DNA of 64,000 bases, taken from Omnitrophica WOR_2 bacterium GWF2_43_52. GTDB lineage: Bacteria; Omnitrophota; Gorgyraeia; Gygaellales; UBA12090. The translations under genes and the position numbers were made by a program. Position 1 is the first letter of the stretch; the number at the start of each line of letters is the position of its first letter. Positions 1 to 64,000 of the stretch are shown here, piece after piece. Where the stretch lies: NCBI GenBank assembly GCA_001805445.1, contig MHGF01000003.1, positions 184,429 to 248,428 of the forward strand, given 5' to 3'. Under the pieces are notes generated by a model. It had not been told where the DNA came from and did not search any database. It saw nothing but the letters and a program-made list of their open reading frames with translations.

Positions 1-1
1 A

Positions 2-484
2 TATTATTGCAGGATTTTTTCAGAATTCTTTAACGTAGAAACTGTCTGCCTGCGTTATTTTAACGTCTTCGGCCCGCGCCAGGCGCTTGATGATGAATAC
101 GCCGTAGTTATCCCTAAATTCATCCACAGCATCCTCCATGACGAACAGCCGCCGATTTTCGGCACAGGCAAACAATCACGGGACTTTACCTATATCGATA
201 ATGTGGTCAACGCCAACATCTTATCCGCATTAACACCGGGAATCAAACACGAAGTCTTTAATGTGGCTAACGGAAAAGACAATACCGTCCTGGAATTAGT
301 GAGTTCACTCAACAAAATTATCGGCAAAAACATAGCCCCGAAGCTGCTACCGGTGCGGGCGGGAGATGTCTTTCGCACTCTTGCTGATATCAGTAAAATC
401 AAGAAACTGCTGAAATTTGAAATATTAGTCAATTTTGAGGAAGGATTAAAGCGGACAGTTGAATATTTCAAGGCGCAAAAGTAA
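2..484 (+). CDS. NAD-dependent sugar epimerase/dehydratase, C-terminal part (5' end truncated by the window edge)
   Basis: The frame is open from position 2. The translation reads ...ETVCLRYFNVFGPRQ...DFTYIDNVV..., which matches the conserved C-terminal half of SDR-type UDP-sugar 4-epimerases/dehydratases. Stop codon at 482-484. Confidence 0.65.
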   Translation, partial: YYCRIFSEFFNVETVCLRYFNVFGPRQALDDEYAVVIPKFIHSILHDEQPPIFGTGKQSRDFTYIDNVVNANILSALTPGIKHEVFNVANGKDNTVLELVSSLNKIIGKNIAPKLLPVRAGDVFRTLADISKIKKLLKFEILVNFEEGLKRTVEYFKAQK

Positions 485-505
485 CCCTGTCCGTACTATA
501 CGCGT

Positions 506-1180
506 ATGAGTAAATTCTTAGACCAAATAAAACAGGTAGAAGCAGAACGGGAAAGAAAGAGGCTAAAAAATAAACCTCCTCAACCGGCCCCTGTTACTCG
601 TGCGCCGCAAGAAAACAACGCCGCGCTTACACCTGATAGCCAAACACTCACACAAGAATCTCCTACAGTTATAGCAAAAAACGCGGCATCTACGAACAAC
701 GATACCGCGCGTCCTGAAAAAGAACAAAGCAATATCACCCCCGCGCTCACGAAGGCCCCGGCTCGACAGGCTGTAGGGTTTATGGTAGGACTTATCGGTT
801 TATCCCTCTGTCTGGCTGCTCTTGCGGCTGTTTTCTACCAAGAGCACGCTAAACTCATTACCACAGCCAAAGCCTATTCCATAGCCATAGAAAACCTTGA
901 AAAAGACATGAGCCGCGTTAAGACTACCCTTCTTGAGGATGAGGATAAAACAAGCGGCATAGAGCTAAAAGTACAGACACTCAACTCAGAAATAGATAAG
1001 CTCTCTCAAGTGGCTAACGGCATGGCTACCCAGATAAGCGCGTTAGAAAGCGCGAAAGACAATCAACAGACAACTATAGAAGCGCTTCTTAAAGAAAAAG
1101 ACGGTTTCATGAACAAAATCGCGGCTCTTCAAGCAGGACTGGAGAGCTTAAAAGAAACAAATAACAAGAAGGGTCAGTAG
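506..1180 (+). CDS. Hypothetical membrane-anchored coiled-coil protein
   Basis: Pro/Thr-rich N-terminus, one hydrophobic transmembrane segment (GFMVGLIGLSLCLAALAAVF), then a long heptad-like coiled-coil region. No enzymatic motif recognised. Confidence 0.4.
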   Translation: MSKFLDQIKQVEAERERKRLKNKPPQPAPVTRAPQENNAALTPDSQTLTQESPTVIAKNAASTNNDTARPEKEQSNITPALTKAPARQAVGFMVGLIGLSLCLAALAAVFYQEHAKLITTAKAYSIAIENLEKDMSRVKTTLLEDEDKTSGIELKVQTLNSEIDKLSQVANGMATQISALESAKDNQQTTIEALLKEKDGFMNKIAALQAGLESLKETNNKKGQ

Positions 1181-1244
1181 TAACTTATAGCAAAATGCTA
1201 TAAGGCTAATCGGGAGGGAGGGCAAAGAGAAAAGAGGTAACAAA

Positions 1245-1529
1245 ATGCTAAAATTTGTAATCTTAGTGTCGCTCTTATTATTGACCGCGGGCTGCGGCAG
1301 CGGCGGGAGTGGTTCAGGATTAGGCGCCTTGTTGAGCTTTATCTCATCAAGCCTCTCCGGAGGCTCGGGCAGTAGTAGTAGCAGTTCCTCATCAGGCGGC
1401 TCTTCAGGTTTTTTTTCTGACACAACAATTCACACCGTGCAGAACCCTGAACCCAGCAGCATGGCACTCTTAGCCACCGGCCTTGCCGGCTTTGCAATCG
1501 CGCAATTAAGAAAAAGAAAAAAAAGCTAG
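1245..1529 (+). CDS. Small Gly/Ser-rich PEP-CTERM protein with an N-terminal lipoprotein signal
   Basis: Lipobox LLTAGC after a hydrophobic N-terminus. The C-terminus is PEPSSMALLATGLAGFAIAQLRKRKKS, i.e. PEP motif + transmembrane helix + basic tail, the canonical PEP-CTERM sorting signal. The RBS gagg lies upstream. Confidence 0.55.
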   Translation: MLKFVILVSLLLLTAGCGSGGSGSGLGALLSFISSSLSGGSGSSSSSSSSGGSSGFFSDTTIHTVQNPEPSSMALLATGLAGFAIAQLRKRKKS

Positions 1530-1553
1530 AATTTCAATTCTCTGCAAAACAAA

Positions 1554-1578
1554 CCACCGCCTCCTGTAATGGAGGCGG
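1554..1578 (+). terminator. Stem-loop (CCGCCTCC-tgtaat-GGAGGCGG) downstream of the small PEP-CTERM gene
   Basis: An 8-bp GC-rich perfect inverted repeat sits 25 nt after the stop codon. The downstream U-tract is weak. Confidence 0.3.
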
Positions 1579-1616
1579 TGTGCTTACGAGGCTAAGCCTC
1601 GTAAGCAAGAACTTTC

Positions 1617-3050
1617 ATGACGACACTCAAAAAACAGACGATTTCAGGGGTAAAGTGGGTATTTCTTGCCAGTATCGCCCAGAAGCTGCTCTCACTTGGG
1701 GCAACGGTAATCCTGGCGCGCATCCTAAGCCCTGCGGACTTCGGCTTATTTGCCCTTGCCTTTGTGATGATTGACGGCTTCGGTATCTTTAAAAGCTTAG
1801 GCTTTGACTCTGCTTTGGTAAGAAGAAAGGATGATATTGACAAAGCGGCGAATACCGCCTTTTTTCTGATACCGACAATGGGCCTGAGCCTCTTCATCAT
1901 TCTTTTTTTTGTGGCACCTCTTGGCGCGAAATTCTTAGGCAACCCTTCGGTTACCAATGTCATCAGGGCGTTAGCGCTTATCTTTGTTATCGGCTGTTTC
2001 GGCAAAGTGCCCCAGACTATGCTCTATAGGAATATGAGCTTTAACTACAAAGCAATTGCCGAGGTCTCCGCCCAGCTTGTTTATGTACTAACCGCGGTTA
2101 TCCTGGCACTCAATAAACTCGGAGTCTGGAGCTTAGTCATTGCCTATGTCCTAAAGAACATAGTCCAGACAAGCATAGAATGGTATTTCTCCGGCTGGAA
2201 GCCGAAGCTTGAATTTGATAAAACAATAGCCTGGGACATGTTTCACTTTGGCAAGTTTGTGTTACTGAGCTCCATAATCGGCTTTCTTTACGGCAATATG
2301 GATAATATCGTCATTGCCAAATACTTAGGCATTACTATGCTTGGCTATTACGCTATTTCAATGAATATCTCTAATATCTTAAGCGATTACTTCTTTGCGA
2401 AAGTAGGGATGGTAATGTATCCGGCATACTCCAAGCTTCAGGATGATAGCGAAGACATAAAAAAAGTTATGCTCAAGGCCTTGCGCTACATAAGCACTGT
2501 TATACTGCCCTTTAGCTTCGGGCTCTTTGTTTTCGCCCCCGACATCCTGCGTGTGGTCTACGGGCAGAAATGGCTTCCGGCAACGAATGTCCTGCGGATA
2601 CTGGCGTTTGTAGGAATATTTCGCTCATTAGGCAGTGCCATTTGGCCGGTCTTTATGGCGCGGGGGAAATCAAAGGTTGATTTTCAGATAGGCTTAACGC
2701 AGGTAGTTATATTCTTTGTTTTGCTTATCCTGCTGGCGGGAAAATTCAAGCTTATAGGCGCGGGCATCGCGGCACTGCTTGCCGCGCTTATCGCGTTCGT
2801 CATCGGTTTACATAGAATGAAAAAAATCGCCAATATCCGGCCTCTGGATATATTTGAAGCCCTCAAGCCGGCTTTGGGGTGCTCTTTGCTTATGTTAGTA
2901 GGAGCATTCCTGATAAAATCGCTGATGGCATCTCAGCATGTCGCGTATGGCTTTCTCATATCCGCATCCAGCGCCGCGCTGATTTACGCCGGCGCGACCT
3001 ATGTTACCAACAGAAGCGTCTTAAAGGATATGAAAGAAGCATTTATATGA
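1617..3050 (+). CDS. Wzx-like polysaccharide/oligosaccharide flippase (MOP superfamily polysaccharide biosynthesis protein)
   Basis: 477 aa with about 12-14 hydrophobic helices. The N-terminal region is typical of Wzx/polysaccharide biosynthesis proteins (…LSLGATVILARILSPADFGLFALAF…). The genomic context is glycosyltransferase-rich. Confidence 0.65.
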   Translation: MTTLKKQTISGVKWVFLASIAQKLLSLGATVILARILSPADFGLFALAFVMIDGFGIFKSLGFDSALVRRKDDIDKAANTAFFLIPTMGLSLFIILFFVAPLGAKFLGNPSVTNVIRALALIFVIGCFGKVPQTMLYRNMSFNYKAIAEVSAQLVYVLTAVILALNKLGVWSLVIAYVLKNIVQTSIEWYFSGWKPKLEFDKTIAWDMFHFGKFVLLSSIIGFLYGNMDNIVIAKYLGITMLGYYAISMNISNILSDYFFAKVGMVMYPAYSKLQDDSEDIKKVMLKALRYISTVILPFSFGLFVFAPDILRVVYGQKWLPATNVLRILAFVGIFRSLGSAIWPVFMARGKSKVDFQIGLTQVVIFFVLLILLAGKFKLIGAGIAALLAALIAFVIGLHRMKKIANIRPLDIFEALKPALGCSLLMLVGAFLIKSLMASQHVAYGFLISASSAALIYAGATYVTNRSVLKDMKEAFI

Positions 3051-3189
3051 GTAACTTGAATTATTTAGGAGAAAGGATATTGCGGATTTTGCGCGTATTA
3101 CTTAGTAGCAGGCTCTACTTTAGTCAACCGCTATATATTCAGCGAGAGATTGAGGATGATTGCGCTTGTTTTAAAATGCTATTTAACGA

Positions 3190-3462
3190 TTATCTGTAAA
3201 CATCACGGCGGTGGCCTGCGCGAATTATAAGGATTATATTTCGCGCAGGATACACTTCGTAGATAATACGATAATCGCCTTCGCGCAAGGAATAGCAGCC
3301 TTTTTTACTGCCTGAGAGAGGTTTGCCTTCAAAAGGATTTGATATGAGAGAATCTATGGCGTGCGATAAACGGGAAAACAAAGAATCATTATTCCTGCAA
3401 AGTTTCTTAAACTCACTGGCCGCTTTTGTGTCAAATTCAACAGTGAATTTTCTTGAGTCCAT
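3190..3462 (-). CDS. RelE/ParE-family type II toxin
   Basis: A 90-aa protein ending …GDYRIIYEVYPARNIILIIRAGHRRDVYR, which is a RelE/ParE fold signature. It overlaps the upstream small ORF by 26 nt. Confidence 0.55.
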   Translation of the reverse strand: MDSRKFTVEFDTKAASEFKKLCRNNDSLFSRLSHAIDSLISNPFEGKPLSGSKKGCYSLREGDYRIIYEVYPARNIILIIRAGHRRDVYR

Positions 3463-3658
3463 CTTTAAGAGATTTCCAGCTTATGATTATGCCCTTTTTA
3501 AATCGTTGCCTTGCCTCGGCAATTTCCCGGTCAAGCTTTGGGGTAGGGGTAAAGCCAGCTTCCTTGAGCAGGAGTTCGTACTCTTTGGCAGGAATCATCA
3601 CCATTGGTTGAGTAATGGTAATAGCGTTATGTATGGAATGGTATTGCATATTTATCAC
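3437..3658 (-). CDS. Putative antitoxin partner of the RelE/ParE toxin
   Basis: A 73-aa ORF immediately upstream of the toxin, overlapping it on the same strand. This is the typical antitoxin-toxin arrangement. Confidence 0.4.
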   Translation of the reverse strand: MINMQYHSIHNAITITQPMVMIPAKEYELLLKEAGFTPTPKLDREIAEARQRFKKGIIISWKSLKDGLKKIHC

Positions 3659-3711
3659 CTCTAAATGAAAGTATATACGATAAGCACAATAAAGTCAAGG
3701 ATAACAACTAT

Positions 3712-3803
3712 TTCCCTCACGGGAATTCCCAAATCCCCTCTCCCTAACGGGGAGAGGGCAGCCTGCCTGCGGCAGGCAGGGGGTGAGGGGGAAGAAAGCT
3801 TTT
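3712..3803. repeat. Structured intergenic repeat element: nested hairpins CCCTCTCCC-taac-GGGGAGAGGG and CCTGCCTGC-ggc-GCAGGCAGG inside an outer CCCTCAC…GTGAGGG stem
   Basis: The inverted repeats are directly visible. Related hairpin units recur at about 11918-11947, 12051-12132, 41224-41246, 41634-41654 and 43442-43504. Confidence 0.5.
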
Positions 3804-3819
3804 CAAGGATAAAAATATA

Positions 3820-5040
3820 ATGCATCTTAAAAAAGTAGAGTTGATAAATTCTCCATTCTCTCCTGATTATACCCGTTTAGTAGGAGAGGTAAGCTACGAT
3901 AACCGCGCTTACAATTCAGAGACGTATTGGTTTGACATACCAAAAGGCTATGCGCACAGTAGCAGTACAACAGGAAATCCTTGGCTGACATGTCTATTAC
4001 CGCTGGCGCTCACACTGGGTGAGCCTTTGAGAATTGACCTGCCTGTAGACAAGGTTCTTTTTAAAAACATTACAAAACTGATACAAATATGGAAGTCTTG
4101 GTATCCACAGTTGCAGGCAGAGCCTCTTGAGGTAAATCTAAGCGATACTCAAACTAATTCAGTTGCTAAAACTGCCGCGTTCTTTTCCGGAGGGGTTGAC
4201 GCCTTTTTTACTTTATTAAAAAATAATCCCTCTACTAATCCAGAGGCTCAAACTACTATTGACCATCTTTTAATAGTATGGGGCTTTGACATACCGCTTT
4301 CTAATCCTGCGGCTTTCCTCAGAATGAAAGACAGGCTAAATTCAGCAGCGCTTAAGCTGAATAAGAAGCTTATTGATATCCACACCAATATCAAGACAAC
4401 CCAGTGGAACCGCGCGGATTGGGGGAAACTTTCACACGGCTCGGCGCTGGCAAGCGTCGCGCTCGTGCTTGAAAAAGCCTACAGCAAAGTGTTAATCGCT
4501 TCAACCGGAGGATATTATGATTTGTCACCATGGGGCTCCCACGTGGTAACCGACCCCTTATTGTCAACAAGCGCTTTGCAGATTATCCATGACGGAGCCG
4601 AATTTAACAGAATCCAAAAGACTCAATTTATTTCCAATTTTGAGATAGCTCAAGAAGCGCTCCATGTTTGTTATAAGCATGGCTCGGACGAAAACTGCAG
4701 TGCCTGCACGAAATGTTACCGGACAATGATTATGCTGGATCTATGTAATTCCTTAAAAGCCTTCAAAACCTTCAATCTTAAAAAATACAAAACAAACAAA
4801 ATCGGCAGGATTTTATTATCCCAGCCATCTGACCATTTCTATATGGAACAGATAAAAACCTTAGCAAGAGAAAAGAAACGCCACGATATTTTAAAAGGGC
4901 TTAAGAAAAGTGCAGACTACTCAAAGAGAAGAAACAGGCTTCTAAAATTAGTATCCTGGCAGAACAAGCAGAGGTTTATTTGGAGATTATCAGAACCGTT
5001 TAAGAAAATAATCCTTCTTGGCGCAATACACACACAATGA
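3820..5040 (+). CDS. Hypothetical protein, possibly a PP-loop-like (SGGxD) ATP-pyrophosphatase-fold enzyme with a C-terminal Cys cluster
   Basis: FFSGGVDAFF resembles the PP-loop SGGxDS (the last Ser is replaced by Ala). CSACTKCYRTM forms a CxxCxxC cluster later in the protein. The position within a sugar-modification locus is suggestive, but the assignment is weak. Confidence 0.25.
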   Translation: MHLKKVELINSPFSPDYTRLVGEVSYDNRAYNSETYWFDIPKGYAHSSSTTGNPWLTCLLPLALTLGEPLRIDLPVDKVLFKNITKLIQIWKSWYPQLQAEPLEVNLSDTQTNSVAKTAAFFSGGVDAFFTLLKNNPSTNPEAQTTIDHLLIVWGFDIPLSNPAAFLRMKDRLNSAALKLNKKLIDIHTNIKTTQWNRADWGKLSHGSALASVALVLEKAYSKVLIASTGGYYDLSPWGSHVVTDPLLSTSALQIIHDGAEFNRIQKTQFISNFEIAQEALHVCYKHGSDENCSACTKCYRTMIMLDLCNSLKAFKTFNLKKYKTNKIGRILLSQPSDHFYMEQIKTLAREKKRHDILKGLKKSADYSKRRNRLLKLVSWQNKQRFIWRLSEPFKKIILLGAIHTQ

Positions 5041-5131
5041 ATACGAGAAACGAAGGAAGGAGCACCATTTTTTCAAACAGTAGCGTATTAAGATAAATGA
5101 TAGAGACGCGTATATAAAAGGTAACCTGGGC

Positions 5132-6133
5132 ATGGAAAATACAGAATGCAGAATTTGTCATAATACTGCGGGGAACCAATCGCATGAAGTGAAAGAGATG
5201 CTATTTGGTTTCAGGGATAAATTTGACTACTTTCAGTGCGCAAGCTGCGGCTGTTTACAGATATCAAAAATACCTCCCAACATGTCAAAATATTATCGAA
5301 GCGACTACTATAGCTATACCTTTAAGATAAATGAATTAAAGAAGAGCAAAAACACAGTATTGCAATTCTTAAAAGGGGCCAGAAATGATTATGCGATATT
5401 CAATAGGGGCCTGTTAGGCAAGTTCCTTTATGCTCTATCTCCTGTGGATTGGGTTAAAGAGCGCCTATCAAAACACTTTCCGGGGATGCCAACGGAAATC
5501 CTCTTTACAAAAAAATCGGGCATATTAGACGTAGGATGCGGTAATGGCAAATTGCTCTATTTTTTTAAAGAACTTGGATTTGAAGACGTGCTTGGAATAG
5601 ACCCTTATGGAAAAGACATACTTTATCCGAATGGATTAAAGGTCAAAAAAACATTTCTTCACAATATTGACAGGCACTTTGATTTGATTATGTTTCACCA
5701 TTCTTTCGAACATATCGTAGACCCAGTAAAAACCCTACAGCATGTTTCACGGCTGTTGGCAAAAAATGGCAAATGTGTTATTCGTATCCCCACAGTAGAT
5801 TCTCACGCATGGCGCCACTATAAACATAATTGGGTATCGTTAGATGCTCCACGCCACTTTCATGTTTTTTCAAAAAAAAGCATACATTTACTAGCGCATA
5901 TGGCTGGGCTTGAGCTTATAAAAATTGTTTACGATTCAGACGAATTCCAGTTTTTTGGATCTGAGCAATACAAGAGAGATATTCCCTTAACGGCTGAGCA
6001 ATCTTATGTTGTTAACAAAGATAAGAGCATTTTTTCAGAGAAAGAAATCCTGATGTTTAGAAAAGAGGCTCTGCGTTTAAATGCTGAGAATCAAGGTGAC
6101 TGCGCCGCATTTTACTTGCAAAAACAAGATTAG
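5132..6133 (+). CDS. Class I SAM-dependent methyltransferase with an N-terminal zinc-ribbon (CxxC…CxxC)
   Basis: CRICHN…CASCGC forms a zinc ribbon. It is followed by SAM motif I, ILDVGCGNGKLL, and an acidic motif II. The architecture matches sugar O-/C-methyltransferases found in glycan loci. Confidence 0.6.
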   Translation: MENTECRICHNTAGNQSHEVKEMLFGFRDKFDYFQCASCGCLQISKIPPNMSKYYRSDYYSYTFKINELKKSKNTVLQFLKGARNDYAIFNRGLLGKFLYALSPVDWVKERLSKHFPGMPTEILFTKKSGILDVGCGNGKLLYFFKELGFEDVLGIDPYGKDILYPNGLKVKKTFLHNIDRHFDLIMFHHSFEHIVDPVKTLQHVSRLLAKNGKCVIRIPTVDSHAWRHYKHNWVSLDAPRHFHVFSKKSIHLLAHMAGLELIKIVYDSDEFQFFGSEQYKRDIPLTAEQSYVVNKDKSIFSEKEILMFRKEALRLNAENQGDCAAFYLQKQD

Positions 6134-6252
6134 CCTGATTATAAGACAACACAATTAACCGATTATAAACATTGCAAAGAAATTGTTAAGCCAGGAAAAG
6201 TGAAAGATTTAACCCTCGTCGCATCATTAAATCTGTTAGGGATTGCTCAAAA

Positions 6253-7224
6253 ATGAATACCGAACACAAAGTGTATATAGCGATGCCGACATATAATGGA
6301 GAAAACTTTCTTGCCCAGGCTATCACAAGCGTTTTAGAGCAAACATTTACAGATTGGGAACTTCATATCGTAGACGACTGCTCAAAAGACAAGACTGAAG
6401 AAATTGCACTCTCTTTTAAGCATAAAGAAATATTTTTTCATAAAAATAGCAAAAATTTAGGATTGGTGAGGAATTTCAATAAGAGCCTTGCCTACTGCCG
6501 AAGTGAATATATTTCTTTCTTCCATCAAGACGATATAATGAAACCGGAAAATTTAGAGAAGAAAATTGCAGTACTGAAAAAAAATCCCAACGTAGGATTC
6601 GTGCACTCCAATATTGAATTAATTGATGAAGGAAGTAATCCGTTAGGTATACCCTGGTTTAAGAACAAAAGTTATGACACCATAGAAAAGGGCAGGGAAG
6701 TATTCAATAGCTTATGGCAACAGGGAAACCGTATTATTCTCCCCTCAGTTTTAATTCGAAGCTTGTGTATAAAAGAATGGGGGGGGTTTGATGAACGACT
6801 GCCATACACCTGTGATTATGAGCTCTTCATGAGGATGGCTTACCACTACGACGTTGCTTATCTTCACGAACGACTGATAGAAAGGAGATTGCATAGAAAT
6901 CAAGAAACAAAAAAATATTGTGCTTCTTTAAAAGGTTATCAGCATGATAGGTTAGCACGAACTATAGCTATCGAAAAAAGTAAAATAGAACTACCCCACA
7001 ATGAACTTCGCAAGTTTGAAAAACGTTTCATCGTGTATTATACGCGGTACAGCTACTACGATAACAATATGGCTGAGTGTAAGAAGTTTCTTTTATTCTC
7101 AATAAAGAATCATCCTTCGCTTTACTTAAATATAAGCTTTTTAATCTTATTCTTCAAAATTATTTCGGGCCGCAAAGGGAAATATTTAGCAGGGAAAGTA
7201 AAAAATTTATTATACAAAAGGTGA
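6253..7224 (+). CDS. Family 2 glycosyltransferase (GT-A fold)
   Basis: The N-terminus reads YIAMPTYNGENFLAQAITSVLEQTFTDWELHIVDDCSKDKT, and a DxD-like motif, HQDD, follows. Confidence 0.7.
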   Translation: MNTEHKVYIAMPTYNGENFLAQAITSVLEQTFTDWELHIVDDCSKDKTEEIALSFKHKEIFFHKNSKNLGLVRNFNKSLAYCRSEYISFFHQDDIMKPENLEKKIAVLKKNPNVGFVHSNIELIDEGSNPLGIPWFKNKSYDTIEKGREVFNSLWQQGNRIILPSVLIRSLCIKEWGGFDERLPYTCDYELFMRMAYHYDVAYLHERLIERRLHRNQETKKYCASLKGYQHDRLARTIAIEKSKIELPHNELRKFEKRFIVYYTRYSYYDNNMAECKKFLLFSIKNHPSLYLNISFLILFFKIISGRKGKYLAGKVKNLLYKR

Positions 7225-7254
7225 ATTTCAACTGGACATTTTAATTTAATTATC

Positions 7255-8616
7255 ATGTGTAAAAACAACAGGCAAACGTTATTAAACGCGCTTGGGTTAA
7301 GCTGCTATCAGTTATTCTCTCAAAAAAAAGAGGAAAGGATAAAGGAAAGACTATTTAAACTATCTATCCATCTGCTGGCTTTATGGCTGCATTGTAAGAG
7401 ATTTCTTTCTAAAGATAAAAAAACTTGCCATAAAATCGGGCTACTTACTCCCGAATTCTTCCATAGCGATTGCGGCGGATTTGGAGGGTATGGAGCAAAC
7501 CTAAGGAAAATAACTGATTATGTCAATGGTAATGGAGGCACAATTTCCGCGGATATCCTTCTTACGCGCGCGCATGGGAGCATACCTCATTCTATTAAGA
7601 AATATCATAACGCGTTTGTCTTATTTCGGCCAAACCATCATAAAAGTTACCTGATAAATTTCTTGCGCTATTCCAGAATGGCACGAGGCAGAGGGCTTAA
7701 TCTTCTTATAAGTATAGACTGGTACAAAGATTATGAATATTCTGCCTATGCTTTGCCTATGACCCCTCTTTTGATATGGATACGGGATCCCCGAAGCCTT
7801 AAAGAATGGCAGGCTATCGCTACTGTCCCGCAAGAAATGCAGGCCAGCGGGCACCATACAATACAAAATATAGAAAATATCGTTAATCGTAAACGGGATT
7901 CAATCAACAGGATTGTAAAATTCAGCCGGCAAACAGGCAGAAAGATAGTATTTGCCACTCAAGCAAAATATTTGATAGCACGGGCCAGAGAAGCCTATGG
8001 ATTAGATGTAGGAAACCCTATTTTGCTTCCTAAACCCTTAAACATGCCGAATACTGAAGAAATTACGTATTCTAAAAAACCTTCTCTAGGGTTTTTGGGA
8101 AGACTGGAACCTATCAAAAGGCCATGGATATTCTTTGAACTTGCCAAGAGGTTTCCTCATGTTGATTTTTTGGTCGCGGGTAAAAGCCATTTCCCGGAGA
8201 TTATGGACCCTATAATTAAACGCTATTCCCATCTTCCAAATCTAAAGTTCCTGGGGATGCTCGCGGAAGAGCAAAAAGATGAATTCTTAAGGAATATATG
8301 GGGGCTCCTCCTGCCCAGCATACATGAGGCTATGCCTAATGTATTTGAAGAAGCATTTTCTTATTGCAAACCGGTAGTAAGCTGTCAGAACCCTGATAAC
8401 GTTGTCGCTGAATTCGGGTTTTACACCGGAGAAATTCTGGGGCAAGGACTGGACAATAACTCCTTGGATGCTTTTTCAAAAGCTGTAGAAGAACTTTTAA
8501 CTAATCACGCGTTAAGAAAGGAAAAAGGAATAAGAGCAAGAAAACATGTAGCGGCTGTTAATTCCTTTTCTTATTTTGAGAATACCATAAGTAAGTTCTT
8601 GGCTGACTGTAACTAA
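7255..8616 (+). CDS. GT-B fold glycosyltransferase (GT1/GT4-like C-terminal domain)
   Basis: The C-terminal half (…LGFLGRLEPIKRPW…FLVAGKS…EAMPNVFEEAFSYCKPVV…) resembles the donor-binding domain of GT4 enzymes. The start codon position is uncertain. Confidence 0.5.
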   Translation: MCKNNRQTLLNALGLSCYQLFSQKKEERIKERLFKLSIHLLALWLHCKRFLSKDKKTCHKIGLLTPEFFHSDCGGFGGYGANLRKITDYVNGNGGTISADILLTRAHGSIPHSIKKYHNAFVLFRPNHHKSYLINFLRYSRMARGRGLNLLISIDWYKDYEYSAYALPMTPLLIWIRDPRSLKEWQAIATVPQEMQASGHHTIQNIENIVNRKRDSINRIVKFSRQTGRKIVFATQAKYLIARAREAYGLDVGNPILLPKPLNMPNTEEITYSKKPSLGFLGRLEPIKRPWIFFELAKRFPHVDFLVAGKSHFPEIMDPIIKRYSHLPNLKFLGMLAEEQKDEFLRNIWGLLLPSIHEAMPNVFEEAFSYCKPVVSCQNPDNVVAEFGFYTGEILGQGLDNNSLDAFSKAVEELLTNHALRKEKGIRARKHVAAVNSFSYFENTISKFLADCN

Positions 8617-8641
8617 CTGATATCAACCGCGCTTAACTATT

Positions 8642-9832
8642 ATGAAAATTTGCCTGCTTTCTGAAGGATATCACCAGTATAGAGGAGGGATAGAAAGCTT
8701 CACCCATATGCTGGCGCATAGTTTGATTGCCCAAGGCCATCAGGTACACATTATTACAACTACTGGAGAGGAAAAATTTTATTTGGAAGACGCCTCATTA
8801 CAAGAGAAAGGCTTATATATCCATAAAGTAACGCTTAAACAACAGCCTTTCTTTGGCTTCTGGAAAATCAACAAGATACTGCCTCTTTACGAAATATATT
8901 TTTCATATTGTATAACAAAAAAACTTAATGAAATCATTCGTGGCCATAAGATAGATATTTTTGAATCTTCAATCATTAATCTTTGGTATTTCAAGAAAAG
9001 AATCCCTTTTGTCATACGCCTGCATGGATACGCAGGCTTTGAAGAAAGATATTCGCATGATGGCAGCCTGCGTAATTTTTTGAGAGTTACCATAAAATGG
9101 TGGATAGAGAAGAAACTTTTAGAGAATGCCGACGCCCTTATTTCTGTCTCGCGCGATCATGTTAAAGCAGCCTCTAAACTTTGGAAATTAAAGCATGCTT
9201 CGGATATGCATATAATCCATAACGGCATTGATGCTACGCTGTTCTCGCCAGTTCGAGATAGTGGGAGCCGTAATAACGATATACTTTTTGTTGGGAGAAT
9301 ACATAAAGGCAAAGGTGTGGGCGTTTTAGTTGATGTTATACCAGAGGTGTTAAAGGATTTCCCTGAAACACAATTTATTTTTGTCGGAAAAGATAGTACT
9401 GATGAATACGGGAATTCATACACGGCACAATTAACATATAAAACACAGAATAAGAGAATCTCCTTTTTGGGCGCGCTTTCTCAGGAAGAGGTTATCGGTT
9501 TTTACAGAAAAACTTCTGTCTGCGTATTCCCATCGTTATTTCGTGAACCGTTTCCCATGGTAATGTTAGAGGCTATGGCATGTGGTTGTGCCGTTATTGC
9601 TTCAGATAAGGGAGGGTTTACTGAAGTAATACAGGATGGGGCCAACGGGTTATTGGTCCCTCAGGGAGATGCGGGACTTTTGGCCCTGGCTATTAAGAAG
9701 CTGCTTGGTAACTCAAAGCTTACGGATGATTTATCGCGTAATGCCATTAAAGAAATTAGAAGTAATTTTACTATTAACCATACCACTGAAAAGACTTTAG
9801 CAGTTTACCAAACTGTATTAGATAAGCCTTAG
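8642..9832 (+). CDS. Family 4 (GT-B) glycosyltransferase
   Basis: Canonical GT4 C-terminal motif EPFPMVMLEAMACGCAVIASDKGGFTEVIQDGANGLLV. Confidence 0.75.
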   Translation: MKICLLSEGYHQYRGGIESFTHMLAHSLIAQGHQVHIITTTGEEKFYLEDASLQEKGLYIHKVTLKQQPFFGFWKINKILPLYEIYFSYCITKKLNEIIRGHKIDIFESSIINLWYFKKRIPFVIRLHGYAGFEERYSHDGSLRNFLRVTIKWWIEKKLLENADALISVSRDHVKAASKLWKLKHASDMHIIHNGIDATLFSPVRDSGSRNNDILFVGRIHKGKGVGVLVDVIPEVLKDFPETQFIFVGKDSTDEYGNSYTAQLTYKTQNKRISFLGALSQEEVIGFYRKTSVCVFPSLFREPFPMVMLEAMACGCAVIASDKGGFTEVIQDGANGLLVPQGDAGLLALAIKKLLGNSKLTDDLSRNAIKEIRSNFTINHTTEKTLAVYQTVLDKP

Positions 9833-9848
9833 ACTAAACATATTTTGT

Positions 9849-9901
9849 TACACCTACGCGGTGCAGCAGATGGAAAATGATTTTTTCACCGCGTAGGTGT
9901 A
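9849..9901 (+). promoter_or_regulatory. Perfect 15-bp stem (TACACCTACGCGGTG / CACCGCGTAGGTGTA) with a 23-nt loop between the GT4 gene and the radical SAM gene
   Basis: The inverted repeat is directly visible. There is no downstream U-run, so it may be an attenuator or processing/REP-like hairpin rather than an intrinsic terminator. Confidence 0.4.
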
Positions 9902-9951
9902 AACAGCACGGCTCAAGTTTACCGCGTTCACAGACTGGGAAAAACCAAACA

Positions 9952-10953
9952 ATGGTAAAGACTCCTTACGATATAGAGGTTGCCTGGCAGATAAACGACT
10001 TCTGCGATTTTGACTGCGCCTATTGCTGGCTTCATGAAAGGGATTGGACAAAATCAAAAAGATTCGCGGGGATACAAGACACACAGAAAGTAATCAACAG
10101 TTTTAATAACGCAGGGCTGGTCTGGCTGGTGCATATGTCTGGCGGAGAGCCGTTTTTCTCTCCTCATTTTATTGAGCTATGCCAGGGGCTGACTCAAACA
10201 CATTATATCAGCATCAATACCAACTTAAGCCACAAGGATGTAGCGCGTTTTGCCAAGACAATTAATCCGGAAAAAGTGGAGTTTATCCATGCAAGCCTTC
10301 ACATTACTGAAAGAAAAAAGCAGGGAAAGGTAAAGGATTTTATACAAAAATATCACACCCTTAAAACGCGAGGGTTTAACATTTTTGTTTCCTATTTAAT
10401 GCATCCGTCTATTTTGGGTAGATTTGAGAAAGACTACGCGTATTTTAAATCTGAAGGAATAATCCTCAGGCCAAAAATATTTTGGGGTGATTATTATGGA
10501 ATTTTCGGTATATTGAACACCCCGATAGTGCGAGAAGTAAACCGTTTTAATCATATACGAAGCCGCTTAAGGAAACAGTATCCCAACAGTTATACCGACA
10601 CTCAAAAAAACCTAATTAAGGCTTATATTGAAAAAAGCCGCGTTGATGAGGGCGCGATAGGGCAAAAGCATGACGCAGGGCAAAGAACCGTAGATTTAAG
10701 CTTAGATAAAAATTGGGCTGACGGCTTACTTTCCTTTAGAGGCAGGCCCTGCCTTGCGGGAGTAAAATTCGTCAAGATGGATCAATACGGAAAAGTGTAT
10801 CGCTGTAATGATGAAACAAAACACTATTTGGGAAATTTGTTTAATGGGGGAATAAAACTTCTCCCTGAGCCTATAGAATGTAGCGCTGAGATATGCAGCT
10901 GCCCCTATGTTGGCTCACGATATGCTTCTAATCAAATACTATGCCAAAAGTAA
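9952..10953 (+). CDS. Radical SAM enzyme with a C-terminal SPASM-like Cys-rich domain
   Basis: CDFDCAYC is a CxxxCxxC radical-SAM cluster motif. SGGEPF is a glycine-rich SAM-binding motif. The C-terminus, CSAEICSCPYVG, forms a Cys cluster. The ATG at 9952 is preferred over the upstream in-frame ATG at 9877, which lies in the loop of the hairpin. Confidence 0.6.
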   Translation: MVKTPYDIEVAWQINDFCDFDCAYCWLHERDWTKSKRFAGIQDTQKVINSFNNAGLVWLVHMSGGEPFFSPHFIELCQGLTQTHYISINTNLSHKDVARFAKTINPEKVEFIHASLHITERKKQGKVKDFIQKYHTLKTRGFNIFVSYLMHPSILGRFEKDYAYFKSEGIILRPKIFWGDYYGIFGILNTPIVREVNRFNHIRSRLRKQYPNSYTDTQKNLIKAYIEKSRVDEGAIGQKHDAGQRTVDLSLDKNWADGLLSFRGRPCLAGVKFVKMDQYGKVYRCNDETKHYLGNLFNGGIKLLPEPIECSAEICSCPYVGSRYASNQILCQK

Positions 10954-11891
10954 GCGTTGTAATACCTACCTATAATAGGGCTGATTACCTGCAAGAAGCC
11001 ATAGACAGCGTTTTGGCTCAGGCCTACACTGATTATGAAATCATAGTCCTTGATGACGGTTCAACTGACAATACCAAAGAAGCTCTAGCTCATTACAAGG
11101 ACAAAATAAAGTATTTCTATCAGGAAAATAGAGGGCCTACAGCAGCAAAAAATTCAGGGATGCAAAAGGCCCGTGGAGAATATATCGCCTTTTTAGATGA
11201 TGATGACCTTTGGCTGCCTGAAAAACTCGCGAAACAAGTAGAGGCGCTGGACAACAACCAGAAATTAGCCTTTGTCTGCTCAGGAAGCTACGTTATAGAC
11301 AGCTCTGGACAACGTATAGATGAATGGAAAAAGGTTACCCAAAATCAGGAAACATTCAGTAACCTCTATGAGGCTAATTTTGTCTTTACCTTGACTGTCA
11401 TGATAAGGCGCAAATGCTTAGCGGCTACCGGATTGTTTGATGAAAACCTGTCTATAGTTCAAGATTATGACTTATGGCTGCGCCTGGCTAAAAGGTATCC
11501 GTTTGCTTATATCGCTCTGCCACTGGCACAATACCGCAAACACGACAGCAATGTCACGAGAAATATTCCACAACGTTTAAAAGAGCACCTGCGAATAGTC
11601 AATAAAAAGGAAATCGCGGGAGATCTTAGTTTTATCAAAAGAAGGATACGCACGGCAAAGGTATATATTCTGTTTGCGGCCACCTACTATGCGGCAAAAA
11701 ACTTTAAAAAAGCAGGGATATGTTACCTTAACGCCGTATTAACCTTTCCGTTCATAGGAAATTATTATTGGCCCAAGGAAGCTCTCTCTATGAGGTTTTC
11801 CTCTATCTATAGGATTTTAAAAATTTACTACATGGTTGCTGTGTGCTTTTTAAAGAATATTAACGCTCCCTGTAGTAGGCTGTTACCTTAA
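10941..11891 (+). CDS. Family 2 glycosyltransferase
   Basis: VSVVIPTYNRADYLQEAIDSVLAQAYTDYEIIVLDDGSTDNT, followed by a FLDDDD DxD motif. Confidence 0.75.
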   Translation: MPKVSVVIPTYNRADYLQEAIDSVLAQAYTDYEIIVLDDGSTDNTKEALAHYKDKIKYFYQENRGPTAAKNSGMQKARGEYIAFLDDDDLWLPEKLAKQVEALDNNQKLAFVCSGSYVIDSSGQRIDEWKKVTQNQETFSNLYEANFVFTLTVMIRRKCLAATGLFDENLSIVQDYDLWLRLAKRYPFAYIALPLAQYRKHDSNVTRNIPQRLKEHLRIVNKKEIAGDLSFIKRRIRTAKVYILFAATYYAAKNFKKAGICYLNAVLTFPFIGNYYWPKEALSMRFSSIYRILKIYYMVAVCFLKNINAPCSRLLP

Positions 11892-12190
11892 TTTTTTTCA
11901 TCTGTAATTTGTAGCGGTTGCCGCCTGCCGGCAGGCAGGTAAGGCAACGATATTACAAGGTCAGCTTACGCTGACCCCTACGGTAACTACATTATGACAT
12001 AAATTTATGTAACAATGTAGTAGTACACTGTAACAAAAGTTTTTAACTCTTCCCCTCCCTTGATGGGAGGGGTTAGGGGAGGGAGATGCCCGACTAATAT
12101 CACCCCCACCTATCCTCCCCATCAAGGGGGAGGAAATTCAATAACTTATGTTACACTGTAGTAGAGACAAATAGGAAAGAACAATAGACT
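11892..12190. repeat. Repeat-dense 300-bp intergenic region (palindromes CCTGCCGGCAGG and CATAAATTTATG; inverted copies of CCCTCCC-ttgat-GGGAGGG / CCTCCCC-atcaa-GGGGAGG)
   Basis: Hairpins and inverted copies are directly visible at 11918-11947, 12051-12071 and 12114-12132. The arrangement resembles a miniature inverted-repeat element. Confidence 0.4.
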
Positions 12191-13486
12191 ATGCCCAAAA
12201 GGATATTACTTGACCACGGAGCGAATTATAATATAGGCGATATTGCCCAGCTTGAGAATGTGGCGTTACGACTACTCCACAATTATCCGGATACCGAGTT
12301 ATATATCACAGACCGGCCTAACCTAAAAACATCACTTTGGGATAATGCCGCTATTCACAGACAAAAGTATTTCAGGGTCAACATTCCCGGCGCTCATGCC
12401 TTCTCTAACCTGCCTTTTGCCTGGCGGTATGATGAATCCTGGCGAAGGATGGTGTCAAACGTTGCCTTATTGTATTCAGAGCGAGCTAACATGCAAAGAT
12501 TATTCCCTGTCACCTATTGTGACAATGATAGTAAAAACAGCCTTGATTTAAAAGAATATTGCAAAGGCTTTGATGGCTTGGTTATCTCAGGAGGCGGTTT
12601 TTTTAATGACACATTGCATTATACTTTGATAGAAAAATGCTCTTTAATTAACGCGTTTATTAGCAAAGGTATACCGGTAATGCTTACGGGACAACAAATA
12701 GGGCCTTTTAAATCTACTTTAACCAAGAAACTGCTTAAAAAAACCCTAAAGAAGGTTTCTTTTATAGGCCTGAGGGACCCAGGGTATTCACTTACATTCT
12801 GCGAAGATGCGGGCATTAATAGAAATACTTTTGGGCTCATGGGCGATGATTCCTTGGGGGCGCCTTGCGCTCCAGAGACCACTATAGAAACGCTCCTAAA
12901 AAATAATCAGCTTGAGGCAGGGAATTTCTTAGCCGTAAACGTGCGCCTGAGCAATTACAACCGTGAGGTATACGCGCATATAAAGAATATTGCTTCTTTA
13001 TTTGAAAAACTGGCAGAAAGGCTTCAAATGCCTTTGGTATTTATTCCGATTGCTTTTAATACCCAGGACAGCGGGATAGCCGCGGCAAAGGTATTGGTAA
13101 AGCATATGCCTGGCAACACTGTTAAAATCTTGCAATGCCCCAATCAAACCCCCGCTATAACCAAAGGAATCCTCAAGAAGGCATACGCGGCTGTTGGGGT
13201 TTCCTATCATTTTTGCGTCTTTGCTTTAAGTCAAGGCACTCCGGCTGTATGTATGCATGATGGGGCGTATTACGGGCAAAAAGCAAAGAATATTTCCTTA
13301 TTCTGGCAGGACCACCGGCTTTCTCTTGACTTAAGCAAAACCTCCGTTGATGGAGCAGGTGAACAAATAATGAAGGTATCAAACGACGCGGCACTCAGAG
13401 AAAAAATCAAGGGCATCTCTGAAAAAGCATTATTGGAATGGCAGAATATTTTTGATAATAGATTAAAAGAATTAATGCGGCAGTAG
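12191..13486 (+). CDS. Polysaccharide pyruvyl transferase-family-like protein
   Basis: A 431-aa cytoplasmic protein with an N-terminal HGANYNIGDIAQ glycine/aspartate motif and the overall pattern of CsaB/WcaK-type pyruvyl transferases. Low-identity call. Confidence 0.35.
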   Translation: MPKRILLDHGANYNIGDIAQLENVALRLLHNYPDTELYITDRPNLKTSLWDNAAIHRQKYFRVNIPGAHAFSNLPFAWRYDESWRRMVSNVALLYSERANMQRLFPVTYCDNDSKNSLDLKEYCKGFDGLVISGGGFFNDTLHYTLIEKCSLINAFISKGIPVMLTGQQIGPFKSTLTKKLLKKTLKKVSFIGLRDPGYSLTFCEDAGINRNTFGLMGDDSLGAPCAPETTIETLLKNNQLEAGNFLAVNVRLSNYNREVYAHIKNIASLFEKLAERLQMPLVFIPIAFNTQDSGIAAAKVLVKHMPGNTVKILQCPNQTPAITKGILKKAYAAVGVSYHFCVFALSQGTPAVCMHDGAYYGQKAKNISLFWQDHRLSLDLSKTSVDGAGEQIMKVSNDAALREKIKGISEKALLEWQNIFDNRLKELMRQ

Positions 13487-13521
13487 ACAAAAGAAACGCC
13501 ATAGTAAACTATTTAAACGAA

Positions 13522-15846
13522 ATGAAAAATACGATTGCGGTTATAGCTCCGGAGGTTTTTCCCATTCCACCAGTAAAGGGCGGAGCAGTGGAGGGCGAGA
13601 TATACGAAACCGCTAAGGAAATGCGCGGCTTCAAAATCAACATATTCTCAACCCACTCCGAGGGACTGCCGCAAAGCAATCGCGAAGGAGAAATACAGTA
13701 TTTCTGGTACAGGCGCTCTTGGTTAGATAACCTCGCCCTGCTGACGTATAAACTCCCTTTTAAAAACAGCCGTTCTTTCGGGTATTGGCTATTTTATTCC
13801 TTCTGGTGCGCGCGGCTTTGCCGAAGGATACAGGCAAACATCATCCATATCCATAACCGCTGGCAGTTTGTGGCTGTAGTAAAGCGGTTTAATCCGGACG
13901 CGAAGATTTTTCTTCATATTCATCAGGTAAGCGCTTTGAACTTCTCTAAGGCACAGGCAGAGTATCTCAAGAAAAATATATACGGGTTTATCTCCTGCAG
14001 TGATTTTCTGGCTCAAAAAATAAGAGAAAAATGCTTCATCGCTAAAGAAAAAATATTCGTAGTCAAAAATGGCGCTGACCTTACAAGCTTTCAGCCAGCC
14101 TCTGAAACTGAAAAACGCGCGATAAAAGGCAGGCTTGGATTAGCTGGCGGTAAAGTTATCCTTTATGCCGGCCGCTTAGCAGAAAACAAGGGAGCGCATA
14201 TTTTACTACAGGCTTTTAATAAGCTTACCTATTCAGATGTTACCCTCATTTTAGCCGGAGGCATTACCTATAGCGATTCCACGCAAAATGAATACCTGAA
14301 ATCCTTAAAAACCCTGGCTGAGGGCAAAAAAGAAAAAATAAAGTTCTTAGGCCATGTCCCCCATGAGAAAATCCCTGAACTTTACAAGGCAGCGGATATA
14401 TTCGCGATACCTTCTCAGGTTGAAGAAGCCTTGGGAATATCCCTCATTGAAGCGATGGCAACAGGGCTTACGGTAATTGGAAGTAAGCGAGGAGGCATCC
14501 CTGAATTGATAGAGGATAAAGAAAACGGCGTATTAGTCAATGATTATTCAAATCCTGATGCCTGGCGCCAGAGACTAGATGCGCTTTTAGAAAACGACGC
14601 CTTAAGTGTAAGTTTAGGCAAGAAAGCAAGGCAAAAGACAGAGGTAAGTCTTAGCTGGAAACATAGTGCCGATAGCTTAAAACATTTGTACAACCAAGCC
14701 TTAGCCAATACGAAAACAAAGGTTCTGTTCATTGAAACCGGAAGCGGCTTTGGCGGCTCTGCCAAATACCTTTATGAGCTAACCAGCCGTATTAATAAAG
14801 AGAATTTTGAGCCTTATGTTATTTATTCCGGATATGGCCCAAACATCAAAAAGGTGATAGAGCTTGGTATACCGGCGCGAAGAATCAACCTGTTTTTAGA
14901 GGATAAACATAACATCCTGTTAAATTATCTTTATTTATTCTACTGGCTTATTTTTAGGGTACTCCCGAACATCTTTAGGATTGCGGCTATAATCAAGAAG
15001 ACTGCCCTTGATATCGTATACCTTAACAATGAATTGCTCAGTCATTTGCCCTCAATTATCGCGGCAAAGCTATGCGGAAAGAAAGTAATCTGCCATAACC
15101 ACGGGTTAAGGCAATTAACATTTATAGAAAGAAAACTTATCACCTATGTAGACTTATTTGTCTGTGTTTCAAACGCGACGCTTGAGGCTATTAAAGAAGA
15201 TGTTAGCAATAAACCGGCGAAAGTGGTGTATAATGGCTTGGATACGCAGGACTTTGACTTAGGGAAAATTGCCTTAGACAGCAAAATAGAAGCTCTCAAA
15301 AAAACCAAGAAATTAGTCGGGATTTACGGGAGGATCGTGGAATGGAAGGGGCATAGTGTGTTTGTTGAAGCGGCGGCAGGAGTGCTCCAGGACTTTCCGG
15401 ATACCCTTTTTCTGGTTATCGGGGATGACCTTACGCCGCGGAAAAATTTTCTTAAAGAAGTAAAGAGGCGCGTAAAGGAATTGGGCATCGAGAATAGTTT
15501 CGTCTTTACCGGTTGGCAGGAAGATACGAAACCTATGGTTTTAGGGCTAGACATAGTGGTGCATCCTTCAATAAAGCCTGAGCCGTTTGGGCTGGCGGTC
15601 ATAGAAGCAATGGCATTAGAGCGCCCCGTCGTTGCTTCACGTTTAGGCGCGCTTCCTGAAATAATTGATGATACGGTTGACGGCATATTGTTTGAGCCGA
15701 ATAACCCGCAAGATTTGGCACAAAAGATAAAGCTTCTCCTTGCTGACGATAGCCAGCGACAAAAAATAGGCAAAGCCGCTAGGATTAAAGTAGCGAACAA
15801 CTTTAGCATAGACAAGAATATACGTTCAATCGAGTCCCTTTTATAA
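13522..15846 (+). CDS. Tandem fusion of two GT4 glycosyltransferase domains
   Basis: Two complete GT-B units. The first ends …EALGISLIEAMATGLTVIGSKRGGIPELIEDKENGVLV and the second …EPFGLAVIEAMALERPVVASRLGALPEIIDDTVDGILF. Confidence 0.7.
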   Translation: MKNTIAVIAPEVFPIPPVKGGAVEGEIYETAKEMRGFKINIFSTHSEGLPQSNREGEIQYFWYRRSWLDNLALLTYKLPFKNSRSFGYWLFYSFWCARLCRRIQANIIHIHNRWQFVAVVKRFNPDAKIFLHIHQVSALNFSKAQAEYLKKNIYGFISCSDFLAQKIREKCFIAKEKIFVVKNGADLTSFQPASETEKRAIKGRLGLAGGKVILYAGRLAENKGAHILLQAFNKLTYSDVTLILAGGITYSDSTQNEYLKSLKTLAEGKKEKIKFLGHVPHEKIPELYKAADIFAIPSQVEEALGISLIEAMATGLTVIGSKRGGIPELIEDKENGVLVNDYSNPDAWRQRLDALLENDALSVSLGKKARQKTEVSLSWKHSADSLKHLYNQALANTKTKVLFIETGSGFGGSAKYLYELTSRINKENFEPYVIYSGYGPNIKKVIELGIPARRINLFLEDKHNILLNYLYLFYWLIFRVLPNIFRIAAIIKKTALDIVYLNNELLSHLPSIIAAKLCGKKVICHNHGLRQLTFIERKLITYVDLFVCVSNATLEAIKEDVSNKPAKVVYNGLDTQDFDLGKIALDSKIEALKKTKKLVGIYGRIVEWKGHSVFVEAAAGVLQDFPDTLFLVIGDDLTPRKNFLKEVKRRVKELGIENSFVFTGWQEDTKPMVLGLDIVVHPSIKPEPFGLAVIEAMALERPVVASRLGALPEIIDDTVDGILFEPNNPQDLAQKIKLLLADDSQRQKIGKAARIKVANNFSIDKNIRSIESLL

Positions 15847-15849
15847 CCA

Positions 15850-15888
15850 TTCAACCTCGTAGGTTGAATTTTCAACCTACGAGGTTGA
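15850..15888. repeat. REP family A pair (TTCAACCTCGTAGGTTGAA / TTCAACCTACGAGGTTGA)
   Basis: Two adjacent near-perfect palindromic units lie right after the stop of the GT4 fusion gene. It is the same unit that flanks the RAYT gene at 27601-28400. Confidence 0.6.
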
Positions 15889-15908
15889 CGCGGTGAGGTT
15901 AAAAAAAT

Positions 15909-17357
15909 ATGGATGAAACTAGAAAAAATAATCAAATACCACAGACAAAGGCAGCGGTAAAGAAAACTAATTACAAAAGCTACTTTCCATTCTTTATCTT
16001 TATCTCCGCGATGGCATTTATCATTGCTAAGGACGTCCCCATCCCCACAGTAATTATGCTCCCTGTAGGGGTAGTGGGATTACTGGCGCTTGGACTCGGA
16101 AGTTTTTTTAATCCTGAGCTTTCCTTATTGATATTAGTCGCGTATGTGCCTTTCTCCAAGATACTCATAGGGAGGTTTGATGCCCAGATAACAGGCTTAA
16201 ACCTGACCAATGTCCTTATTTTCATTGTTACCTTAGGCTGGCTTGCTAACTGCTATAATACCAGGAAGAAGATATTTACCAAGAGTTCGCTGAATCTTGT
16301 AGTCCTCTTATTCTGCTTGTGGGGTTTTTTCTCGCTGATGATGGCGCGGTTTCTCTACGGCGAATTCTACGACCTGGAAAGTTTTTTTATCCTTTTTAAA
16401 CGCTGGGTTACCCCAATTTTCTTATATTTTATCGGGCTGAATATGGTAAAAAACAGAGAAACTTTTAAAAAAGTTATGTTTGTGGCAATGTTCTCCACCT
16501 TTATTATCGCGCTTATGGCAATCAGGGATTATATGAACGTAGGAGGAGGCAGCTTAGAGGAATCCCGCGTGGGAGGAGTCTTTGAACAGCCGAATATGCT
16601 GGGGGCATTTTTTGTCTATAACATGTTTTTCTTTTTATCGTTTTTCCTGTACTATTATCGCTCGCTGAAATACTGGCTTTTACTCATACCATTTTTGGCG
16701 TGCCTGAGGGGAATAATGGTTACCTTCTCGCGCGGGGCGTATCTCGCGTTTGGCGCGGGGGGCATTATGACTACCTTTTTTAGAAGTAAAGTCCTCTTTA
16801 TTATCGCTATGTTTTTGTTTATGGCCTCACTGATTAATCCTATTTATCTGCCGCAAGGGATGCGCGAGCGTTTGGCTTCTACGTTCGGGGGGGAAAAAGT
16901 CATGTCTACTAATGTGGAAGACATCACTGACAAAAGCGCGGGCAACAGGATTATCATCTGGAAAGGCGCTATTGAAATGATTAAGGCCAAGCCTATGTTT
17001 GGTTTTGGCTATGGAACGTTTCCTTACATCATCGGTTATTTCATCCCGGCAATGAAGGATGTGGACGCGCATAATACTTATTTAATTATTGCCGCGGAGA
17101 TGGGTATTCCGGCACTGCTTATATTCTTGCTGATTTTATTTATGCTGATAAAAAATGCCGTGTGGCTCCTCAAGCGGACAAAGGAAAGGTATTTCAAGGC
17201 CTTCGCGGTTGGCATATTAGGCAATATTTTCGGCCTCTTGCTTGCCAATATGTTCGGCTCAAGGCTCAATTCAGAGGAAGTAAGCTCATACTTCTGGATT
17301 TACGCCGGCCTCATTATGGCGGCGGTTAACATGAAAAAGAAGGGAGAGATTAATTAA
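15909..17357 (+). CDS. O-antigen ligase / polymerase (Wzy-like) family membrane protein
   Basis: A polytopic membrane protein with the O-antigen ligase-type loop …FGFGYGTFPY…DAHNTYLIIAAEMGIPALL…. Confidence 0.6.
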   Translation: MDETRKNNQIPQTKAAVKKTNYKSYFPFFIFISAMAFIIAKDVPIPTVIMLPVGVVGLLALGLGSFFNPELSLLILVAYVPFSKILIGRFDAQITGLNLTNVLIFIVTLGWLANCYNTRKKIFTKSSLNLVVLLFCLWGFFSLMMARFLYGEFYDLESFFILFKRWVTPIFLYFIGLNMVKNRETFKKVMFVAMFSTFIIALMAIRDYMNVGGGSLEESRVGGVFEQPNMLGAFFVYNMFFFLSFFLYYYRSLKYWLLLIPFLACLRGIMVTFSRGAYLAFGAGGIMTTFFRSKVLFIIAMFLFMASLINPIYLPQGMRERLASTFGGEKVMSTNVEDITDKSAGNRIIIWKGAIEMIKAKPMFGFGYGTFPYIIGYFIPAMKDVDAHNTYLIIAAEMGIPALLIFLLILFMLIKNAVWLLKRTKERYFKAFAVGILGNIFGLLLANMFGSRLNSEEVSSYFWIYAGLIMAAVNMKKKGEIN

Positions 17358-17360
17358 CCT

Positions 17361-17915
17361 ATGTTCCCAAACCTGAAATACGACTTTAGAAGAATATACC
17401 AAAAGACTTCCTATACAGGAAAATTGAGGAAGGTGTTTGCCTGCTTGGGCGCGCAGGGGTTTCAGGCGGTAATGGGGTATCGGATATGCCGCTGGCTATT
17501 TCTTAAGCGCATCCCTATAATTCATCTTATTATCCAAAGATTTATTGAAATTACCACCGGCATCTCTCTACCCCCGGAGGCGAAAATAGGCAAAGGGCTT
17601 TTGATAATGCATTTTGGAGGGATTATCATAAATTCTGACGTTAGTATGGGAGATTTCTGTACCATTGGCCATGGCGTAACTATCGGGAACAAAAGGCCGG
17701 GAGGCACATCTCCGAAAATTGGAAACAACGTGTATCTGTGCGCGGGGGCAAAGGTATTAGGTGAAATTGCGATCGGCGATAACAGTATTGTGGGAGCTAA
17801 TGCCGTAGTATTAGAGAGTTTTTCTGAGAATTCGGTAGTGGGAGGTGTCCCCGCGAAACTTATAAAAAAAATTGAAAACCCTCAAGAATATAAGGGTTTT
17901 ATCTATGAAGATTAA
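17361..17915 (+). CDS. Hexapeptide-repeat (LbH) acetyltransferase, serine O-acetyltransferase-like
   Basis: GKGLLIMHFGGIIINSDVSMGDFCTIGHGVTIGN…GNNVYLCAGAKVLG…IGDNSIVGANAVV are left-handed beta-helix hexapeptide repeats. Confidence 0.65.
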   Translation: MFPNLKYDFRRIYQKTSYTGKLRKVFACLGAQGFQAVMGYRICRWLFLKRIPIIHLIIQRFIEITTGISLPPEAKIGKGLLIMHFGGIIINSDVSMGDFCTIGHGVTIGNKRPGGTSPKIGNNVYLCAGAKVLGEIAIGDNSIVGANAVVLESFSENSVVGGVPAKLIKKIENPQEYKGFIYED

Positions 17916-19029
17916 AGTGTGCATAGTGATTGATAATCTTTATGCCGGCGGCACCCAGCGCCAGCTTTTAGAATTCCTCAAATCGTGCGACAGGCAGAGA
18001 TTTAATATCACGGTCATCAGCCTTGACGGCCAAAGGAATCCTATGGAGGCTGATATTGTTTCCTTAGGGTATAGTGTGCTGCGGGTAAGCCATAAGGGAT
18101 TTTTCAATCTCACAACTATTTTTTCCTTATGCCGCATTTTCAAAAGCGAAAAGCCTGATATTGTACATACCTATCTCTATACTTCAGATTTCTACGGGCG
18201 CTTAGCCGCCATATTTAGCAACATCACGGCCATCATATGCTCAGTGCGCAATATTCAGATCTGGAAAAAATGGTATCATCTTTTAGCTGACAAGATATTA
18301 TCCAGTTTTACTGACACAATAACCGTTAACGCGGAGAATATAAAGCCGTATTTGATTAAAAGGGCGGGAATTAATCCGGACAAGATACGTACCATCTATA
18401 ATGGCAAGGATTTAAGCAGGTTTGCGCACTTACGCGACGCAGATGAAATGAAGAGAGAATTAAGAATACCGCAAAATTCCTGTGTGGTGGGAATGGTGGG
18501 GCGCTTTAGCGAGCAAAAGGATTATCCTACGTTTCTCAAAGCGGCAAAAAAAGTATCCCAGAGCCTTCCCGACACCTATTTCGCCGCAATCGGAGACGGC
18601 CAGACAAAACAGGAAATGCGGGATTTGGCTCTGCGTTTAGGGCTCAGCGGCCATACTATTTTCACCGGTTTAAGAAACGATGTCCCGGATCTAATCAATA
18701 CTCTGGATATTGGGGTCTTAGTAAGCCATTATGAAGGTTGCCCCAATGTCATCCTGGAATATATGGCAGGGTCAAAGCCCACGATTGCCGCGGATGTAGG
18801 AGGATGCGCCGAAGTGATAGAAGATGGTAAAACCGGTTTTATCGTAGCACCCCGGGATACCGAAGCCTTAGCAGAGAAGATTATCACATTGTTAAAGGAC
18901 ACTTCAATGCGCGCGCGTATGGGGGAAGCGGGAAGAAAAAGAGTAGAAGAATGTTTTTCCCTAAAAAAAATGGTGCAAAGCACAGAAAACCTCTATACAG
19001 AGCTTTATCAGCAAAAGTATAGCCACTAG
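17905..19029 (+). CDS. Family 4 glycosyltransferase
   Basis: KIKVCIVIDNLYAGGTQRQL…EGCPNVILEYMAGSKPTIAADVGGCAEVIEDGKTGFIV. The start is taken at ATG 17905, and the gene overlaps the acetyltransferase stop by 11 nt. Confidence 0.7.
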   Translation: MKIKVCIVIDNLYAGGTQRQLLEFLKSCDRQRFNITVISLDGQRNPMEADIVSLGYSVLRVSHKGFFNLTTIFSLCRIFKSEKPDIVHTYLYTSDFYGRLAAIFSNITAIICSVRNIQIWKKWYHLLADKILSSFTDTITVNAENIKPYLIKRAGINPDKIRTIYNGKDLSRFAHLRDADEMKRELRIPQNSCVVGMVGRFSEQKDYPTFLKAAKKVSQSLPDTYFAAIGDGQTKQEMRDLALRLGLSGHTIFTGLRNDVPDLINTLDIGVLVSHYEGCPNVILEYMAGSKPTIAADVGGCAEVIEDGKTGFIVAPRDTEALAEKIITLLKDTSMRARMGEAGRKRVEECFSLKKMVQSTENLYTELYQQKYSH

Positions 19030-19032
19030 GAG

Positions 19033-19064
19033 AGGCGGAGCCTCCATAGGGAGGCTCCGCCTCA
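19033..19064 (+). terminator. 12-bp GC-rich hairpin (GGCGGAGCCTCC-atag-GGAGGCTCCGCC)
   Basis: A perfect inverted repeat between the GT4 gene and the next radical SAM gene. The U-tract is weak. Confidence 0.35.
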
Positions 19065-19077
19065 AAACGTAGAAAAC

Positions 19078-20229
19078 ATGAAAACATTCGCTAAGAAAAT
19101 CGCACGGAAGCTGGGGCTGCGTTTTGACGACCTTGTCTGGCCTTATTATTGGGCCGCGTATAACTTTTTAGGTGGGAAGGCGTTTAATCCCCTAAAAATA
19201 ACCATAGAGCTTACCTATGGGTGCAACCTTCGCTGTAAAATGTGCCCTTTGGAAAATGCCAAGGCTGATGAACACACGCCAGCGCCAAATTCTCAAAAGG
19301 AATTATCAATTGATGAACTGCAAGGCTTTGTTAATGACTTAAAAAAGCTTAAGGTAAAATCTATCCTGCTTACCGGCGGTGAGCCTTTTATAAAAAAAGA
19401 TATTGAAAAGCTCATCGCGAAGATTAAAGAAAATAACTTTTACTGCTGTATCCTCAGCAACGGCTATTTTATTACCGAGTATCACGCCAAGAAATTAGTG
19501 GATGCCAAGGTTGACCTGATCAGTTTTTCTATGGACGGGCCCCAAGCGCTGCACAATAAAATCCGGGGCGTTGACGATTCTTTTGAGAAAATATGCCAAA
19601 GCATAAAACTCATTCAAGCCGAGAAAAAACGCGCCCATTCAGCGCTTCCCAGAATCATCCTTAATTGCACCATTTCCGCGCTTAACCAGGAGCACATAAG
19701 TGAAATTGTTGATATTGCTCATGAATTGGGGGTTGAATTAGTAGATTATATGTACCTGTTTTATACCAACCCGGAAAAAATCACCGCTACAAAGAGTGTT
19801 ATGGCGGTAGGCAGCCTAAAGCCGGAAAGCCAAATCCTGCCTGAGAGCATAAAAAAGATAGATGCCCAAAAGCTTATTCAGGAGGTCAACCGGGCTAGGA
19901 ATAAGGCAAAGGAATATAACATCTCTATCGGCTTTAATCCTCCGCTTAAGGACAGTGAAATCGAGAAAAGGTTTTTTGATGATTCATTTTCTTTTAGCTC
20001 AAAATGCTTTTATCCCTGGTTTGAAACCAGGCTTGACCCTTACGGCAATGTCTATCCCTGCTCTTTAGACGTTCCAATGGGTAATATCAGAAAAATGCCT
20101 TTTAGCCAAATCTGGAACGGCGCTCAGTATATTGATTTTCGCAATAAGCTAAAACAGCATAAATTATTGCCGATGTGCGCCAAATGCTGCAAGCTGGTGT
20201 ATCGCTATTGGTCAAAGCTTCCCACCTGA
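19078..20229 (+). CDS. Radical SAM / SPASM-domain enzyme
   Basis: YGCNLRCKMCP is a CxxxCxxC motif. TGGEPF is the glycine-rich motif. The C-terminal Cys-rich region (CSLDVPMGN…CAKCCKL) follows. Confidence 0.65.
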   Translation: MKTFAKKIARKLGLRFDDLVWPYYWAAYNFLGGKAFNPLKITIELTYGCNLRCKMCPLENAKADEHTPAPNSQKELSIDELQGFVNDLKKLKVKSILLTGGEPFIKKDIEKLIAKIKENNFYCCILSNGYFITEYHAKKLVDAKVDLISFSMDGPQALHNKIRGVDDSFEKICQSIKLIQAEKKRAHSALPRIILNCTISALNQEHISEIVDIAHELGVELVDYMYLFYTNPEKITATKSVMAVGSLKPESQILPESIKKIDAQKLIQEVNRARNKAKEYNISIGFNPPLKDSEIEKRFFDDSFSFSSKCFYPWFETRLDPYGNVYPCSLDVPMGNIRKMPFSQIWNGAQYIDFRNKLKQHKLLPMCAKCCKLVYRYWSKLPT

Positions 20230-20230
20230 C

Positions 20231-20271
20231 TTACCGAGGCTAAGCCTCGTTTACGAGGCTTAGCCTCGGTA
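20231..20271. repeat. REP family B: inverted pair of ACCGAGGCTAAGCCTCGT / TACGAGGCTTAGCCTCGGTA
   Basis: A 41-bp composite palindrome. Related units occur at 1583-1605, 23568-23589 and in tandem at 38866-38905. Confidence 0.5.
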
Positions 20272-20281
20272 TGACAAAAAG

Positions 20282-23200
20282 ATGAAAAAAATCGCTTTTA
20301 TTTTTTCCCAGTTCCCCTGCTACGATGAAACCTTTATCTTGCGGGAGATGAATGCCTTGAAGGAAGAAGGGCTTGATTTTATGATATTTTCCCTAAAAAC
20401 CCCTAAGGATGCAATCATTCATTCTGAGGCAAGGGAATTGGCGCAGGATACTTTGTATATACCTTTTCTATCGCTTAAAGTATTTCTGGCGCAACTTTCC
20501 ACTTTGTTGATACATCCTCTTAAATACATAGGCGCGTTTTTTCATATTGTGAAGATATATATCAAAAGCAGCGATTTCCTATTAAAGTCTCTTGCCCTGT
20601 TTCCAGAATCCGTGTACGCGGCGAAACTATTTAAGAAAATGGAAATAAGCCATATCCACGCCCAATGGGCAACGCATCCGGCAACAAGCGCCATCATTAT
20701 CTCTCGGCTCACCGGCATACCATTTAGCTTTACCGGCCATGCCCATGATATTTATGTAAGCACGGCAGGGCTGAAAGAGAAGATACGGGACGCGCGGTTT
20801 GTGGTGACGTGTACTGAAGATAATAAGAAATACTTGGAAAAATTAATAAATAGTCACCAGGTCACCACGTCACAAGGTCACAAGGTAGAACAAAGTCACA
20901 AGGTCACAAGTCACAAGTCACAAGTTAAAATTATAGTTAACTACCATGGGGTTGATTTAAAGCGTTTTAGCGCCCTACATCCCACATCTGAGGTCACGCA
21001 TCCTACATCCATCGTCCATCGTCCATTTCACATCCTCTCTGTCGGAAGTCTCCTGGAATGCAAAGGTTTTGACACCTTGATTGAGGCCTGCGGGCTTTTG
21101 AAGGAGAGAGGCATTGACTTTGAATGTACGATTGCCGGAGGAGGGAGGCTTCTTAGTAGCCTACAGTCCATGGCCCAGAGTAGACAGTTAAAAGATAATG
21201 TAAAATTTACAGGATATATTACCCAAGATAAGCTCATCCCATTATATCAGGAAGCGGATGTGTTTGTTTTGGCTATGGTGCCGGATATTCATTGGGGGAT
21301 TCCCAATGTCCTGCTTGAGGCTGCCAGCTGCGCTGTGCCAATTGTCTGCACGATGCTGCCATCTATCCCGGAACTGATTGAAGACGGCAAAACAGGCTTC
21401 ATTACTCCACCCAAAGACCCAAAGGCAATAGCGGATATACTGGAAAAACTGTATCGCGATGAAGCAATCAGAAAACAAGCAGGGGAAGCGGCACAAGCTG
21501 TAATTGAAGATAAGTTTGACACAGTAAAAAATGCCCAAAGGCTGAAAGAATTATTTTCCACCAATTCACCAAAACAACCTACGAGGTTGAAAATTCAACC
21601 TCGTAGGTTGTTTATGCGGTCATTACTCAGCACAATTTTTTACTTGTTTACTTTTTTTCGTAAGAGAGAAGGGATACTTGTGCTTAATTACCACCGGGTA
21701 AACGATACTCTGGCTGTCAACGAGTTAGTGGTAAGCACAAAAACCTTTGAAGAGCAGATGCGCTATCTTAAAGAGCATAACTATAGAGTGATTGGGTTAC
21801 AACAAATGCTCAACGGGCTAAGCGTTGCCCCGCTTAAGCGCGAACCGGTTCACCCGCGAACTGTCCTGATAACCTTTGATGATGGTTTTCAGGATAATTA
21901 CCTTAATGCTTTCCCGATACTCAAGAAGTTTGGCTTCCCCGCGGTACTATTCTTAACTACAGGGATGATTGATACAGACAAAAAGTTTAAGAAGTACACA
22001 CATATGCCAAGCCCGGATATGCTCACTTGGAGCCAGGTAAGAGAAATGCACAATTACGGAATTGAATTTGGCGCGCATACCGTAACTCATAAACTGCTTA
22101 CTCACATAAGCGTTGACGAAGCAACAAAAGAAATACGAGAGTCGGGAAAATTAGTGTGCGAATTCGCGAGTTCAAAGACATGCGCGTTTTGCTATCCCGC
22201 GGGAGACTACAACAAAAAAATCAAAGAGATAGTCAGTGAATCTGGCTATACCTGCGCCTTCACGGTAAAACCGGGGATAAACCAAAGTACTGACGATTTA
22301 TTCGCGCTTAAGCGCACCGCGATAAATGGTAATGACAGCCTCTTTGATTTCAGGAAAAAACTCGCTGGTGCCTATGACGCACTCCACACCTTTATCCAGG
22401 CGCGAAAAAGTCCTCACTCGTTCCGCGTCCATCGTCCATCGTCCATCGTCAATCGTCAATCGTCTCCCCTGAATGTCCTTTATATCATCTGGTCTTTGGG
22501 CTTAGGAGGAGCAGAACAGGTAGTAATTAACCTCGCGCGAGGCTTAGACAAAAGTAAGTTTAAGCCGATGGTTTGCTGCTTAAACGACAAAGGCGTATTT
22601 GCCGATGAATTGGAAAAAGAGGGAATAAAGGTTATCGCTTTAAATAAAGGCGGGAAATACGATATTACGGTTATTGGTAAATTAATCAGTGTTATGCGAG
22701 CAAACAAAATATCAATAGTCAATACGCATCTTTGGGGGGCAAACCTCTGGGGAAGGATTGCGGCAAAAATTGCTCATATTCCTGTGGTAATTGCTACAGA
22801 GCACAACACCGATATATGGAAAAGTAACTTCTATTTTGTACTTGATAAAGCGCTCAGCTATTGTTGCGATAAAATCATCGCGGTTTCAGGAAGCGTCAAG
22901 GAATTCTACCAGAGTAAAGGAATTAACCCGGGAAAGATAGAAGTAATTTATAATGGAATAAAAGCACATGGGTCACCACGTCACCACGTCACCACGTCAC
23001 ATACGAGAGAAAATTTTGGAATTAAGAATGATGAAACGGTTTTAGCCATCATCGGCAGGCTGGTTCCCCAAAAGGGGCATAAATATCTTTTTGAGGCGTT
23101 GGGGTTGTTAAACGGTTATTGCAAAACGAAATTATTGGTCATAGGAGACGGCCCTTTAAAAGAAGAACTACGCTCAATCGCAAGCAGCCTGCAGCTAAAG

Positions 23201-23596
23201 GATAAAATCATATTTACCGGCTTGAGAAGGGATGTGCTGGACTTACTAAAGATTGTTGATATTGTGGTTATGCCTTCATTGCGGGAAGGCCTGCCGATTA
23301 TCGCCCTTGAGGCAATGGCATCTAAACTTCCGGTAATCGCCACCAAGGTAGGCGGAAATCCAGAAGTCATTACAGACAACCAAACCGGAATATTAGTCCC
23401 CGCGGAGAATACCATAGCCTTGCTGAGGGCAATAGAAAAATTAACTAAAGACAAGGCCTTACGCGAGCAATTGGGAGAAAACGGCTACACTCGGCTCAAG
23501 AAGCATTTTTCAATAGAAAAGATGGTTTCAGCCACGGAAGAATTGTATCTAAAGATATATAGACACAAAACGAGGCTTAGCCTCGTAATAGAATGA
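20282..23596 (+). CDS. 1104-aa tri-domain ORF: GT4 glycosyltransferase, CE4 polysaccharide deacetylase (NodB-like), GT4 glycosyltransferase, joined by repeat-encoded linkers
   Basis: Domain 1 ends …GIPNVLLEAASCAVPIVCTMLPSIPELIEDGKTGFI. Domain 2 carries VLNYHRV…VLITFDDGFQDNY…FGAHTVTHKLL. Domain 3 carries …GLPIIALEAMASKLPVIATKVGGNPEVITDNQTGILV. All three are in one frame with no stop codon. The junctions are occupied by REP A (21575-21610) and by 7-8-nt tandem repeats. Confidence 0.55.
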   Translation: MKKIAFIFSQFPCYDETFILREMNALKEEGLDFMIFSLKTPKDAIIHSEARELAQDTLYIPFLSLKVFLAQLSTLLIHPLKYIGAFFHIVKIYIKSSDFLLKSLALFPESVYAAKLFKKMEISHIHAQWATHPATSAIIISRLTGIPFSFTGHAHDIYVSTAGLKEKIRDARFVVTCTEDNKKYLEKLINSHQVTTSQGHKVEQSHKVTSHKSQVKIIVNYHGVDLKRFSALHPTSEVTHPTSIVHRPFHILSVGSLLECKGFDTLIEACGLLKERGIDFECTIAGGGRLLSSLQSMAQSRQLKDNVKFTGYITQDKLIPLYQEADVFVLAMVPDIHWGIPNVLLEAASCAVPIVCTMLPSIPELIEDGKTGFITPPKDPKAIADILEKLYRDEAIRKQAGEAAQAVIEDKFDTVKNAQRLKELFSTNSPKQPTRLKIQPRRLFMRSLLSTIFYLFTFFRKREGILVLNYHRVNDTLAVNELVVSTKTFEEQMRYLKEHNYRVIGLQQMLNGLSVAPLKREPVHPRTVLITFDDGFQDNYLNAFPILKKFGFPAVLFLTTGMIDTDKKFKKYTHMPSPDMLTWSQVREMHNYGIEFGAHTVTHKLLTHISVDEATKEIRESGKLVCEFASSKTCAFCYPAGDYNKKIKEIVSESGYTCAFTVKPGINQSTDDLFALKRTAINGNDSLFDFRKKLAGAYDALHTFIQARKSPHSFRVHRPSSIVNRQSSPLNVLYIIWSLGLGGAEQVVINLARGLDKSKFKPMVCCLNDKGVFADELEKEGIKVIALNKGGKYDITVIGKLISVMRANKISIVNTHLWGANLWGRIAAKIAHIPVVIATEHNTDIWKSNFYFVLDKALSYCCDKIIAVSGSVKEFYQSKGINPGKIEVIYNGIKAHGSPRHHVTTSHTRENFGIKNDETVLAIIGRLVPQKGHKYLFEALGLLNGYCKTKLLVIGDGPLKEELRSIASSLQLKDKIIFTGLRRDVLDLLKIVDIVVMPSLREGLPIIALEAMASKLPVIATKVGGNPEVITDNQTGILVPAENTIALLRAIEKLTKDKALREQLGENGYTRLKKHFSIEKMVSATEELYLKIYRHKTRLSLVIE
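20853..20924 (+). repeat. Tandem GTCACCA / GTCACAAG units (about 8 copies) inside domain 1 of the fused ORF
   Basis: caccaggtcaccacgtcacaaggtcacaaggtagaacaaagtcacaaggtcacaagtcacaagtcacaag, which encodes a Ser/Thr/His/Lys-rich stretch. Confidence 0.6.
21575..21610. repeat. REP family A pair embedded in-frame inside the fused ORF (at the GT4 / deacetylase junction)
   Basis: CAACCTACGAGGTTGAA-a-TTCAACCTCGTAGGTTG, translated as …QPTRLKIQPRRLFM…. Confidence 0.6.
22426..22464 (+). repeat. 5.5 tandem copies of the heptamer CGTCCAT / CGTCAAT inside the ORF (at the deacetylase / GT4 junction)
   Basis: cgtccat cgtccat cgtccat cgtcaat cgtcaat cgtc. The unit length is not a multiple of 3. Confidence 0.65.
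22972..23001 (+). repeat. Tandem octamer GTCACCAC x3 (+GTCACAT) inside domain 3
   Basis: gtcaccacgtcaccacgtcaccacgtcacat, encoding SPRHHVTTSH. Confidence 0.55.
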
Positions 23597-26500
23597 ACAA
23601 AAAAATAATACTTATTGCTTTAGGCGGTTTTATCGCGGGAATACTCTTTTGCGGAGGAAGTTATATTGCATTTAAAAAATCAAAGCCATTTATTAAAAAG
23701 GTGGCGAAAAAGCTGGAGGAGCGAAGGATTGCCGCTATCCCAAAGGCAAAAGAACCGCTTACACTTTTTGACTTTGAAACTCCTGCTGATACGGGGAAAT
23801 GGTCTGTAAGCCGCGCGGCGATAGATCTTTCCCTGGAACACCCGGCAAGCGGCGCGTCATGCGCGAAAATCACCTTTTTGCCTTCAGGGGCGGCATCATC
23901 AATACGCTTAGATACCTATTTTGAGAAAAATAAAGCCTTGCAAGACTGGTCTCGCTATGAAGTCATTACTTTTGATATCTTTAACCCGTCTTCCACGACA
24001 GAAAGAATAATCCTGCAAATTAAAGATACCAATGATGATAAAATCAAAAGAGACTTATACCTTGAACCTAACACCAATAACCACATAGAAGTTGATATCT
24101 CGGAATTATGGGGAGCATTAAAACCATCCCACCTAAACCAATTCAACCTTTTTCTCTGGGACAATAAGGCTACAAAAGTATTCTATCTTGATAACCTAAG
24201 GCTCCTGCCTTCGGCGATGCTTGAGAAGAAAAACATCAATATCGCTTCTGAAGAATATTTGCCTAAGCCGCAGGAGAAAATTTACGCGATAGAAGACTAT
24301 TTCGCGTTTAATGACCTGAAATGGAAAAAAACCGACCCCCAGACTAACACCGCCTATGTCGCGATACCGCTTATGCTCAGTAAAAATTATCTGCCTAGCG
24401 TTCCAGTAAACCTACCTATATGCGGCGGGATTCCTTTAGGAAAGGGGCAACTCTATACTATTGAAAATTTAGAATTGGTTGATAGCCAAGGTGTTCAGAT
24501 ACCCGCGCAAACCAAGATAATGGCTACGTGGCCTGATAAAAGCATCAAATGGCTGTTATTAAATAGCATCATCCCTGTCTCAAGCCAAGAGAAAAATAAC
24601 TATTACCTGCGATATGCTAAGGATATCCAAAGGCAAACGTATCAGGCTAAGCTCACTGTAGAGGAGAATCAAAATGAGGTAACGGTTAATACCGGAAAAC
24701 TTAGATTCACCATCAGTAAGCGAGGTTTTTGCCTGCTAAACAAGGTATGGCTTGATAAAAACAGCGACAGCACCTATGACGAAGCGGAAAGCCTCTCTTC
24801 ACAAGGTGACATGGTAATCGTGCACAAGGGCAAAGAATACAAGAGCTCTTTGGATAAAAATTATTCCCTTACTATTGAGGAATCAGGGCCGATAAGAGTC
24901 TGCTTAAAGGCGCAGGGATGGTTTGTGGCGGAAAACGGCAAAAAATTCTGCCAATTCAGTACCCGTATCTATGCGTTTGAAGGCTCAAGCTATATCAAAG
25001 TCCAACACACTTTTGTCTATACCGGCTACCCTGAAAATAAAGTGCATTATCTTTATAAAGGTAAACGCCTTCCCGAGAATGAAACCATTGACGCGATTTA
25101 TATCAAAACCCCGCTTAATGTAGGTGAAAATAAGCAATTCACTTTTGCCGCTGATAATAAAATTATGCAGGCGGGTTTAACAGAAAATACGGAATTCCTG
25201 CAAAGTAAATTTAATAGTTACACAATAACTAAGGGCGCCAATAGCCTGGGCTCAGGCGCTAAATTAGACGGCTGGATTGATGTAAGCACGCAAAGCGAAG
25301 GGGTAACCCTCGGAATAAAAAACTTCTGGCAGCAATACCCCAAAGGCTGGCTTTTAGATAAAGAGAAGAAAAATATCATTACCTATATCTGGCCGGCTCA
25401 GGCGGGAAAACTTGATTTTAAGACTACCCCTGAGGCTCTTGGGCCTGATTCGGTAGCCCGCGGCAGCGCCTTCGGAGTAGCTAAAACACATGAGCTGTTT
25501 TTTTATTTTCATACAGGGGATTACGCGGCGTCAAACGCGAAAGATATAGCCTATAGCTTAACCTCGGATATGCTAGTAACAGCAGCGCCGCAATGGGTAG
25601 CGGATACTAAGGTTTTAGGCAGGATATATCCGGCAGACAGCAGATTCTCTCAGGCAGAAGAATTTTTAAGCCGTCTATTTGACTGGGGCGCGCGTCAAAT
25701 TGAAAACTTCGGCTGGTACGGGATGGTTGATTTCGGCGATACCTTAAGCTGGCATAGAGACTCGGATGAAGATAATTCCTACGATACCGCGGACTGGCAT
25801 CCGGTGGGGCGGTGGGGGTGGTTTAATTGCGAGGCAGTGGGCACGCATACAGGGGCATTAATGCAATTCCTACGCAGCGCTGACTATAAATATTTAAAAT
25901 TCGGGGCAAATCAGGCGCGGCATAGTATGGATATAGATACCTGCCATTATAATACCGTTAGTAATGACAAACGCTTAAAAGGCGTAATCCCCGATGACTA
26001 TAGCCGGGTCGGCTCTATGCATAGGCATAATGGCAACCATTGGGGTGACCGTAATGAAGAAGCCTCTCATACTAATCTGACAGGATTGCTTTTGTATTAC
26101 TATATCACCGGCGATGAAAGGGCACATGATGTGCTTGATGAAATGGGAAGCTTCTTCTTAAATGAAAGGCTCACCTATTTTCGCCATCCTGATATGGCGC
26201 CGCAGCGTTCTATTGCCAATGTGCTTTGGGGCGAAGTGCTCTTATACGAACTGACCGCTGATGAAAGATATAAAAAAGCGGCGGATACATGGGCGGGATT
26301 ATTGTACCTTGGCCAAAAACATGATGGGGCATGGGCTGAAGATTATAACCCGGTTAAAAAGAGATGGGACGGAAGGCCTCATGGGGGCTATATCCGGGAA
26401 TATACCATACCTGCCTTAATTGCCTATCATCAGCTTACCGGCAACAAGGCTATTGCCGGCTCAATTCTTAAAGCGACAGAGTATGTAATCAAGACAGAGG

Positions 26501-26727
26501 AATATGGGGCATATTTTGACGGCTCCGCCTATTGCTATTGGTTAACAGGGGATAGGAGATATTTAGCTAACCTCCAGCAAAGATTAGATTATAGCATTAA
26601 CCATCAACGAAAAAGCAGCGACCCCCTGCAGGATGGCATGATTTACCAAAAGGCATATTACGCGCGGGTGATGGAATATCTGTATAAAATGCCCTTCGCC
26701 CTTGAGCCGCTTACTCATGAAAAATAA
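23593..26727 (+). CDS. Large (1044 aa) N-terminally membrane-anchored protein of unknown function; possibly a carbohydrate-binding module plus an alpha/alpha-toroid polysaccharide lyase/hydrolase-like domain
   Basis: An N-terminal transmembrane helix is followed by a beta-rich module, then a C-terminal region rich in W/H/D/Y (…HRHNGNHWGDRNEEASHTNLTGLLLYYYITGDERAHD…) reminiscent of heparinase-II/III-like folds. No firm motif match. The gene overlaps its neighbours by 4 and 26 nt, so it lies in the operon. Confidence 0.3.
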   Translation: MNKKIILIALGGFIAGILFCGGSYIAFKKSKPFIKKVAKKLEERRIAAIPKAKEPLTLFDFETPADTGKWSVSRAAIDLSLEHPASGASCAKITFLPSGAASSIRLDTYFEKNKALQDWSRYEVITFDIFNPSSTTERIILQIKDTNDDKIKRDLYLEPNTNNHIEVDISELWGALKPSHLNQFNLFLWDNKATKVFYLDNLRLLPSAMLEKKNINIASEEYLPKPQEKIYAIEDYFAFNDLKWKKTDPQTNTAYVAIPLMLSKNYLPSVPVNLPICGGIPLGKGQLYTIENLELVDSQGVQIPAQTKIMATWPDKSIKWLLLNSIIPVSSQEKNNYYLRYAKDIQRQTYQAKLTVEENQNEVTVNTGKLRFTISKRGFCLLNKVWLDKNSDSTYDEAESLSSQGDMVIVHKGKEYKSSLDKNYSLTIEESGPIRVCLKAQGWFVAENGKKFCQFSTRIYAFEGSSYIKVQHTFVYTGYPENKVHYLYKGKRLPENETIDAIYIKTPLNVGENKQFTFAADNKIMQAGLTENTEFLQSKFNSYTITKGANSLGSGAKLDGWIDVSTQSEGVTLGIKNFWQQYPKGWLLDKEKKNIITYIWPAQAGKLDFKTTPEALGPDSVARGSAFGVAKTHELFFYFHTGDYAASNAKDIAYSLTSDMLVTAAPQWVADTKVLGRIYPADSRFSQAEEFLSRLFDWGARQIENFGWYGMVDFGDTLSWHRDSDEDNSYDTADWHPVGRWGWFNCEAVGTHTGALMQFLRSADYKYLKFGANQARHSMDIDTCHYNTVSNDKRLKGVIPDDYSRVGSMHRHNGNHWGDRNEEASHTNLTGLLLYYYITGDERAHDVLDEMGSFFLNERLTYFRHPDMAPQRSIANVLWGEVLLYELTADERYKKAADTWAGLLYLGQKHDGAWAEDYNPVKKRWDGRPHGGYIREYTIPALIAYHQLTGNKAIAGSILKATEYVIKTEEYGAYFDGSAYCYWLTGDRRYLANLQQRLDYSINHQRKSSDPLQDGMIYQKAYYARVMEYLYKMPFALEPLTHEK

Positions 26728-27613
26728 AGACGCGATAATAATTGACAAGAAACCTCTCGTGCTGATGTACCATTCGGTAGGAGCGCCTGGCCCTTGCGAG
26801 GTGGGAGCGGAGCTGTATTGCGTCAACACCGAAAATTTCAGGAAGCAGATGGAGTATATCTCAAAAGTCACCAGGTCACTCCCGACGCTTCGGTCGGGAC
26901 AGGCAGGTCACCAAGTTACCAGCTCGCAAAATACAAAGGATGAGGAACGAGAGAAGAAAGACGATAGAGAAGGGATGATGGAAGATGGACAAGAAAAAAG
27001 AAACCACAGACCATTGACTATAGACCATCGACCAATTGTAATAACTTTTGACGACGGATTGCTCGATAATTACACGAATGCCTATCCTATACTCAAGGAA
27101 TTAGGACTAAAAGCGTATTTCTTTATTTTAGCCTCGAAAATCGGGACTGAAGGTTTTATGAACTGGGAACAGATAAAAGAATTAAAGAGTGCGGGAATGT
27201 ATATAGGCTCGCATGGAATGACTCACCGAATATTGACTGAGCTTAACGACGCGGACATGGAGTATGAATTACGTAAGTCTAAGCAACTCTTAGAAAAAAA
27301 CCTGGCTTGCAGTAGTGACTATCTCTCTATCCCGCGAGGATTCTACAATCAAAAGGTTATTGCCAAGGCAAAAGAAGCCGGCTACAAAGCGATTTTTACT
27401 TCTAATCCCAAAGATAACGATGGTTTTACCTTCGGCCGTATCGCGGTAAAAGGAAATTGGGACACAAACTACTTTATACGCGTCACTAAGAAAGGGCTGT
27501 CTTTAAAAGACAAAACTAAGGAGCTATTAAAGAACACTTCCAAAAAAATATTAGGCGCTAAAACCTACGACACCCTAAGAACCACCCTCCTCAAACCAAA
27601 TTCAACCTCGTAG
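26702..27613 (+). CDS. CE4 polysaccharide deacetylase (NodB homology domain) carrying a repeat-derived low-complexity insertion
   Basis: LVLMYHSV … IVITFDDGLLDNY … GSHGMTHRIL … are NodB motifs. Between the N-terminal YHSV block and the TFDDG motif lies a K/E/D-rich segment of about 57 aa encoded by 26866-27037, which contains GTCACCA units and a CCCGACGCTTCGGTCGGG hairpin. Confidence 0.6.
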   Translation: MSRLLMKNKDAIIIDKKPLVLMYHSVGAPGPCEVGAELYCVNTENFRKQMEYISKVTRSLPTLRSGQAGHQVTSSQNTKDEEREKKDDREGMMEDGQEKRNHRPLTIDHRPIVITFDDGLLDNYTNAYPILKELGLKAYFFILASKIGTEGFMNWEQIKELKSAGMYIGSHGMTHRILTELNDADMEYELRKSKQLLEKNLACSSDYLSIPRGFYNQKVIAKAKEAGYKAIFTSNPKDNDGFTFGRIAVKGNWDTNYFIRVTKKGLSLKDKTKELLKNTSKKILGAKTYDTLRTTLLKPNSTS

Positions 27614-27659
27614 GTTGAAACAATTTGTCGTCGGGAATAAAATTCAACCTCGTAGGTTG
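27601..27659. repeat. REP family A composite: TTCAACCTCGTAGGTTGAA - conserved linker (AATTTGTCGTCGGGA) - TTCAACCTCGTAGGTTG
   Basis: Lies immediately upstream of the RAYT gene. The same linker occurs in the copies at 30414-30475 and 45486-45546. Confidence 0.65.
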
Positions 27660-27688
27660 TTTTGGGAAATAGGAGGAAAACAAAATTT

Positions 27689-28351
27689 ATGAGAAAAGAC
27701 TTGCTTAGGACTGCTGAAATTTATCATGTTGTAAATAAAAGTATCGCGGGGTATACTATATTTAACAACAATGAGGAGTTTTTCAGGATGCTGAGCGTCA
27801 TCCGTTATTACCAAAGAAAGAACCCCGGCATCAGTTTTTGCAGATTCTTTGACCCTTCCGAAGACGGAAAAGATAACTTCTGCGATTTTACTGTTTTAGA
27901 AGATAAGGAAAAACTTGTCGAGATAATTTCATATTGCCTTATGCCAACCCACTTTCATTTAATTTTAAAACAGCTTATTGATAACGGAATCTCAACCTTT
28001 ATAAGCAATGTTGCAAATAGCTACGCGCGGTATTTCAACCTCAAACATAAACGAAAGGGCCCGCTTTGGGAAGGAAGATTTAAGAGCATTCTGGTAAAAT
28101 CCGATGAGCAGCTACTCCACTTAACACGATACATTCATTTAAATCCAGTAACAGCCTTGATAACAAACGAGCCTCACGACTGGCAAATGTCTTCTTATAA
28201 TGAATATGCCTATACCATGGCTGAAAATAAAAGAATCTGTAATTACAGCGATATTTTGAGCATCGATCCTGATTCTTACGGTAAATTCGTTAAAGACAGG
28301 ATTGCTTATCAAAAAGAATTGGCTAAAATTAAGGCTTTAATGCTTGAGTAA
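27689..28351 (+). CDS. REP-associated tyrosine transposase (RAYT; IS200/IS605-type Y1 HUH transposase)
   Basis: HUH motif in …CLMPTHFHLILKQ…, and a catalytic-Tyr region …LHLTRYIHLNPV… An AGGAGG RBS lies 8 nt upstream of ATG 27689. The gene is flanked on both sides by REP A palindromes. Confidence 0.7.
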   Translation: MRKDLLRTAEIYHVVNKSIAGYTIFNNNEEFFRMLSVIRYYQRKNPGISFCRFFDPSEDGKDNFCDFTVLEDKEKLVEIISYCLMPTHFHLILKQLIDNGISTFISNVANSYARYFNLKHKRKGPLWEGRFKSILVKSDEQLLHLTRYIHLNPVTALITNEPHDWQMSSYNEYAYTMAENKRICNYSDILSIDPDSYGKFVKDRIAYQKELAKIKALMLE

Positions 28352-28360
28352 CACCACGCA

Positions 28361-28400
28361 TTCAACCTCGTAGGTTGAAATAACAACCTACGAGGTTGAA
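28361..28400. repeat. REP family A pair (TTCAACCTCGTAGGTTGAA … CAACCTACGAGGTTGAA) immediately downstream of the RAYT
   Basis: The inverted arrangement is directly visible. Confidence 0.65.
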
Positions 28401-28413
28401 TCAGGTTAAAATT

Positions 28414-29535
28414 ATGGTAATGGTTTTTTGGGGCTCAATAGCGGTTATTTTGTATACGTACCTTGGATATCCTCTTATTGTTTACCTTATATCGCTTTTT
28501 TATAGACAACCGGTAAAAAGGTCGTATCCTTATCCTACGGTCACTATTGTTATGGCGGTGTATAATGAAGAAAAGAATATTGAAAGAAAAATGCAGTCGC
28601 TCCTGGAACTGGATTACCCGTCTTCAAGGGTGGAAATTTTGATTGGCTCTGACGGCTCAACCGATAACACGCATCAGATACTTTCGCGCTACACCAATGA
28701 AAGGATAAAGCTTTACTGTCAAGCCAACCGACAAGGAAAACCCTGCACCTTAAATATGCTCGCGAAACAGGCGCAGGGGGAATTACTCGTTTTTACCGAT
28801 GCCCGTCAAAGATTAGATAAAAGTTCTATTGATGAGCTAGTCAAAAATTTCGCTGACCCCAAAGTCGGTTCGGTAAGTGCTGAACTCTATTTTGAGGCTG
28901 ATAGAAATAAAACCGCGCAAGGCATGGGAATATATTGGAACTACGAAAAACTCATTCGTAAATATGAGTCTCGCACAGGCTCAATGATGGGGGCAACCGG
29001 CGCGCTCTATGCCATACGCAGGGATTTATTCCCTGAATTGCCCCAAGACCTGATTTTAGATGATGTCTATATCCCGATGAAAATAGTAGAACGAGGCTAC
29101 CGTACAATTTTTGACAAGAAAGCAAAATTATACGACCGCTACTCGGTTAATCCAAGAGAGGAATTTTCACGCAAGTGCCGGACATTGGCGGGCAATTACC
29201 AGCTGATTACCTATTTACCCTGGCTGCTTAATCCTTTTAAAAATAAAATAAGCTGGCAGTTTATCTCACACAAGTTTTTGCGGCTCATGGTTCCTTTTCT
29301 AATGATTATACTATTTACGAGCACTCTTTTCCTTGCCCAGGCCCAATTTTATAAAACGGCTTTATTTATCCAAAGTATTTTTTACGGCTTGGCGCTTATA
29401 GGCGGCGTGGTAAAGATTAAAAACAGTTTGATTGATATACCCCATATGTTTTGCGTCATGAACTTCGCGGCATTGATTGGTTGTTACCGTTTTTTGAGCC
29501 ATAAACAGGCTATCCTCTGGGAAAAAACAGCATAA
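28414..29535 (+). CDS. Membrane-bound family 2 glycosyltransferase (cellulose-synthase-like GT2)
   Basis: N-terminal transmembrane helix, then PTVTIVMAVYNEEKNIERKMQSLLELDYPSSRVEILIGSDGSTDNT, a DxD region and C-terminal transmembrane helices. The ATG at 28414 is preferred over the upstream TTG. Confidence 0.65.
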   Translation: MVMVFWGSIAVILYTYLGYPLIVYLISLFYRQPVKRSYPYPTVTIVMAVYNEEKNIERKMQSLLELDYPSSRVEILIGSDGSTDNTHQILSRYTNERIKLYCQANRQGKPCTLNMLAKQAQGELLVFTDARQRLDKSSIDELVKNFADPKVGSVSAELYFEADRNKTAQGMGIYWNYEKLIRKYESRTGSMMGATGALYAIRRDLFPELPQDLILDDVYIPMKIVERGYRTIFDKKAKLYDRYSVNPREEFSRKCRTLAGNYQLITYLPWLLNPFKNKISWQFISHKFLRLMVPFLMIILFTSTLFLAQAQFYKTALFIQSIFYGLALIGGVVKIKNSLIDIPHMFCVMNFAALIGCYRFLSHKQAILWEKTA

Positions 29536-29543
29536 CCGCCTTT

Positions 29544-29562
29544 TTCAACCTACGAGGTTGAA
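29544..29562. repeat. Single REP family A unit (TTCAACCTACGAGGTTGAA)
   Basis: Sits between the GT2 stop and the exosortase start. Confidence 0.55.
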
Positions 29563-29587
29563 AATAGGTTAAAACAGGAGAAACATC

Positions 29588-30400
29588 ATGAAAAAGATAG
29601 ACATAGCTAAAATTAGCGTTGTATCCTTAGTAACGTTGGCTGCCTATATACCCACTTTTATGTGGATGATAGACAGATGGAATGAACGTGATTCCTACTA
29701 TAACCACGGTATGTTAGTCCCCTTCATCAGCGCGTTCATTGTCTGGTTAAATAGAAAGAAGCTCGCCACATTAGAAATTAAGCCTTCAGCGCTCGGATGG
29801 CTTCTTTTTGGTACGGGGATTATCATCCATACCATAAGCGCGCTCGTCAGGGTATACTTTAGCTCAGGATTTTCACTTTTATTAACGCTCTCAGGACTAG
29901 TGCTGTTATTCCTAGGCAAGAAATTTCTGAAAGAACTTTTATTTCCCATCACATTCCTTATTTCCATGATACCTCTGCCGCTGGTAGCCATTGCTAATAT
30001 TAGTTTCCGCTTAAAAATATTCGCCGCGCAACTATCTACCGCCATCCTTAACGGCATGGGAATTCCCGCCATGCGTGACGGCAGTGTGATAAAAACCATG
30101 CACTCTTATTTAATGGTAGAGGACCCATGCTCCGGGATACGCTCATTGATTGCCCTCATTTCACTGGGAGCACTCATGGCATACTTTAGCAATACCACGA
30201 AAATAAAGAAGGCAATACTCTTTTTATCATCTATCCCCATAGCGGTTGGCTCTAACATCATCAGGATAGTTGCCTTGGCATTGGCCAGCGAGATGTATGG
30301 CACAAAGCTTGCCACCGGTACATTTCATGACGTCATGGGGATCCTTGTCTTTGTCTTTGCCTTTTTAGGGCTATCATTAGTAGGAAAAACGCTTGAATAA
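29588..30400 (+). CDS. Exosortase (XrtA/EpsH-family transpeptidase)
   Basis: An approximately 8-transmembrane-helix protein with exosortase hallmarks: the N-terminal …MWMIDRWNERDSYYNHGMLVPFIS… block, and conserved Arg/His in later loops. It is adjacent to an EpsI gene and multiple PEP-CTERM substrate genes. Confidence 0.7.
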   Translation: MKKIDIAKISVVSLVTLAAYIPTFMWMIDRWNERDSYYNHGMLVPFISAFIVWLNRKKLATLEIKPSALGWLLFGTGIIIHTISALVRVYFSSGFSLLLTLSGLVLLFLGKKFLKELLFPITFLISMIPLPLVAIANISFRLKIFAAQLSTAILNGMGIPAMRDGSVIKTMHSYLMVEDPCSGIRSLIALISLGALMAYFSNTTKIKKAILFLSSIPIAVGSNIIRIVALALASEMYGTKLATGTFHDVMGILVFVFAFLGLSLVGKTLE

Positions 30401-30413
30401 CAGCCAAACCAAA

Positions 30414-30475
30414 ATCAACCGCGGAGGTTGCGGAAATTTGTCGTCGGGAAAAAAAATCAACCGCGGAGGTTGATT
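30414..30475. repeat. REP family A variant composite: ATCAACCGCGGAGGTTG - linker (AAATTTGTCGTCGGGA) - ATCAACCGCGGAGGTTGAT
   Basis: The arms are a variant of the unit, and the linker is the same as in the 27601 and 45486 copies. Confidence 0.6.
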
Positions 30476-30487
30476 TAGGGAGGGGAG

Positions 30488-31108
30488 ATGAATAATAAGA
30501 CTTTTTTTGTGGTGTTGGGGGTTTTGATTGTGGTGGCGGGGTTGGCGCTTATGGCGTACCTGCCGGCAAGGACGGATATTGCTTTAAGCACAAAAGTTAG
30601 CGATTTTCCTAAAGAAATAGGGGAATGGAAGGGAACTGATTTGCCTATAGAAGAGAATGTATATGAAATCCTGGAAACCAGGAACCTTTTCATCAGAGAT
30701 TATAAAAACGCGAAAGGGGAATCTGTCTATCTTTACATTGTGTATTCGGAAGATAACCGAAAAGTCAGCCATCCTCCGGAAGTCTGCTTCTTGGGAAGCG
30801 GGGCTACGGTCGTAGACAAATCATCACTTGAACTCACACCCACTATTACAGCAAGCAAACTACTGATAGAAGACGCGAAGACCCGTAGTATAGTGGCCTA
30901 TTGGTTTAAGGCAGGAAACTTAAATACAAACCAATATATTAAGCAGCAGCTTAAAACCGTCTTTGACAGAATAGCGGGGAAAAGAACATCATCAGCGCTT
31001 ATTAGACTGTCTACAGATATAAAAAATGACCTGCACAATGATGCCATCAGTCTCTTAAAATCGTTTGCCAGCCAAATTGAACCGCTCATAACCAACTACG
31101 TACCATAA
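30488..31108 (+). CDS. EpsI-family exosortase-associated protein
   Basis: An N-terminal signal-anchor is followed by the characteristic …VSHPPEVCFLGSGATV… (H-x-PE-x-C…G-x-G) motif of EpsI. Confidence 0.65.
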   Translation: MNNKTFFVVLGVLIVVAGLALMAYLPARTDIALSTKVSDFPKEIGEWKGTDLPIEENVYEILETRNLFIRDYKNAKGESVYLYIVYSEDNRKVSHPPEVCFLGSGATVVDKSSLELTPTITASKLLIEDAKTRSIVAYWFKAGNLNTNQYIKQQLKTVFDRIAGKRTSSALIRLSTDIKNDLHNDAISLLKSFASQIEPLITNYVP

Positions 31109-31387
31109 TCTTAGCCTCCAGGCGTAACTCCTGTTATTTTTCGCCACAACAGATGTTGCATTCCTACTATTAATGTTTAAATAAGTATAAATTCATAACT
31201 CTTTTATTTTAATGGTGTAAGAGATAAATCAGGAAAACGTTTTCATAAGATGTTGCTTTTCGTGAACAAAAGAAGGAAAATATCAAAAAAATCAAAGAAA
31301 CAAAATACGTGTCATATAGAAAATCTTCGTAACCTGTTGTATAGCATTATACTAATATTTAAAAAAAGTTGTTGAAAAGGCACTTCT

Positions 31388-31404
31388 TGGCATAGAAATT
31401 GCTA
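31388..31404 (+). promoter_or_regulatory. Sigma-54 (-24/-12) promoter TGGCAT-agaaa-TTGCT upstream of the sugar-transferase / PEP-CTERM operon
   Basis: Matches the consensus TGGCAC-N5-TTGCW in 9 of 10 specified positions. Lies about 90 nt upstream of ATG 31494 in an AT-rich 380-bp intergenic region. rpoN and an NtrC-family activator are encoded in the same window. Confidence 0.5.
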
Positions 31405-31493
31405 CATACAATATATAAGGTATAAAACCTCACATGCGAAAACTTTTTTAAAGCCTACATCAGCGCGAGGAAAAAAAAGAAAAAAACAACTCT

Positions 31494-32345
31494 ATGATAA
31501 GTAAAAAACTAAATATATCATTAGTATTACTCATTGCCGGCCTATGGCTTAGCTTATTTAGCGGCATAAATAACCTTAGCTTTGCGGTAAATTCATTAGG
31601 GGATAACAAGAATATTTACAAAACCATAAAAACTAATTACCCTGTAAGCTCACCATCAAGCGCTCCTGTCCAGCAAAAATCACACGCCCCAGAACCAAGC
31701 AGCCTGTTTCTTATCTTAAGCGGAACCGTAGGAATGATTGTCCGCTTCGCCAGAAGAAGCTTTGAAAAATTTAAAAGGATTATGGATCTCTTTCTTTCTA
31801 TAGCAGGGCTTACCCTGACCTCTCCTTTAGTAACACTCGCGGCAGTAATGATTAAGCTCACCTCAAAGGGCCCGGTTGTCTACAAGCAAAACCGTGTTGG
31901 CAAAAATGGCGAGATTTTCAAAATCTATAAACTCAGGACCATGTTTCTTGACGCGGAAAAAAACACCGGAGCAGTCTGGGCACAGGAAAATGACCCGCGC
32001 ATCACCCCTGTCGGGAGGATTTTAAGAAAAACCCATATAGATGAAATCCCCCAGCTCCTTAATGTCATTACCGGCGAGATGAGCATTGTCGGGCCGCGGC
32101 CTGAGCGGCCTGAAATTGTGAAAGACCTAAAAGCCCTCATCCATGATTATGAAAATCGCCTAAGTGTAAAACCGGGCATTACAGGGCTTGCTCAAGTCAA
32201 ACATAAATACGATGAGACCATAGAAGACGTAAAGAAAAAGATAAAGTACGACCTCCTCTATATAAGGAAAATGTGCTGGCTGGTAGAAATGCGCATTATA
32301 GCCCAGACTTTTATTGTCGCGCTCACAGGGAAGGGAGCACGGTAG
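31494..32345 (+). CDS. Polyprenyl-phosphate sugar-phosphotransferase (bacterial sugar transferase domain; initiating glycosyltransferase)
   Basis: …PVVYKQNRVGKNGEIFKIYKLRTM…NDPRITPVGRILRKTHIDEIPQLLNVITGEMSIVGPRPERPE… is the canonical Bac_transf C-terminal domain. Confidence 0.75.
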   Translation: MISKKLNISLVLLIAGLWLSLFSGINNLSFAVNSLGDNKNIYKTIKTNYPVSSPSSAPVQQKSHAPEPSSLFLILSGTVGMIVRFARRSFEKFKRIMDLFLSIAGLTLTSPLVTLAAVMIKLTSKGPVVYKQNRVGKNGEIFKIYKLRTMFLDAEKNTGAVWAQENDPRITPVGRILRKTHIDEIPQLLNVITGEMSIVGPRPERPEIVKDLKALIHDYENRLSVKPGITGLAQVKHKYDETIEDVKKKIKYDLLYIRKMCWLVEMRIIAQTFIVALTGKGAR

Positions 32346-33113
32346 ATGATGATAACCAAACTAACGGCAAAGATACTAGCAGTTTGCGCCTTCGCCTCCG
32401 TTGTATCGGCGCACCAGGCAGGCGCGGCAATGATTGTATTTCAAAATGGCTTAAACGGATATACCGGAACCCAGGATGCCTATATATCGTCTGCCGCGAG
32501 CCAACGGGAAAAGAATTACGGAACAGCCGACAGATTAATTCTTAGAGCCGGCTCAGTGCCAAAGAATATTCTGGTTTCTTTTGATATCAATTCTCTCCCT
32601 GATGATTTATGCATTGATTCAGCAACCTTATCTCTGTATAAATTACGGACAACCCCTGACCCCATAGGCTCAGTGTATAAAATACTCAGCGGGCCATGGT
32701 CTGAAGGGAATGGAGGAAACGCGACAGCAGGCGATGTGGACTGGAATCACAGGATTCACGGCGGCACAGCATGGAATACCCCTGGTTTAGGCGCCAACAC
32801 CGATTACGAATTGCCCGCGTCAGATTCTGAAAACTTAACCGTCAACGGATGGTATAGCTGGGATATATCTTCAATTTTTCAGGATTGGTACAATGGAATA
32901 GACCCTAATTATGGCCTAGTGTTAAAAGCCACTGGCAATAACGATACATTAGAGTTCGCGTCTTCTGAATACGGCTACTGCTATAAACGCCCCAAATTAA
33001 TTATCAACTATCACCAGGGTTGCGGAATAGTTCCAGAACCGGCATCATTAAGTTTATTAGGATTTAGTTTATTAGGATTGGCAAAAATTAGAAGATTTAG
33101 AAAAGTTAATTAA
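32346..33113 (+). CDS. Secreted PEP-CTERM protein (paralog 1)
   Basis: A signal peptide and a C-terminus …GIVPEPASLSLLGFSLLGLAKIRRFRKVN, i.e. PEP + transmembrane helix + basic tail. Confidence 0.6.
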   Translation: MMITKLTAKILAVCAFASVVSAHQAGAAMIVFQNGLNGYTGTQDAYISSAASQREKNYGTADRLILRAGSVPKNILVSFDINSLPDDLCIDSATLSLYKLRTTPDPIGSVYKILSGPWSEGNGGNATAGDVDWNHRIHGGTAWNTPGLGANTDYELPASDSENLTVNGWYSWDISSIFQDWYNGIDPNYGLVLKATGNNDTLEFASSEYGYCYKRPKLIINYHQGCGIVPEPASLSLLGFSLLGLAKIRRFRKVN

Positions 33114-33127
33114 AACTGGAGGCATAT

Positions 33128-33991
33128 ATGAAAAAGTATCTCAATATAATAATCGGCGTAGTCTTAATTGCCACACTTGCCCTTATTCCTACGCTAAAGG
33201 CTGAAGCTGTGATAGTTGACAGCGGAAGCATCAGCCTTATTGACTCTACCGATATTATGCCCTTTCCAGACCCTGCCCCTACCGGCTCAGGGCTTGGGAC
33301 ATTAGACCTTATAATGCTTTCTTTTTCAGCAGGAGGCGCAGGCAATAACCCTTCAGGGCCGTTAAACTTTGATAACGCCAATACTGGCCTGCCCACCGGT
33401 TCAACTACAACAGCTAATGAATCCTATATAACTTCCGTTGGAGAACTCAGGGATTTCTACGACCTCAATTTTGGCGTTGGCGCGGTTAATGAAATGGTTC
33501 TCTTCCTAAATATCAACGAAACAGGAGGAACTCAAGATATACTTCTAAGTAAACTTGATATTGTTATTGACTACACTAGCCCAACTACCGGGGGAAGAGA
33601 TAATCCAGCGGCTAATGATATAACTTCAGCGACACAGAACAGCACCAACGACGTATTTGACGGCGGCACCCGCATCGCGAAATTAGGTGCGGGAACGCCT
33701 TTCTCCGTGCTACAGATAAATACCGGTATAGGCGCTATTGACCAGTATATCCTAACAGGCATAGACCCTTTTGACCCCGCGTATTCAGATTCTACAAGGA
33801 TTCTATTTCACTGGGAAAGCTCTGTACATGATGCGGGGGGCGAAGTGGTTTTCTTGAGCGGGACCTTTCGTAAAGAAGACCTTCCTGGTGACGGCGGTGG
33901 CGGCGGCAATGGCGTTATTCCCGAACCAACCACCATGTCGCTTTTAGGCTTAGGGCTTTTAGGGTTGGCAAAGTTAAGAAAGAAAAGATAG
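33128..33991 (+). CDS. Secreted PEP-CTERM protein (paralog 2)
   Basis: Signal peptide and Gly-rich stretch, then …GGGGGNGVIPEPTTMSLLGLGLLGLAKLRKKR. Confidence 0.65.
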   Translation: MKKYLNIIIGVVLIATLALIPTLKAEAVIVDSGSISLIDSTDIMPFPDPAPTGSGLGTLDLIMLSFSAGGAGNNPSGPLNFDNANTGLPTGSTTTANESYITSVGELRDFYDLNFGVGAVNEMVLFLNINETGGTQDILLSKLDIVIDYTSPTTGGRDNPAANDITSATQNSTNDVFDGGTRIAKLGAGTPFSVLQINTGIGAIDQYILTGIDPFDPAYSDSTRILFHWESSVHDAGGEVVFLSGTFRKEDLPGDGGGGGNGVIPEPTTMSLLGLGLLGLAKLRKKR

Positions 33992-34120
33992 TAAACACCC
34001 AAGCTTGACGTTACAAATTTCCTAAAAATAACAGGAAAACGCGGCTTGCTATATATAACGTAATAATACCAACATTTAAAAGTAACTGCCCTTGCAGACT
34101 CAATCAAAAGGAGAAGCAAA

Positions 34121-34771
34121 ATGAAAAGACTCGCAGTGATAACAGCAATACTTTCTATTGCGCTAACGGTAAGCAATGCCTCTGCCAGCACATTGACAGG
34201 ATTTGGCGATCCTATTGATGCTGCCGCGCTTGCCGGCGGAACAGTTATCGATTTTGATAGTGGCCCAACAGGATCTTATTCTTCGCTTACGCTTCTTGGT
34301 GTAACCTTCAATGATTTGGATTACACATTCAGAATCAGTTCTGCTTACATCGGTTCTTACAATACGGAAGGCACATATTCTCTTCAGAACGGTGATTACG
34401 ATAGCACGATGACCCATCGCCTTCGTTTTGACTTTGCGTCTGCGGTTGATGCCTTTGGTTTTAATTGGGGAGCGTCTGACGATACCTGGCTGCTTAGTGC
34501 TTTTGATTCAAGCAATAATTTACTTGATAGCCTTTCTATCGCACCAACTCAGAGCAGTAACTCCGGTGATTATTTTGGCATTGCATCTTCTAACATTTCA
34601 TATGCCACCATTGTTAATCAGTCAGGAGATAATGGTGACTTTATTTTTCTTGATGATTTCACTTATAAGGGTCAAGGCGGCGGCGGTAACGGCGTCATCC
34701 CTGAACCGACTACCATGTCGCTCTTAGGCTTAGGGCTTTTGGGGTTAGCAAAGTTAAGAAGGAAAGGGTAG
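34121..34771 (+). CDS. Secreted PEP-CTERM protein (paralog 3)
   Basis: Signal peptide, then …GQGGGGNGVIPEPTTMSLLGLGLLGLAKLRRKG, a tail nearly identical to paralog 2. Confidence 0.65.
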   Translation: MKRLAVITAILSIALTVSNASASTLTGFGDPIDAAALAGGTVIDFDSGPTGSYSSLTLLGVTFNDLDYTFRISSAYIGSYNTEGTYSLQNGDYDSTMTHRLRFDFASAVDAFGFNWGASDDTWLLSAFDSSNNLLDSLSIAPTQSSNSGDYFGIASSNISYATIVNQSGDNGDFIFLDDFTYKGQGGGGNGVIPEPTTMSLLGLGLLGLAKLRRKG

Positions 34772-34928
34772 GAAGCACCCAAGCTTGACGTTACAAATTT
34801 CCTAGAAATAACGGGAAACGCGGCTTGTTACATATATAACGTAATACTACCAACATTAAAGAGCGATTATCCTTGCAGATTTAAATTGGTTGCGGGGAGA
34901 TTCAATCAAAAAGAGAGGAGAACCATAG

Positions 34929-35891
34929 ATGGTAAGAAAAGTAACACTTATAACCTTAGCGGCATTCGGACTGCTCATCGGCAGACTGCCTAATGCCCAC
35001 GCCGCTACCTTCGCGACCGGAGATATTTTTGCTTCGGTAGCCAGCGGTAATGTAAACTGGTATCGGGCTGATGGATCATTTGTCCAAACCCTTAATATCG
35101 GAGCAGGCGGCTTTACTACAGGTATGGCCTTTGATGCTGCCGGGAATCTTTATGTCACAGGGTTCTCTGTCGGCACAGTTGACAAATTTGATACCAGCGG
35201 AAACCCATTAGGGAATTTTGCCGCGGGGCTTCCTACACCGGAATCTATTGTGTTTGATAATTCCGGAAACGCGTATGTGGGAAATGTGGGTGGCAGTATT
35301 AGAAAATTTGATTCTGCCGGGAATCCTTTAGCTACCATTCTTGCCGGTACCAGGGTCGATTTTATGGATCTTATGGCAGACCAAACCACCATGCTTTATA
35401 CGCAGGAAGGCGGCCTAATTAAATCGGTCAATGTAGCCACGAACACCGGGCTGGCTGACTTTGCCTCAGGTTATGGCGGAAGCCAGGCATTCGCCCTGCG
35501 TGTCTTAGCTGATGGCGGGGTTCTCTTAGCCGACAGGGTAAATGTAAAAAGGTTTAACTCAGCAGGCACCCTTATCCAAAGCTATGATATCGGGGGAGAA
35601 GACAGCTGGTTTGCCCTTAACCTCAATCCGGATGGAAACTCTTTCTGGAGCGGAAATTATAGTACCGCGAATCTCTATGAATTTGACCTTGCATCCGGAG
35701 TCAATACCCAGATTCTCAATACCGGGACAGGTGGGAACACTTTGTACGGAGTGGGTATTTTCGGCGAGCAAACCCAGGGATGCCAAGATTGCGGTGGAAC
35801 AGATAATAATGTTATTCCCGAACCTACCACCATGTCGCTTTTAGGCTTAGGGCTTTTAGGGTTAGCAAAGTTAAGAAAAAAAGCCGCATAG
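34929..35891 (+). CDS. Secreted PEP-CTERM protein with NHL/beta-propeller-like repeats (paralog 4)
   Basis: Repeated …GNPLGNF… / …SGNAYVGNVGG… / …AGNPLATI… blades, followed by …NVIPEPTTMSLLGLGLLGLAKLRKKAA. Confidence 0.65.
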   Translation: MVRKVTLITLAAFGLLIGRLPNAHAATFATGDIFASVASGNVNWYRADGSFVQTLNIGAGGFTTGMAFDAAGNLYVTGFSVGTVDKFDTSGNPLGNFAAGLPTPESIVFDNSGNAYVGNVGGSIRKFDSAGNPLATILAGTRVDFMDLMADQTTMLYTQEGGLIKSVNVATNTGLADFASGYGGSQAFALRVLADGGVLLADRVNVKRFNSAGTLIQSYDIGGEDSWFALNLNPDGNSFWSGNYSTANLYEFDLASGVNTQILNTGTGGNTLYGVGIFGEQTQGCQDCGGTDNNVIPEPTTMSLLGLGLLGLAKLRKKAA

Positions 35892-35961
35892 TCATCGTCT
35901 TGTGACATGGTGACTTTGTGACTTGTGACTCTATAAGTTTTTTAAATCTACAGTAGAGGAG

Positions 35962-36765
35962 GTGAAAAACATAATGAAGAAAGTATTAATCGCGTTGTTT
36001 GTATTAGCATTAGCTGTTAGCGGTGCCACAAAAGCTCAAGCTATAAATATTCCCGCGGGTCCAATTACCTTTCACTGGACAAATTGGGAAACTAGAGTCG
36101 ACGAAGTAGATGATACCTTAGACGGTATCTTCAGACTTGACCAGATTCTCCAAGGTGTTAACGTTATCTGGAGTGCTGGTGGCGGCGAAGAGCTTACTGG
36201 AACCTTTCAAAACCTGACAGTAGATACTTTTGATGGAGAGAGTGTTGGTGATATCATAGGATTTTCAGGTGGTGACTTACAAGTATATTTAGACACCACC
36301 CCTGACTTTGATCCTACGTCTCCGGGAAGCGGGGTAACTGATGGTGACCTTTGGTTAGACATGGACTTTGTAACCGGAGGAGATTTCTTTAACCCTACGA
36401 ATACTCTCACTTCAATCGTAACCGGCGCAGGAGTTGATCCCGACGCAGTTCTTTCTATCAAAGGAACAGGTTCAGGGTTACTTGAGGTAGTTGGCGGTAG
36501 CGCGGCAGGTATCTTTGACACCAACACCTATGCCCGTCTTGATGGAAGCGGCTTGTTCGCTGATATGAGTTTGTCCGCAAACTTTTTTATCAGATATACA
36601 GGTACAGATCCATTTGATGTGACTGGGAATAGGAAAGATGGCTGGGATGTCTGGAGCAGTGACCCTATCGGGGCCAATGCAGTTCCTGAACCAACCTCAA
36701 TGCTGCTTTTTGGCATGGGAATGGCTGGTTTAGTAGCAAAGAAGTTAGCAAAGAAAAGAGCCTAA
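35962..36765 (+). CDS. Secreted PEP-CTERM protein (paralog 5)
   Basis: Signal peptide, then …AVPEPTSMLLFGMGMAGLVAKKLAKKRA. Confidence 0.6.
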   Translation: MKNIMKKVLIALFVLALAVSGATKAQAINIPAGPITFHWTNWETRVDEVDDTLDGIFRLDQILQGVNVIWSAGGGEELTGTFQNLTVDTFDGESVGDIIGFSGGDLQVYLDTTPDFDPTSPGSGVTDGDLWLDMDFVTGGDFFNPTNTLTSIVTGAGVDPDAVLSIKGTGSGLLEVVGGSAAGIFDTNTYARLDGSGLFADMSLSANFFIRYTGTDPFDVTGNRKDGWDVWSSDPIGANAVPEPTSMLLFGMGMAGLVAKKLAKKRA

Positions 36766-36786
36766 TTTACAGCATTAACGTAAATT

Positions 36787-36869
36787 AGCGCCTCTTTTTG
36801 AAAGAAAGAGCTCTTGATTAAAAAAAGAGGCGCTGAAACTTAGCAATAAGTGACAGCGCCTTTTTTTTT
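36787..36869. terminator. Bidirectional intrinsic terminator region between convergent genes, with three mutually complementary segments
   Basis: AGCGCCTCTTTTT (36787-36799) pairs with AAAAAGAGGCGCT (36822-36834). That segment can alternatively pair with CAGCGCCT (36854-36861), which is followed by a T9 run. A-tract and T-tract flank the stems on opposite strands. Confidence 0.5.
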
Positions 36870-36879
36870 ATTCTAGTGG

Positions 36880-37332
36880 CTATTCTTTATATAAGATCCC
36901 AAGGCAAGCTCCGAGGAGGATATAGCTTACTAAATCATTTATTATCCAGTAGAAGATTAAGCCTGAAGCCATCGTCGTACTCATGGCTAAGAGTAAGCGT
37001 GAAGGTAAAAAGCCAAGAAGCCAAATAAAGAATCCATAGGTAAGCCCTTTTGCCATTCCTTTTCCCGGAAGAGCCTTAGACAAAAAGCCATAGCCTAACG
37101 TTGTAAGTAGAGCGATAAAAATTTTGAGTATTCCCATTGCCAGCAGCCATGGTGTACGCGCCTTAAGCATAGCCGTGTTACAGATAGCTACAGGCTCCAG
37201 GAAATATACCCATTTAAACAGCCATTGGCAGGTCAACATGCCCCAAAGGTTACTCACCATACCCGTAACCAAGCCTACCACAACAATCTTTTTCCACTTC
37301 ATTTTTGCATCCCCTTTCAATAAAAGTATCAT
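36880..37332 (-). CDS. Small polytopic membrane protein, unknown function
   Basis: 150 aa with four predicted hydrophobic helices. No motif recognised. Confidence 0.35.
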   Translation of the reverse strand: MILLLKGDAKMKWKKIVVVGLVTGMVSNLWGMLTCQWLFKWVYFLEPVAICNTAMLKARTPWLLAMGILKIFIALLTTLGYGFLSKALPGKGMAKGLTYGFFIWLLGFLPSRLLLAMSTTMASGLIFYWIINDLVSYILLGACLGILYKE

Positions 37333-37416
37333 AGCATTACAACACGATTTTGCAATACCTAAATCCTTAGCGCGTATTTTTCACTCCGAAATAAATATCC
37401 ATAACCTTCTCTTTTA

Positions 37417-37425
37417 TGCTATAAT
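37417..37425 (+). promoter_or_regulatory. Extended -10 promoter element TGcTATAAT
   Basis: TGCTATAAT lies about 30 nt upstream of ATG 37458. No good -35 element is present, which is consistent with an extended -10 promoter. Confidence 0.3.
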
Positions 37426-37457
37426 AAGTTAAAAGTTGCCACAGGAAAACTAGAAAA

Positions 37458-38291
37458 ATGCAGAGAATCGCGGAACATATACATCCTGAGGAATTCTCGG
37501 GAATAAATTACCGGGTCGCCCGCACAAGAGAAGAGATAGAGCAGGCCTACGCGCTCGTCTATAAAGAATATCTGAAGAAGGGCTATACTAAGAAAAATAA
37601 TAGCGGATTACGATTTTCCATCTATAACGCCCTGCCCCTGACAACCACTTTTATCGCTGCTACCAACACTAACCATATCGCCGCCACGGCAACGGTTATC
37701 TCCGATTCACCAATAGGCTTGCCTATGGATGAGCTCTATCAGAAGGAATTGTCAACATTCAGAGGCCAAGGCAAAAAACTATGCGAAATTTCAATGCTTG
37801 CCACTGACAATACCCTCCTGCGCCATGAGCCGCTAGCATCGCCTCTTAAGAAACTATTACCCTTATTCATCCTTTTTAAAACACTTCTTGACTATACTCA
37901 AGACATCCTGAAATCGGATATTATGTACATCACTATACATCCTAAGTATAAAACCGCCTTTAATTTGCTGGCATTTAAAGACTTGAGCGGAGTAAAAAGC
38001 TATCAAGAAGTCAATGGCGCCCCCGCGATAGGCCAATATGTAGATTTTCCCACCATGGCCCAGGAGTTACGTAAACCAGGGAAAGAAAAACTCTATGCCA
38101 TATTTATCATTAATAAAACAGACCATTCAAAATTCGAGAATAAGCTTGCTTTTAGCCTTGAGGACTTACGATATTTTTTCTCGGAAAAAAGCGACATCTT
38201 TAAAACCGCGCCCCAGGCGCATAAGGAATATATTGAGCGCTGTTATTCTACAGGAGAGCATTCATTATCTTCTTTACGCGAATTAACGTAA
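37458..38291 (+). CDS. GNAT-fold acyltransferase; resembles exosortase-system-associated N-acyl amino acid synthase-like acyltransferases (paralog A)
   Basis: 277 aa. It shares a conserved core (YRVAR…EEIEQAYALVYKEYLKKGY…SIYNALP…ATATVISDSPIGLPMDELY…CEISMLA) with the paralog at 48093-48935. The size and pattern resemble the autoinducer-synthase/FeeM-like N-acyltransferase fold. Its position next to the exosortase locus supports the call. Confidence 0.35.
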   Translation: MQRIAEHIHPEEFSGINYRVARTREEIEQAYALVYKEYLKKGYTKKNNSGLRFSIYNALPLTTTFIAATNTNHIAATATVISDSPIGLPMDELYQKELSTFRGQGKKLCEISMLATDNTLLRHEPLASPLKKLLPLFILFKTLLDYTQDILKSDIMYITIHPKYKTAFNLLAFKDLSGVKSYQEVNGAPAIGQYVDFPTMAQELRKPGKEKLYAIFIINKTDHSKFENKLAFSLEDLRYFFSEKSDIFKTAPQAHKEYIERCYSTGEHSLSSLRELT

Positions 38292-38402
38292 GAGTTCAGC
38301 TTTTAGAAGCATTCTCTTTATAAGATTGCTTCTCCGCCTTCGGCGGATCGCAATGACACCGATACGAATTAACCGGTAGTCCTTAAAATCTAATTCCAGG
38401 AC

Positions 38403-39953
38403 GTGCTAAAAAACCTTCTCGCAGTATACGCAAGGCACATTAAAGGTTTATCTTGTTCAAGCCGGGTTATCAATTTTTCATTCGCGAAACATAAAGCAAA
38501 ACCCTTCCTTATTCAGCCTGATGAAAACCGCAGCCTAACTTTCCAAGAGCTAGAAACACTGACTGAAAAAGCCGTTTTACTCTTAGCAGAAAAAGGTATC
38601 GGGGAAGCAGAGGTAGCGGCGTTTAGCGCTTCTAACTGTATAGACTACTTTATAATCAGAGCGGCCTGCCATATACGCGGAGTTATCTTCTTCGGGTTAC
38701 CACCGACCCTTACCCAAGAGCAAACTATCCATTTCCTGACTGTCTCAAAGGCAAAAATTTTCTTTTATCAGAACCGCGATGACGCGGCAATTGAGGAAAT
38801 AAAGGCAAAGGCTCAAGTAAAATACCTCGTGGAACTTAACACTGGCTTTCATAGCACAACCACAGACGAGGCTAAGCCTCGTAAAACGAGGCTAAGCCTC
38901 GTAACCGACGGCAATCAATGCGCTACGTTTAATCTCAGTTCCGCCACAACAAGCAAAACCCCAAAGATAATCCGGCTCTCGGATACTAACTGGATAGAAA
39001 GCCTCTATGGCTATATACGTAATGCCACACTAAAAACCGCTCAACGCAATGTTTTTTTCTGCAGTGTGCCTCTTTTGACCGCTGGCTCTACCACATTCCT
39101 GCCTTGCCTTCTATCAGGCTTTAGCTGCCTGGTAGTAAAAGAAACTATTGCCATAGAGCATGTGGTTAGCTATAGTATACAGTATAACGTTACCCGGCTC
39201 TATATTACGCCCAGCAGGCTCTTAGAATTATTAGAGTGGTGTAAAATACATAACCAGCATTTTAGCGCGTTAGAGAGTATCGTTACCGGAACCGAGAGGA
39301 TTCCCACGCTGCGGCTCAAAGAGGCAATCGACTACTTCGGGCCAATTATCAGCGTTGGCTACGGAATGGCGGAGGCGCTTCCTCCGATTTCGTTACTCTC
39401 ACCTGGCGTCTATCATAAATTAGGTAGTGTGGGGAAAATCGCCAAAGGGGTAAAGATTAAAATTACCGACGAGGGAAGAATCGCCATTAAAAGCAAGACG
39501 GTAAGCATGGGGTACTTGGATAATCCGACTGAAACCTCCCAGCATTTTAAAGACGGCTGGTTTTACAGCGATGATTACGGGTATATAGATAAAGATAAAT
39601 ATCTTTATATCTTCGGCAGGAAAGAGGAGATTTTAACTGAGAGCCCGCGCCGTATTTTTGCCAAGGAAGCAGAAGACAAGCTCTACACCCTTGCCTTTAT
39701 TAACCGATGCGCTGTCTTAAGTAGAAACGCTCAGATGTATATTTTCGCATCCCTACGCGAAGCCATAGGAAACGATCAAGCAAAAAATGCGATCCAGAAA
39801 ATTTTCGATGAAAACTTCAAAAACATCCTTGCCCTTAAAAAAATCATCATCAAAGAAGCCTTACCCATCAACGCCTTTGGAAAACTTGATAGGAGAAGGT
39901 TAGAAGAGGAAATAACTATAGCCTGTGCAACTGAAACATTGTTTACATTTTAG
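38403..39953 (+). CDS. Divergent AMP-dependent synthetase/ligase (acyl-activating enzyme)
   Basis: A degenerate A3 motif LSSATTSKTPKII. A8-like motifs …YSDDYGYIDKDKYLYIFGRKEEIL… and GYGMAEA. The CDS contains an in-frame REP B tandem. Confidence 0.45.
   Translation: MLKNLLAVYARHIKGLSCSSRVINFSFAKHKAKPFLIQPDENRSLTFQELETLTEKAVLLLAEKGIGEAEVAAFSASNCIDYFIIRAACHIRGVIFFGLPPTLTQEQTIHFLTVSKAKIFFYQNRDDAAIEEIKAKAQVKYLVELNTGFHSTTTDEAKPRKTRLSLVTDGNQCATFNLSSATTSKTPKIIRLSDTNWIESLYGYIRNATLKTAQRNVFFCSVPLLTAGSTTFLPCLLSGFSCLVVKETIAIEHVVSYSIQYNVTRLYITPSRLLELLEWCKIHNQHFSALESIVTGTERIPTLRLKEAIDYFGPIISVGYGMAEALPPISLLSPGVYHKLGSVGKIAKGVKIKITDEGRIAIKSKTVSMGYLDNPTETSQHFKDGWFYSDDYGYIDKDKYLYIFGRKEEILTESPRRIFAKEAEDKLYTLAFINRCAVLSRNAQMYIFASLREAIGNDQAKNAIQKIFDENFKNILALKKIIIKEALPINAFGKLDRRRLEEEITIACATETLFTF
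38866..38905 (+). repeat. Two tandem REP family B units (ACGAGGCTAAGCCTCGTAA x2) embedded in-frame in the AMP-ligase CDS
   Basis: acgaggctaagcctcgtaaaacgaggctaagcctcgtaac, translated as …DEAKPRKTRLSLVTD…. Confidence 0.55.
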
Positions 39954-39956
39954 ACC

Positions 39957-41177
39957 GGGTACATCGTTTACACTTTTTTAGTTACGAATAATCTTGTTCT
40001 TTCTCAAATCTACGGAACCGAGAACGTAAAAGCTATACTGAAGCTGCCAGAGGCCATCGGCAGTTTCTTTAAGACCGACAGGCTGTTTTGCGAGTAATCC
40101 TGTAACATAAAACATCCGGCCCTTGAATTTAATCTCTCCGCTGTGTTTGACGTGGCGAACCGTGTACTCGTAACCATATTCCGGAGAATGCGGATGTTCC
40201 ACATAAGGCCGATTTGACTTTTTATAGAATTCATTCGGCGTTTGATCATTAAGCGATTCATGCGGACGCTCGTTGTTGTAATCTAGACGAAAAATATCAA
40301 AACGCTCTTGTTGTTCCTTGAAATTCCTGGCAATCTGATCTAGGGCATCGCTTTTTAGCGTTCGGTGCATACACTCATGCCGTCCGTTCTCTTGGGGGCA
40401 GCCTTTTTCAATCCGTTCTGGGATGATCCCTAATTGAATAAACCAGATAGATAAACGACTAAGTCCTCCAACGCCTTTACCGACGAATGGTGTACCATTA
40501 TCGCTGCGAATGGCGTCAGGCAACCCGTATTTCCGAAACGTTTCAATTAAGACTTCTTTCGTCGGAGCGTAACGTGGGCCTTCTAGCGCTTTACAACCTA
40601 AGAGAAATCGGCTTAAGTTATCGCTGATCGTCAACGGGTAACACACATGACCGTTTTTCATATAAAATTGGCCCTTATAATCAATGCTCCAGACATCGTT
40701 GGGAGCTTTACATTCACAAAAAGGCTGCGTATAGGGCGGTACACGTAAACGTTTCTTTCGTTTTTCAACGAGGCCTTCTTTCTTGAGCCAATACGCTATG
40801 GTGCTGACTGCGGGTAGCTCAAGATTCGAATATTGACGCTTTAACTGAGCTCGTATCTTTCGGGGCCCGCGTTTACGATTCTTAAGCTTTTCTTGAATTA
40901 CAAGATTGATAACTTTTTCCGGCGTCTTATGAGGGCAAGTTTTTGGCGCACGGCTTTGTTCTTTGAGCCCTTCGATTCCACGCTGTTCGTACCGCTCAAT
41001 CAATTTATAAACTGTTGGGCGGCTGATTCCGTATTTTTGAGAAAGATCGGTTAAGCTAAGATTTTTTGATTGCCAATCGGCAATAAGCTGAATCTTTTGA
41101 TCCATAGCACTTATTATTTTCCACGGCATGGCATGTTACCTCCTTGCCGTATAGTATAATATGTAAACTATGTACCC
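39957..41177 (-). mobile_element. IS481-family insertion sequence (about 1.22 kb) with 16-bp terminal inverted repeats
   Basis: Left end GGGTACATCGTTTACA (39957-39972) versus the reverse complement of the right end TGTAAACTATGTACCC (41162-41177), matching at 15 of 16 positions. A single DDE transposase gene lies inside. Confidence 0.65.
39978..41129 (-). CDS. IS481-family DDE transposase (HTH + rve integrase core)
   Basis: The N-terminal HTH (…LSQKYGISRPTVYKLIERY…) and an integrase catalytic core with conserved D, D, E spacing (…WSIDYKGQF…SDNGTPF…NGRHECMHRTLK…). An AGGAGG RBS precedes the start. Confidence 0.75.
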   Translation of the reverse strand: MPWKIISAMDQKIQLIADWQSKNLSLTDLSQKYGISRPTVYKLIERYEQRGIEGLKEQSRAPKTCPHKTPEKVINLVIQEKLKNRKRGPRKIRAQLKRQYSNLELPAVSTIAYWLKKEGLVEKRKKRLRVPPYTQPFCECKAPNDVWSIDYKGQFYMKNGHVCYPLTISDNLSRFLLGCKALEGPRYAPTKEVLIETFRKYGLPDAIRSDNGTPFVGKGVGGLSRLSIWFIQLGIIPERIEKGCPQENGRHECMHRTLKSDALDQIARNFKEQQERFDIFRLDYNNERPHESLNDQTPNEFYKKSNRPYVEHPHSPEYGYEYTVRHVKHSGEIKFKGRMFYVTGLLAKQPVGLKETADGLWQLQYSFYVLGSVDLRKNKIIRN

Positions 41178-41223
41178 AGTCTATTTTGTAAACTATGTTA
41201 CCAGTTTGTACCGCCCCCACATT

Positions 41224-41246
41224 CCCTCTCCCCGAAGGGGAGAGGG
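41224..41246. repeat. Family C hairpin CCCTCTCCCC-gaag-GGGGAGAGGG
   Basis: A perfect 10-bp inverted repeat directly upstream of the DUF559 gene. A partner hairpin sits at 41634-41654, directly downstream. Confidence 0.5.
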
Positions 41247-41264
41247 CGAGGGTGAGGGAACATA

Positions 41265-41633
41265 ATGAAACGAAATAGCATAGCAATAGCCAAAAAGCTC
41301 AGGAAGAATCAGACAGATGCTGAAGGTAAACTTTGGGCCATATTACGTAATCGTCAGCTATCCGGAGTAAAATTTAGAAGGCAATTTCCTATTGGCAGCT
41401 ATATTTTAGATTTTTACTCTCCAGAGTATAAACTTGGTATTGAAGCTGATGGTGGACAGCATTATGTAGATAAAGGCAAAGGACAGGACGAACAGAGAAC
41501 TAGAGAATTGAGTGTCTATGGGATAAAGATAGTAAGATTTAATGATTTAGATGTATTGAATAATATTGAGGGAGTTTATGAAATTATTCAGGAAAGTATA
41601 GAAAGCAAGAGGAAACAATTCCCCTCACCTTAA
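41265..41633 (+). CDS. DUF559-family endonuclease-domain protein (Vsr/restriction-endonuclease-like fold)
   Basis: …EGKLWAILRNRQLSGVKFRRQFPIGSYILDFYSPEYKLGIEADGGQHY…RTRELSVYGIKIVRFNDLDV… matches the DUF559 consensus. The gene is bracketed by family C hairpins. Confidence 0.6.
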   Translation: MKRNSIAIAKKLRKNQTDAEGKLWAILRNRQLSGVKFRRQFPIGSYILDFYSPEYKLGIEADGGQHYVDKGKGQDEQRTRELSVYGIKIVRFNDLDVLNNIEGVYEIIQESIESKRKQFPSP

Positions 41634-41654
41634 TCCTCTCCCCAAAGGGGAGAG
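41634..41654. repeat. Family C hairpin CCTCTCCCC-aaa-GGGGAGAGG
   Basis: The inverted repeat overlaps the stop codon of the DUF559 gene. Confidence 0.5.
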
Positions 41655-41658
41655 GATC

Positions 41659-43530
41659 ATGATGAAAGGGAAAAATTTTATGGCGCAGATAACCCTTTGG
41701 AATTCTATAGCAAAAAGAAGGCGCTCCTTGAGCGACACCTTTTACGATAATGGCCTGGCTACCTTAAAGGGATACCTGGAAGATAGAAACCATACGGTAG
41801 AGGTTATTGACTGGGCACGGGACGATTTCTTTACTATGCTTACCGTGCCTTTTTTAGCGCGCTGGATCAGAAATATTTACTCATCAATGGCTCGTTCAAA
41901 AAGCAAGCTCGCCGGGCGCTGTTTAGGCTTTATCTCCGTTTACCTGCAAGAAATACACGCCATTATCCAGGAAGTCAGATTTAAAAAACAGGCACGGCAC
42001 TTGGCCTATGAATTAAAGAATGACAACGCGCGTATTTTCGGGGTAAAACTCTGGTATGGAGAAGCCTTTAAGAACGCCAAAGAGCTTATTACTTTAATAA
42101 ATAAAATCGCCCCTGAAATTATCACTATCGCCGGGGGTTATCATGTTACTCTTTACGAAGAACACCTCTTAGAAAACAGCACTTTTGATTTAGGGGTAGT
42201 CTGTGAAGGAGAATTCGCCTTAGAGAAGATATTAGCTATCATTGACCAAAATAAAGAAAACTGGAATAAACATAATGTTTTAAGCACGATCATCGACGCG
42301 GCTGAAAAAGGAGAGATAGAAAATCTTATTTATCGTAAAAACGGAAAAATACACAAGACCAAACGCCGGCATATTGCCGGCCACAGCTTAAAAAGTATCC
42401 CGCGATATACGATGAATGAAAATAAGGTGCGTATCCATGTAATGGTTGAATCTTTAGGCTGTGATTGGGGCAAGTGCCATTTTTGCGTGCATCCGCATTT
42501 TTACAGCAGTTATTCCTTGAGGAGCCCTGATGAAGTAGTCAATGAAATAGAAGAGATGCTTAAAATCGGTATCGGCGTTTTTCGTTTTGCCGGCTCTGAC
42601 ACACCTCCGCATTTTGGGGCGCGGATTGCCCAAAAGATCAAAGAGAGGCGCTTAAAGGTTGTTTTTGGCATAGGTTCACGGGCGATAAAAGGAGCGCAAA
42701 AACAATATGAACATCTGGTAACTTCTTATACCACGCTTATTGAGAATGGTTTGCGCGCGGTATTTATGGGAGGAGAAACAGGGAATGATATCATTAACGA
42801 AGAAGTCATGAACAAAGGCGTCTTTTTTGATGATATTGTTACCACTATAAAAGCGCTCAGGGAAGCGGAAAAGAGAGCAGGGGCAAAGGTATTTTTAAGT
42901 TTAGCCTTCATTTATCCGGCTCCCCTTTTAGGAAAAGTAACCCTTGCGCAGGTAAAAGAAGATAATCTACGGCTTTTAAAGGAAACAATGCCGGATAGCG
43001 TCATGATTACACCCCCGGGGCCGTTCTTACATACCAAGTGGTATGACGAAAAAGATAAATTCGGCTTCAAGGTTGACGAACACATCATCAGACAGGCAAT
43101 GGAATACGAGTATGTCCTATATAAGCCACCTCATCTATGGCCAAATTTAGGAATATCTCTTGAAGGAAAACCTTTCAAAAAACTGCTGGCTGAATGCAAT
43201 GAATTCAGAAACATTGTAGAGAAGGAATTGCATATCCCCACCGATCTTTCCGACGAACATTTTTTGATGTTTTACGCCGCGGGGATCAGGGAAAAAGCGG
43301 AAGTATCGAAGGCCAAAGAAGAAACTATGCTGGATATTGTTTCCTGTGATTACAGCCTGACGAAAAATATTTCCATGAAGGTAAATGAATTTAGCCTCAA
43401 TGTAAGCCGAGAAAACATTACCATTTTACCCCTCACCCCACCCTCTCCCCAGCGGGGAGAGGAAAAGAGAGAGGACTCACCCCAGCCTCTCCCTAGGGGG
43501 AGAGGGAAAGGGTTAGGGGGGATAATTTAG
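41659..43530 (+). CDS. B12-binding-domain radical SAM enzyme (class B-like); the 3' end runs into family C repeats
   Basis: N-terminal Rossmann-like B12-binding region (…ITIAGGYHVTLYEEHL…). A radical SAM core with the Cys cluster CDWGKCHFC and GIGVFRFAGSD. The last ~30 codons (…PLTPPSPQRGEEKRE…PRGRGKG…) are translated hairpin repeats (43442-43504), so the true C-terminus is uncertain. Confidence 0.5.
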   Translation: MMKGKNFMAQITLWNSIAKRRRSLSDTFYDNGLATLKGYLEDRNHTVEVIDWARDDFFTMLTVPFLARWIRNIYSSMARSKSKLAGRCLGFISVYLQEIHAIIQEVRFKKQARHLAYELKNDNARIFGVKLWYGEAFKNAKELITLINKIAPEIITIAGGYHVTLYEEHLLENSTFDLGVVCEGEFALEKILAIIDQNKENWNKHNVLSTIIDAAEKGEIENLIYRKNGKIHKTKRRHIAGHSLKSIPRYTMNENKVRIHVMVESLGCDWGKCHFCVHPHFYSSYSLRSPDEVVNEIEEMLKIGIGVFRFAGSDTPPHFGARIAQKIKERRLKVVFGIGSRAIKGAQKQYEHLVTSYTTLIENGLRAVFMGGETGNDIINEEVMNKGVFFDDIVTTIKALREAEKRAGAKVFLSLAFIYPAPLLGKVTLAQVKEDNLRLLKETMPDSVMITPPGPFLHTKWYDEKDKFGFKVDEHIIRQAMEYEYVLYKPPHLWPNLGISLEGKPFKKLLAECNEFRNIVEKELHIPTDLSDEHFLMFYAAGIREKAEVSKAKEETMLDIVSCDYSLTKNISMKVNEFSLNVSRENITILPLTPPSPQRGEEKREDSPQPLPRGRGKGLGGII

Positions 43531-43537
43531 AAACACT

Positions 43538-44209
43538 ATGAGCATTGTCAAATTAGAAAAAATCTGTAAGAATTACACCTTAGGAAAAACAACCTTGAAC
43601 GCGCTCAAGAATATAGACTTAAACGTGGAACAAGGTGAATTCATTGCCCTTGCCGGGCCATCAGGCAGCGGGAAGACTACCGCCTTAAATATTATCGGCT
43701 GTATTGATAAACCAAGTTCAGGAAAGGTGTTTATCGATGAGTGTGAAATATCCTATCTCTCAAGCGACGGACTCGCGGATATTCGCGCCGGGAAAATAGG
43801 GTTTATCTTTCAAAATTTTAATCTCTTGCCAGTATTAAATGCCCTGGAAAATGTGGAATACCCGCTTTTACATAAAAAGATGGCTTTTCATAAAAAGAGA
43901 AAACTGGCGCAAGAGGCGCTGGAGAGCGTCGGCTTGGGGAAGTACGCCCGACACCGCCCGATGGAATTAAGCGGCGGACAGCAGCAAAGGGTCGCGATAG
44001 CGCGGGCGCTTAGCACTAGCCCGCTTATGATTTTAGCGGATGAGCCGACCGCGAACCTCGACCATGTAACAGGAACGGAAATCCTGACGCTTATGAAAAA
44101 AATGAACCTTGAGCGTAAAACCACCTTTATTTTCTCAACCCATGACCAAAAGGTCATGGAAATAGCCGATAAAGTGGTAAGGCTTTGGGACGGAGAAATC
44201 AGCTCATGA
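43538..44209 (+). CDS. ABC transporter ATP-binding protein (LolD/MacB/FtsE-type)
   Basis: Walker A GPSGSGKTT, signature LSGGQQQRVAIARAL, Walker B ILADEPT. Confidence 0.8.
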   Translation: MSIVKLEKICKNYTLGKTTLNALKNIDLNVEQGEFIALAGPSGSGKTTALNIIGCIDKPSSGKVFIDECEISYLSSDGLADIRAGKIGFIFQNFNLLPVLNALENVEYPLLHKKMAFHKKRKLAQEALESVGLGKYARHRPMELSGGQQQRVAIARALSTSPLMILADEPTANLDHVTGTEILTLMKKMNLERKTTFIFSTHDQKVMEIADKVVRLWDGEISS

Positions 44210-45471
44210 TTACCTTAACGATTGCTCTCAGGAATATTTTCCGCCATAAGACCAGGTCCCTTATTACCTTATCTACCATTATTTTCGGCTGTACGGCGAT
44301 TATCTTTGCCGGCGGTTTTTTTGAGGATGTTTTCTATAAAATGAGGGAGAGTTATATCCACTCTCATACCGGCCATTTCCAAATTTTTAGAAAAGGCTAT
44401 TGGGAAAAGGGAAACAGCCAGCCTTATAATTATTTGATAGATAATCCTGACGAAATCATCTCTCATCTTCAAGCTATACCGGGGATAAAGTTTATTACCA
44501 GCCGCCTGCAATTCTCAGGGCTTATCTCAACAGGGGAAAATACCGTTTCCTGTATCGGTATGGGTATTGACCCCGGCTATGAAAATCAGGATATTCCCGC
44601 GGGAGCTAATCTGCGGAAGATGTCAGACGCCATGACACTCGAAGGGCCGGTCATTATCCAAGGGAAGGCCTTAACCAAAAATAATCCTTATACCGTGATG
44701 CTGGGCAAGGGTTTGGCCTCAAGCCTCGGGATAACCGCGGGAGACCCGCTTATTATCTTAACCCACACTACCGGCGGCTCAATCAATGCCCTTGATGTAA
44801 CCGCGCAAGGAATCTTTATGACCTCATCAAAAGAATACGACGACCATTTCTTGCGCCTTTCGCTAGTAACCGCGAAGAAATTGCTCCATACGGATTCGGT
44901 GCAATCATTAGTTATCATGCTTGATAAAACCGAAGATACCGCTGGAGTTAAAAAAGCCTTAGCGCGCGTATTCCAAGATAAAAAACTAGACTTAGAATTA
45001 AAATCATGGGATGAAATAAGCGATTTTTACCGCCATACGGTAAACCTTTTTAACCGCCTCTTTCTTATTTTAAAGCTTGTCATCGCGATCATCGTTATCT
45101 TGAGTATCTTTAATACCATGAATATGGCGGTCTTAGAGAGGACAGATGAAATCGGCACAATCATGGCGTTAGGGACTAAAAAACGAGGGGTTTTAAGCCT
45201 CTTTATGCATGAAGGGTTAGGATTAGGAATTATCGGCGGTTCGTTCGGGGTCGCCATAGGTACCGCGCTCACTCACTGTATAGCCCGTATCGGAATCACC
45301 ATGCCGCCTCCGCCGGGAGCAAGCATGCCGTGGGTCTCGGAACCAAGAATCGTTTTGACCACGGTTGTCTTTGCTTTTATGACCTCCATACTTACCGCGC
45401 TGGTTTCTTCGCTGTATCCGGCATATAGCGCTTCACGTTTAGAAATTGCCGATTGCCTGCGGCACAAATAA
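44185..45471 (+). CDS. ABC transporter permease, FtsX/LolC/LolE/MacB-like (4 transmembrane helices with a large periplasmic domain)
   Basis: N-terminal transmembrane helix, then a periplasmic domain of about 230 aa, then three C-terminal transmembrane helices (FtsX-like fold). The gene overlaps the ATPase gene. Confidence 0.7.
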   Translation: MGRRNQLMITLTIALRNIFRHKTRSLITLSTIIFGCTAIIFAGGFFEDVFYKMRESYIHSHTGHFQIFRKGYWEKGNSQPYNYLIDNPDEIISHLQAIPGIKFITSRLQFSGLISTGENTVSCIGMGIDPGYENQDIPAGANLRKMSDAMTLEGPVIIQGKALTKNNPYTVMLGKGLASSLGITAGDPLIILTHTTGGSINALDVTAQGIFMTSSKEYDDHFLRLSLVTAKKLLHTDSVQSLVIMLDKTEDTAGVKKALARVFQDKKLDLELKSWDEISDFYRHTVNLFNRLFLILKLVIAIIVILSIFNTMNMAVLERTDEIGTIMALGTKKRGVLSLFMHEGLGLGIIGGSFGVAIGTALTHCIARIGITMPPPPGASMPWVSEPRIVLTTVVFAFMTSILTALVSSLYPAYSASRLEIADCLRHK

Positions 45472-45485
45472 AAGAAGGAGCGAAA

Positions 45486-45546
45486 ATCAACCTCCGCGGT
45501 TGATTTTTTTCTCCGACGACAAATTTCCGCAACCTCCGCGGTTGAA
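45486..45546. repeat. REP family A variant composite in reverse orientation (ATCAACCTCCGCGGTTGAT - linker - CAACCTCCGCGGTTGAA)
   Basis: The linker is the reverse complement of the AAATTTGTCGTCGG linker seen at 27620 and 30440. Confidence 0.6.
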
Positions 45547-45560
45547 TTGGGTTTGAGGAT

Positions 45561-46304
45561 ATGCTGCGTACATTCATAACAATTACGATTGCCTGGTTTT
45601 TATTACCTGGTTTTCCTGCCTTTGCGCAATTAACCTCAGCTGAAATTGTGGAAAGAATTGATGAGGCGCGAAACCCCCAGATAGATTATACGGTAACGGT
45701 AGAGATTACCACCTATTCCAATAACCAACTCTCAAAATCAGCCACTTACGAAGTGCTCGTTAAAGGGAAAGAGAAGACTGTGGTAAAAACAATTTTACCC
45801 GCGGTAGAAAAGGGGAGAGTCTTACTCATGCTCAATGAAAACCTCTGGGCGTTTCTTCCGGAGGTTTCTAAACCGCTGCGTATCTCATTACAGGAAAGGC
45901 TTATCGGAGAAGTGGCTAACGGCGATGTTGCCCGCGTTAATTTCGCGGGGGATTATACTCCGATAGTATTACGGACAGAAACCTTAAACGATAAAGACTG
46001 TTACGTCTTAGAGCTTACGGCTAAAGATGACTCTGTAACCTATGGGAAGGTAATCGTATGGGCGGAAAAAGAAACCTTATGGCCGCGTAAGGCAGAATTT
46101 TATGCTCTCTCAGGCCGTATGCTAAAAACCTGCGCGTACCAGGAGTATCAGCTGCTCGGCGACAGGATACGGCCCACCCAATTGGTAATGGAGGGGCCTC
46201 TTGCCAAAGGCAAGAAATCAATTATACGCTATAGCGATATCCATATTGAAGAACTGCCGGAGAAATATTTTACCAAAGAGTATATGAAAAAGTTCATGGA
46301 GTAA
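45561..46304 (+). CDS. LolA-like outer-membrane lipoprotein-sorting-fold protein (periplasmic carrier)
   Basis: A signal peptide and a 230-aa beta-rich protein with the pattern of 'outer membrane lipoprotein-sorting protein' families that accompany LolCDE-like ABC systems and DUF1302/DUF1329 proteins. Confidence 0.4.
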   Translation: MLRTFITITIAWFLLPGFPAFAQLTSAEIVERIDEARNPQIDYTVTVEITTYSNNQLSKSATYEVLVKGKEKTVVKTILPAVEKGRVLLMLNENLWAFLPEVSKPLRISLQERLIGEVANGDVARVNFAGDYTPIVLRTETLNDKDCYVLELTAKDDSVTYGKVIVWAEKETLWPRKAEFYALSGRMLKTCAYQEYQLLGDRIRPTQLVMEGPLAKGKKSIIRYSDIHIEELPEKYFTKEYMKKFME

Positions 46305-46411
46305 CTCTAACAGGCAGCAGGATAAAAAATAACCAATCAGCAAATTCCAAACACCAAATAAGCTCCAATACCCAATAACCAAACCTATCGATTTGTATAC
46401 ACGGAGGAAAA

Positions 46412-47701
46412 ATGAAGAAGGCCATAATGATCGCGCTCGCTGTAGGCATTTACGCCTGTATCTGCGGCATAAGCTCTGCCACCTTTGAAAAGATACAACT
46501 AAAACAGCAGGGAAGCATCAAGCAGGAAACCGCCTACCGCATAGGGCAGCCACGCGTTTTTAGCAAGATAAAAAACCAGATAGTTCTCATCGAAAGCGCG
46601 AAGTTAACCGATAAACTGAATTTTAAGATAACCGGGCGCTTTTATTATGACCTGGTGTATAATCTGGCCCATAATTTTCCTAATAACGTTGACTCCGACC
46701 AAAGACAAGAGGTTGAGTTACGCGACACCTACTTTGATTATTCAGACGGCCCGTTTGACATCCGCCTGGGCAAACAACAAATTGTCTGGGGGGAAGCTGT
46801 GGGGCTTTTTTTTGCGGATGTGGTAAACGCCAAGGATTTACGCGAATTTATCCTGCCTGAGTTTGACCTAATCCGTATCCCCCAGTGGGGTATTGACGCG
46901 GAATACACAAAAAAGAATTTTCACGCCGAATTCCTCTGGCTGCCCATCCTTGAATTTAACAAAATAGGGGTAAGAGGAGCGGAATTTGAGTTTCCGTATC
47001 CGGTGCCGGAGGGCACCGTATTTACTGCCACAGACCCCGCGCAGCCGAAAAACAGCTTCAAAAACAGCGAAACAGGCATGCGCCTGTCCTATCTTTTAAA
47101 CGGCTGGGATATCAGCGCCTTTTACCTCTATACCTGGGAAAAATTCCCTATTTACTACCGCAGTATCGCCTCGGGTGCCTACAACTTTAGCCCATCCTAC
47201 AAAAGGCTTCATACCACAGGCTTGACCTTTGCCAGGGAACTCAACGATATTATTTACAAAGGGGAATTTGTCATGACTCCTCAGGGGTATTTTCCGCTCT
47301 TTGACGATACCGATCAAGACGGAATCACCCGCAAGGATTACCTTGATTACCTTCTGGGAATAGACTTTACAGTCCTGTCAAAGATCGATAACAATATCCA
47401 GTTTATGCAGAGAATAATTTTTGACTATGATAAGCATCTGGTAAACGAAAATCCGGTGCGTAATTCAATTTCCTATAGAATCAGCAGGGGATTCCTTGAT
47501 GATACGCTGAACGCTGAATTCTTAATCATCGCCAGCCTTATGGAAAAAGATTTCCTTTATAGGCCAAAGATTACCTATACGTTTGGGAACAACTGGAAAT
47601 TCAGGATAGGAATGGATATCTTTAAGGGTGAGCCTTCAGGGGTATTCGGAAAATTCAAGAAGAAAAGCAGGGTATACAGCGAAGTTACTTTCAGCTTTTA
47701 A
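46412..47701 (+). CDS. DUF1302-family outer-membrane protein (putative beta-barrel)
   Basis: A signal peptide with the conserved …RLGKQQIVWGEAVGLFFADVVN… block typical of DUF1302. It ends in aromatic residues (…VTFSF), as outer-membrane beta-barrels do. Confidence 0.45.
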   Translation: MKKAIMIALAVGIYACICGISSATFEKIQLKQQGSIKQETAYRIGQPRVFSKIKNQIVLIESAKLTDKLNFKITGRFYYDLVYNLAHNFPNNVDSDQRQEVELRDTYFDYSDGPFDIRLGKQQIVWGEAVGLFFADVVNAKDLREFILPEFDLIRIPQWGIDAEYTKKNFHAEFLWLPILEFNKIGVRGAEFEFPYPVPEGTVFTATDPAQPKNSFKNSETGMRLSYLLNGWDISAFYLYTWEKFPIYYRSIASGAYNFSPSYKRLHTTGLTFARELNDIIYKGEFVMTPQGYFPLFDDTDQDGITRKDYLDYLLGIDFTVLSKIDNNIQFMQRIIFDYDKHLVNENPVRNSISYRISRGFLDDTLNAEFLIIASLMEKDFLYRPKITYTFGNNWKFRIGMDIFKGEPSGVFGKFKKKSRVYSEVTFSF

Positions 47702-48090
47702 CCCGTAAAAACGTTGTCTACAGCCGAAAGCAGTTCCTCCTCAGAGCAAGATTTCTGAAGGTAGAGCCTCGTAGTAGAGATTGCTGAAAAATCACTTTGG
47801 ATTCCTTCCCGATGAGCACCTAAGTAATCGCCGGGTATATTGGTAAGAAAGATGATCGGGATACTGCTACAATCCGGCAGGGCTTTAAGCTGCTTTGCCA
47901 CCTCATCGCCTAACATCTTAGGCATTAACACATCCAGAATAATCAGGTCAGGCTTGTATGATTTTGCTTTAGACAAGCCATCCTCACCGTCATAGGCGGT
48001 CATAACCTCAAAGCCATGATTCTCCAGGGTGAACTTCATTATCACCACGATATCTGGCTCATCATCCACAATTAAGATTCTTTTGGCCAT
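47698..48090 (-). CDS. Single-domain response regulator (CheY-like receiver)
   Basis: …ILIVDDEPDIVVIMKFTLE…PDLIILDVLMPKMLG…PIIFLT… carries the phospho-acceptor Asp and the Thr/Lys motifs. Confidence 0.7.
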   Translation of the reverse strand: MAKRILIVDDEPDIVVIMKFTLENHGFEVMTAYDGEDGLSKAKSYKPDLIILDVLMPKMLGDEVAKQLKALPDCSSIPIIFLTNIPGDYLGAHREGIQSDFSAISTTRLYLQKSCSEEELLSAVDNVFTG

Positions 48091-48092
48091 GG

Positions 48093-48935
48093 CTATTTCT
48101 TAGTAAAGCCTGAAAAATCAAAGGAAGGGTAGCACTTTCTAAGATACTCCATCTCAAGAGAAGTAGCCTTTCTGAAAACATCTGTTTTCTCATGAAAAAA
48201 ATACCCCAGGTCTGACACGCCAAACGAAGCCTTACCGGCCAAGCTCACCGCTGGAGTCGATTTTTCAAAAAACATCTTATAGAGGCCCTCTTTATTTTTC
48301 TCTTTACATTCAGACTCCAGAGTAGCGAATTCAACGCACTTGGCAATGGCGGGGGCGCCATTGGCATTATCATAGGTTTTGAGCCCTCCCAAATCCTTGA
48401 ATAAAAGAAAATCATAGGTCAGGCTGTGCTTAGGATTTATGGTAATGCACATATAATCTAAGCCAAGGCGCCTGTAGGCATAATCAAAGATAAGCTTAAA
48501 GAGATTAAAAATAAAAAACATCTTTTTAGAGTTAAGAAGCATCGAGACGCCATTCTTAAAAAGCTCTGTGTCGCTGGCAAGCATCGAAATCTCGCAGATT
48601 TTCTTACCGTTTGAGCGCAGGACTGATAATTCCTCATGGTAGATCTCATCCATGGGAAGCCCCAAAGGCGAATCTGGAATCAGGGTCGCGGTCGCGAATA
48701 TTTCATTTTCAAGAATGGTGACAAAACTGGCAGTCTCCGGCAGGGCATTATATATGGAAAGCTTTAACCGCGAATCGGATTCCCTGCAATAGCCGCGTTT
48801 TAAATACTCCCTGTACACAAGGGCATAGGCTTTCTCCAATTCATTTCTGGAGCGGGCAACCCGGTATTCTATCTGCTCAAGAAAGCGCTGCAGGCTTGCC
48901 TGTTCTGCCGCTGTGGCTGTTTTTACTGTATCCAT
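48093..48935 (-). CDS. GNAT-fold acyltransferase, paralog B of the 37458 protein (exosortase-associated N-acyl amino acid synthase-like)
   Basis: The same conserved blocks as paralog A (YRVARSRNELEKAYALVYREYLKRGY…SIYNALP…ATATLIPDSPLGLPMDEIY…CEISMLASD). Confidence 0.35.
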   Translation of the reverse strand: MDTVKTATAAEQASLQRFLEQIEYRVARSRNELEKAYALVYREYLKRGYCRESDSRLKLSIYNALPETASFVTILENEIFATATLIPDSPLGLPMDEIYHEELSVLRSNGKKICEISMLASDTELFKNGVSMLLNSKKMFFIFNLFKLIFDYAYRRLGLDYMCITINPKHSLTYDFLLFKDLGGLKTYDNANGAPAIAKCVEFATLESECKEKNKEGLYKMFFEKSTPAVSLAGKASFGVSDLGYFFHEKTDVFRKATSLEMEYLRKCYPSFDFSGFTKK

Positions 48936-48944
48936 ACGAAACCT

Positions 48945-49367
48945 TTATTGTAAATATTTAAGGAGAATCTTTTCGCTTATATATTCAATATAGCGCCTGC
49001 GGTCGGTGTCATTCATTTTATGAAACTTTACCCCAATTGTATACCCGTGTTTTTTCTTCGCGCACCAGCATACCTCTGACTCAACAACAATAGGCTTCAT
49101 GGATTCCTCAAGAAAGAGTATCTTAAGATAAAGCCTGGTGCCAAGAGCTACCTTGATGTCGCTGCCAAACCTGACGCCCTGGCCGCTGATATCATCTATC
49201 AGAAAGGGGCCGCACCATTCTTCAAGGAGGCTGGAGCTGTACAAAAGCCTTACCTGAATAGCTAAGCGCTCGCTTTTACGCTTATCTTTGGAAATAAACT
49301 CCCTGACATCGCTGATTCGTATATCGAATGACTTTTTAATCATACGTATGTACCCTCTTTTAAGCAT
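48945..49367 (-). CDS. PilZ-domain c-di-GMP-binding protein
   Basis: RKSER (RxxxR) and DISGQGVRF (DxSxxG) motifs with PilZ spacing. The gene overlaps the 3' end of the upstream acyl-ligase gene. Confidence 0.55.
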   Translation of the reverse strand: MLKRGYIRMIKKSFDIRISDVREFISKDKRKSERLAIQVRLLYSSSLLEEWCGPFLIDDISGQGVRFGSDIKVALGTRLYLKILFLEESMKPIVVESEVCWCAKKKHGYTIGVKFHKMNDTDRRRYIEYISEKILLKYLQ

Positions 49368-51961
49368 ATCAATCGTGCCCTTAAATTATCGGCTATATTT
49401 TGATACATGTCAATAGTTTCTCCCTGAGAAAAGCCTAACGCCTCAGAAGATGCTGCCTTTCCGAAAACAACCTCAATCTTTCCAAACGACGGGAACATTG
49501 CATACGGCGGCCAGGCTTCATAAGCCCCGCGGATATAGACAGGCACCGCGTCTACCTGAAGTTCTTTAATCAAAATACCGATGCCACGCTTAAACTCCTG
49601 GATTTCCCCATCTATTGAACGTATGCCTTCAGGGAAAAGGCAGAGCGCCTTTTTATTCCTCAAGACATAACTGCACATGGTTAAGGTATCAGCTACATGA
49701 GCGGCTGGGTCAATGGGGATAAGGCGAAAAAGTTGTTTTGACCACCTAAGAAAAGGATGTTCAAGGTACGCACGATAGCCCAGGAAAAAGGTAAAAAGCA
49801 AGGCGCGATAACCCATCGCCGCTACCAATAACGGCACATCTAAATAGCTCGAATGGTTGGGACAAAGGATAAAAGGGCCCTTTTGAGGAATGTTTTCACT
49901 GCCGCTTACTTTGATACGCAAAAATAACCGCATCAGAAAAGATACCATGGCAATAGCCATAAAATTTATCAGCCGATAGAAGAAGCCTTGTTTAAATGAA
50001 AGGGGCATTTTTTTACCGGAGCCGCCGTGCGTGATAGAGTCCCAGCTTACCGCTTCGCTTTGGCGCGCGCTACTGATTTGTGAGCCATGCAATTTTTCCA
50101 AGACATCCCGCACGGTCGCGATAAAGAAAAAATCTTTTTCATCTAAGGCGGCTCCTGAAAGCTTTTGAAACTCAAAGAAAATCCCGATGCGCTCCAAGGA
50201 ATCTAATCCAAGGTCAAGTTCAAGATGCTCATCCAGACTCACCTTACGCTTGAGTTTTTCACAAAGATACTGCATCGCCTTGCGGCAAAGAGGAGAGGAA
50301 AGAAGGCGGCGGTCAGAGGATGAAAGAGTTTCATCCTTCAGAAAATCATGATGGAGTACATAGCGGTGCTTTATATCAAAACGCCTCAGGTTCCCCATTA
50401 CGGTTTCAGGAAGGCTGTCTTTAATCAGGGTATAGTTTTTAATTCTTTTATAATCAGAGAGGCCTTGGGATAGCCTTTCTATTTCCCAATGGATTCTGTC
50501 TTTTATTTGGGATACGCCATGTAACGCGCAATACTTAAAATCAGGTAAAATTAAGGCGGTTAAAAAATGCTCTTTTCCTTCCTGAGAGAAGTACACGCAT
50601 ATCTGTTTTACATAAAGGCTTTTTCTGTACCAGGATTCAAGTTCTACCACATTAATCCTTCTATTCCCGGGGGCTATACTTTCTTCATCTTTTCTACCCT
50701 GAACATAAAGAAAGCCGTGCTCGTCAACATAGCCTACGTCGCCGGTAGGAAACCAATCACCCTGAAAAGCTAAAGAGGCATTTGCTTCGTCTTTATAATA
50801 ACCGCGGAAACCCGCGGCATCTTTAACCATGATTTCGCCCGGGGCGCCAGGAGAAGACTCCGCTATTTTTATTTCAAACCCGGGAGCCGGACTGCCCACC
50901 GCGGAGGGGGGGAGCTTATCGGATAAGCTAAAAGCTATAAAAGGAGATATTTCAGTTACTCCGTAAAGCGTTAAAAATTGAAGGCCTGCCCGGGAAAAGA
51001 ATACGCTTATATCGCTTGATACATTTGCTACGCTAGAGACTATGAGACGAAGCTTCGTACCCAGAACAGAATTAATGTAAGCTTTATAACGCCGCTGTTC
51101 ACTGAAAAAACTCCTCAACCATATTTTTTTGAGAAAGGAAAAAGAGCGAACTCCATCATTGAGCTTTTTATAGAAGATCTGAAGCAGCTCTGGAGCCCCG
51201 GCTATGACGCTCACCGCGGTCTTTCGCATACACTCGGTGATTTCATCCCACTGGTCATTCTTGGGAAAACTAACGCTCGCGCCTATGCATAAAGGTAAGA
51301 GGAGATTAAACGTAAGCGGATACGCGTGGCAAAGAGGAAGCAATGAAATAAAACAATCATCGCTGGTAACGAAACCCGCTTGCCGCATCGTTTGTATCCA
51401 TGCAAGAGACGCTTGGTTCGTAATTGCTACAGCCTTTGGTTTATTGCTTTGGCCTTGAGTGTAAACGGCCATCGCTGTGTGTCCGGGAGCAACATCCTTA
51501 ACTAAGTGCTGTTTCGAGGAAACGCGCGTAAAATGCTTAAGCAATTCCTCTGAATCAATACCGATGAGGGGTATACGCGCTTCATGCGCGATTACTTTTA
51601 TTTTCTCTGTGAGGTCCACGGTAGTGATGAGGCATTTCACATCCAAGGATACAAGCGCATCTTTAAGCTCAGGAGCATCCAACGCATGATAAAGAGGAAG
51701 AGCAATCGCTCCCATACCTACAACTCCAAAAAAGGCAGCCGGCCAGAAGCGGCTATTATCAAGAATAAGGGCAACCGTATCTGCCTGGTTTATATGATGC
51801 TCCCTTAAAAACGCGGTTACCGATAATGACTGTTGGTATAGCTCTTGATAGGTAAAAGAATGGTAGGCATCATTCTCCTTAAACAAAACAGCTTTTTTTT
51901 GAGGATTCTTTCGCGAGGCCTCCTCAAAGGCCTTAAAAAGTGTAAAAATAGACTCGTCCAT
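49340..51961 (-). CDS. Tri-domain fatty-acyl-AMP ligase / acyl carrier protein / lysophospholipid acyltransferase (AMP-binding - PP-binding - PlsC-like)
   Basis: AMP-binding A3 motif YTQGQSNKPKAV and A8 motif TGDVGYVDEHGFLYVQGRKDE. Carrier domain with the Ser attachment site LDLGLDSLE. LPLAT motifs NHSSYLD (HxxxxD) and FPEGIRS. Confidence 0.65.
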   Translation of the reverse strand: MDESIFTLFKAFEEASRKNPQKKAVLFKENDAYHSFTYQELYQQSLSVTAFLREHHINQADTVALILDNSRFWPAAFFGVVGMGAIALPLYHALDAPELKDALVSLDVKCLITTVDLTEKIKVIAHEARIPLIGIDSEELLKHFTRVSSKQHLVKDVAPGHTAMAVYTQGQSNKPKAVAITNQASLAWIQTMRQAGFVTSDDCFISLLPLCHAYPLTFNLLLPLCIGASVSFPKNDQWDEITECMRKTAVSVIAGAPELLQIFYKKLNDGVRSFSFLKKIWLRSFFSEQRRYKAYINSVLGTKLRLIVSSVANVSSDISVFFSRAGLQFLTLYGVTEISPFIAFSLSDKLPPSAVGSPAPGFEIKIAESSPGAPGEIMVKDAAGFRGYYKDEANASLAFQGDWFPTGDVGYVDEHGFLYVQGRKDEESIAPGNRRINVVELESWYRKSLYVKQICVYFSQEGKEHFLTALILPDFKYCALHGVSQIKDRIHWEIERLSQGLSDYKRIKNYTLIKDSLPETVMGNLRRFDIKHRYVLHHDFLKDETLSSSDRRLLSSPLCRKAMQYLCEKLKRKVSLDEHLELDLGLDSLERIGIFFEFQKLSGAALDEKDFFFIATVRDVLEKLHGSQISSARQSEAVSWDSITHGGSGKKMPLSFKQGFFYRLINFMAIAMVSFLMRLFLRIKVSGSENIPQKGPFILCPNHSSYLDVPLLVAAMGYRALLFTFFLGYRAYLEHPFLRWSKQLFRLIPIDPAAHVADTLTMCSYVLRNKKALCLFPEGIRSIDGEIQEFKRGIGILIKELQVDAVPVYIRGAYEAWPPYAMFPSFGKIEVVFGKAASSEALGFSQGETIDMYQNIADNLRARLICLKEGTYV

Positions 51962-52088
51962 TAAAAATAGTGTATCATATTAATCGCATAAAAACAAGTA
52001 ACTTAGCCTTGGGCTCTCCAGAAAGATGCTAGGCTAACACGTTAAACAACAATAGCTTAGAAGTATAAAAAAATACTCATTGGCAGGC

Positions 52089-52117
52089 TTGACAGGTGAG
52101 GGCATACATGGTATACT
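52089..52117 (+). promoter_or_regulatory. Near-consensus sigma-70 promoter: TTGACA - 17 bp - TATACT
   Basis: -35 TTGACA at 52089-52094, a 17-nt spacer, and -10 TATACT at 52112-52117. It lies about 78 nt upstream of ATG 52195. Confidence 0.45.
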
Positions 52118-52194
52118 TTAGCAACGGTAACAAGAGGCCTATCAGGCGACAAAGCACTATCTAAAACCACCCAAAAACCCACTATCTTGAATAT

Positions 52195-53139
52195 ATGGAC
52201 TTAGCTGTCTTCAAAAAAGGTTTACTCGGAAAGGCCCTCAGCAAATCCCTCACTACCTTTAGGCAGTATCCATCCATTGTTATCCCGTTTCTGGCCTTTA
52301 CTATCATAGAGCTTATCGCGCTCATAGCCTTATACAACATTCCCCGCCAACCACTGGTGGGCATATTGGGCCCTCCGGTGCGGACATTCTGGGGAGAAAA
52401 ATTCCTCCATTATCCTTACAATTTCCTTATTCTGCCAAAGATATCCTACTATAGCAGAATAGTGCTATCCGTTTTTTTTGGCTCGCTTTTGATGGGAACA
52501 GCTATAGCGCTTATCGGGGCTTTCCATTATAAAAAACCAATCCGGCTCGGAAAGGCGCTTCAATTCGCTTTTCGCAAATACATACTGCTTTTCGCGGTTC
52601 TCCTGCTTCTGACGGCACTCTATTATTTCCTCGACAAATGCATTACCCTGGGACTGGTTAAATACTTTATAGCAGGGCACAAAAAGCTTCTCTTCCTCAA
52701 TGCAAAAGCATGGCTGGGCCCGATTTTACCTGTACTCACCTTTTTACTCGCGATATTACTTCAATCGCTTTTCGCGTATGCTTTACCGGCGGTAATAATC
52801 GGCAACGAAAAGCTCCTTTCGGCACTCTGGAAATCAGTAGTACTATGCAAGCGGCTGTTCATCACAACACTCATTATCGTAACGGTTACCCTGCTCTTGT
52901 TTGTGCCGATATTGACATTAATCTATAACTCGACATTCTTGATTAATAAACTTTTCCCGGAATTTATTCTTTACGTTCTGATCGCGGGAGTTATTGCCAA
53001 CTCCCTGATCATTGACCTCTGCCTGACGCTTTTTACTACCAACATCTATGTGCTCTACTCTGACGCCAACGATGGCACTCTCGCGCAAGAAACAGGAAAG
53101 GCATCCGGCGCGAAAAAAGAGAAAAAACATAAACCATAA
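52195..53139 (+). CDS. Polytopic membrane protein, unknown function
   Basis: 314 aa with about 6 hydrophobic helices and a Lys-rich C-terminus. No motif recognised. Confidence 0.35.
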   Translation: MDLAVFKKGLLGKALSKSLTTFRQYPSIVIPFLAFTIIELIALIALYNIPRQPLVGILGPPVRTFWGEKFLHYPYNFLILPKISYYSRIVLSVFFGSLLMGTAIALIGAFHYKKPIRLGKALQFAFRKYILLFAVLLLLTALYYFLDKCITLGLVKYFIAGHKKLLFLNAKAWLGPILPVLTFLLAILLQSLFAYALPAVIIGNEKLLSALWKSVVLCKRLFITTLIIVTVTLLLFVPILTLIYNSTFLINKLFPEFILYVLIAGVIANSLIIDLCLTLFTTNIYVLYSDANDGTLAQETGKASGAKKEKKHKP

Positions 53140-53984
53140 TGAAGACACTATTGAATATTATCCTTACGGTACTGGCCTCATGCGCTCTCATTTCGTGCAG
53201 CAATGACCAATACTCAGTAGAGAGGAAATACTATAATGCCCAAAAGCAGGCAGAAAAGATATTTAAAAATCCGCTCTCGAGCCCTCCGCAAGAACTGCAA
53301 AGAAGCGTCGATACCTTTGCCCGCTTTACTCAAGAATACCCCCAGACCAATTTAGCCCTGCAGGCTGAGTTCGTTATTGCCCGGCTTTACATGGCAAAAG
53401 AAGAATACGAGAAGGCAAGGGCGCACCTCAACACAATGATAAAAAATTACGCGAAATTCCCCGATGTCTGCTCAGAGGCATCCTTCTTAATCGCCTATTC
53501 CTACGAAGCCGCTGGCACATGGAACAAGGCGCTCGAACACTACAAAAAAACAATTCAGGATTATCCGACAACTCGCAAAAGCCTTGAAATACCCATCTAC
53601 ATCGCCCGCTACTACAAAGCAAAATTCCAGCCGGACAAGATGCTTTCTGCCTACCATGAGGCAGTATCTCACTATAGCGCGCTCGTAAAGAAATATCCTA
53701 ATTCGCTGCTTGCCCTCACCGCGCAAAATCTTACTGCCCGATGCCATCTGGCGGCAGGAGAATGGAACCAGGCGCTTGAGTCCTTTGATGCCATGCTCCA
53801 AAAATACAAGGGAACAAAAATCAGCATGGATGGCATCATGGTGCAGATGGCGCTTATCTATGTAAAGGAACTTCATGACACAAGTAAAGCTAAAGAACTA
53901 TTAGAAACCCTTATCAAGGACTATCCTAAAAGCCGATTAATAAGAATAGCCAATAAATTATTAGAAGAGGTAAGTAAAAAATGA
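53139..53984 (+). CDS. TPR-repeat lipoprotein
   Basis: Lipobox LASCALISC. Repeated 34-residue TPR-like units (…ARLYMAKEEYEKARAHL… / …AYSYEAAGTWNKALEHYKK… / …ARCHLAAGEWNQALESF…). Confidence 0.55.
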   Translation: MKTLLNIILTVLASCALISCSNDQYSVERKYYNAQKQAEKIFKNPLSSPPQELQRSVDTFARFTQEYPQTNLALQAEFVIARLYMAKEEYEKARAHLNTMIKNYAKFPDVCSEASFLIAYSYEAAGTWNKALEHYKKTIQDYPTTRKSLEIPIYIARYYKAKFQPDKMLSAYHEAVSHYSALVKKYPNSLLALTAQNLTARCHLAAGEWNQALESFDAMLQKYKGTKISMDGIMVQMALIYVKELHDTSKAKELLETLIKDYPKSRLIRIANKLLEEVSKK

Positions 53985-55189
53985 CCGGACATAAAATCTC
54001 CGAACTCCACACAGAAACATCAGCCACCCTAAAAGACTTCTTAAACAGCGCGCTTAAGGATATTATGGCTGTTACCCACGCGGAGTGCGGCTCCCTGTTT
54101 TTATTTGATTCAGAAAATAAAGAGCTTGTCATGAACTCGTTTTACAATACCAAAGAATTACCTCTTAAAGGGCTCAAGCACAGGATAGGGGAGGGGGTTT
54201 CCGGAAAAGTGGCAGGCATACAAAGCCCGGTTCTCGTCAAAGACATCGATACCGATATACGTTTCAGGCGTAATGGCTATACGCACTACCGCACAAAATC
54301 TTTCATTTCAGTGCCGATTTCCAACTCTCAAGAATTATTAGGGCTCATTAACTTAGCAGATAAAGCAAACGGAGAACCTTTTTCTAAGGATGACCTCAAC
54401 GCCGCGGTTGCGATAGCAAAATATGCCTGCCTAAGCCTTGATGCCTTACACAGCTATACCGAGTTAAAGAAAGAAACCGATGCCCTTCATACGCAAAGCG
54501 CCCATCTTGAAAAATATGCCTCCGTGGGAAAACTTGCCGGGGGCATTGTCCATGAAGTCAATAATCCGCTTGATGGAATTATTCGCTACACCAACATGCT
54601 CCTTAACCAGACCGATGACAACACTACCGCCAGAGGATACCTTCTGGAGATAAAAAAGGGCCTTGAAAGGATCGCGCACATTACCAAGAGCCTCCTTGAA
54701 TTTTCCCACCAAATTAATGCCAACGCCTCCTGTCAAAAAAGGTATATAGACATCGAGCACCTGATAAGGGAAACCCTGGATGTCATTCATGATGAGTCCT
54801 TAAAGAATATTAAAGTCATTAACCTAATCAAACACTCTTTGCCCAAGGTTATTGATTTCGGGTTATCTCATATAGTGATAAATATAATCCGTAACGCCAT
54901 TGACGCTATGGCCAGTGGAGGGGCGCTCAGCATTAGCGCCCAAACACATTACGCGGGCATCAATATTAGCTTTCAAGATACAGGCACAGGCTTAAGTGAT
55001 GAAGTCAAGAAAAGGATATTTGAGCCATTCTTTACTACCAAAAGTAGAGAGAAGGGAAGCGGGCTTGGCCTGGCAATTTGCAATGAGATTATCCAAAAGT
55101 ATGAAGGCACAATTGATGTAAAAAGCTCACCGGGACAAGGAAGCACTTTTACCATTTTTATCCCCCAAAAATATATCACGCATGCATAA
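53981..55189 (+). CDS. Cytoplasmic GAF-domain sensor histidine kinase (PrsK-like partner of the sigma-54 activator)
   Basis: An N-terminal GAF domain. H-box …HEVNNPLDGI…. HATPase_c N, G1 and G2 boxes (…NAIDAM…, …DTGTGL…, …GSGLGLAI…). The stop overlaps the start of the response-regulator gene. Confidence 0.65.
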   Translation: MTGHKISELHTETSATLKDFLNSALKDIMAVTHAECGSLFLFDSENKELVMNSFYNTKELPLKGLKHRIGEGVSGKVAGIQSPVLVKDIDTDIRFRRNGYTHYRTKSFISVPISNSQELLGLINLADKANGEPFSKDDLNAAVAIAKYACLSLDALHSYTELKKETDALHTQSAHLEKYASVGKLAGGIVHEVNNPLDGIIRYTNMLLNQTDDNTTARGYLLEIKKGLERIAHITKSLLEFSHQINANASCQKRYIDIEHLIRETLDVIHDESLKNIKVINLIKHSLPKVIDFGLSHIVINIIRNAIDAMASGGALSISAQTHYAGINISFQDTGTGLSDEVKKRIFEPFFTTKSREKGSGLGLAICNEIIQKYEGTIDVKSSPGQGSTFTIFIPQKYITHA

Positions 55190-56603
55190 CAAGCCGGTTC
55201 CTCATGGCAGGCATATCCTCATCGTTGATGACGAGCCGCTGGTGAGGCGTTCGTTAAGCGAATTCCTGACCCTCCAAGGCTACAGCGTCAGCTCTGCCGC
55301 AAACGGCAAGGAAGCCTTAGGATTGTTAACAACTTATACCGCGGATATCGTTATCACCGATATACGAATGCCGGAATTAGACGGCCTGCAATTGCTCAAG
55401 CACATCAAACAAGACTATCCGCATACCCCCGTTATCCTGATGACCGGCTACGGCAGCATAGAAAGCGCTGTCGCGGCAATCAAGGAAGGCGCCTATGATT
55501 ACGTAACCAAGCCTATTGTTGACAGCGAAATAAAGATAGTCATTGAACGCCTCGTTACCCAGCGCCAGCTCCAGGAAGAAAATATAAGGCTTAAGCAGCA
55601 ACTTTCGGTTGCTTCTGTAAGAGAACGGTTTCATCATATCGTCGGAAAAGACGAAAAGATGCAAAAGATTTATTCTCTTATTGAGGCAATAACCGGTACC
55701 AGGACAACCGTGCTCATTCATGGGGAAAGCGGCACCGGGAAACGTTTAATAGCCCATGCCATACACAAATACAACGAGCAGGAAAGAGGGAAACCTTTTA
55801 TTGAGGTAAGCTGCGGCGCGTTGACCGAAACACTCCTGGAGAGCGAACTTTTCGGCCACGCCAAAGGCTCCTTTACGGGAGCGATAAAAGACAGAATCGG
55901 CCGCTTTGAGCTGGCAAACGCGGGGACAATCTTTCTTGATGAAATAGACGCGTCATCGCCGGCGTTACAGGTAAAACTCTTGCGGGTACTCCAGGACGGT
56001 GAATTTGAGCGGGTAGGAGATGCCACTACTATCACTGTCGATGTCCGTGTCATTGTCGCGACCAACCAAAACCTCCAGGAATTAATAACGCAGGGGAAAT
56101 TCCGTAAAGACCTCTATTACCGCCTTAATATCATTTCTATCGATATCCCGCCTTTACGGGAACGCAAAGGCGATATTCCACTTTTGGTTGAAGAATTTAT
56201 CAAGAAACATTCTAAGCATACAAGCAAAAAAATAGACGGGATATCAGAAGAGGCCTTAGGCCTTTTGGCAAAATACGCGTGGCCGGGAAACGTCCGGGAA
56301 CTTGAAAATACCATAGAAAGGGCGGTCATCTTAAGTAAGGACCACATCATTCAACCCAGAGATCTGCCGAAATCTATTCACAGCCACATAGCAACGCAAG
56401 CAAAAGAATCTGCTGATAGCCTGGGATTAAAAGATGCCTTAAAATCCCCGGAAAAAGACTTGATTCTAAGAGCCTTGGACGCCACGGGCTGGAATAGAAA
56501 TGAAACAGCGCAAAACCTAGGGATTAACCGGACTACACTTTATAAAAAAATGCAAAAATACAGTTTGCTAAAACCGCGTAACTCCGATGCCGGAAGAACA
56601 TAA
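55182..56603 (+). CDS. Sigma-54-dependent transcriptional response regulator (NtrC family: receiver + AAA+ sigma54-interaction + Fis-type HTH)
   Basis: Receiver domain (ILIVDDEP…DIVITDIRMP). AAA+ domain with GESGTGK Walker A and a GAFTGA-like loop (GSFTGA). ESELFGH and the C-terminal HTH (…NRNETAQNLGINRTTLYKKM…) complete the family signature. Confidence 0.8.
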   Translation: MHNKPVPHGRHILIVDDEPLVRRSLSEFLTLQGYSVSSAANGKEALGLLTTYTADIVITDIRMPELDGLQLLKHIKQDYPHTPVILMTGYGSIESAVAAIKEGAYDYVTKPIVDSEIKIVIERLVTQRQLQEENIRLKQQLSVASVRERFHHIVGKDEKMQKIYSLIEAITGTRTTVLIHGESGTGKRLIAHAIHKYNEQERGKPFIEVSCGALTETLLESELFGHAKGSFTGAIKDRIGRFELANAGTIFLDEIDASSPALQVKLLRVLQDGEFERVGDATTITVDVRVIVATNQNLQELITQGKFRKDLYYRLNIISIDIPPLRERKGDIPLLVEEFIKKHSKHTSKKIDGISEEALGLLAKYAWPGNVRELENTIERAVILSKDHIIQPRDLPKSIHSHIATQAKESADSLGLKDALKSPEKDLILRALDATGWNRNETAQNLGINRTTLYKKMQKYSLLKPRNSDAGRT

Positions 56604-57606
56604 AAGCGATCACACCCATCAAGACATAAGCTTAAAAGATTTACTTGATATCCAGAAATGGCAGGAAATCCAGGATGATTTCTCTGACATAACCGGTATT
56701 TGCCTGCGTATCGTAAGCCCTGAAGGTAATCTCATTGCCTCCTCCTGCGAAAAAGCAACCTTATGCACCGAGGTACTCAGAAACAGCCCGACAAAGAACA
56801 GGCTCTGCGGGACATGCCTGCCGACCTTTTTATCAGGGAAAGCAGTAGTAGACAAGAATTTGAGTTTTTATTGCGACGCGGGCATGTATAACTTTATTTC
56901 TCCGCTTATAGCCCATCACGATAAAATCTTAGGATACCTTATCATGGGGCCTGTCATTTTAGTCATGCGTCAGCCTAAAGAGGCCTACGAAACCATTGCC
57001 CATGAATTCAGCGTGGAATTAGAGGATTTTTGGAACGCGCTCTTAGAAATCAAGGCTATCTCTTTCCATTACGCGCAATCGCTCATGAAAGTAATACAAA
57101 ATGTCGCGGAGTATATGCTGCAATCATCTTCACGAGGCAAAGAGGAAACATACGCAGCTCTTCCGGCCAACACTAAAGAAGCATTAACGAAGCGCTTCGA
57201 GGCATTTTTAGACGTAGCATTTGAGTTAAGCAAAGCAGATATAGGTTCGGTAATGTCCTTACCTAAGGATACCAATGAGCTGACCATAGAAGCCGCCAAG
57301 GGCATACCCGATGCTATTGTAAAAAATACAAGAGTAACACTGGGAAACGGAATTGCCGGACTCGCGGCAGAAGAGGGGATATCGCTTTTATTAGATAACA
57401 CGGTAGCCGATAACAGGCTGCTTCACTATTTCAAAAGGCCACACCTTAATTCTTCGATGGTTATCCCTTTTAAAACAGAAGAGGGGAGAGTACTTGGAGT
57501 ATTAAATGTAGGCGCGCTCAATACGTCTCAAGTCCACTTTAATAAGAATACCCTGCAGATGATGGACACCTTCGCGCGGCTTGCGGCTGTTTCGATGCAA
57601 CCGTAG
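56587..57606 (+). CDS. PocR-domain + GAF-domain sensory protein
   Basis: The N-terminal half matches the PocR ligand-sensing domain pattern (…FSDITGICLRIVSPEGNLIA…CTEVLR…CGTCL…FYCDAGMYNFISPLI…). The C-terminal half is GAF-like (…GNGIAGLAAEEG…). Confidence 0.5.
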   Translation: MPEEHKSDHTHQDISLKDLLDIQKWQEIQDDFSDITGICLRIVSPEGNLIASSCEKATLCTEVLRNSPTKNRLCGTCLPTFLSGKAVVDKNLSFYCDAGMYNFISPLIAHHDKILGYLIMGPVILVMRQPKEAYETIAHEFSVELEDFWNALLEIKAISFHYAQSLMKVIQNVAEYMLQSSSRGKEETYAALPANTKEALTKRFEAFLDVAFELSKADIGSVMSLPKDTNELTIEAAKGIPDAIVKNTRVTLGNGIAGLAAEEGISLLLDNTVADNRLLHYFKRPHLNSSMVIPFKTEEGRVLGVLNVGALNTSQVHFNKNTLQMMDTFARLAAVSMQP

Positions 57607-57612
57607 CGCTCT

Positions 57613-58932
57613 TTATTTGACCCGCCGAAAACCGGAAGAGAGAATTTTCAAGCCTTCCCGGTACTTAGCAACCGTCCTTCTTGAAACATCTATTTTTCTT
57701 TCTTTGAGAAGATAACGTGTTATTTCCTGATCACTCAAAGGGTGTTTTTTATCTTCCTGCTCAATGCATTCTTTAATGATGGATTTAATCTGGCCTGAAG
57801 AAAAAGATTCCCCGTCTTTACCGTTGATACGGCTGGTAAAGAAGTTTTTTAAGGCTATAACAGACCCCTCGGGTAATTCCACGTATTTATTCATCACTGC
57901 CCGGCAGACCGTGGTTTCATGAAGAGAAAGCCTTTTGGCTACTTCTTTAAAGGTAAGCGGCTTAAGGCTGGAAAAATCATTAAGCAAGGCCTCCTGCTGG
58001 ATATCCACCAAAACCTGCATGATTTTTAAGAGTGTTTCTTTTCTTTTAGAAACAGCCTGTACCAACTCAAGGGCGTAACGAAGTTTATCGCTTAAAAACT
58101 CCTTGGCCTCTTTATCATCACGGTGTTTCTTTAAAAGAGAGCGGTAAGATTCATTAATACGTATGCTAAAACTATCTTCATTATTGATGGTAACCTTGAT
58201 GCACTCGGCATCATGAGTAATAATAACGTCAGGAATCACTGCCTGCGGCTCTTCCTGGGAATAATTGCGGCCTGGTTTGGGGTCAAGCCGTACTATTTTT
58301 TTTATCGCTAATTCAACTTCATCAAGGGGTTGTTTAAGGCTCTTGGCGATATGGCTATAGTTTTTCCTTGCGACATCCTCAAGATGAAATTGAATAATCA
58401 TTTCTACCAAAGGCTCATTTTCTCCCAGTGATTTCTGCTGAATAAGCAGGCATTCTGAAATTGAGCGCGCGCCAATTCCGGCAGGCTCAAACTGCTGAAT
58501 AAGGCGAAGTACGCTTTCAACATTGGTTAAAGGCAGATTGACCGCGAGGGCTATTCTGTCCAGGGGAGTAGTCAAGTAACCGTTTTCATCCAAATTGCCA
58601 ATAATTTCCTGCCCAATAAGCAACGTCTGATCATCATCAGCAAACATACTCAATTGTCTCAAGAGCACATCCTGTAAAGAGATTTTCTGGGTAATTAAGC
58701 TCAAGCGGTAATTAGACTCCTCATTATGGTAACCTGCTTGAGCGCTGCGAAAACGTAGGTTCTTGTCCTGTGGCTTGGATAAAGGCCTAAATTCCTCAAG
58801 AAAGGGATTTGCATCCAATTCCTGCTGAATAGCAGTAATCAGGTCTGCCTGGGGTAAGGTTAATATCTGCAGCGATTGCTGAAGGCGGGGAAGTAAATAT
58901 GTCCTTAATTCTGGGCGTTGTCTGATTTCCAT
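57613..58932 (-). CDS. rpoN: RNA polymerase sigma-54 factor
   Basis: The C-terminal RpoN box …DVSRRTVAKYREGLKIL…, an upstream HTH, and a Gln/Leu-rich N-terminal region I. Confidence 0.8.
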   Translation of the reverse strand: MEIRQRPELRTYLLPRLQQSLQILTLPQADLITAIQQELDANPFLEEFRPLSKPQDKNLRFRSAQAGYHNEESNYRLSLITQKISLQDVLLRQLSMFADDDQTLLIGQEIIGNLDENGYLTTPLDRIALAVNLPLTNVESVLRLIQQFEPAGIGARSISECLLIQQKSLGENEPLVEMIIQFHLEDVARKNYSHIAKSLKQPLDEVELAIKKIVRLDPKPGRNYSQEEPQAVIPDVIITHDAECIKVTINNEDSFSIRINESYRSLLKKHRDDKEAKEFLSDKLRYALELVQAVSKRKETLLKIMQVLVDIQQEALLNDFSSLKPLTFKEVAKRLSLHETTVCRAVMNKYVELPEGSVIALKNFFTSRINGKDGESFSSGQIKSIIKECIEQEDKKHPLSDQEITRYLLKERKIDVSRRTVAKYREGLKILSSGFRRVK

Positions 58933-59169
58933 ACTATAAGTATAACATAGTTTTGCCTAATTTCAAGTAGGGCATCCTTCTGGCTAACTTCCTATAATAT
59001 ATCTTATGTTAACTACAGCCTATAGAGTTTATGCTCTTTGCCTGTTGCTTTGTAATAGGTTGCGTAATCTAGCTGTTATTCTGCCTTATTTACTCAACGA
59101 ATCGGAATTTGCACTTGTTGCTTATGCGCAAATTAGCTTATGGGCATTTGGGGAAACGGATACTCATCC

Positions 59170-59667
59170 CTATCGGTAATTGCAAAAATTCAGCGCCAAA
59201 GGAAAGTCTATAGCCTTAAGATGAGCAATGACTGCCTGCAGTTCGTCTTTTTTACCGGAGCTTACTTTCAATTTTTCGCCTTCAATTTGAGCCTGAATTT
59301 TGCTATTAAACTCTTTAATAATTTTAACTAAATCCTTGGCTTTTTCCTTAGGGATACCCATGGTTATTTCGACTTTTTGGCGCATTGTTCCTTCAAATGC
59401 CCTTTGCGGCTCTCCAAAAACAAGCGACTTGAGCGAAATACCCCGCTTTACCATTTTGGTACACAAAATATCGGTCAAAGCCTGTAATTTTGTGTCATCA
59501 TCAGCGATTAGGATAAGCTCCTTGGCATTTCGGTCTAAATCCACGGATGCCTTGCTATTTCTGAAATCATAGCGCTGGGAAAGCTCTTTCTTAGCCTGAT
59601 TGACCGCGTTATCCGCTTCCTGAAGGTTTACTTCTGATACAATGTCAAATGAGCAGGTTTCTGCCAT
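59170..59667 (-). CDS. yajQ: YajQ-family (UPF0234) nucleotide/c-di-GMP-binding protein
   Basis: A 165-aa protein: MAETCSFDIVSEVNLQEADNAVNQAKKELSQRYDFRNSKASVDL… matches the YajQ family along its whole length. Confidence 0.7.
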   Translation of the reverse strand: MAETCSFDIVSEVNLQEADNAVNQAKKELSQRYDFRNSKASVDLDRNAKELILIADDDTKLQALTDILCTKMVKRGISLKSLVFGEPQRAFEGTMRQKVEITMGIPKEKAKDLVKIIKEFNSKIQAQIEGEKLKVSSGKKDELQAVIAHLKAIDFPLALNFCNYR

Positions 59668-59812
59668 ATAAACTATCCTCCTGTAATAATTAATAACAGC
59701 TGCTTTTTTTGTAACCGATTTTTAAAGTTAGTAACCATTAGTAATCGCTATTAACTATCTTATTTTACCTTATTCTAAAGATTAGCCCTGATTTTTACCC
59801 CGGCAAATCTGC

Positions 59813-60091
59813 CTAAGCATTGATGCGGCTAAGGATTTTCGCGTAAACATCTCTCCTATTGCCGATTTTAAGGATAAAGATAGAATTTCCCTGGATTTTG
59901 TGTATTACGCGGTAATCGCCGACACGCAATTTACGATATCCTTCCAAATTCCGTTTTAAAGGCTCACTTGCGACCTCAGGATTAGCAAGAAGCCTTTCTT
60001 CAATAGCGCGTCTTATTGTTACTTTTATGTTCTGGGGAAGCCTTTTCAAATCATTTGGGATATCCGGATGGTAAAAAACTTCGTAGGCCAT
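59813..60091 (-). CDS. RelE/ParE-family toxin
   Basis: …RKLRVGDYRVIHKIQGNSIFILKIGNRRDVY… signature, with an antitoxin-like ORF immediately upstream. Confidence 0.6.
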   Translation of the reverse strand: MAYEVFYHPDIPNDLKRLPQNIKVTIRRAIEERLLANPEVASEPLKRNLEGYRKLRVGDYRVIHKIQGNSIFILKIGNRRDVYAKILSRINA

Positions 60092-60097
60092 AAGTCT

Positions 60098-60325
60098 TTA
60101 TCCCCAGACTTGTTTATGGGTTAGGGCAGTTTTATTTGAAAACGTCTTTTCGCGGGATTCAGCCGTCTTGGCCCAATATCCGTCTTCGTAGCTTTCAAGC
60201 GCCTCACGAATCAAATCCCTAGCCTTAAAAGACAAGGAAACACGATCCTTTTGGGCAAGATGCCGCAGCGCCATATACAAAGGCGCCTCCAAAACAACAT
60301 TCAAACGCGGGTTTTTAGTAGCCAT
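60098..60325 (-). CDS. Ribbon-helix-helix-type antitoxin
   Basis: A 75-aa ORF 6 nt upstream of the toxin. An N-terminal beta-strand (…RLNVVLEAPLYMALR…) followed by helices is typical of CopG/RHH antitoxins. A GGAGG RBS is present. Confidence 0.45.
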   Translation of the reverse strand: MATKNPRLNVVLEAPLYMALRHLAQKDRVSLSFKARDLIREALESYEDGYWAKTAESREKTFSNKTALTHKQVWG

Positions 60326-60713
60326 ATATTTTTACCTCCAAAAATAGTGTATCATAAGTGATGAACCTTGTCAAGGATGGATTTATAATTCCGCACGGAA
60401 GTCTGGGAATCCACGCGCCCGCACGGGGCGCGATGTTTTCTCAATGGACATCTCAAGAGCAGTTAGGTCTATTTAAATCCTTTCTATCTTGTCAATAAAA
60501 CAGAACCGTCCCCTTTTTCCTGATAACGGCCTCCATTGATGAAAATATTTCTTCATCTCTGTGGCGCATTGTTGGGTCAGATTTATCTGCTCTAACCATA
60601 AACCGAGCTTATCCTTAAAACCTTTGTGCTTCTCCCAGATATTATTGATTTCGAAAATAATCATTGTCTATATTTGTTTCTGTTAGTGCGTATCAAAATC
60701 ATTGTATTTTTCC

Positions 60714-61154
60714 TTAGACACGTATCTCTAACAATGCCTGCCCAAGTGGTTCTTTTTCTTCAACAAACCGGACATCCATTCTCTTGATCCGCTCGCGCGC
60801 GTCATCAAATGCTTTCCTAAAAGGCGTATTATTCTTTAATAGGTCTTTCCGTGATCCCGATGGCCGATACGATGCGCTTAGCCGTTCGGTAGCGTGCCGC
60901 GCCAAAAGAAAGGCAAATGTCGCCATATTATGAGAGGGCCGCGTGTGATTACGGAGTCGACGTTTAAGATTGTTTGTCCGGCCAACGTAGAGAGGCTTAT
61001 CGTTTTCAGAAAACAGATATATCCCAGCTTCATGCTCATACTTCTTCGGAACTGTATTCCACGTAAACGGCAAGGATTCCCTGAGATGATCGTATTTTCT
61101 ATCAACGTCTGTCATGATTTTATTAAATTTATTTTTCATAAATCTTCTCAACAT
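60714..61154 (-). CDS. GIY-YIG nuclease-domain protein
   Basis: GIYLFSENDKPLYVGRTNNLKRRLRNH matches the GIY-(x10)-YVG-(x)-R…R…H catalytic motif. Confidence 0.5.
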   Translation of the reverse strand: MLRRFMKNKFNKIMTDVDRKYDHLRESLPFTWNTVPKKYEHEAGIYLFSENDKPLYVGRTNNLKRRLRNHTRPSHNMATFAFLLARHATERLSASYRPSGSRKDLLKNNTPFRKAFDDARERIKRMDVRFVEEKEPLGQALLEIRV

Positions 61155-61376
61155 TCAGAAGAAATCCTACAATTAATTGGACTTCTTGAGCTTCACGATC
61201 AAGGCGGCGCGGTTAATGTCGGGGAAATATTCTTCGGTCATAACGCAGATACTTTCAAATTAACGAGCTGCACTAAAAAACCTCTGTTCAATAAATACAA
61301 TTACATTATTAGACGCCATCTCTATAACATTTTCTTTCCTTCACCATTCTTTTCTTCTCTGTCCTTCACTACAACT

Positions 61377-62006
61377 TTATACGTCAATCACTATGGGCTG
61401 ATTGACCACATCATAGTCTTCGTTCAAGACGGAACAATTGACGTATGTTGTATCTTTTGTTTTCTGAATGCCGTAACCGCCATGAATATGCCCATGGATG
61501 ACATACGGGATCTTTAGTTTCTCAACTCTATTGGCCAAGGTTCTACTGCCCCAATGATCGCCCTGAAGCTCGGCAGTATCCAAATAGCCATGAGCGGGCC
61601 CATGCGTTAAAAGCACATCAGTATTTTGAGGTATCTTGCTCCAATGATACCGGTCGAGATTCTCCTCCGATTCCATGAACGCCCAATTCAAGAATGTTAT
61701 CGTCATCGGAGATGCCCATAATGCCATGCCGTTAGGCAAGGTATACGATTGGTTTTTCAAATAAACCGCTTTAGTTAAATACTTCCCGGCCTCATTCGGG
61801 AACCGCTCACAGAAAAAGTCATGATTCCCCGCGATAACAATAACAAGCTTGTGCCTTAATTCTGAAAGCCAGTTATTAAAGTCAATCAAATCTAATGCCG
61901 AACGAAATTCCCCATCACCCGCAAAGAGCAAAACATCGCCATCAGGAACCTGAAGTTTCCGGTGCTTGGCATGAGTATCTCCTATAACGACTACACGCAT
62001 TAACAC
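61377..62006 (-). CDS. Calcineurin-like metallophosphoesterase
   Basis: Motifs GDTHA, GDGEF, GNHDF, …HGP… and GHIHG (the D-x-H…GD…GNH[DE]…H…GH-x-H set). Confidence 0.7.
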   Translation of the reverse strand: MLMRVVVIGDTHAKHRKLQVPDGDVLLFAGDGEFRSALDLIDFNNWLSELRHKLVIVIAGNHDFFCERFPNEAGKYLTKAVYLKNQSYTLPNGMALWASPMTITFLNWAFMESEENLDRYHWSKIPQNTDVLLTHGPAHGYLDTAELQGDHWGSRTLANRVEKLKIPYVIHGHIHGGYGIQKTKDTTYVNCSVLNEDYDVVNQPIVIDV

Positions 62007-62295
62007 CTATTCCAATTCAGTTATTTCCTTTTTGGAAACAACTTGCCTTATTTAACGCCTTCCATCGCCTTATTGATCCGTTCAAGCGCCTTATCCAGAT
62101 CGAAATTATCGCGTTCAATTGGGGATAGAACGTCAAACAATTCAGCTTCGATACGAGAACGCATATCATCAATCTCAGTGTAAATATTTCTTAAGAGCGG
62201 GAAACCGATCCCACATAGCCAGCATAAATGAAGCTATTGAGATGATACCTATAAAAAATGACCACAAATCGATTTTTCCCATTTCACCTTCTCTG

Positions 62296-62838
62296 CTATA
62301 CCTGCATAGCTTTCAGAATCAAATCCAACTCTGAAACTTGCGCTCTTCGGCCATCAAGCATTGTTTTAGGAAATTTAGCCACATACGACCGCTTATCCAT
62401 CTTTTTTTCTTCAGATATATACTCGGTATGGAAATCACGCTTACAGTTATCAGACGTGGCACTTGCCTGTGAAAATCCGGGATGTCCCAGTATCGCTAAA
62501 AATAACCCCTCAATGCAGGGAGTCGCTGTTAGTATTTCTACGCGCGGTCGCTTTTTCATTCGATCGGATAATTTATAATCTGTTTCAAGCGGCCTATCGG
62601 CATCAAATAGCACATAACACTTATCGTAAGCTCTACTTCCACGTAAACGTATTGCTTTTTGAACCACGCAACATGGCGACCCGCCTGAACCACATTCAAC
62701 CTTGACGGCACAATCAAAATCCCGGGCGACGTATAATTCCTTGAGATACTGCAAGAAAGCTTTATCAGTGGGGCCTTCCCCTACTATGAGAATTGTTGTT
62801 TTTGTGTTTCTGGTCGGTTTTATTCGTCTTGGTGTCAT
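62296..62838 (-). CDS. RloB/AbiLii-like small protein (TOPRIM-like), partner of the upstream AAA ATPase
   Basis: …TTILIVGEGPTDKAFLQYLKELY… resembles the ILIVCEG-x-TE core of RloB-like proteins. The gene lies 12 nt downstream of the ATPase gene on the same strand. Confidence 0.45.
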   Translation of the reverse strand: MTPRRIKPTRNTKTTILIVGEGPTDKAFLQYLKELYVARDFDCAVKVECGSGGSPCCVVQKAIRLRGSRAYDKCYVLFDADRPLETDYKLSDRMKKRPRVEILTATPCIEGLFLAILGHPGFSQASATSDNCKRDFHTEYISEEKKMDKRSYVAKFPKTMLDGRRAQVSELDLILKAMQV

Positions 62839-62850
62839 ATTGCGGCTCCT

Positions 62851-63996
62851 TTATAGGTTGGGAACCGCACCATAAGCACCGGCCATGTATTTTGCGTAAA
62901 TATTATCGTCTCGCCGCACTCCCTTTAGCTCATCAAGCCGATATAGTTCGCTCTTACACTCTTGTTTTTTTTCGACCAATACAATTTGTTCTTTTTCAAG
63001 ATGATTGAGAACTTCTAATGAATGCGAAGTAAAAAGAAGCTGACTATTTTTGGGGTTAGTAGCAGGGTTAGCGAATAACTCAATTATTTGCGGCACGGCA
63101 TGAGGATGCAAGTCAATCTCAAGCTCATCTATTACTGCAAGCCCACCCTGCTCAATAGCTGACAAAAGAAAATGCAATAGCACAAACATATTTTTCGTGC
63201 CGCTGGATTCAAAAGCCAATGGCAATTTATATTGCTTATCCTTGACCTTATGCACGCCATATGGCAAATAAACTTTTCTTGCTTCTCCTGTCTTAGGATT
63301 ACGCGCTTCGCCCTCTTCAATTAATATACCTTCAAGACCAAGATCTATATCTTTTAAGAATTGAACAACCTTAACAAAAAGATTTTGATTTTTATTATAG
63401 GCCTCAGTAGCTTCAAATAATCCGCGTTCGCCAAGCGAAGAAGTATCCCATGATTTTCCCATGCGATTAACGTTGCTAATAATCTTCTCCCAAAACCCAG
63501 CAATATCAGTAAGAAAATCGTTTTTTATTGCGACAGATGCAGCAATTAAAGACACATTCTTGCGCAAAATTTCTTTAAGTATCTCCGTCTTTAAATTTAT
63601 GCGCTGAACAATATCAGAACTCTCCGCCTGAGCGTTCCAATTTCTTTTGAATATATAATTAAAATGTTGCGTGTCTTCTTTGCGGTATAGCTCTTCCTTT
63701 ACGACATGAGTTTTGCATAGATGCAGAATATATTTATAGACAACATCTCTGTGATCAAAAACCAATTCGAATTCTGATACGCTCTCTTTGTCCTCTGAGA
63801 ACGCAAAATTATCGACAGGAATTGATTCCTTTTCCCCTTCTAACCCGACAAAAGAATTCCGTACAAACCAACTAAGAAAAGCCAGCGCCTTAAGAGCGCT
63901 TGTTTTACCAGAGGCATTAGGCCCGATCACAATCATGACCTTACTGAGACGATCGCCTAACGGTGTGTCACAGAACATATTACTTTTTGTTTCCAC
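62851..63996 (-). CDS. AAA_21/ABC-like ATPase (RloA/AbiLi-like)
   Basis: Walker A GPNASGKTS near the N-terminus. A Walker B / D-loop region LAVIDELEIDLHPHAV and a LFTSHSLEVL H-loop are typical of AAA_21-family ATPases that pair with RloB-like proteins. Confidence 0.55.
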   Translation of the reverse strand: METKSNMFCDTPLGDRLSKVMIVIGPNASGKTSALKALAFLSWFVRNSFVGLEGEKESIPVDNFAFSEDKESVSEFELVFDHRDVVYKYILHLCKTHVVKEELYRKEDTQHFNYIFKRNWNAQAESSDIVQRINLKTEILKEILRKNVSLIAASVAIKNDFLTDIAGFWEKIISNVNRMGKSWDTSSLGERGLFEATEAYNKNQNLFVKVVQFLKDIDLGLEGILIEEGEARNPKTGEARKVYLPYGVHKVKDKQYKLPLAFESSGTKNMFVLLHFLLSAIEQGGLAVIDELEIDLHPHAVPQIIELFANPATNPKNSQLLFTSHSLEVLNHLEKEQIVLVEKKQECKSELYRLDELKGVRRDDNIYAKYMAGAYGAVPNL

Positions 63997-64000
63997 TCCC

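Follow-up and report, generated by a model that had tools for sequence, protein, structure and literature searches.

A putative c-di-GMP-controlled lipid synthesis and export cluster beside the exosortase and PEP-CTERM genes of an Omnitrophota bacterium

The gene cluster at positions 37458 to 51961 of the window (the whole stretch of 64,000 nucleotides analysed here, from the uncultured Omnitrophota member Omnitrophica WOR_2 bacterium GWF2_43_52) is on balance best read as one form of a system for making and exporting a lipid, which occurs widely in Omnitrophota as part of the exosortase/EPS (biofilm-matrix) programme. The putative product is probably a fatty-acylated amino-acid lipid or surfactant, controlled by c-di-GMP and sent to the outer membrane. 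Every protein of the block is annotated as hypothetical. The genes are arranged in two convergent operons: a synthesis operon on the minus strand, from 51961 to 47698, encodes a tri-domain A-ACP-PlsC protein, a PilZ protein, a FeeM-type synthase and a receiver domain, and a modification/export operon on the plus strand, from 37458 to 47701, encodes a second FeeM, an AMP ligase, a B12 radical SAM enzyme, a MacB-type ABC transporter, a LolA-like protein and a DUF1302 protein. The earlier note on this DNA had placed all of these ORFs and their domains correctly, yet its description of a tight block of co-directional pairs gives way to the convergent layout and to two insertions, which it missed, in the plus-strand operon. 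What stands of its interpretation is a conserved acyl-handling and export unit linked to exosortase; its statement about the product, the TIGRFAM memberships that it suggested and the completeness of the pathway are unsupported or need correction, as detailed below. The gene grouping recurs in 22 independent genome loci, far above chance, and synteny supports the two operons as one functional unit.

The FeeM-type gene of the synthesis operon (48093..48935, minus strand) matches PF21926 with 117 bits against a cutoff of 27. Its family profile finds FeeM (2G0B) in the PDB at E=8.5e-30, the AF2 model (pLDDT 91.3) has 2G0B as its top fold match with a target TM-score of 0.83-0.85, and the catalytic Glu115 is invariant. 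All these lines agree that the protein is a FeeM. In Nas354, mutation of the equivalent Glu103 abolishes N-acyl-tyrosine production (PMC4897644). Enzymes of the FeeM family are known to make N-acyl amino acids, and those naturally fused to PilZ, described in 2016, produce N-myristoyl-tyrosine (PMC4897644); the earlier denial of an established product for any such pathway was thus too strong. The synthase here would take a fatty acyl chain off an acyl carrier and attach it to an amino acid through the amino group. The second paralog (37458..38291, plus strand; PF21926, 100.3 bits, same cutoff) shares 48% identity with the first and retains the catalytic Glu in a GKKLCEISML motif. It is missing at the equivalent position of locus L016, while the order FeeM, ligase, radical SAM is found again in Deferrisoma camini and L033. 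Neither paralog matches TIGR03694, the exosortase-associated acyltransferase family proposed for them, even at E<=10; they lie outside that family though within Pfam FeeM. The gene families of the block are not housekeeping families either, so the earlier reading does not fail on that ground, nor on co-occurrence with exosortase, which is observed.

The most conserved partner of FeeM is a free-standing PilZ protein (48945..49367, minus strand; PF07238, 51 bits) that may act as a c-di-GMP receptor. Its gene immediately precedes that of FeeM in all 22 related loci. The PilZ gene, previously mentioned as sitting inside the block, is present there, and is a core part of the module instead of an incidental one. 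Both binding motifs are intact in the window, RKSER (RxxxR) at residue 30 and DISGQG (DxSxxG) at residue 59. The former is kept in all 23 orthologous PilZ hits that cover the N-terminus, and the Ser of the latter is replaced by Gly in about half of the orthologs. A PilZ protein with intact motifs would render the FeeM step c-di-GMP-dependent. In Scalindua the PilZ-FeeM pair stands alone amid housekeeping genes, with no exporter or exosortase nearby, which indicates that the pair is able to work outside this system. A single-domain response-regulator receiver (47698..48090, minus strand; PF00072, 73.5 bits) is the last gene of the synthesis operon, and its counterparts, with 48-58% identity, directly follow FeeM in L010, L014 and L030.

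The first gene of the synthesis operon (49340..51961, minus strand) encodes an AMP-binding adenylation domain (residues 12-389), an acyl carrier and a PlsC-type acyltransferase (residues 682-810), as identified by profile matches. The carrier was recognized in the excised middle segment (PP-binding PF00550, 24.0 bits against a cutoff of 20.8; GLDSLE serine motif), and PlsC of the PDB (5KYM) aligns with residues 679-850. Intact motifs include the carrier Ser588, HX4D (NHSSYLD at 702) and FPEGIRS (776). The protein has at least 124 representative homologs of full length, and its gene adjoins PilZ-FeeM in 12 loci with ORFs that overlap or nearly abut. As had been noted earlier, the domain order is opposite to that of Aas, whose profiles place the acyltransferase before the ligase. 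The PlsC domain could also re-acylate lysophospholipids as Aas does. The label FAAL finds no specific support, since CoA ligases head the list of sequence matches in the PDB. Only in GWF2_43_52 are the adenylation motifs A3, A5 and A10 degenerate; the P-loop is degenerate and the catalytic A10 Lys is changed to Asn, so that, judged from its sequence, the domain looks catalytically dead. Fatty-acid activation by this protein is therefore doubtful here, and with it the claim that every step from activation onward is encoded. The tri-domain protein would nonetheless give a dedicated carrier domain. In orthologs the carrier would be self-loaded by the adenylation domain, whereas in this genome the apparent loss of that activity implies loading in trans, possibly by the stand-alone AMP ligase or from fatty-acid synthesis.

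Following acylation by FeeM, the PlsC-type domain may attach a second, ester-linked acyl chain. Such a scheme shares its logic with the two-step OlsB/OlsA aminolipid pathway; in this known route an N-acyltransferase acts first and a PlsC-like O-acyltransferase second (PMC11631085). Alternatively, and with a modest probability, FeeM makes an N-acyl amino acid with a single acyl chain, which the exporter pumps out to serve as a biosurfactant, antibiotic or signal, while PlsC acts elsewhere, for instance in phospholipid remodelling. All characterised FeeM-type enzymes yield mono-acylated amino acids, surfactants or antibiotics, that exit E. coli cells (PMC4897644; stieleriacines, PMC7293339), the FeeM fold is similar to that of AHL synthases, and the isolated Scalindua pair would fit this product as well. 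Nevertheless, many loci show translational coupling between PilZ-FeeM and the tri-domain gene that encodes the PlsC domain, and a LolA-like carrier with an outer-membrane barrel is easier to reconcile with insertion of a highly hydrophobic cargo than with plain efflux. We retain the membrane-directed aminolipid as the favoured product.

An acyl chain is probably activated and then altered by an invariant pair, the AMP ligase and the cobalamin radical SAM enzyme. The ligase (38403..39953, plus strand; PF00501) belongs to the ANL superfamily and is fatty-acid CoA ligase-like, with a long-chain fatty-acid CoA ligase as its top NCBIfam match (146 bits). Its A10 motif GKLDR is intact. It was suspected to be the exosortase-associated ligase TIGR03098, and falls outside that family at 73.9 bits against a cutoff of 592. 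The class B radical SAM enzyme (41659..43530, plus strand; PF02310 and PF04055) scores below every NCBIfam cutoff, the top match being BchE with 54 bits. The closest folds to its AF2 model (pLDDT 90.5) are OxsB, TsrM and CysS, the last of which has a pantetheine-tethered substrate, and the C268-x4-C273-x2-C276 motif is invariant across 59 homologs. In related loci the ligase gene is always immediately upstream of the radical SAM gene. This pair is kept in Omnitrophota, Deferrisoma camini, one Desulfobacterota MAG and one archaeal MAG, and its neighbours are lipid genes such as those for KAS, patatin and thioesterase.

In the window, two mobile elements lie between the ligase and the radical SAM gene. 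The first is an IS481-family insertion sequence (39935..41199, minus strand) whose transposase (39978-41129) scores 200.5 bits for NF033577, under the cutoff of 224, and carries rve and HTH Pfam domains. Its 38-nt terminal inverted repeats (39935-39972 and 41162-41199) are 84% complementary, and the C-terminus of the ligase extends about 10 aa into the repeat. The element is also found in several independent assemblies of the same species. The second is a DUF559 (Vsr-like endonuclease) cassette (41225..41655, plus strand; gene 41265-41633; PF04480, 112.9 bits), bounded by 34-nt inverted repeats (41225-41258 and 41622-41655) that contain the palindrome CCTCTCCCCGAAGGGGAGAGG. Both are missing between the ligase and the radical SAM gene in L014, L016, L024 and L030. 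Given an export operon split by two elements and a degenerate adenylation domain, the copy in this genome may be partly disabled or rewired. A copy in flux, together with the failure of any family to reach an equivalog cutoff, would suit a chance assembly of unrelated neighbours beside the exosortase locus, namely a lysophospholipid recycler resembling Aas, an ABC exporter of generic type and orphan acyltransferases. We strongly disfavour this explanation and give it a very small probability, since the gene sets recur in the 22 loci, which span at least three phyla, and the order of the genes is conserved, ORFs overlap and modules replace one another.

This replacement of modules concerns the export operon. 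The ABC ATPase (43538..44209, plus strand; PF00005) is of LolD/MacB/DevA type, scoring 222 bits for LolD TIGR02211 (cutoff 307.75) and 204.7 bits for DevA. The MacB/LolCE-type permease (44185..45471, plus strand, with a likely start at 44206) combines MacB_PCD PF12704 with FtsX PF02687 and scores 105.8 for LolCE TIGR02212 against a cutoff of 362. Downstream are a periplasmic LolA-like carrier (45561..46304, plus strand; PF17131, 165.3 bits), with an N-terminal signal peptide ending AFA-Q and no lipobox Cys, and a DUF1302 outer-membrane beta-barrel (46412..47701, plus strand; PF06980, 73.7 bits) that has a signal peptide and ends in an aromatic beta-signal, ...VTFSF. We saw neither a membrane-fusion nor a LolB-like partner for these genes. 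The transporter may pull the lipid out of the inner membrane, the soluble carrier would ferry it through the periplasm, and the barrel would receive it in the outer membrane. In sister loci an MMPL/HAE3 RND transporter, with or without a ThiF-family enzyme, takes the place of the ABC, ligase and radical SAM genes, with the LolA-like and DUF1302 genes retained; L024 has both engines. This exchange around a constant carrier and barrel argues for lipid export. The LolA-like orthologs of the sister loci match DUF1329 too, and gene clusters of DUF1302, DUF1329 and RND genes are cofit, for which export of an envelope component has been proposed. The Lol-like character of the transporter and carrier could also point to lipoprotein sorting, with the FeeM-like enzymes acylating proteins, for instance those of the PEP-CTERM type or others of the envelope, at lysines or N-termini; the HlyC/TAAT family provides acyl-ACP-dependent protein acyltransferases with GNAT-like folds. 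We find this quite improbable, as the nearest sequence and fold is FeeM, which acylates free amino acids and shares the catalytic Glu, the scores for LolD and LolCE fall far under the equivalog cutoffs, and replacement by an MMPL lipid transporter suits lipid cargo over protein.

The aminolipid system would be tied to the exosortase programme through its neighbourhood. Upstream, on the plus strand, are an exosortase (29588-30400; TIGR02602 167.7 against a cutoff of 105.55, and 186.7 for the XrtA profile, under the cutoff of 208), EpsI (30488-31108; TIGR02914 107.2, cutoff 42.8), a polyprenyl glycosylphosphotransferase (31494-32345) and five PEP-CTERM proteins (32346-36765) with VIPEP...LRKK C-termini in their translations. 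These genes and the sigma-54 regulators downstream are real, as first reported, and their physical linkage to the module extends to related genomes: exosortase lies within 10 kb of it in L009, L013, L015, L026, L027 and L029, and in most other loci an exosortase-type sugar transferase or the regulator set adjoins it. PEP-CTERM genes abut the module in the window, L016, L029 and L031. The acylated amino acid might accordingly be the acceptor or anchor to which exosortase transfers cleaved PEP-CTERM proteins, just as archaeosortase and rhombosortase perform lipid attachment. The placement of the module between exosortase/EpsI/sugar-transferase genes and regulators in the six loci would be in keeping with this, and the published link between synthase and exosortase is so far without mechanism. 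We consider such a role unlikely, because the FeeM clade here differs from the exosortase-profiled TIGR03694 family and the Scalindua loci lack exosortase genes nearby. The link of N-acyl amino acid synthases to PEP-CTERM/exosortase is attributed to Craig et al., 2011, in passages of PMC4897644, PMC7293339 and PMC11072679; this link, the synthase-PilZ fusion and the proposed DUF1302 export system were already published. In Methylomonas, an ExoAT mutant has been reported to lose its polysaccharide band, which, like the published genetic link, favours a tie between the module and exosortase.

A regulator and membrane set (52195..57606, plus strand) is transcribed divergently from the tri-domain gene. 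It comprises the polytopic membrane protein R01 (52195-53139), a TPR protein (53139-53984), a GAF histidine kinase (53981-55189), a sigma-54 response regulator (55182-56603) and a PocR-GAF protein (56587-57606). For PrsK and PrsR the set stays under the cutoffs, at 82.7 against 300 and 406.8 against 502.6. A consistent sigma-54 promoter was sought upstream of the tri-domain gene and not found. Synteny between this set and the tri-domain gene is seen in L007, L014 and L030 and is partial in the six loci with exosortase nearby.

All of the ORFs listed in the earlier note are present in the window, and its domain calls are borne out by HMM searches; DNSN01000042.1, a contig of assembly GCA_003499645.1, matches the window, and the corresponding proteins are deposited under the name 'hypothetical protein'. 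The layout differs from the tight block of co-directional pairs described there. The genes form two convergent operons, one on the plus strand from 37458 to 47701 and the other on the minus strand from 51961 to 47698, and two mobile elements separate the AMP ligase (38403–39953, +) from the radical SAM gene (41659–43530, +). A sigma-70 promoter scan of the window gave matches at chance level and does not define operon boundaries. Terminator-like sites are commoner than in shuffled sequences (35 versus 18.4); since most of them lie within ORFs, they define no operon boundaries either.

Searching with a FeeM-clade profile yielded 22 genome loci, mostly from Omnitrophota and three from Scalindua, which were compared with the window by tblastn with every window protein. 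A PilZ gene followed by an adjacent FeeM gene on the same strand is found in all 22; in the window these are the PilZ gene at 48945–49367 (−) and the FeeM paralog at 48093–48935 (−), hereafter FeeM_b. Because the pair stands alone amid housekeeping genes in Scalindua, PilZ-FeeM is taken as the minimal unit. Orthologs of the tri-domain protein (49340–51961, −) were found by tblastn in 12 loci, and its gene abuts PilZ-FeeM in 12. The full string of AMP ligase, B12 radical SAM, ABC ATPase (43538–44209 in the window), FtsX permease (44185–45471), LolA-like protein (45561–46304, +) and DUF1302 protein (46412–47701, +) recurs in L014, L016, L024 and L030 and in part in L021. In one Omnitrophota locus (L021, 4513–7646) the PilZ-FeeM pair is tandemly duplicated, and the second PilZ copy appears frameshifted.

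Both FeeM paralogs belong to PF21926, with 100.3 bits for FeeM_a (37458–38291, +) and 117.1 bits for FeeM_b against a gathering threshold of 27 bits. The AF2 model of FeeM_b (pLDDT 91.3) is predicted to adopt the GNAT-like FeeM fold, the top Foldseek match being 2G0B (E=2.6e-15, target TM-score 0.83–0.85). Across 61 family members Glu115 of FeeM_b does not vary; in the alignment it falls on the Glu of KKLAEV, a FeeM motif, and its catalytic counterparts are Glu95 of FeeM and Glu103 of Nas354. FeeM_a carries the same catalytic-Glu motif in GKKLCEISML. The two paralogs share 48% identity, and FeeM_a reaches at most 53% with any family member retrieved, which rules it out as a recent duplicate. 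Like the published N-acyl amino acid synthases of the FeeM type that have been linked to exosortase (2011), the window paralogs have PF21926, the 2G0B fold and the catalytic Glu, and both groups are genetically tied to PEP-CTERM/exosortase and EPS loci. The window paralogs nevertheless differ in three respects. First, membership in TIGR03694, the PEP-CTERM/exosortase system-associated acyltransferase family named in the earlier note, is refuted: neither paralog matches even at E≤10 (cutoff 111.95 bits), while the same model, serving as a positive control of the library, does detect the FeeM homologs of Deferrisoma camini at 17–20 bits. Second, they are extended at the C-terminus by a conserved, confidently modelled helical stretch of about 65 residues that has no counterpart in FeeM; this stretch (residues ~215–280) is predicted to be where PilZ would contact the enzyme. 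Third, they always occur with a PilZ gene.

The sole NCBIfam match of FeeM_a, FeeM_b and the L033 homolog is the N-terminus of PRK14852 (profile positions ~6–264), which is also by far the best NCBIfam match for both D. camini FeeM homologs. PRK14852 (NF011425) is a 989-residue model whose positions 307–585 are matched by the ThiF genes of loci with an MMPL transporter (e.g. L027:13021–13914). These two sets of matches show that FeeM-ThiF fusion proteins exist as a curated family, titled 'hypothetical protein'. The fusion mirrors the gene neighbourhood of the MMPL-type loci.

The PilZ protein scores 51 bits with PF07238 and has both receptor motifs, RKSER (RxxxR) and DISGQG ((D/N)xSxxG), so that it is a putative c-di-GMP receptor. 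A precedent for this partnership is found in Nas343 and Nas354, metagenomic proteins in which a FeeM-like synthase domain is joined by an 80-residue linker to a PilZ domain within one polypeptide (Thies et al. 2016, PMC4897644). They produce N-myristoyl-tyrosine in E. coli, and the E103A mutation abolishes activity, the catalytic Glu being essential (PMC4897644). Compared with the window by their published description, Nas343 and Nas354 are single fusions outside any pathway context, whereas in the window PilZ has a gene of its own, located upstream of the synthase gene within a larger synthesis and export cluster; the equivalent Glu is present in both Nas354 and the FeeM_b clade. Apart from Thies et al., our search found no literature on PilZ domains together with N-acyl amino acids.

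The tri-domain protein consists of an AMP-binding domain (residues 12–389), a carrier domain, and a PlsC-type acyltransferase (residues 682–810), and these profile coordinates uphold the proposed domain order, reversed relative to Aas. When excised, the middle segment matches PP-binding PF00550 at 24.0 bits (cutoff 20.8), and the carrier Ser in GLDSLE is invariant in 125/125 sequences of the family. The acyltransferase is of the PlsC/LPLAT type, with 83.2 bits for PF01553, conserved NHSSYLD (HX4D) and FPEGIRS (FPEGxR) motifs, and similarity to PDB 5KYM (E=1.6e-11). The label 'FAAL' is dropped, as CoA ligases lead the PDB sequence matches and the FAAL 3PBK is a weak one (E=3.4e-9). A word-indexed search with a single match at 41% identity had made the protein look near-unique; exhaustive HMMER overturned this, since of its best 150 matches at least 124 are full-length representatives.

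Alignment of the window protein with 124 of these representatives and 11 syntenic orthologs revealed that its adenylation domain does not keep the ANL core motifs intact. The A3 P-loop (residues 167–178) reads YTQGQSNKPKAV against a family consensus of YTSGTTGxPKGV, A5 (residues 332–337) reads LYGVTE against GYGLTE, and A10 (residues 522–529) reads MGNLRR against LGKxKR, with the catalytic Lys replaced by Asn. The A10 Lys is kept in 123/125 aligned sequences and in 11/11 syntenic orthologs. All 11 orthologs are canonical at A3, A5 and A10, and within the aligned set the degenerate substitutions are unique to the window species. Since the A10 lysine of ANL enzymes is required for adenylation, the adenylation domain of the window protein is probably inactive. 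Nineteen contigs from several samples encode the protein with an identical sequence, and the degeneracy is therefore not a sequencing error. The carrier Ser and the HX4D and FPEGxRS motifs of the PlsC domain are intact. Carrier loading in the window genome must happen in trans, or the pathway is impaired.

Aas and the LplT-Aas fusions of the PRK08633 type share with the tri-domain protein an ANL adenylation domain and a PlsC-type acyltransferase. An assignment to them is opposed by the reversed order, by the carrier domain in cis, and by scores far under the cutoffs (PRK08043, 124.9 versus 886; PRK08633, 195.9 versus 1221). The context also differs, being biosynthetic for the tri-domain gene and lysophospholipid recycling for Aas. 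A parallel in logic is offered by OlsB/OlsA, GlsB/GlsA and OlsF, where, as in the window, the genome encodes an N-acyltransferase along with an O-acyltransferase of the PlsC type, the combination by which an acyloxyacyl amino-acid lipid is built (PMC11631085). The N-acyltransferase of the window is, however, of the FeeM type rather than the OlsB type (no other Pfam acyltransferase match was found for it), and adenylation and carrier domains form part of the same polypeptide as the O-acyltransferase. Further additions in the window cluster are an exporter dedicated to it, a radical SAM enzyme, and a putative c-di-GMP receptor.

The AMP ligase had been proposed for TIGR03098, the acyl-CoA ligase associated with the exosortase A system, an assignment that fails at 73.9 bits against a cutoff of 592.35. 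Its partner is a protein with an N-terminal B12-binding domain and a radical SAM domain by Pfam, which reaches the cutoff of no characterised subfamily. The AF2 model (pLDDT 90.5) matches the folds of OxsB, TsrM and CysS at 10–14% identity, and a PDB sequence search with the protein gave nothing useful; by this fold search the protein may be placed in the cobalamin radical SAM class, and no further. Action on a pantetheine-tethered substrate has a precedent in CysS, and modification of lipid chains by B12 radical SAM enzymes has precedents in GrsA/B and Hgm. Residues 268–276, CDWGKCHFC, form a CX4CX2C motif in place of the usual CX3CX2C, and the motif is invariant in 59 homologs. In the window protein the last 32 residues form a Pro/Gly/Arg-rich tail that is modelled with low confidence.

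Proteins homologous to the radical SAM enzyme, with 45–84% identity, reach Deferrisoma, Desulfobacterota, Spirochaetia and archaeal MAGs. In the cultured D. camini (L031; JAFN01000001.1, 1676772–1698559), an opposite-strand FeeM gene is followed by a second FeeM, the AMP ligase, a homolog of the B12 radical SAM protein at 49% identity, and a LysA-like decarboxylase, and the locus also holds a PEP-CTERM protein and an acyl-ACP thioesterase. The decarboxylase was considered as the exosortase-associated TIGR03099 and rejected (141 bits versus 478); with LysA it scores 297.6 against a cutoff of 297.9. In a Desulfobacterota MAG the order is sigma-54 regulator, LolA-like, unknown protein, FeeM, MMPL, AMP ligase and radical SAM. 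An archaeal MAG has the ligase then the radical SAM gene adjoining a patatin and a palmitoyl thioesterase, and on a further contig ketoacyl synthase and GAF/HK/sigma-54 genes adjoin the radical SAM gene.

Export is represented in the window by ABC genes that adjoin the LolA-like gene (PF17131, 165.3) and the DUF1302 gene (PF06980, 73.7), the composition of an envelope-export cluster. The signal peptide of the LolA-like protein is cleavable and contains no lipobox, and the DUF1302 protein ends in an aromatic beta-signal. Other loci use a different transporter. Beside PilZ-FeeM in L026, L027 and L029 lie an MMPL/HAE3 RND transporter, a ThiF-family enzyme (PRK08223), a LolA_like protein also matching DUF1329, and DUF1302; similar arrangements are found in part in L009, L011, L012 and L015. 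In these sister Omnitrophota loci, MMPL/HAE3 and ThiF substitute for the ABC, ligase and radical SAM genes, and LolA-like and DUF1302 are retained. L024 has both an MMPL and an ABC transporter, and L012 combines MMPL with an AMP ligase. Two unrelated inner-membrane engines therefore serve common LolA-like/DUF1302 partners beside common synthesis genes. MMPL/HpnN-type transporters are lipid exporters, and we read the export genes as a Lol-like route for a lipid. Each variant of the export operon holds one adenylating enzyme, either an ANL ligase or ThiF, which is suspected to activate a carboxylate of the pathway.

Two known types of export system resemble this arrangement. In Shewanella and Pseudomonas, genes for DUF1302, DUF1329, BNR and RND proteins occur in clusters, show cofitness, and have been proposed to export an envelope component (preprints 10.1101/072470, Price et al.; 10.1101/2020.07.04.188060, Thompson et al.); DUF1302 is a predicted 18-strand barrel for which there is no solved structure, and a published complex prediction for DUF1302 with DUF1329 reached ipTM 0.84. 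Those clusters and the window both pair a DUF1302 barrel with a LolA/LolB-fold protein and an inner-membrane exporter, and the sister Omnitrophota loci have a COG1033/HAE3-type MMPL transporter exactly like them. The window itself differs in having a MacB-type ABC rather than RND, PF17131 rather than DUF1329, and no BNR partner (none was found at the window cluster or the sister loci), and candidate cargo-synthesis genes are encoded beside its exporter, unlike in the Shewanella and Pseudomonas clusters. The window can also be set beside LolCDE-LolA-LolB and DevBCA, which likewise use a type VII (MacB-like) ABC transporter and a LolA-fold carrier. Similarity of the window ABC to the DevA-type ATPase (204.7 bits) provides a precedent for lipid export by such transporters. 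However, scores are under the equivalog cutoffs (LolD, 222.1 versus 307.75; LolCE, 105.8 versus 362.45 bits), there is one permease gene, the outer-membrane partner is a DUF1302 barrel, and LolB and a membrane-fusion protein are absent from the window cluster.

Upstream of the block lie a large EPS glycosyltransferase locus and genes for an exosortase, for EpsI, for a sugar transferase of the priming type and for five PEP-CTERM proteins. The exosortase passes the generic model TIGR02602 (167.7 versus 105.55) and EpsI its own model; the scores for the Exosortase A system fall short (XrtA, 186.7 versus 208; PrsK, 82.7 versus 300; PrsR, 406.8 versus 502.6). The suggested association of the block with exosortase is seen in other genomes as well: among the 22 loci, an exosortase lies within 10 kb in L009, L013, L015, L026, L027 and L029. 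EpsI is beside it in five of these six, the contig of L015 ending inside the exosortase, and a sugar transferase is present in 6/6. A link between N-acyl amino acid synthases and exosortase is attributed by later papers to Craig et al. 2011, and in a Methylomonas ExoAT mutant the polysaccharide band is lost. No literature was found that joins Omnitrophota with exosortase in the sense of this link. Among the glycosyltransferases of this EPS locus, the gene at 23593–26727 codes for a PcRGLX-like protein of 1044 residues that resembles rhamnogalacturonan lyases and has three Pfam domains, and the one at 19078–20229 for a SPASM/twitch-type radical SAM protein.

Downstream of the block are genes for a polytopic membrane protein (52195–53139), a TPR protein, a GAF histidine kinase, a sigma-54 response regulator, a PocR-GAF protein and rpoN. 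The set of polytopic membrane protein, TPR, kinase and sigma-54 regulator is also found next to the tri-domain gene in L007, L014 and L030; other loci have part of it. A scan for TGGCAC-N5-TTGC gave 20 matches in the window versus 26.8 expected by chance. Upstream of the tri-domain gene a good sigma-54 site is present only in L009, the window having a weak GG-N10-GC; the promoter search in the window and the loci lends no support to control by the neighbouring sigma-54 regulator. A plausible sigma-54-like site with one mismatch, TGGCATAGAAATTGCT (31388–31403), lies ~90 nt upstream of the priming sugar transferase gene (31494–32345). The product of that gene has a PEP-CTERM-like stretch near its N-terminus, APEPSSLFLILSG..., at 15.8 bits against the TIGR02595 cutoff of 16.

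From the domain identities, motif states, fold and synteny established here, we infer the chemistry, gating and cargo of the pathway as follows. PilZ bound to c-di-GMP would enable FeeM_b to N-acylate an amino acid with an acyl carrier as the acyl donor. The tri-domain protein would be the source of the carrier, and its PlsC domain would add a second, ester-linked chain, following the OlsB/OlsA logic (PMC11631085). The ligase/radical SAM pair with FeeM_a may supply or alter an acyl chain. The product would then be carried by the MacB-type ABC, the LolA-like carrier and DUF1302 to the outer membrane, where it would join the exosortase/EPS surface programme. A far more specific proposal, which we hold to be improbable, is that the cluster makes a radical-SAM-modified amino-acid lipid not described before, one that travels by the Lol-like route to the DUF1302 barrel and acts as the outer-membrane acceptor or anchor for exosortase transfer of PEP-CTERM proteins. 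Were this true, the synthase-exosortase link, DUF1302 and PF17131 would all acquire a biochemical function in one step.

To our knowledge, a mechanism has been lacking for more than a decade for exosortase/PEP-CTERM sorting, for the DUF1302 and LolA-fold export clusters, and for the synthase-exosortase genetic link. The last of these is already published; the window enzymes fall outside TIGR03694 and TIGR03098. The locus represents a clade of its own, distinct in architecture too, and brings together formerly separate observations: the window and about 20 syntenic relatives join candidate cargo-synthesis genes, a putative c-di-GMP receptor, two interchangeable engines, and DUF1302/LolA-like partners beside exosortase. 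PilZ-dependent N-acyl amino acid production and lipid binding by the LolA-like protein are the resulting predictions. D. camini, with its triad of FeeM, AMP ligase and B12 radical SAM, offers a cultured entry point.

The choice of genes for expression should take into account that the copy in the window genome is remodelled, both by the probably inactive adenylation domain and by an IS481 insertion. The IS481 element (39935–41199), with 38-nt terminal inverted repeats, separates the AMP ligase gene from that of the radical SAM protein and is fixed in several independent metagenome assemblies. The 3′ end of the ligase ORF is the insertion point; the left repeat overlaps the final codons of the ligase, so that the ORF runs on for about 10 codons within the element and its product exceeds the orthologs by about 10 residues. 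Adjoining IS481 is a DUF559 (Vsr-like endonuclease) gene flanked by 34-nt inverted repeats that hold the palindrome CCTCTCCCCGAAGGGGAGAGG; the whole (41225–41655) looks like a separate small mobile cassette. By tblastn, the gap between ligase and radical SAM gene is ~10 nt in L014 and ~100 nt in L024, and no IS481 or DUF559 match lies between the two genes in L014, L016 or L030. An IS200-like Y1 transposase homolog (PF01797) is present within the EPS locus of the window (27662–28351), and relatives of it adjoin the module in L027 (16402–17031) and lie between the receiver gene (47698–48090, −, in the window) and DUF1302 in L014 (11437–11805). Between the final PEP-CTERM gene and the module, the window encodes a 150-residue membrane protein (36880–37332, −) for which no family match was found; a counterpart with 46% identity occupies the same position in L016 (10619–11041).

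Follow-up and report, generated by a model that had tools for sequence, protein, structure and literature searches.

The end of the 64,000-nt window analysed here, from an uncultured Omnitrophota bacterium, combines known kinds of phage-defence and toxin–antitoxin (TA) cassettes in an ordinary patchwork, led by a predicted AbiL-type ATPase/nuclease pair. Our best overall explanation, to which we give a probability of about 85%, is a mosaic of cassettes in which the AbiL pair is intact and two micro-ORFs behind it are gene stubs. A sequence-only reading had listed a set of co-directional ORFs in this region; checked on the window sequence, all were present on the minus strand with matching coordinates, and their domain calls (AAA_21, RloB, Metallophos, GIY-YIG and a RelE-type toxin) were upheld by HMM searches. 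The proposed defence-island setting also stood, the surroundings being a variable region with defence and TA cassettes. For locus comparisons we used the coordinates of L001, a public contig identical to the window.

An AbiL-type ATPase and nuclease gene pair

The leading gene, abiLi (62851..64000, minus strand), encodes an ABC/AAA_21 ATPase, and only its 3′ 1150 nt lie inside the window. The GTG at 63996 is not the ATPase start: the ORF runs off the window and the true gene is longer. Full abiLi encodes 408 aa and starts 81 nt past base 64000 (L001 8762-9988), placing its first 27 codons and the promoter outside the window. The ORF at 62851-63996 matched Pfam AAA_21 (9.1e-32), and PADLOC AbiLi was matched at 1.1e-69 with the truncated protein and at 4.5e-76 with the full-length protein. 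The Walker A (G52/K58), signature (E290-S291-x-G293-T294), Walker B (D317-E318) and H352 positions were at least 97% conserved among 54 homologues.

The second gene, abiLii (62296..62838, minus strand), encodes a 180-aa RloB-family TOPRIM-type nuclease, the predicted effector or toxin, with matches to Pfam RloB (5e-10) and PADLOC AbiLii (1.8e-12 and 7.4e-09). Across 34 homologues E21 and D79 were invariant and D81 nearly so. An AF2 model (pLDDT 91.6) had a beta-alpha TOPRIM-like core, and Foldseek returned weak matches to OLD nuclease C-terminal regions (6NK8 and 6NJV; E 0.018-0.024, TM about 0.4), while a profile search of PDB sequences gave no match. We therefore assigned a putative TOPRIM fold from Pfam, the motifs and the order of secondary structures.

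The defence-system HMM scan that had been proposed as a check for AAA_21 plus RloB thus matched PADLOC AbiLi (4.5e-76) and AbiLii (1.8e-12) as well as both Pfam families, identifying the pair, at the level of profiles, as an AbiL-type system. Its strict pairing could have been contradicted by the two genes not co-occurring elsewhere. The ATPase gene was immediately 5′ of RloB in 58/58 related loci with room for both, with gaps of -19 to +101 nt (median about 12). In the window the spacer is 12 nt, as previously described, and contains an AGGAG ribosome-binding site. Homology in blastn to other genomes (L011-L059) begins at L001 8519-8762, 75-240 nt upstream of the ATPase gene, and stops at 10543-10550, the RloB stop codon; therefore, abiLi and abiLii form a self-contained two-gene cassette. 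In agreement, the 3′ neighbours of AbiL vary elsewhere and include RadC, type I restriction-modification (R-M), KAP NTPase and MazG-like genes, among others. In 70 AbiL loci, tblastn found no match to the micro-ORFs, phosphoesterase, GIY-YIG or TA genes of the window. The module is intact, and its own conserved promoter, just outside the window, would drive both genes.

Like AbiL of Lactococcus lactis (pND861) and Campylobacter RloA/RloB, the pair forms an operon of two genes in which an AAA_21/ABC ATPase precedes an RloB-family TOPRIM-like protein; it shares AbiLi and AbiLii profile matches, a defence-island setting and relatives beside type I R-M genes. The prototype differs in host, the similarity being at profile level only, and AbiLii here is short. 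The pair had also been described as PARIS-like, which holds for the architecture of an ABC ATPase sensor and separate TOPRIM nuclease effector but not for the nuclease family, which is RloB (PF13707) rather than DUF4435 AriB. That the pair is itself PARIS (AriA/AriB) and not AbiL is extremely improbable. Besides sharing this gene order, the ATPase matched PADLOC AriA models (8.6e-38 and 1.2e-21); however, AbiLi was by far its best match (254 versus 129 bits), and the 304 positions matched by AriA model PDLC02980 are those also covered by the generic Pfam AAA_21 domain. Moreover, in the Pfam and PADLOC searches the nuclease matched only RloB/AbiLii, with no DUF4435/AriB match.

Two micro-ORFs behind abiLii

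Two micro-ORFs lie on the minus strand downstream of abiLii, separated from it by 13 nt and from each other by 10 nt, as described previously. Judged by homology, each is the surviving end of a different, larger gene that has been destroyed, and neither is an AbiL component. Micro-ORF 1 (62175..62282, 35 aa) is the 5′ remnant of a gene for a multi-pass membrane protein of ~180 aa with a TPR-like tail, and it retains the first 34 codons (62181-62282) before an out-of-frame stop. In a phmmer search of 1.8 billion proteins it had three matches only, each to residues 1-34 of a longer protein (P0251, 179 aa, 82%; P0252, 180 aa, 58%; P0250, 69 aa, 97%). An intact copy of the parent gene is found in another defence/mobile region (L092), with DNA homology covering L001 10556-10655 only, and micro-ORF 1 was unmatched in 74 related loci (70 AbiL and 4 phosphoesterase loci).

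Micro-ORF 2 (38 aa; ORF 62048-62164, within a remnant spanning 62048..62179) consists of the last ~42 codons and stop of a gene for an AbiEii-family nucleotidyltransferase toxin. Its homologues (P0241-P0249; 72-86% identity) correspond to abiEii 3′ ends; L091 carries an intact copy of the gene, and the copies in L085 and L086 are frameshifted. The L091 protein matched Pfam AbiEii (3.8e-28) and PADLOC AbiEii (2.3e-39), and its residues 262-303 were 45% identical to micro-ORF 2 (E 9e-10). When whole AbiEii was compared with L001 by tblastn, the sole match was at 10663-10779, and blastn homology to L086 covered 10661-10791, ending on the stop codon. AbiE (AbiEi/AbiEii) is a type IV TA/abortive-infection system; the window holds homology to the AbiEii C-terminal tail, and because both the nucleotidyltransferase domain and the AbiEi antitoxin gene are missing, AbiE is dead here. 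At least one further locus (L091) also has an orphan abiEii tail, a recurrence that could hint at some retained role.

The two fragments abut at a single junction near base 62180, out of frame with each other: micro-ORF 1 homology ends at L001 10655 and micro-ORF 2 homology starts at 10661. One deletion or illegitimate recombination event would have joined the membrane-protein stub to the abiEii stub at this point. Since the locus is ~100% identical in all ten public copies, decay of the stubs cannot be read from polymorphism.

The micro-ORFs had been proposed as a cryptic toxin/immunity pair or an Abi regulator, i.e. functional small proteins of the Abi operon comprising a membrane peptide toxin and a helical immunity protein or regulator. 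We consider this very improbable and already largely refuted. In its favour, both follow abiLii closely and share its strand; the product of micro-ORF 1 could plausibly form a single transmembrane helix, and this ORF has kept its start codon, preceded by a weak Shine-Dalgarno-like AAGG, and gene callers report micro-ORF 2 in most assemblies. However, conservation in homologous islands, a proposed check, was 0/70 AbiL loci, even where RloB is 83-91% identical, and the four phosphoesterase loci also lack both. Each is homologous to just one terminus of larger proteins, either the ~180-aa membrane protein N-terminus or the AbiEii C-terminus, and the two homology blocks meet out of frame at one junction. 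A search for ribosome-binding sites, likewise suggested, gave the weak AAGG for micro-ORF 1 and nothing for micro-ORF 2, whose ATG corresponds to a Met codon inside abiEii. Given its start codon, the AAGG and the 13-nt distance from abiLii, micro-ORF 1 may still be translated.

Downstream modules

Beyond the stubs lies a gene for a calcineurin-like metallophosphoesterase (61377..62000, minus strand). Within its ORF (61377-62006) the ATG at 62000 is the most likely start, giving 207 aa as in all homologues. It matched Pfam Metallophos (4.9e-14) and, over its full length, the PADLOC single-gene defence candidate PDC-S10 (2.3e-70), itself a computational candidate for which we found no functional test in published literature. 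DNA homology was confined to the ORF plus or minus 3 nt in four other genomes with four different contexts, where neighbours include AbiEi/AbiEii, Schlafen-AlbA_2, Fic and HigB/A-like genes. Like PDC-S10 it is a single mobile gene among TA/defence genes, and these limits identify it as an independently mobile single-gene cassette.

We also weighed a three-gene unit, in which a phosphohydrolase would assist AbiL in this clade or be its second effector. A phosphohydrolase gene lies just 3′ in the closest AbiL relatives too: a different metallophosphoesterase 26 nt after RloB in L011, a metallophosphoesterase as second downstream gene in L013/L041 and a MazG-like protein in L012. However, the phosphoesterases are not orthologues, BLASTP reaching only E 0.002 in short alignments; different genes flank most AbiL loci, and the PDC-S10-type gene occurred without AbiL in 4/4 other contexts. 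Furthermore, the adjacency in the window is secondary because two gene stubs separate AbiL and the phosphoesterase. A three-gene unit is therefore quite improbable.

Immediately 3′ of the phosphoesterase is a further scar, a radC/UPF0758 5′ stub (61330..61367, minus strand) made up of the ribosome-binding region and first 6 codons (MVKERK), followed by unrelated sequence and a stop. It is 92-97% identical to the intact radC start in L041 (6316-7026) and to L081 6830-6866; the intact L041 gene matched Pfam RadC (1.9e-41) and UPF0758_N (4.9e-28). Next is a gene for a stand-alone GIY-YIG nuclease-domain protein of 146 aa (60714..61154, minus strand; Pfam GIY-YIG 7.2e-08, residues 43-80), with marginal PADLOC matches only (0.004 or weaker) and no homologue in any related locus retrieved. 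A 63-aa ORF (60473..60664, minus strand) was unmatched in Pfam, PADLOC, NCBIfam, PHROG and related loci; gene callers disagree on its length (63 versus 35 aa), and it is possibly a further remnant or not coding at all.

The last module is a putative type II TA pair. A 92-aa RelE/ParE-superfamily toxin (59813..60091, minus strand) matched Pfam ParE_toxin (2.8e-10) and PHROG RelE-like toxin (1.9e-17), and scored 26.1 bits against TIGR02385 RelE_StbE (cut-off 27.9). The gene 6 nt upstream (60098..60325, minus strand) encodes a putative ribbon-helix-helix (RHH) antitoxin of 75 aa, suggested by its sequence pattern and a weak NCBIfam RelB-like match under the curated cut-off (1.8e-4). The RelE/RHH pair of the sequence-only reading was thus borne out for the toxin and only weakly for the antitoxin. 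A sigma-70-like promoter candidate precedes the pair (60346..60374, minus strand; L001 12465-12493), TTGACA-17-TACACT with an extended TG, matching 10/12 consensus positions. The antitoxin-first order, 6-nt spacer, toxin length and profiles, and upstream promoter resemble RelE/ParE–RHH pairs, whereas the antitoxin here is weakly recognisable; RelE and ParE activity are inseparable by sequence.

Predicted AbiL activity and the mosaic region

The literature places AbiL alongside PARIS among systems that join an ABC ATPase to a TOPRIM protein, and describes the AbiL mechanism as untested (PMC13064643, PMC11464382). PARIS is the best-understood mechanistic model for such an architecture (PMC11464382, PMC13064643). 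By analogy with PARIS and ATPase–TOPRIM toxin–antitoxin pairs, the AbiLi ATPase would keep the AbiLii nuclease inactive and double as infection sensor. A phage trigger would then release or activate AbiLii, and the freed nuclease would cut host and/or phage nucleic acid, which in PARIS is tRNA, aborting infection.

Alternatively, the pair could be mainly an addiction (TA) module or a restriction-linked accessory resembling RloAB, without an abortive-infection role. RloA/RloB were first described within type I R-M loci and AAA–TOPRIM_OLD pairs act as toxin–antitoxin systems (PMC10440598), and several relatives here adjoin HsdR/HsdM genes. However, the lactococcal prototype AbiL confers abortive infection (Deng et al. 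1999, as cited in PMC13064643), and TA behaviour and Abi function are compatible, coexisting in PARIS (PMC11464382). We therefore regard a pair lacking an abortive-infection role as unlikely; any anti-phage activity of the AbiL pair is a prediction.

Besides the AbiL pair, the region carries the PDC-S10-type phosphoesterase, the GIY-YIG protein and the RHH-RelE/ParE pair, each a separate module. This variable region of the Omnitrophota chromosome would thus be a mosaic, in which defence and TA cassettes have probably been exchanged independently, with scars of earlier cassettes left in between.

The AbiL-type gene pair and its proteins

Several public contigs, among them GCA_003499645.1 DNSN01000042.1 (here L001), match the final 5 kb of the window at 100% identity; on L001 the island genes lie on the + strand, and a window coordinate equals 72839 minus the L001 coordinate. 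Close homologues carry the annotation Candidatus Omnitrophota. All ORFs listed in the sequence-only reading were found on the minus strand, and the domain calls AAA_21, RloB, Metallophos, GIY-YIG and ParE_toxin were confirmed with Pfam. The ATPase gene abiLi (62851-64000) continues past the window end; the actual gene encodes 408 aa and starts 81 nt past base 64000 (L001 8762-9988). Identity among the ten public copies of the locus is 99.97-100%, so that they give no dN/dS signal. Groundwater samples, for example JGI 3300025154 and ERZ27254744, contain the clone. In one metagenome assembly (L004 2504-3729, JGI 3300009296), a single-base indel breaks the otherwise identical ATPase gene into ORFs of 125 and 234 aa, either through a sequencing error or as a natural variant that inactivates the gene.

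Full-length AbiLi matched the PADLOC AbiLi model (4.5e-76, 254 bits) and Pfam AAA_21 (9.1e-32). Across 54 distinct homologues with 30-96% identity, at least 97% conservation was observed for Walker A (G52/K58), Walker B (D317-E318), D322 and H352, and also for an ABC-signature-like motif (E290-S291-x-G293-T294). When the ATPase was compared with solved structures by profile search, the sole match was the C-terminal ABC region of PtuA. The 180-aa product of the neighbouring gene (abiLii, 62296-62838) matched Pfam RloB (40.3 bits, cut-off 31.5) and PADLOC AbiLii (1.8e-12 and 7.4e-09), with no other family matched in Pfam or PADLOC. Two residues, E21 (in VGEGxTE, after strand 1) and D79, are shared by all 34 RloB homologues, and D81 by nearly all of them; the two aspartates form a DxD motif after strand 3. 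An AlphaFold2 model built from the 34-homologue alignment (pLDDT 91.6, pTM 0.86) displayed an alternating strand-helix core, as expected for a TOPRIM domain. Since Foldseek returned weak PDB matches, including the C-terminal regions of OLD nucleases 6NK8 (E 0.018) and 6NJV (E 0.024; TM ~0.4), and an RloB profile search of PDB sequences found no solved-structure relative, the predicted TOPRIM fold is graded as likely, not proven.

We examined 70 related loci fetched from genome and metagenome collections, and an abiLi homologue lay directly upstream of the RloB gene in all 58 loci with enough upstream sequence. The two genes thus do occur together elsewhere, as the proposal of an AbiL-type pair requires. 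In these relatives the gap between the genes ranges from −19 to +101 nt (median ~12), and here the co-directional genes are separated by 12 nt. In viral contigs (IMG/VR), RloB relatives were limited to two distant ones (26-33% identity). At the level of sequence comparison, these data establish family membership, intact catalytic motifs and strict pairing. The reading as a defence islet with an AbiL-type pair is supported, and we put the probability that the pair is an AbiL-type cassette at about 90%.

DNA homology between L001 and the related loci begins 75-240 nt 5′ of the ATPase start and ends no more than 7 nt from the RloB stop codon, covering only the pair and its promoter region. The genes 3′ of RloB vary among loci (RadC, type I R-M subunits, KAP NTPase, MazG-like, transposase and others). 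Together, these features indicate that AbiL is a self-contained two-gene cassette found in differing defence-island contexts, and a conserved third gene downstream was rejected on account of the heterogeneous neighbours. The best promoter match of the region, TTGACA-17-TATTAT with an extended TG (L001 8688-8716, beyond the window), lies inside the homologous upstream block, and its −10 region is 100% conserved across 19-21 nt even where coding DNA is just ~70% identical. This promoter region (L001 8688-8730, ~40-80 nt 5′ of the abiLi start) also contains an inverted repeat, TTGACAATAA...TTATTGTCAA, which may be an operator for autoregulation.

Reviews and the PARIS papers group AbiL with PARIS among the ABC-ATPase plus TOPRIM systems and describe how it acts as untested (PMC13064643, PMC11464382). 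AAA-TOPRIM_OLD pairs act as toxin-antitoxin pairs (PMC10440598). By analogy with these systems, AbiLi would restrain AbiLii and sense infection, and the freed AbiLii would then cut RNA or DNA so that infection is aborted; we give this mechanism even odds. The locus has the AbiLi-type ATPase, the RloB-family partner and the adjacent, co-directional, ATPase-first order of AbiL. In PARIS, by contrast, the AriB nuclease is a DUF4435-type TOPRIM protein, a feature absent here, where the nuclease matched RloB/AbiLii only. The ATPase scored 129 bits (generic AriA/AAA_21) and 76 bits against AriA models, compared with 254 bits against AbiLi.

Two micro-ORFs downstream of AbiL

Two minus-strand micro-ORFs follow abiLii: micro-ORF 1 (62175-62282, 35 aa) and micro-ORF 2 (62048-62164, 38 aa). 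They had been proposed to encode a cryptic toxin/immunity pair or a regulator of the Abi system. In tblastn searches neither matched any of 74 loci, i.e. the 70 AbiL loci and four loci bearing the phosphoesterase. With micro-ORF 1 as query, phmmer found three matches among 1.84 billion representative proteins, and in each case its residues 1-34 align with the same residues of a longer protein: P0251 (179 aa, 82% identical), P0252 (180 aa, 58%) and P0250 (69 aa, 97%), the last itself truncated. P0251 and P0252 cross the membrane several times and carry a weak TPR-like region at the C-terminus. The intact P0251 gene sits in a different defence/mobile region, with type I R-M, Schlafen-AlbA_2, DUF4268, a Rep protein and an excisionase-like HTH protein as neighbours, and its DNA homology to our locus is restricted to L001 10556-10655.

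Micro-ORF 2, searched together with five in-frame upstream residues, matched nine small "proteins" (72-86% identical), several of them longer at the N-terminus. In one of these loci (L091), an intact 303-aa AbiEii (Pfam AbiEii 3.8e-28, PADLOC AbiEii 2.3e-39) terminates in a micro-ORF 2-like sequence. L085 and L086 carry this abiEii gene with a frameshift, which leads gene callers to annotate its tail as a small ORF of its own, and the L089 contig begins inside the tail. Micro-ORF 2 aligns with AbiEii residues 262-303 (45% identity, E 9e-10), its ATG corresponding to the internal Met266. Conversely, the sole tblastn match of whole AbiEii in L001 was at 10663-10779 (residues 262-300 of 303), and the blastn alignment of L086 with L001 spans 10661-10791 and stops at the stop codon.

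The two homology blocks are 5 nt apart (L001 10656-10660, window ~62179-62183) and in different frames. In the simplest reading, one deletion or illegitimate recombination event would have joined the 5′ end of a membrane-protein gene to the 3′ end of abiEii. As stand-alone ORFs of similar length the micro-ORFs were not found in diverged genomes, where their relatives are 179-180-aa proteins or abiEii tails. Conservation therefore fails in substance: homologues are present, but only as segments of larger genes, and none occurs in the 74 related loci. On these grounds we reject a toxin/immunity or regulatory role and, from the sequence comparisons, interpret the micro-ORFs as gene remnants. AbiE itself pairs the AbiEi antitoxin with the nucleotidyltransferase toxin AbiEii, whereas our locus lacks a nucleotidyltransferase domain, and no AbiEi or DUF6088 domain was detected in any island ORF. 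Since only the toxin tail remains, the AbiE locus is dead here. Orphan abiEii 3′ tails recur elsewhere, at L091 1396-1539 (170 nt after the intact abiEii) and L090 2-121. In L085, L087 and L090 the next gene is unrelated, and its start overlaps the stop codon of the abiEii tail.

The phosphoesterase gene and a radC stub

For the phosphoesterase gene (61377-62000, minus strand) the most likely start codon is the ATG at 62000, which yields a 207-aa protein as in its homologues. Over its full length it matched PADLOC PDC-S10, a single-gene candidate (2.3e-70, residues 2-209 onto profile positions 9-216 of 223), for which no functional study was found in the literature. Homologues with 65-91% identity are common in Omnitrophota. 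DNA homology in four other genomes covers the ORF ± 3 nt only, and the neighbours there are varied (AbiEi/AbiEii, DUF6088, Schlafen-AlbA_2/HTH, Fic, HigB/A-like and PRiA4_ORF3), indicating that the phosphoesterase is an independently mobile single gene in toxin-antitoxin and defence contexts. Right after it, a radC stub (61330-61367) is 92-97% identical to the RBS region and first six codons of the intact radC in L041, an AbiL relative, and then departs from that gene and reaches a stop.

Just 3′ of the closest AbiL relatives (RloB 83-91% identical) lies a different metallophosphoesterase or a MazG-like pyrophosphohydrolase (L011 2229-2792, L041 4026-4571, L012 6612-6959). These phosphohydrolases are non-orthologous, and the PDC-S10-type gene of the window is ~300 nt downstream of AbiL. 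The proximity of phosphohydrolases to AbiL could be a coincidence or a loose functional association. It is very improbable that the downstream phosphohydrolase is a third AbiL component or that translation of the abiL transcript still yields the 35-aa transmembrane stub, co-opted as a small membrane peptide. Both the orphan abiEii tail in L091 and the phosphohydrolases near the closest AbiL relatives can be explained by island turnover.

The remaining island and its flanks

Apart from the GIY-YIG domain match itself, no informative relative was found in Pfam, PADLOC, PHROG or the related loci for the 146-aa GIY-YIG protein (60714-61154) or for a 63-aa ORF (60473-60664), both on the minus strand. 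The 63-aa ORF is without a detectable family, and gene callers are split between 63 and 35 aa. After it comes a perfect 7-bp GC hairpin (CGCGCCC-cgtgc-GGGCGCG, 60414-60432) with a T-run on the opposite strand. A 207-aa plus-strand ORF (60894-61517), which overlaps the GIY-YIG gene and the intergenic region in antisense, is unsupported and probably spurious. In the last pair, of RHH-RelE/ParE toxin-antitoxin type (60098-60325 and 59813-60091), the genes stand in the canonical order, 6 nt apart, behind a good sigma-70-like promoter. Its toxin matched Pfam ParE_toxin (41.1 bits, cut-off 23) and PHROG RelE-like (1.9e-17), and the sole HMM match of the 75-aa upstream protein, a putative RHH antitoxin, was sub-threshold and weakly RelB-like (21.6 bits, cut-off 50).

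Beyond the window, the next gene upstream of the island (L001 6640-8268) encodes a PIF1-like SF1 helicase with a C-terminal WYL domain and partial PADLOC matches to PDC-S68, RecD-like and WYL models; it may be part of the same variable region. Two scars lie between the helicase gene and the abiL promoter (L001 8315-8417): what is left of a 155-aa gene after an internal deletion, and the cut-off beginning of a small Cys-rich ORF (MTKKCKKC...). Both have intact counterparts in L041, at 4591-5058 and from 5070, respectively. A 67-aa ORF called at L001 8364-8567 overlaps these scars and is without a family match. The single candidate for a flanking repeat or att site, TTAGAATAAG, follows both the PIF1-WYL gene and the RelE/ParE gene and is compatible with chance (at least one match in 35/100 shuffles). 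No tRNA integration site was found within 20 kb, and no Rfam family across the island at E ≤ 1. The core flank (window 55182-59667) consists of yajQ (DUF520), rpoN (sigma-54) and the genes for a PocR/GAF protein, a sigma-54-dependent response regulator and the histidine kinase of that regulator; on its other side the locus is bordered by radical-SAM/DUF4416 genes. G+C is ~0.39-0.43 in the island compared with 0.44-0.48 in the core flank.

As the ATPase, the RloB-family partner and the gene order of AbiL are present, with a likely TOPRIM fold, AriB is missing and only a tail of AbiE is left, we place the locus among known kinds of systems in a little-studied phylum. It contributes an Omnitrophota example to AbiL/RloAB, a family still mechanistically uncharacterised, and little new biology. 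For annotation, it illustrates that tightly packed micro-ORFs in defence islands can be 5′ or 3′ stubs of earlier cassettes, here remnants of abiEii, radC and a gene for a membrane protein, and that such ORFs should be compared with full-length families before small toxins or regulators are proposed. For the AbiL clade, the locus shows that the two genes move together as a cassette with sharp boundaries and a conserved promoter of its own.
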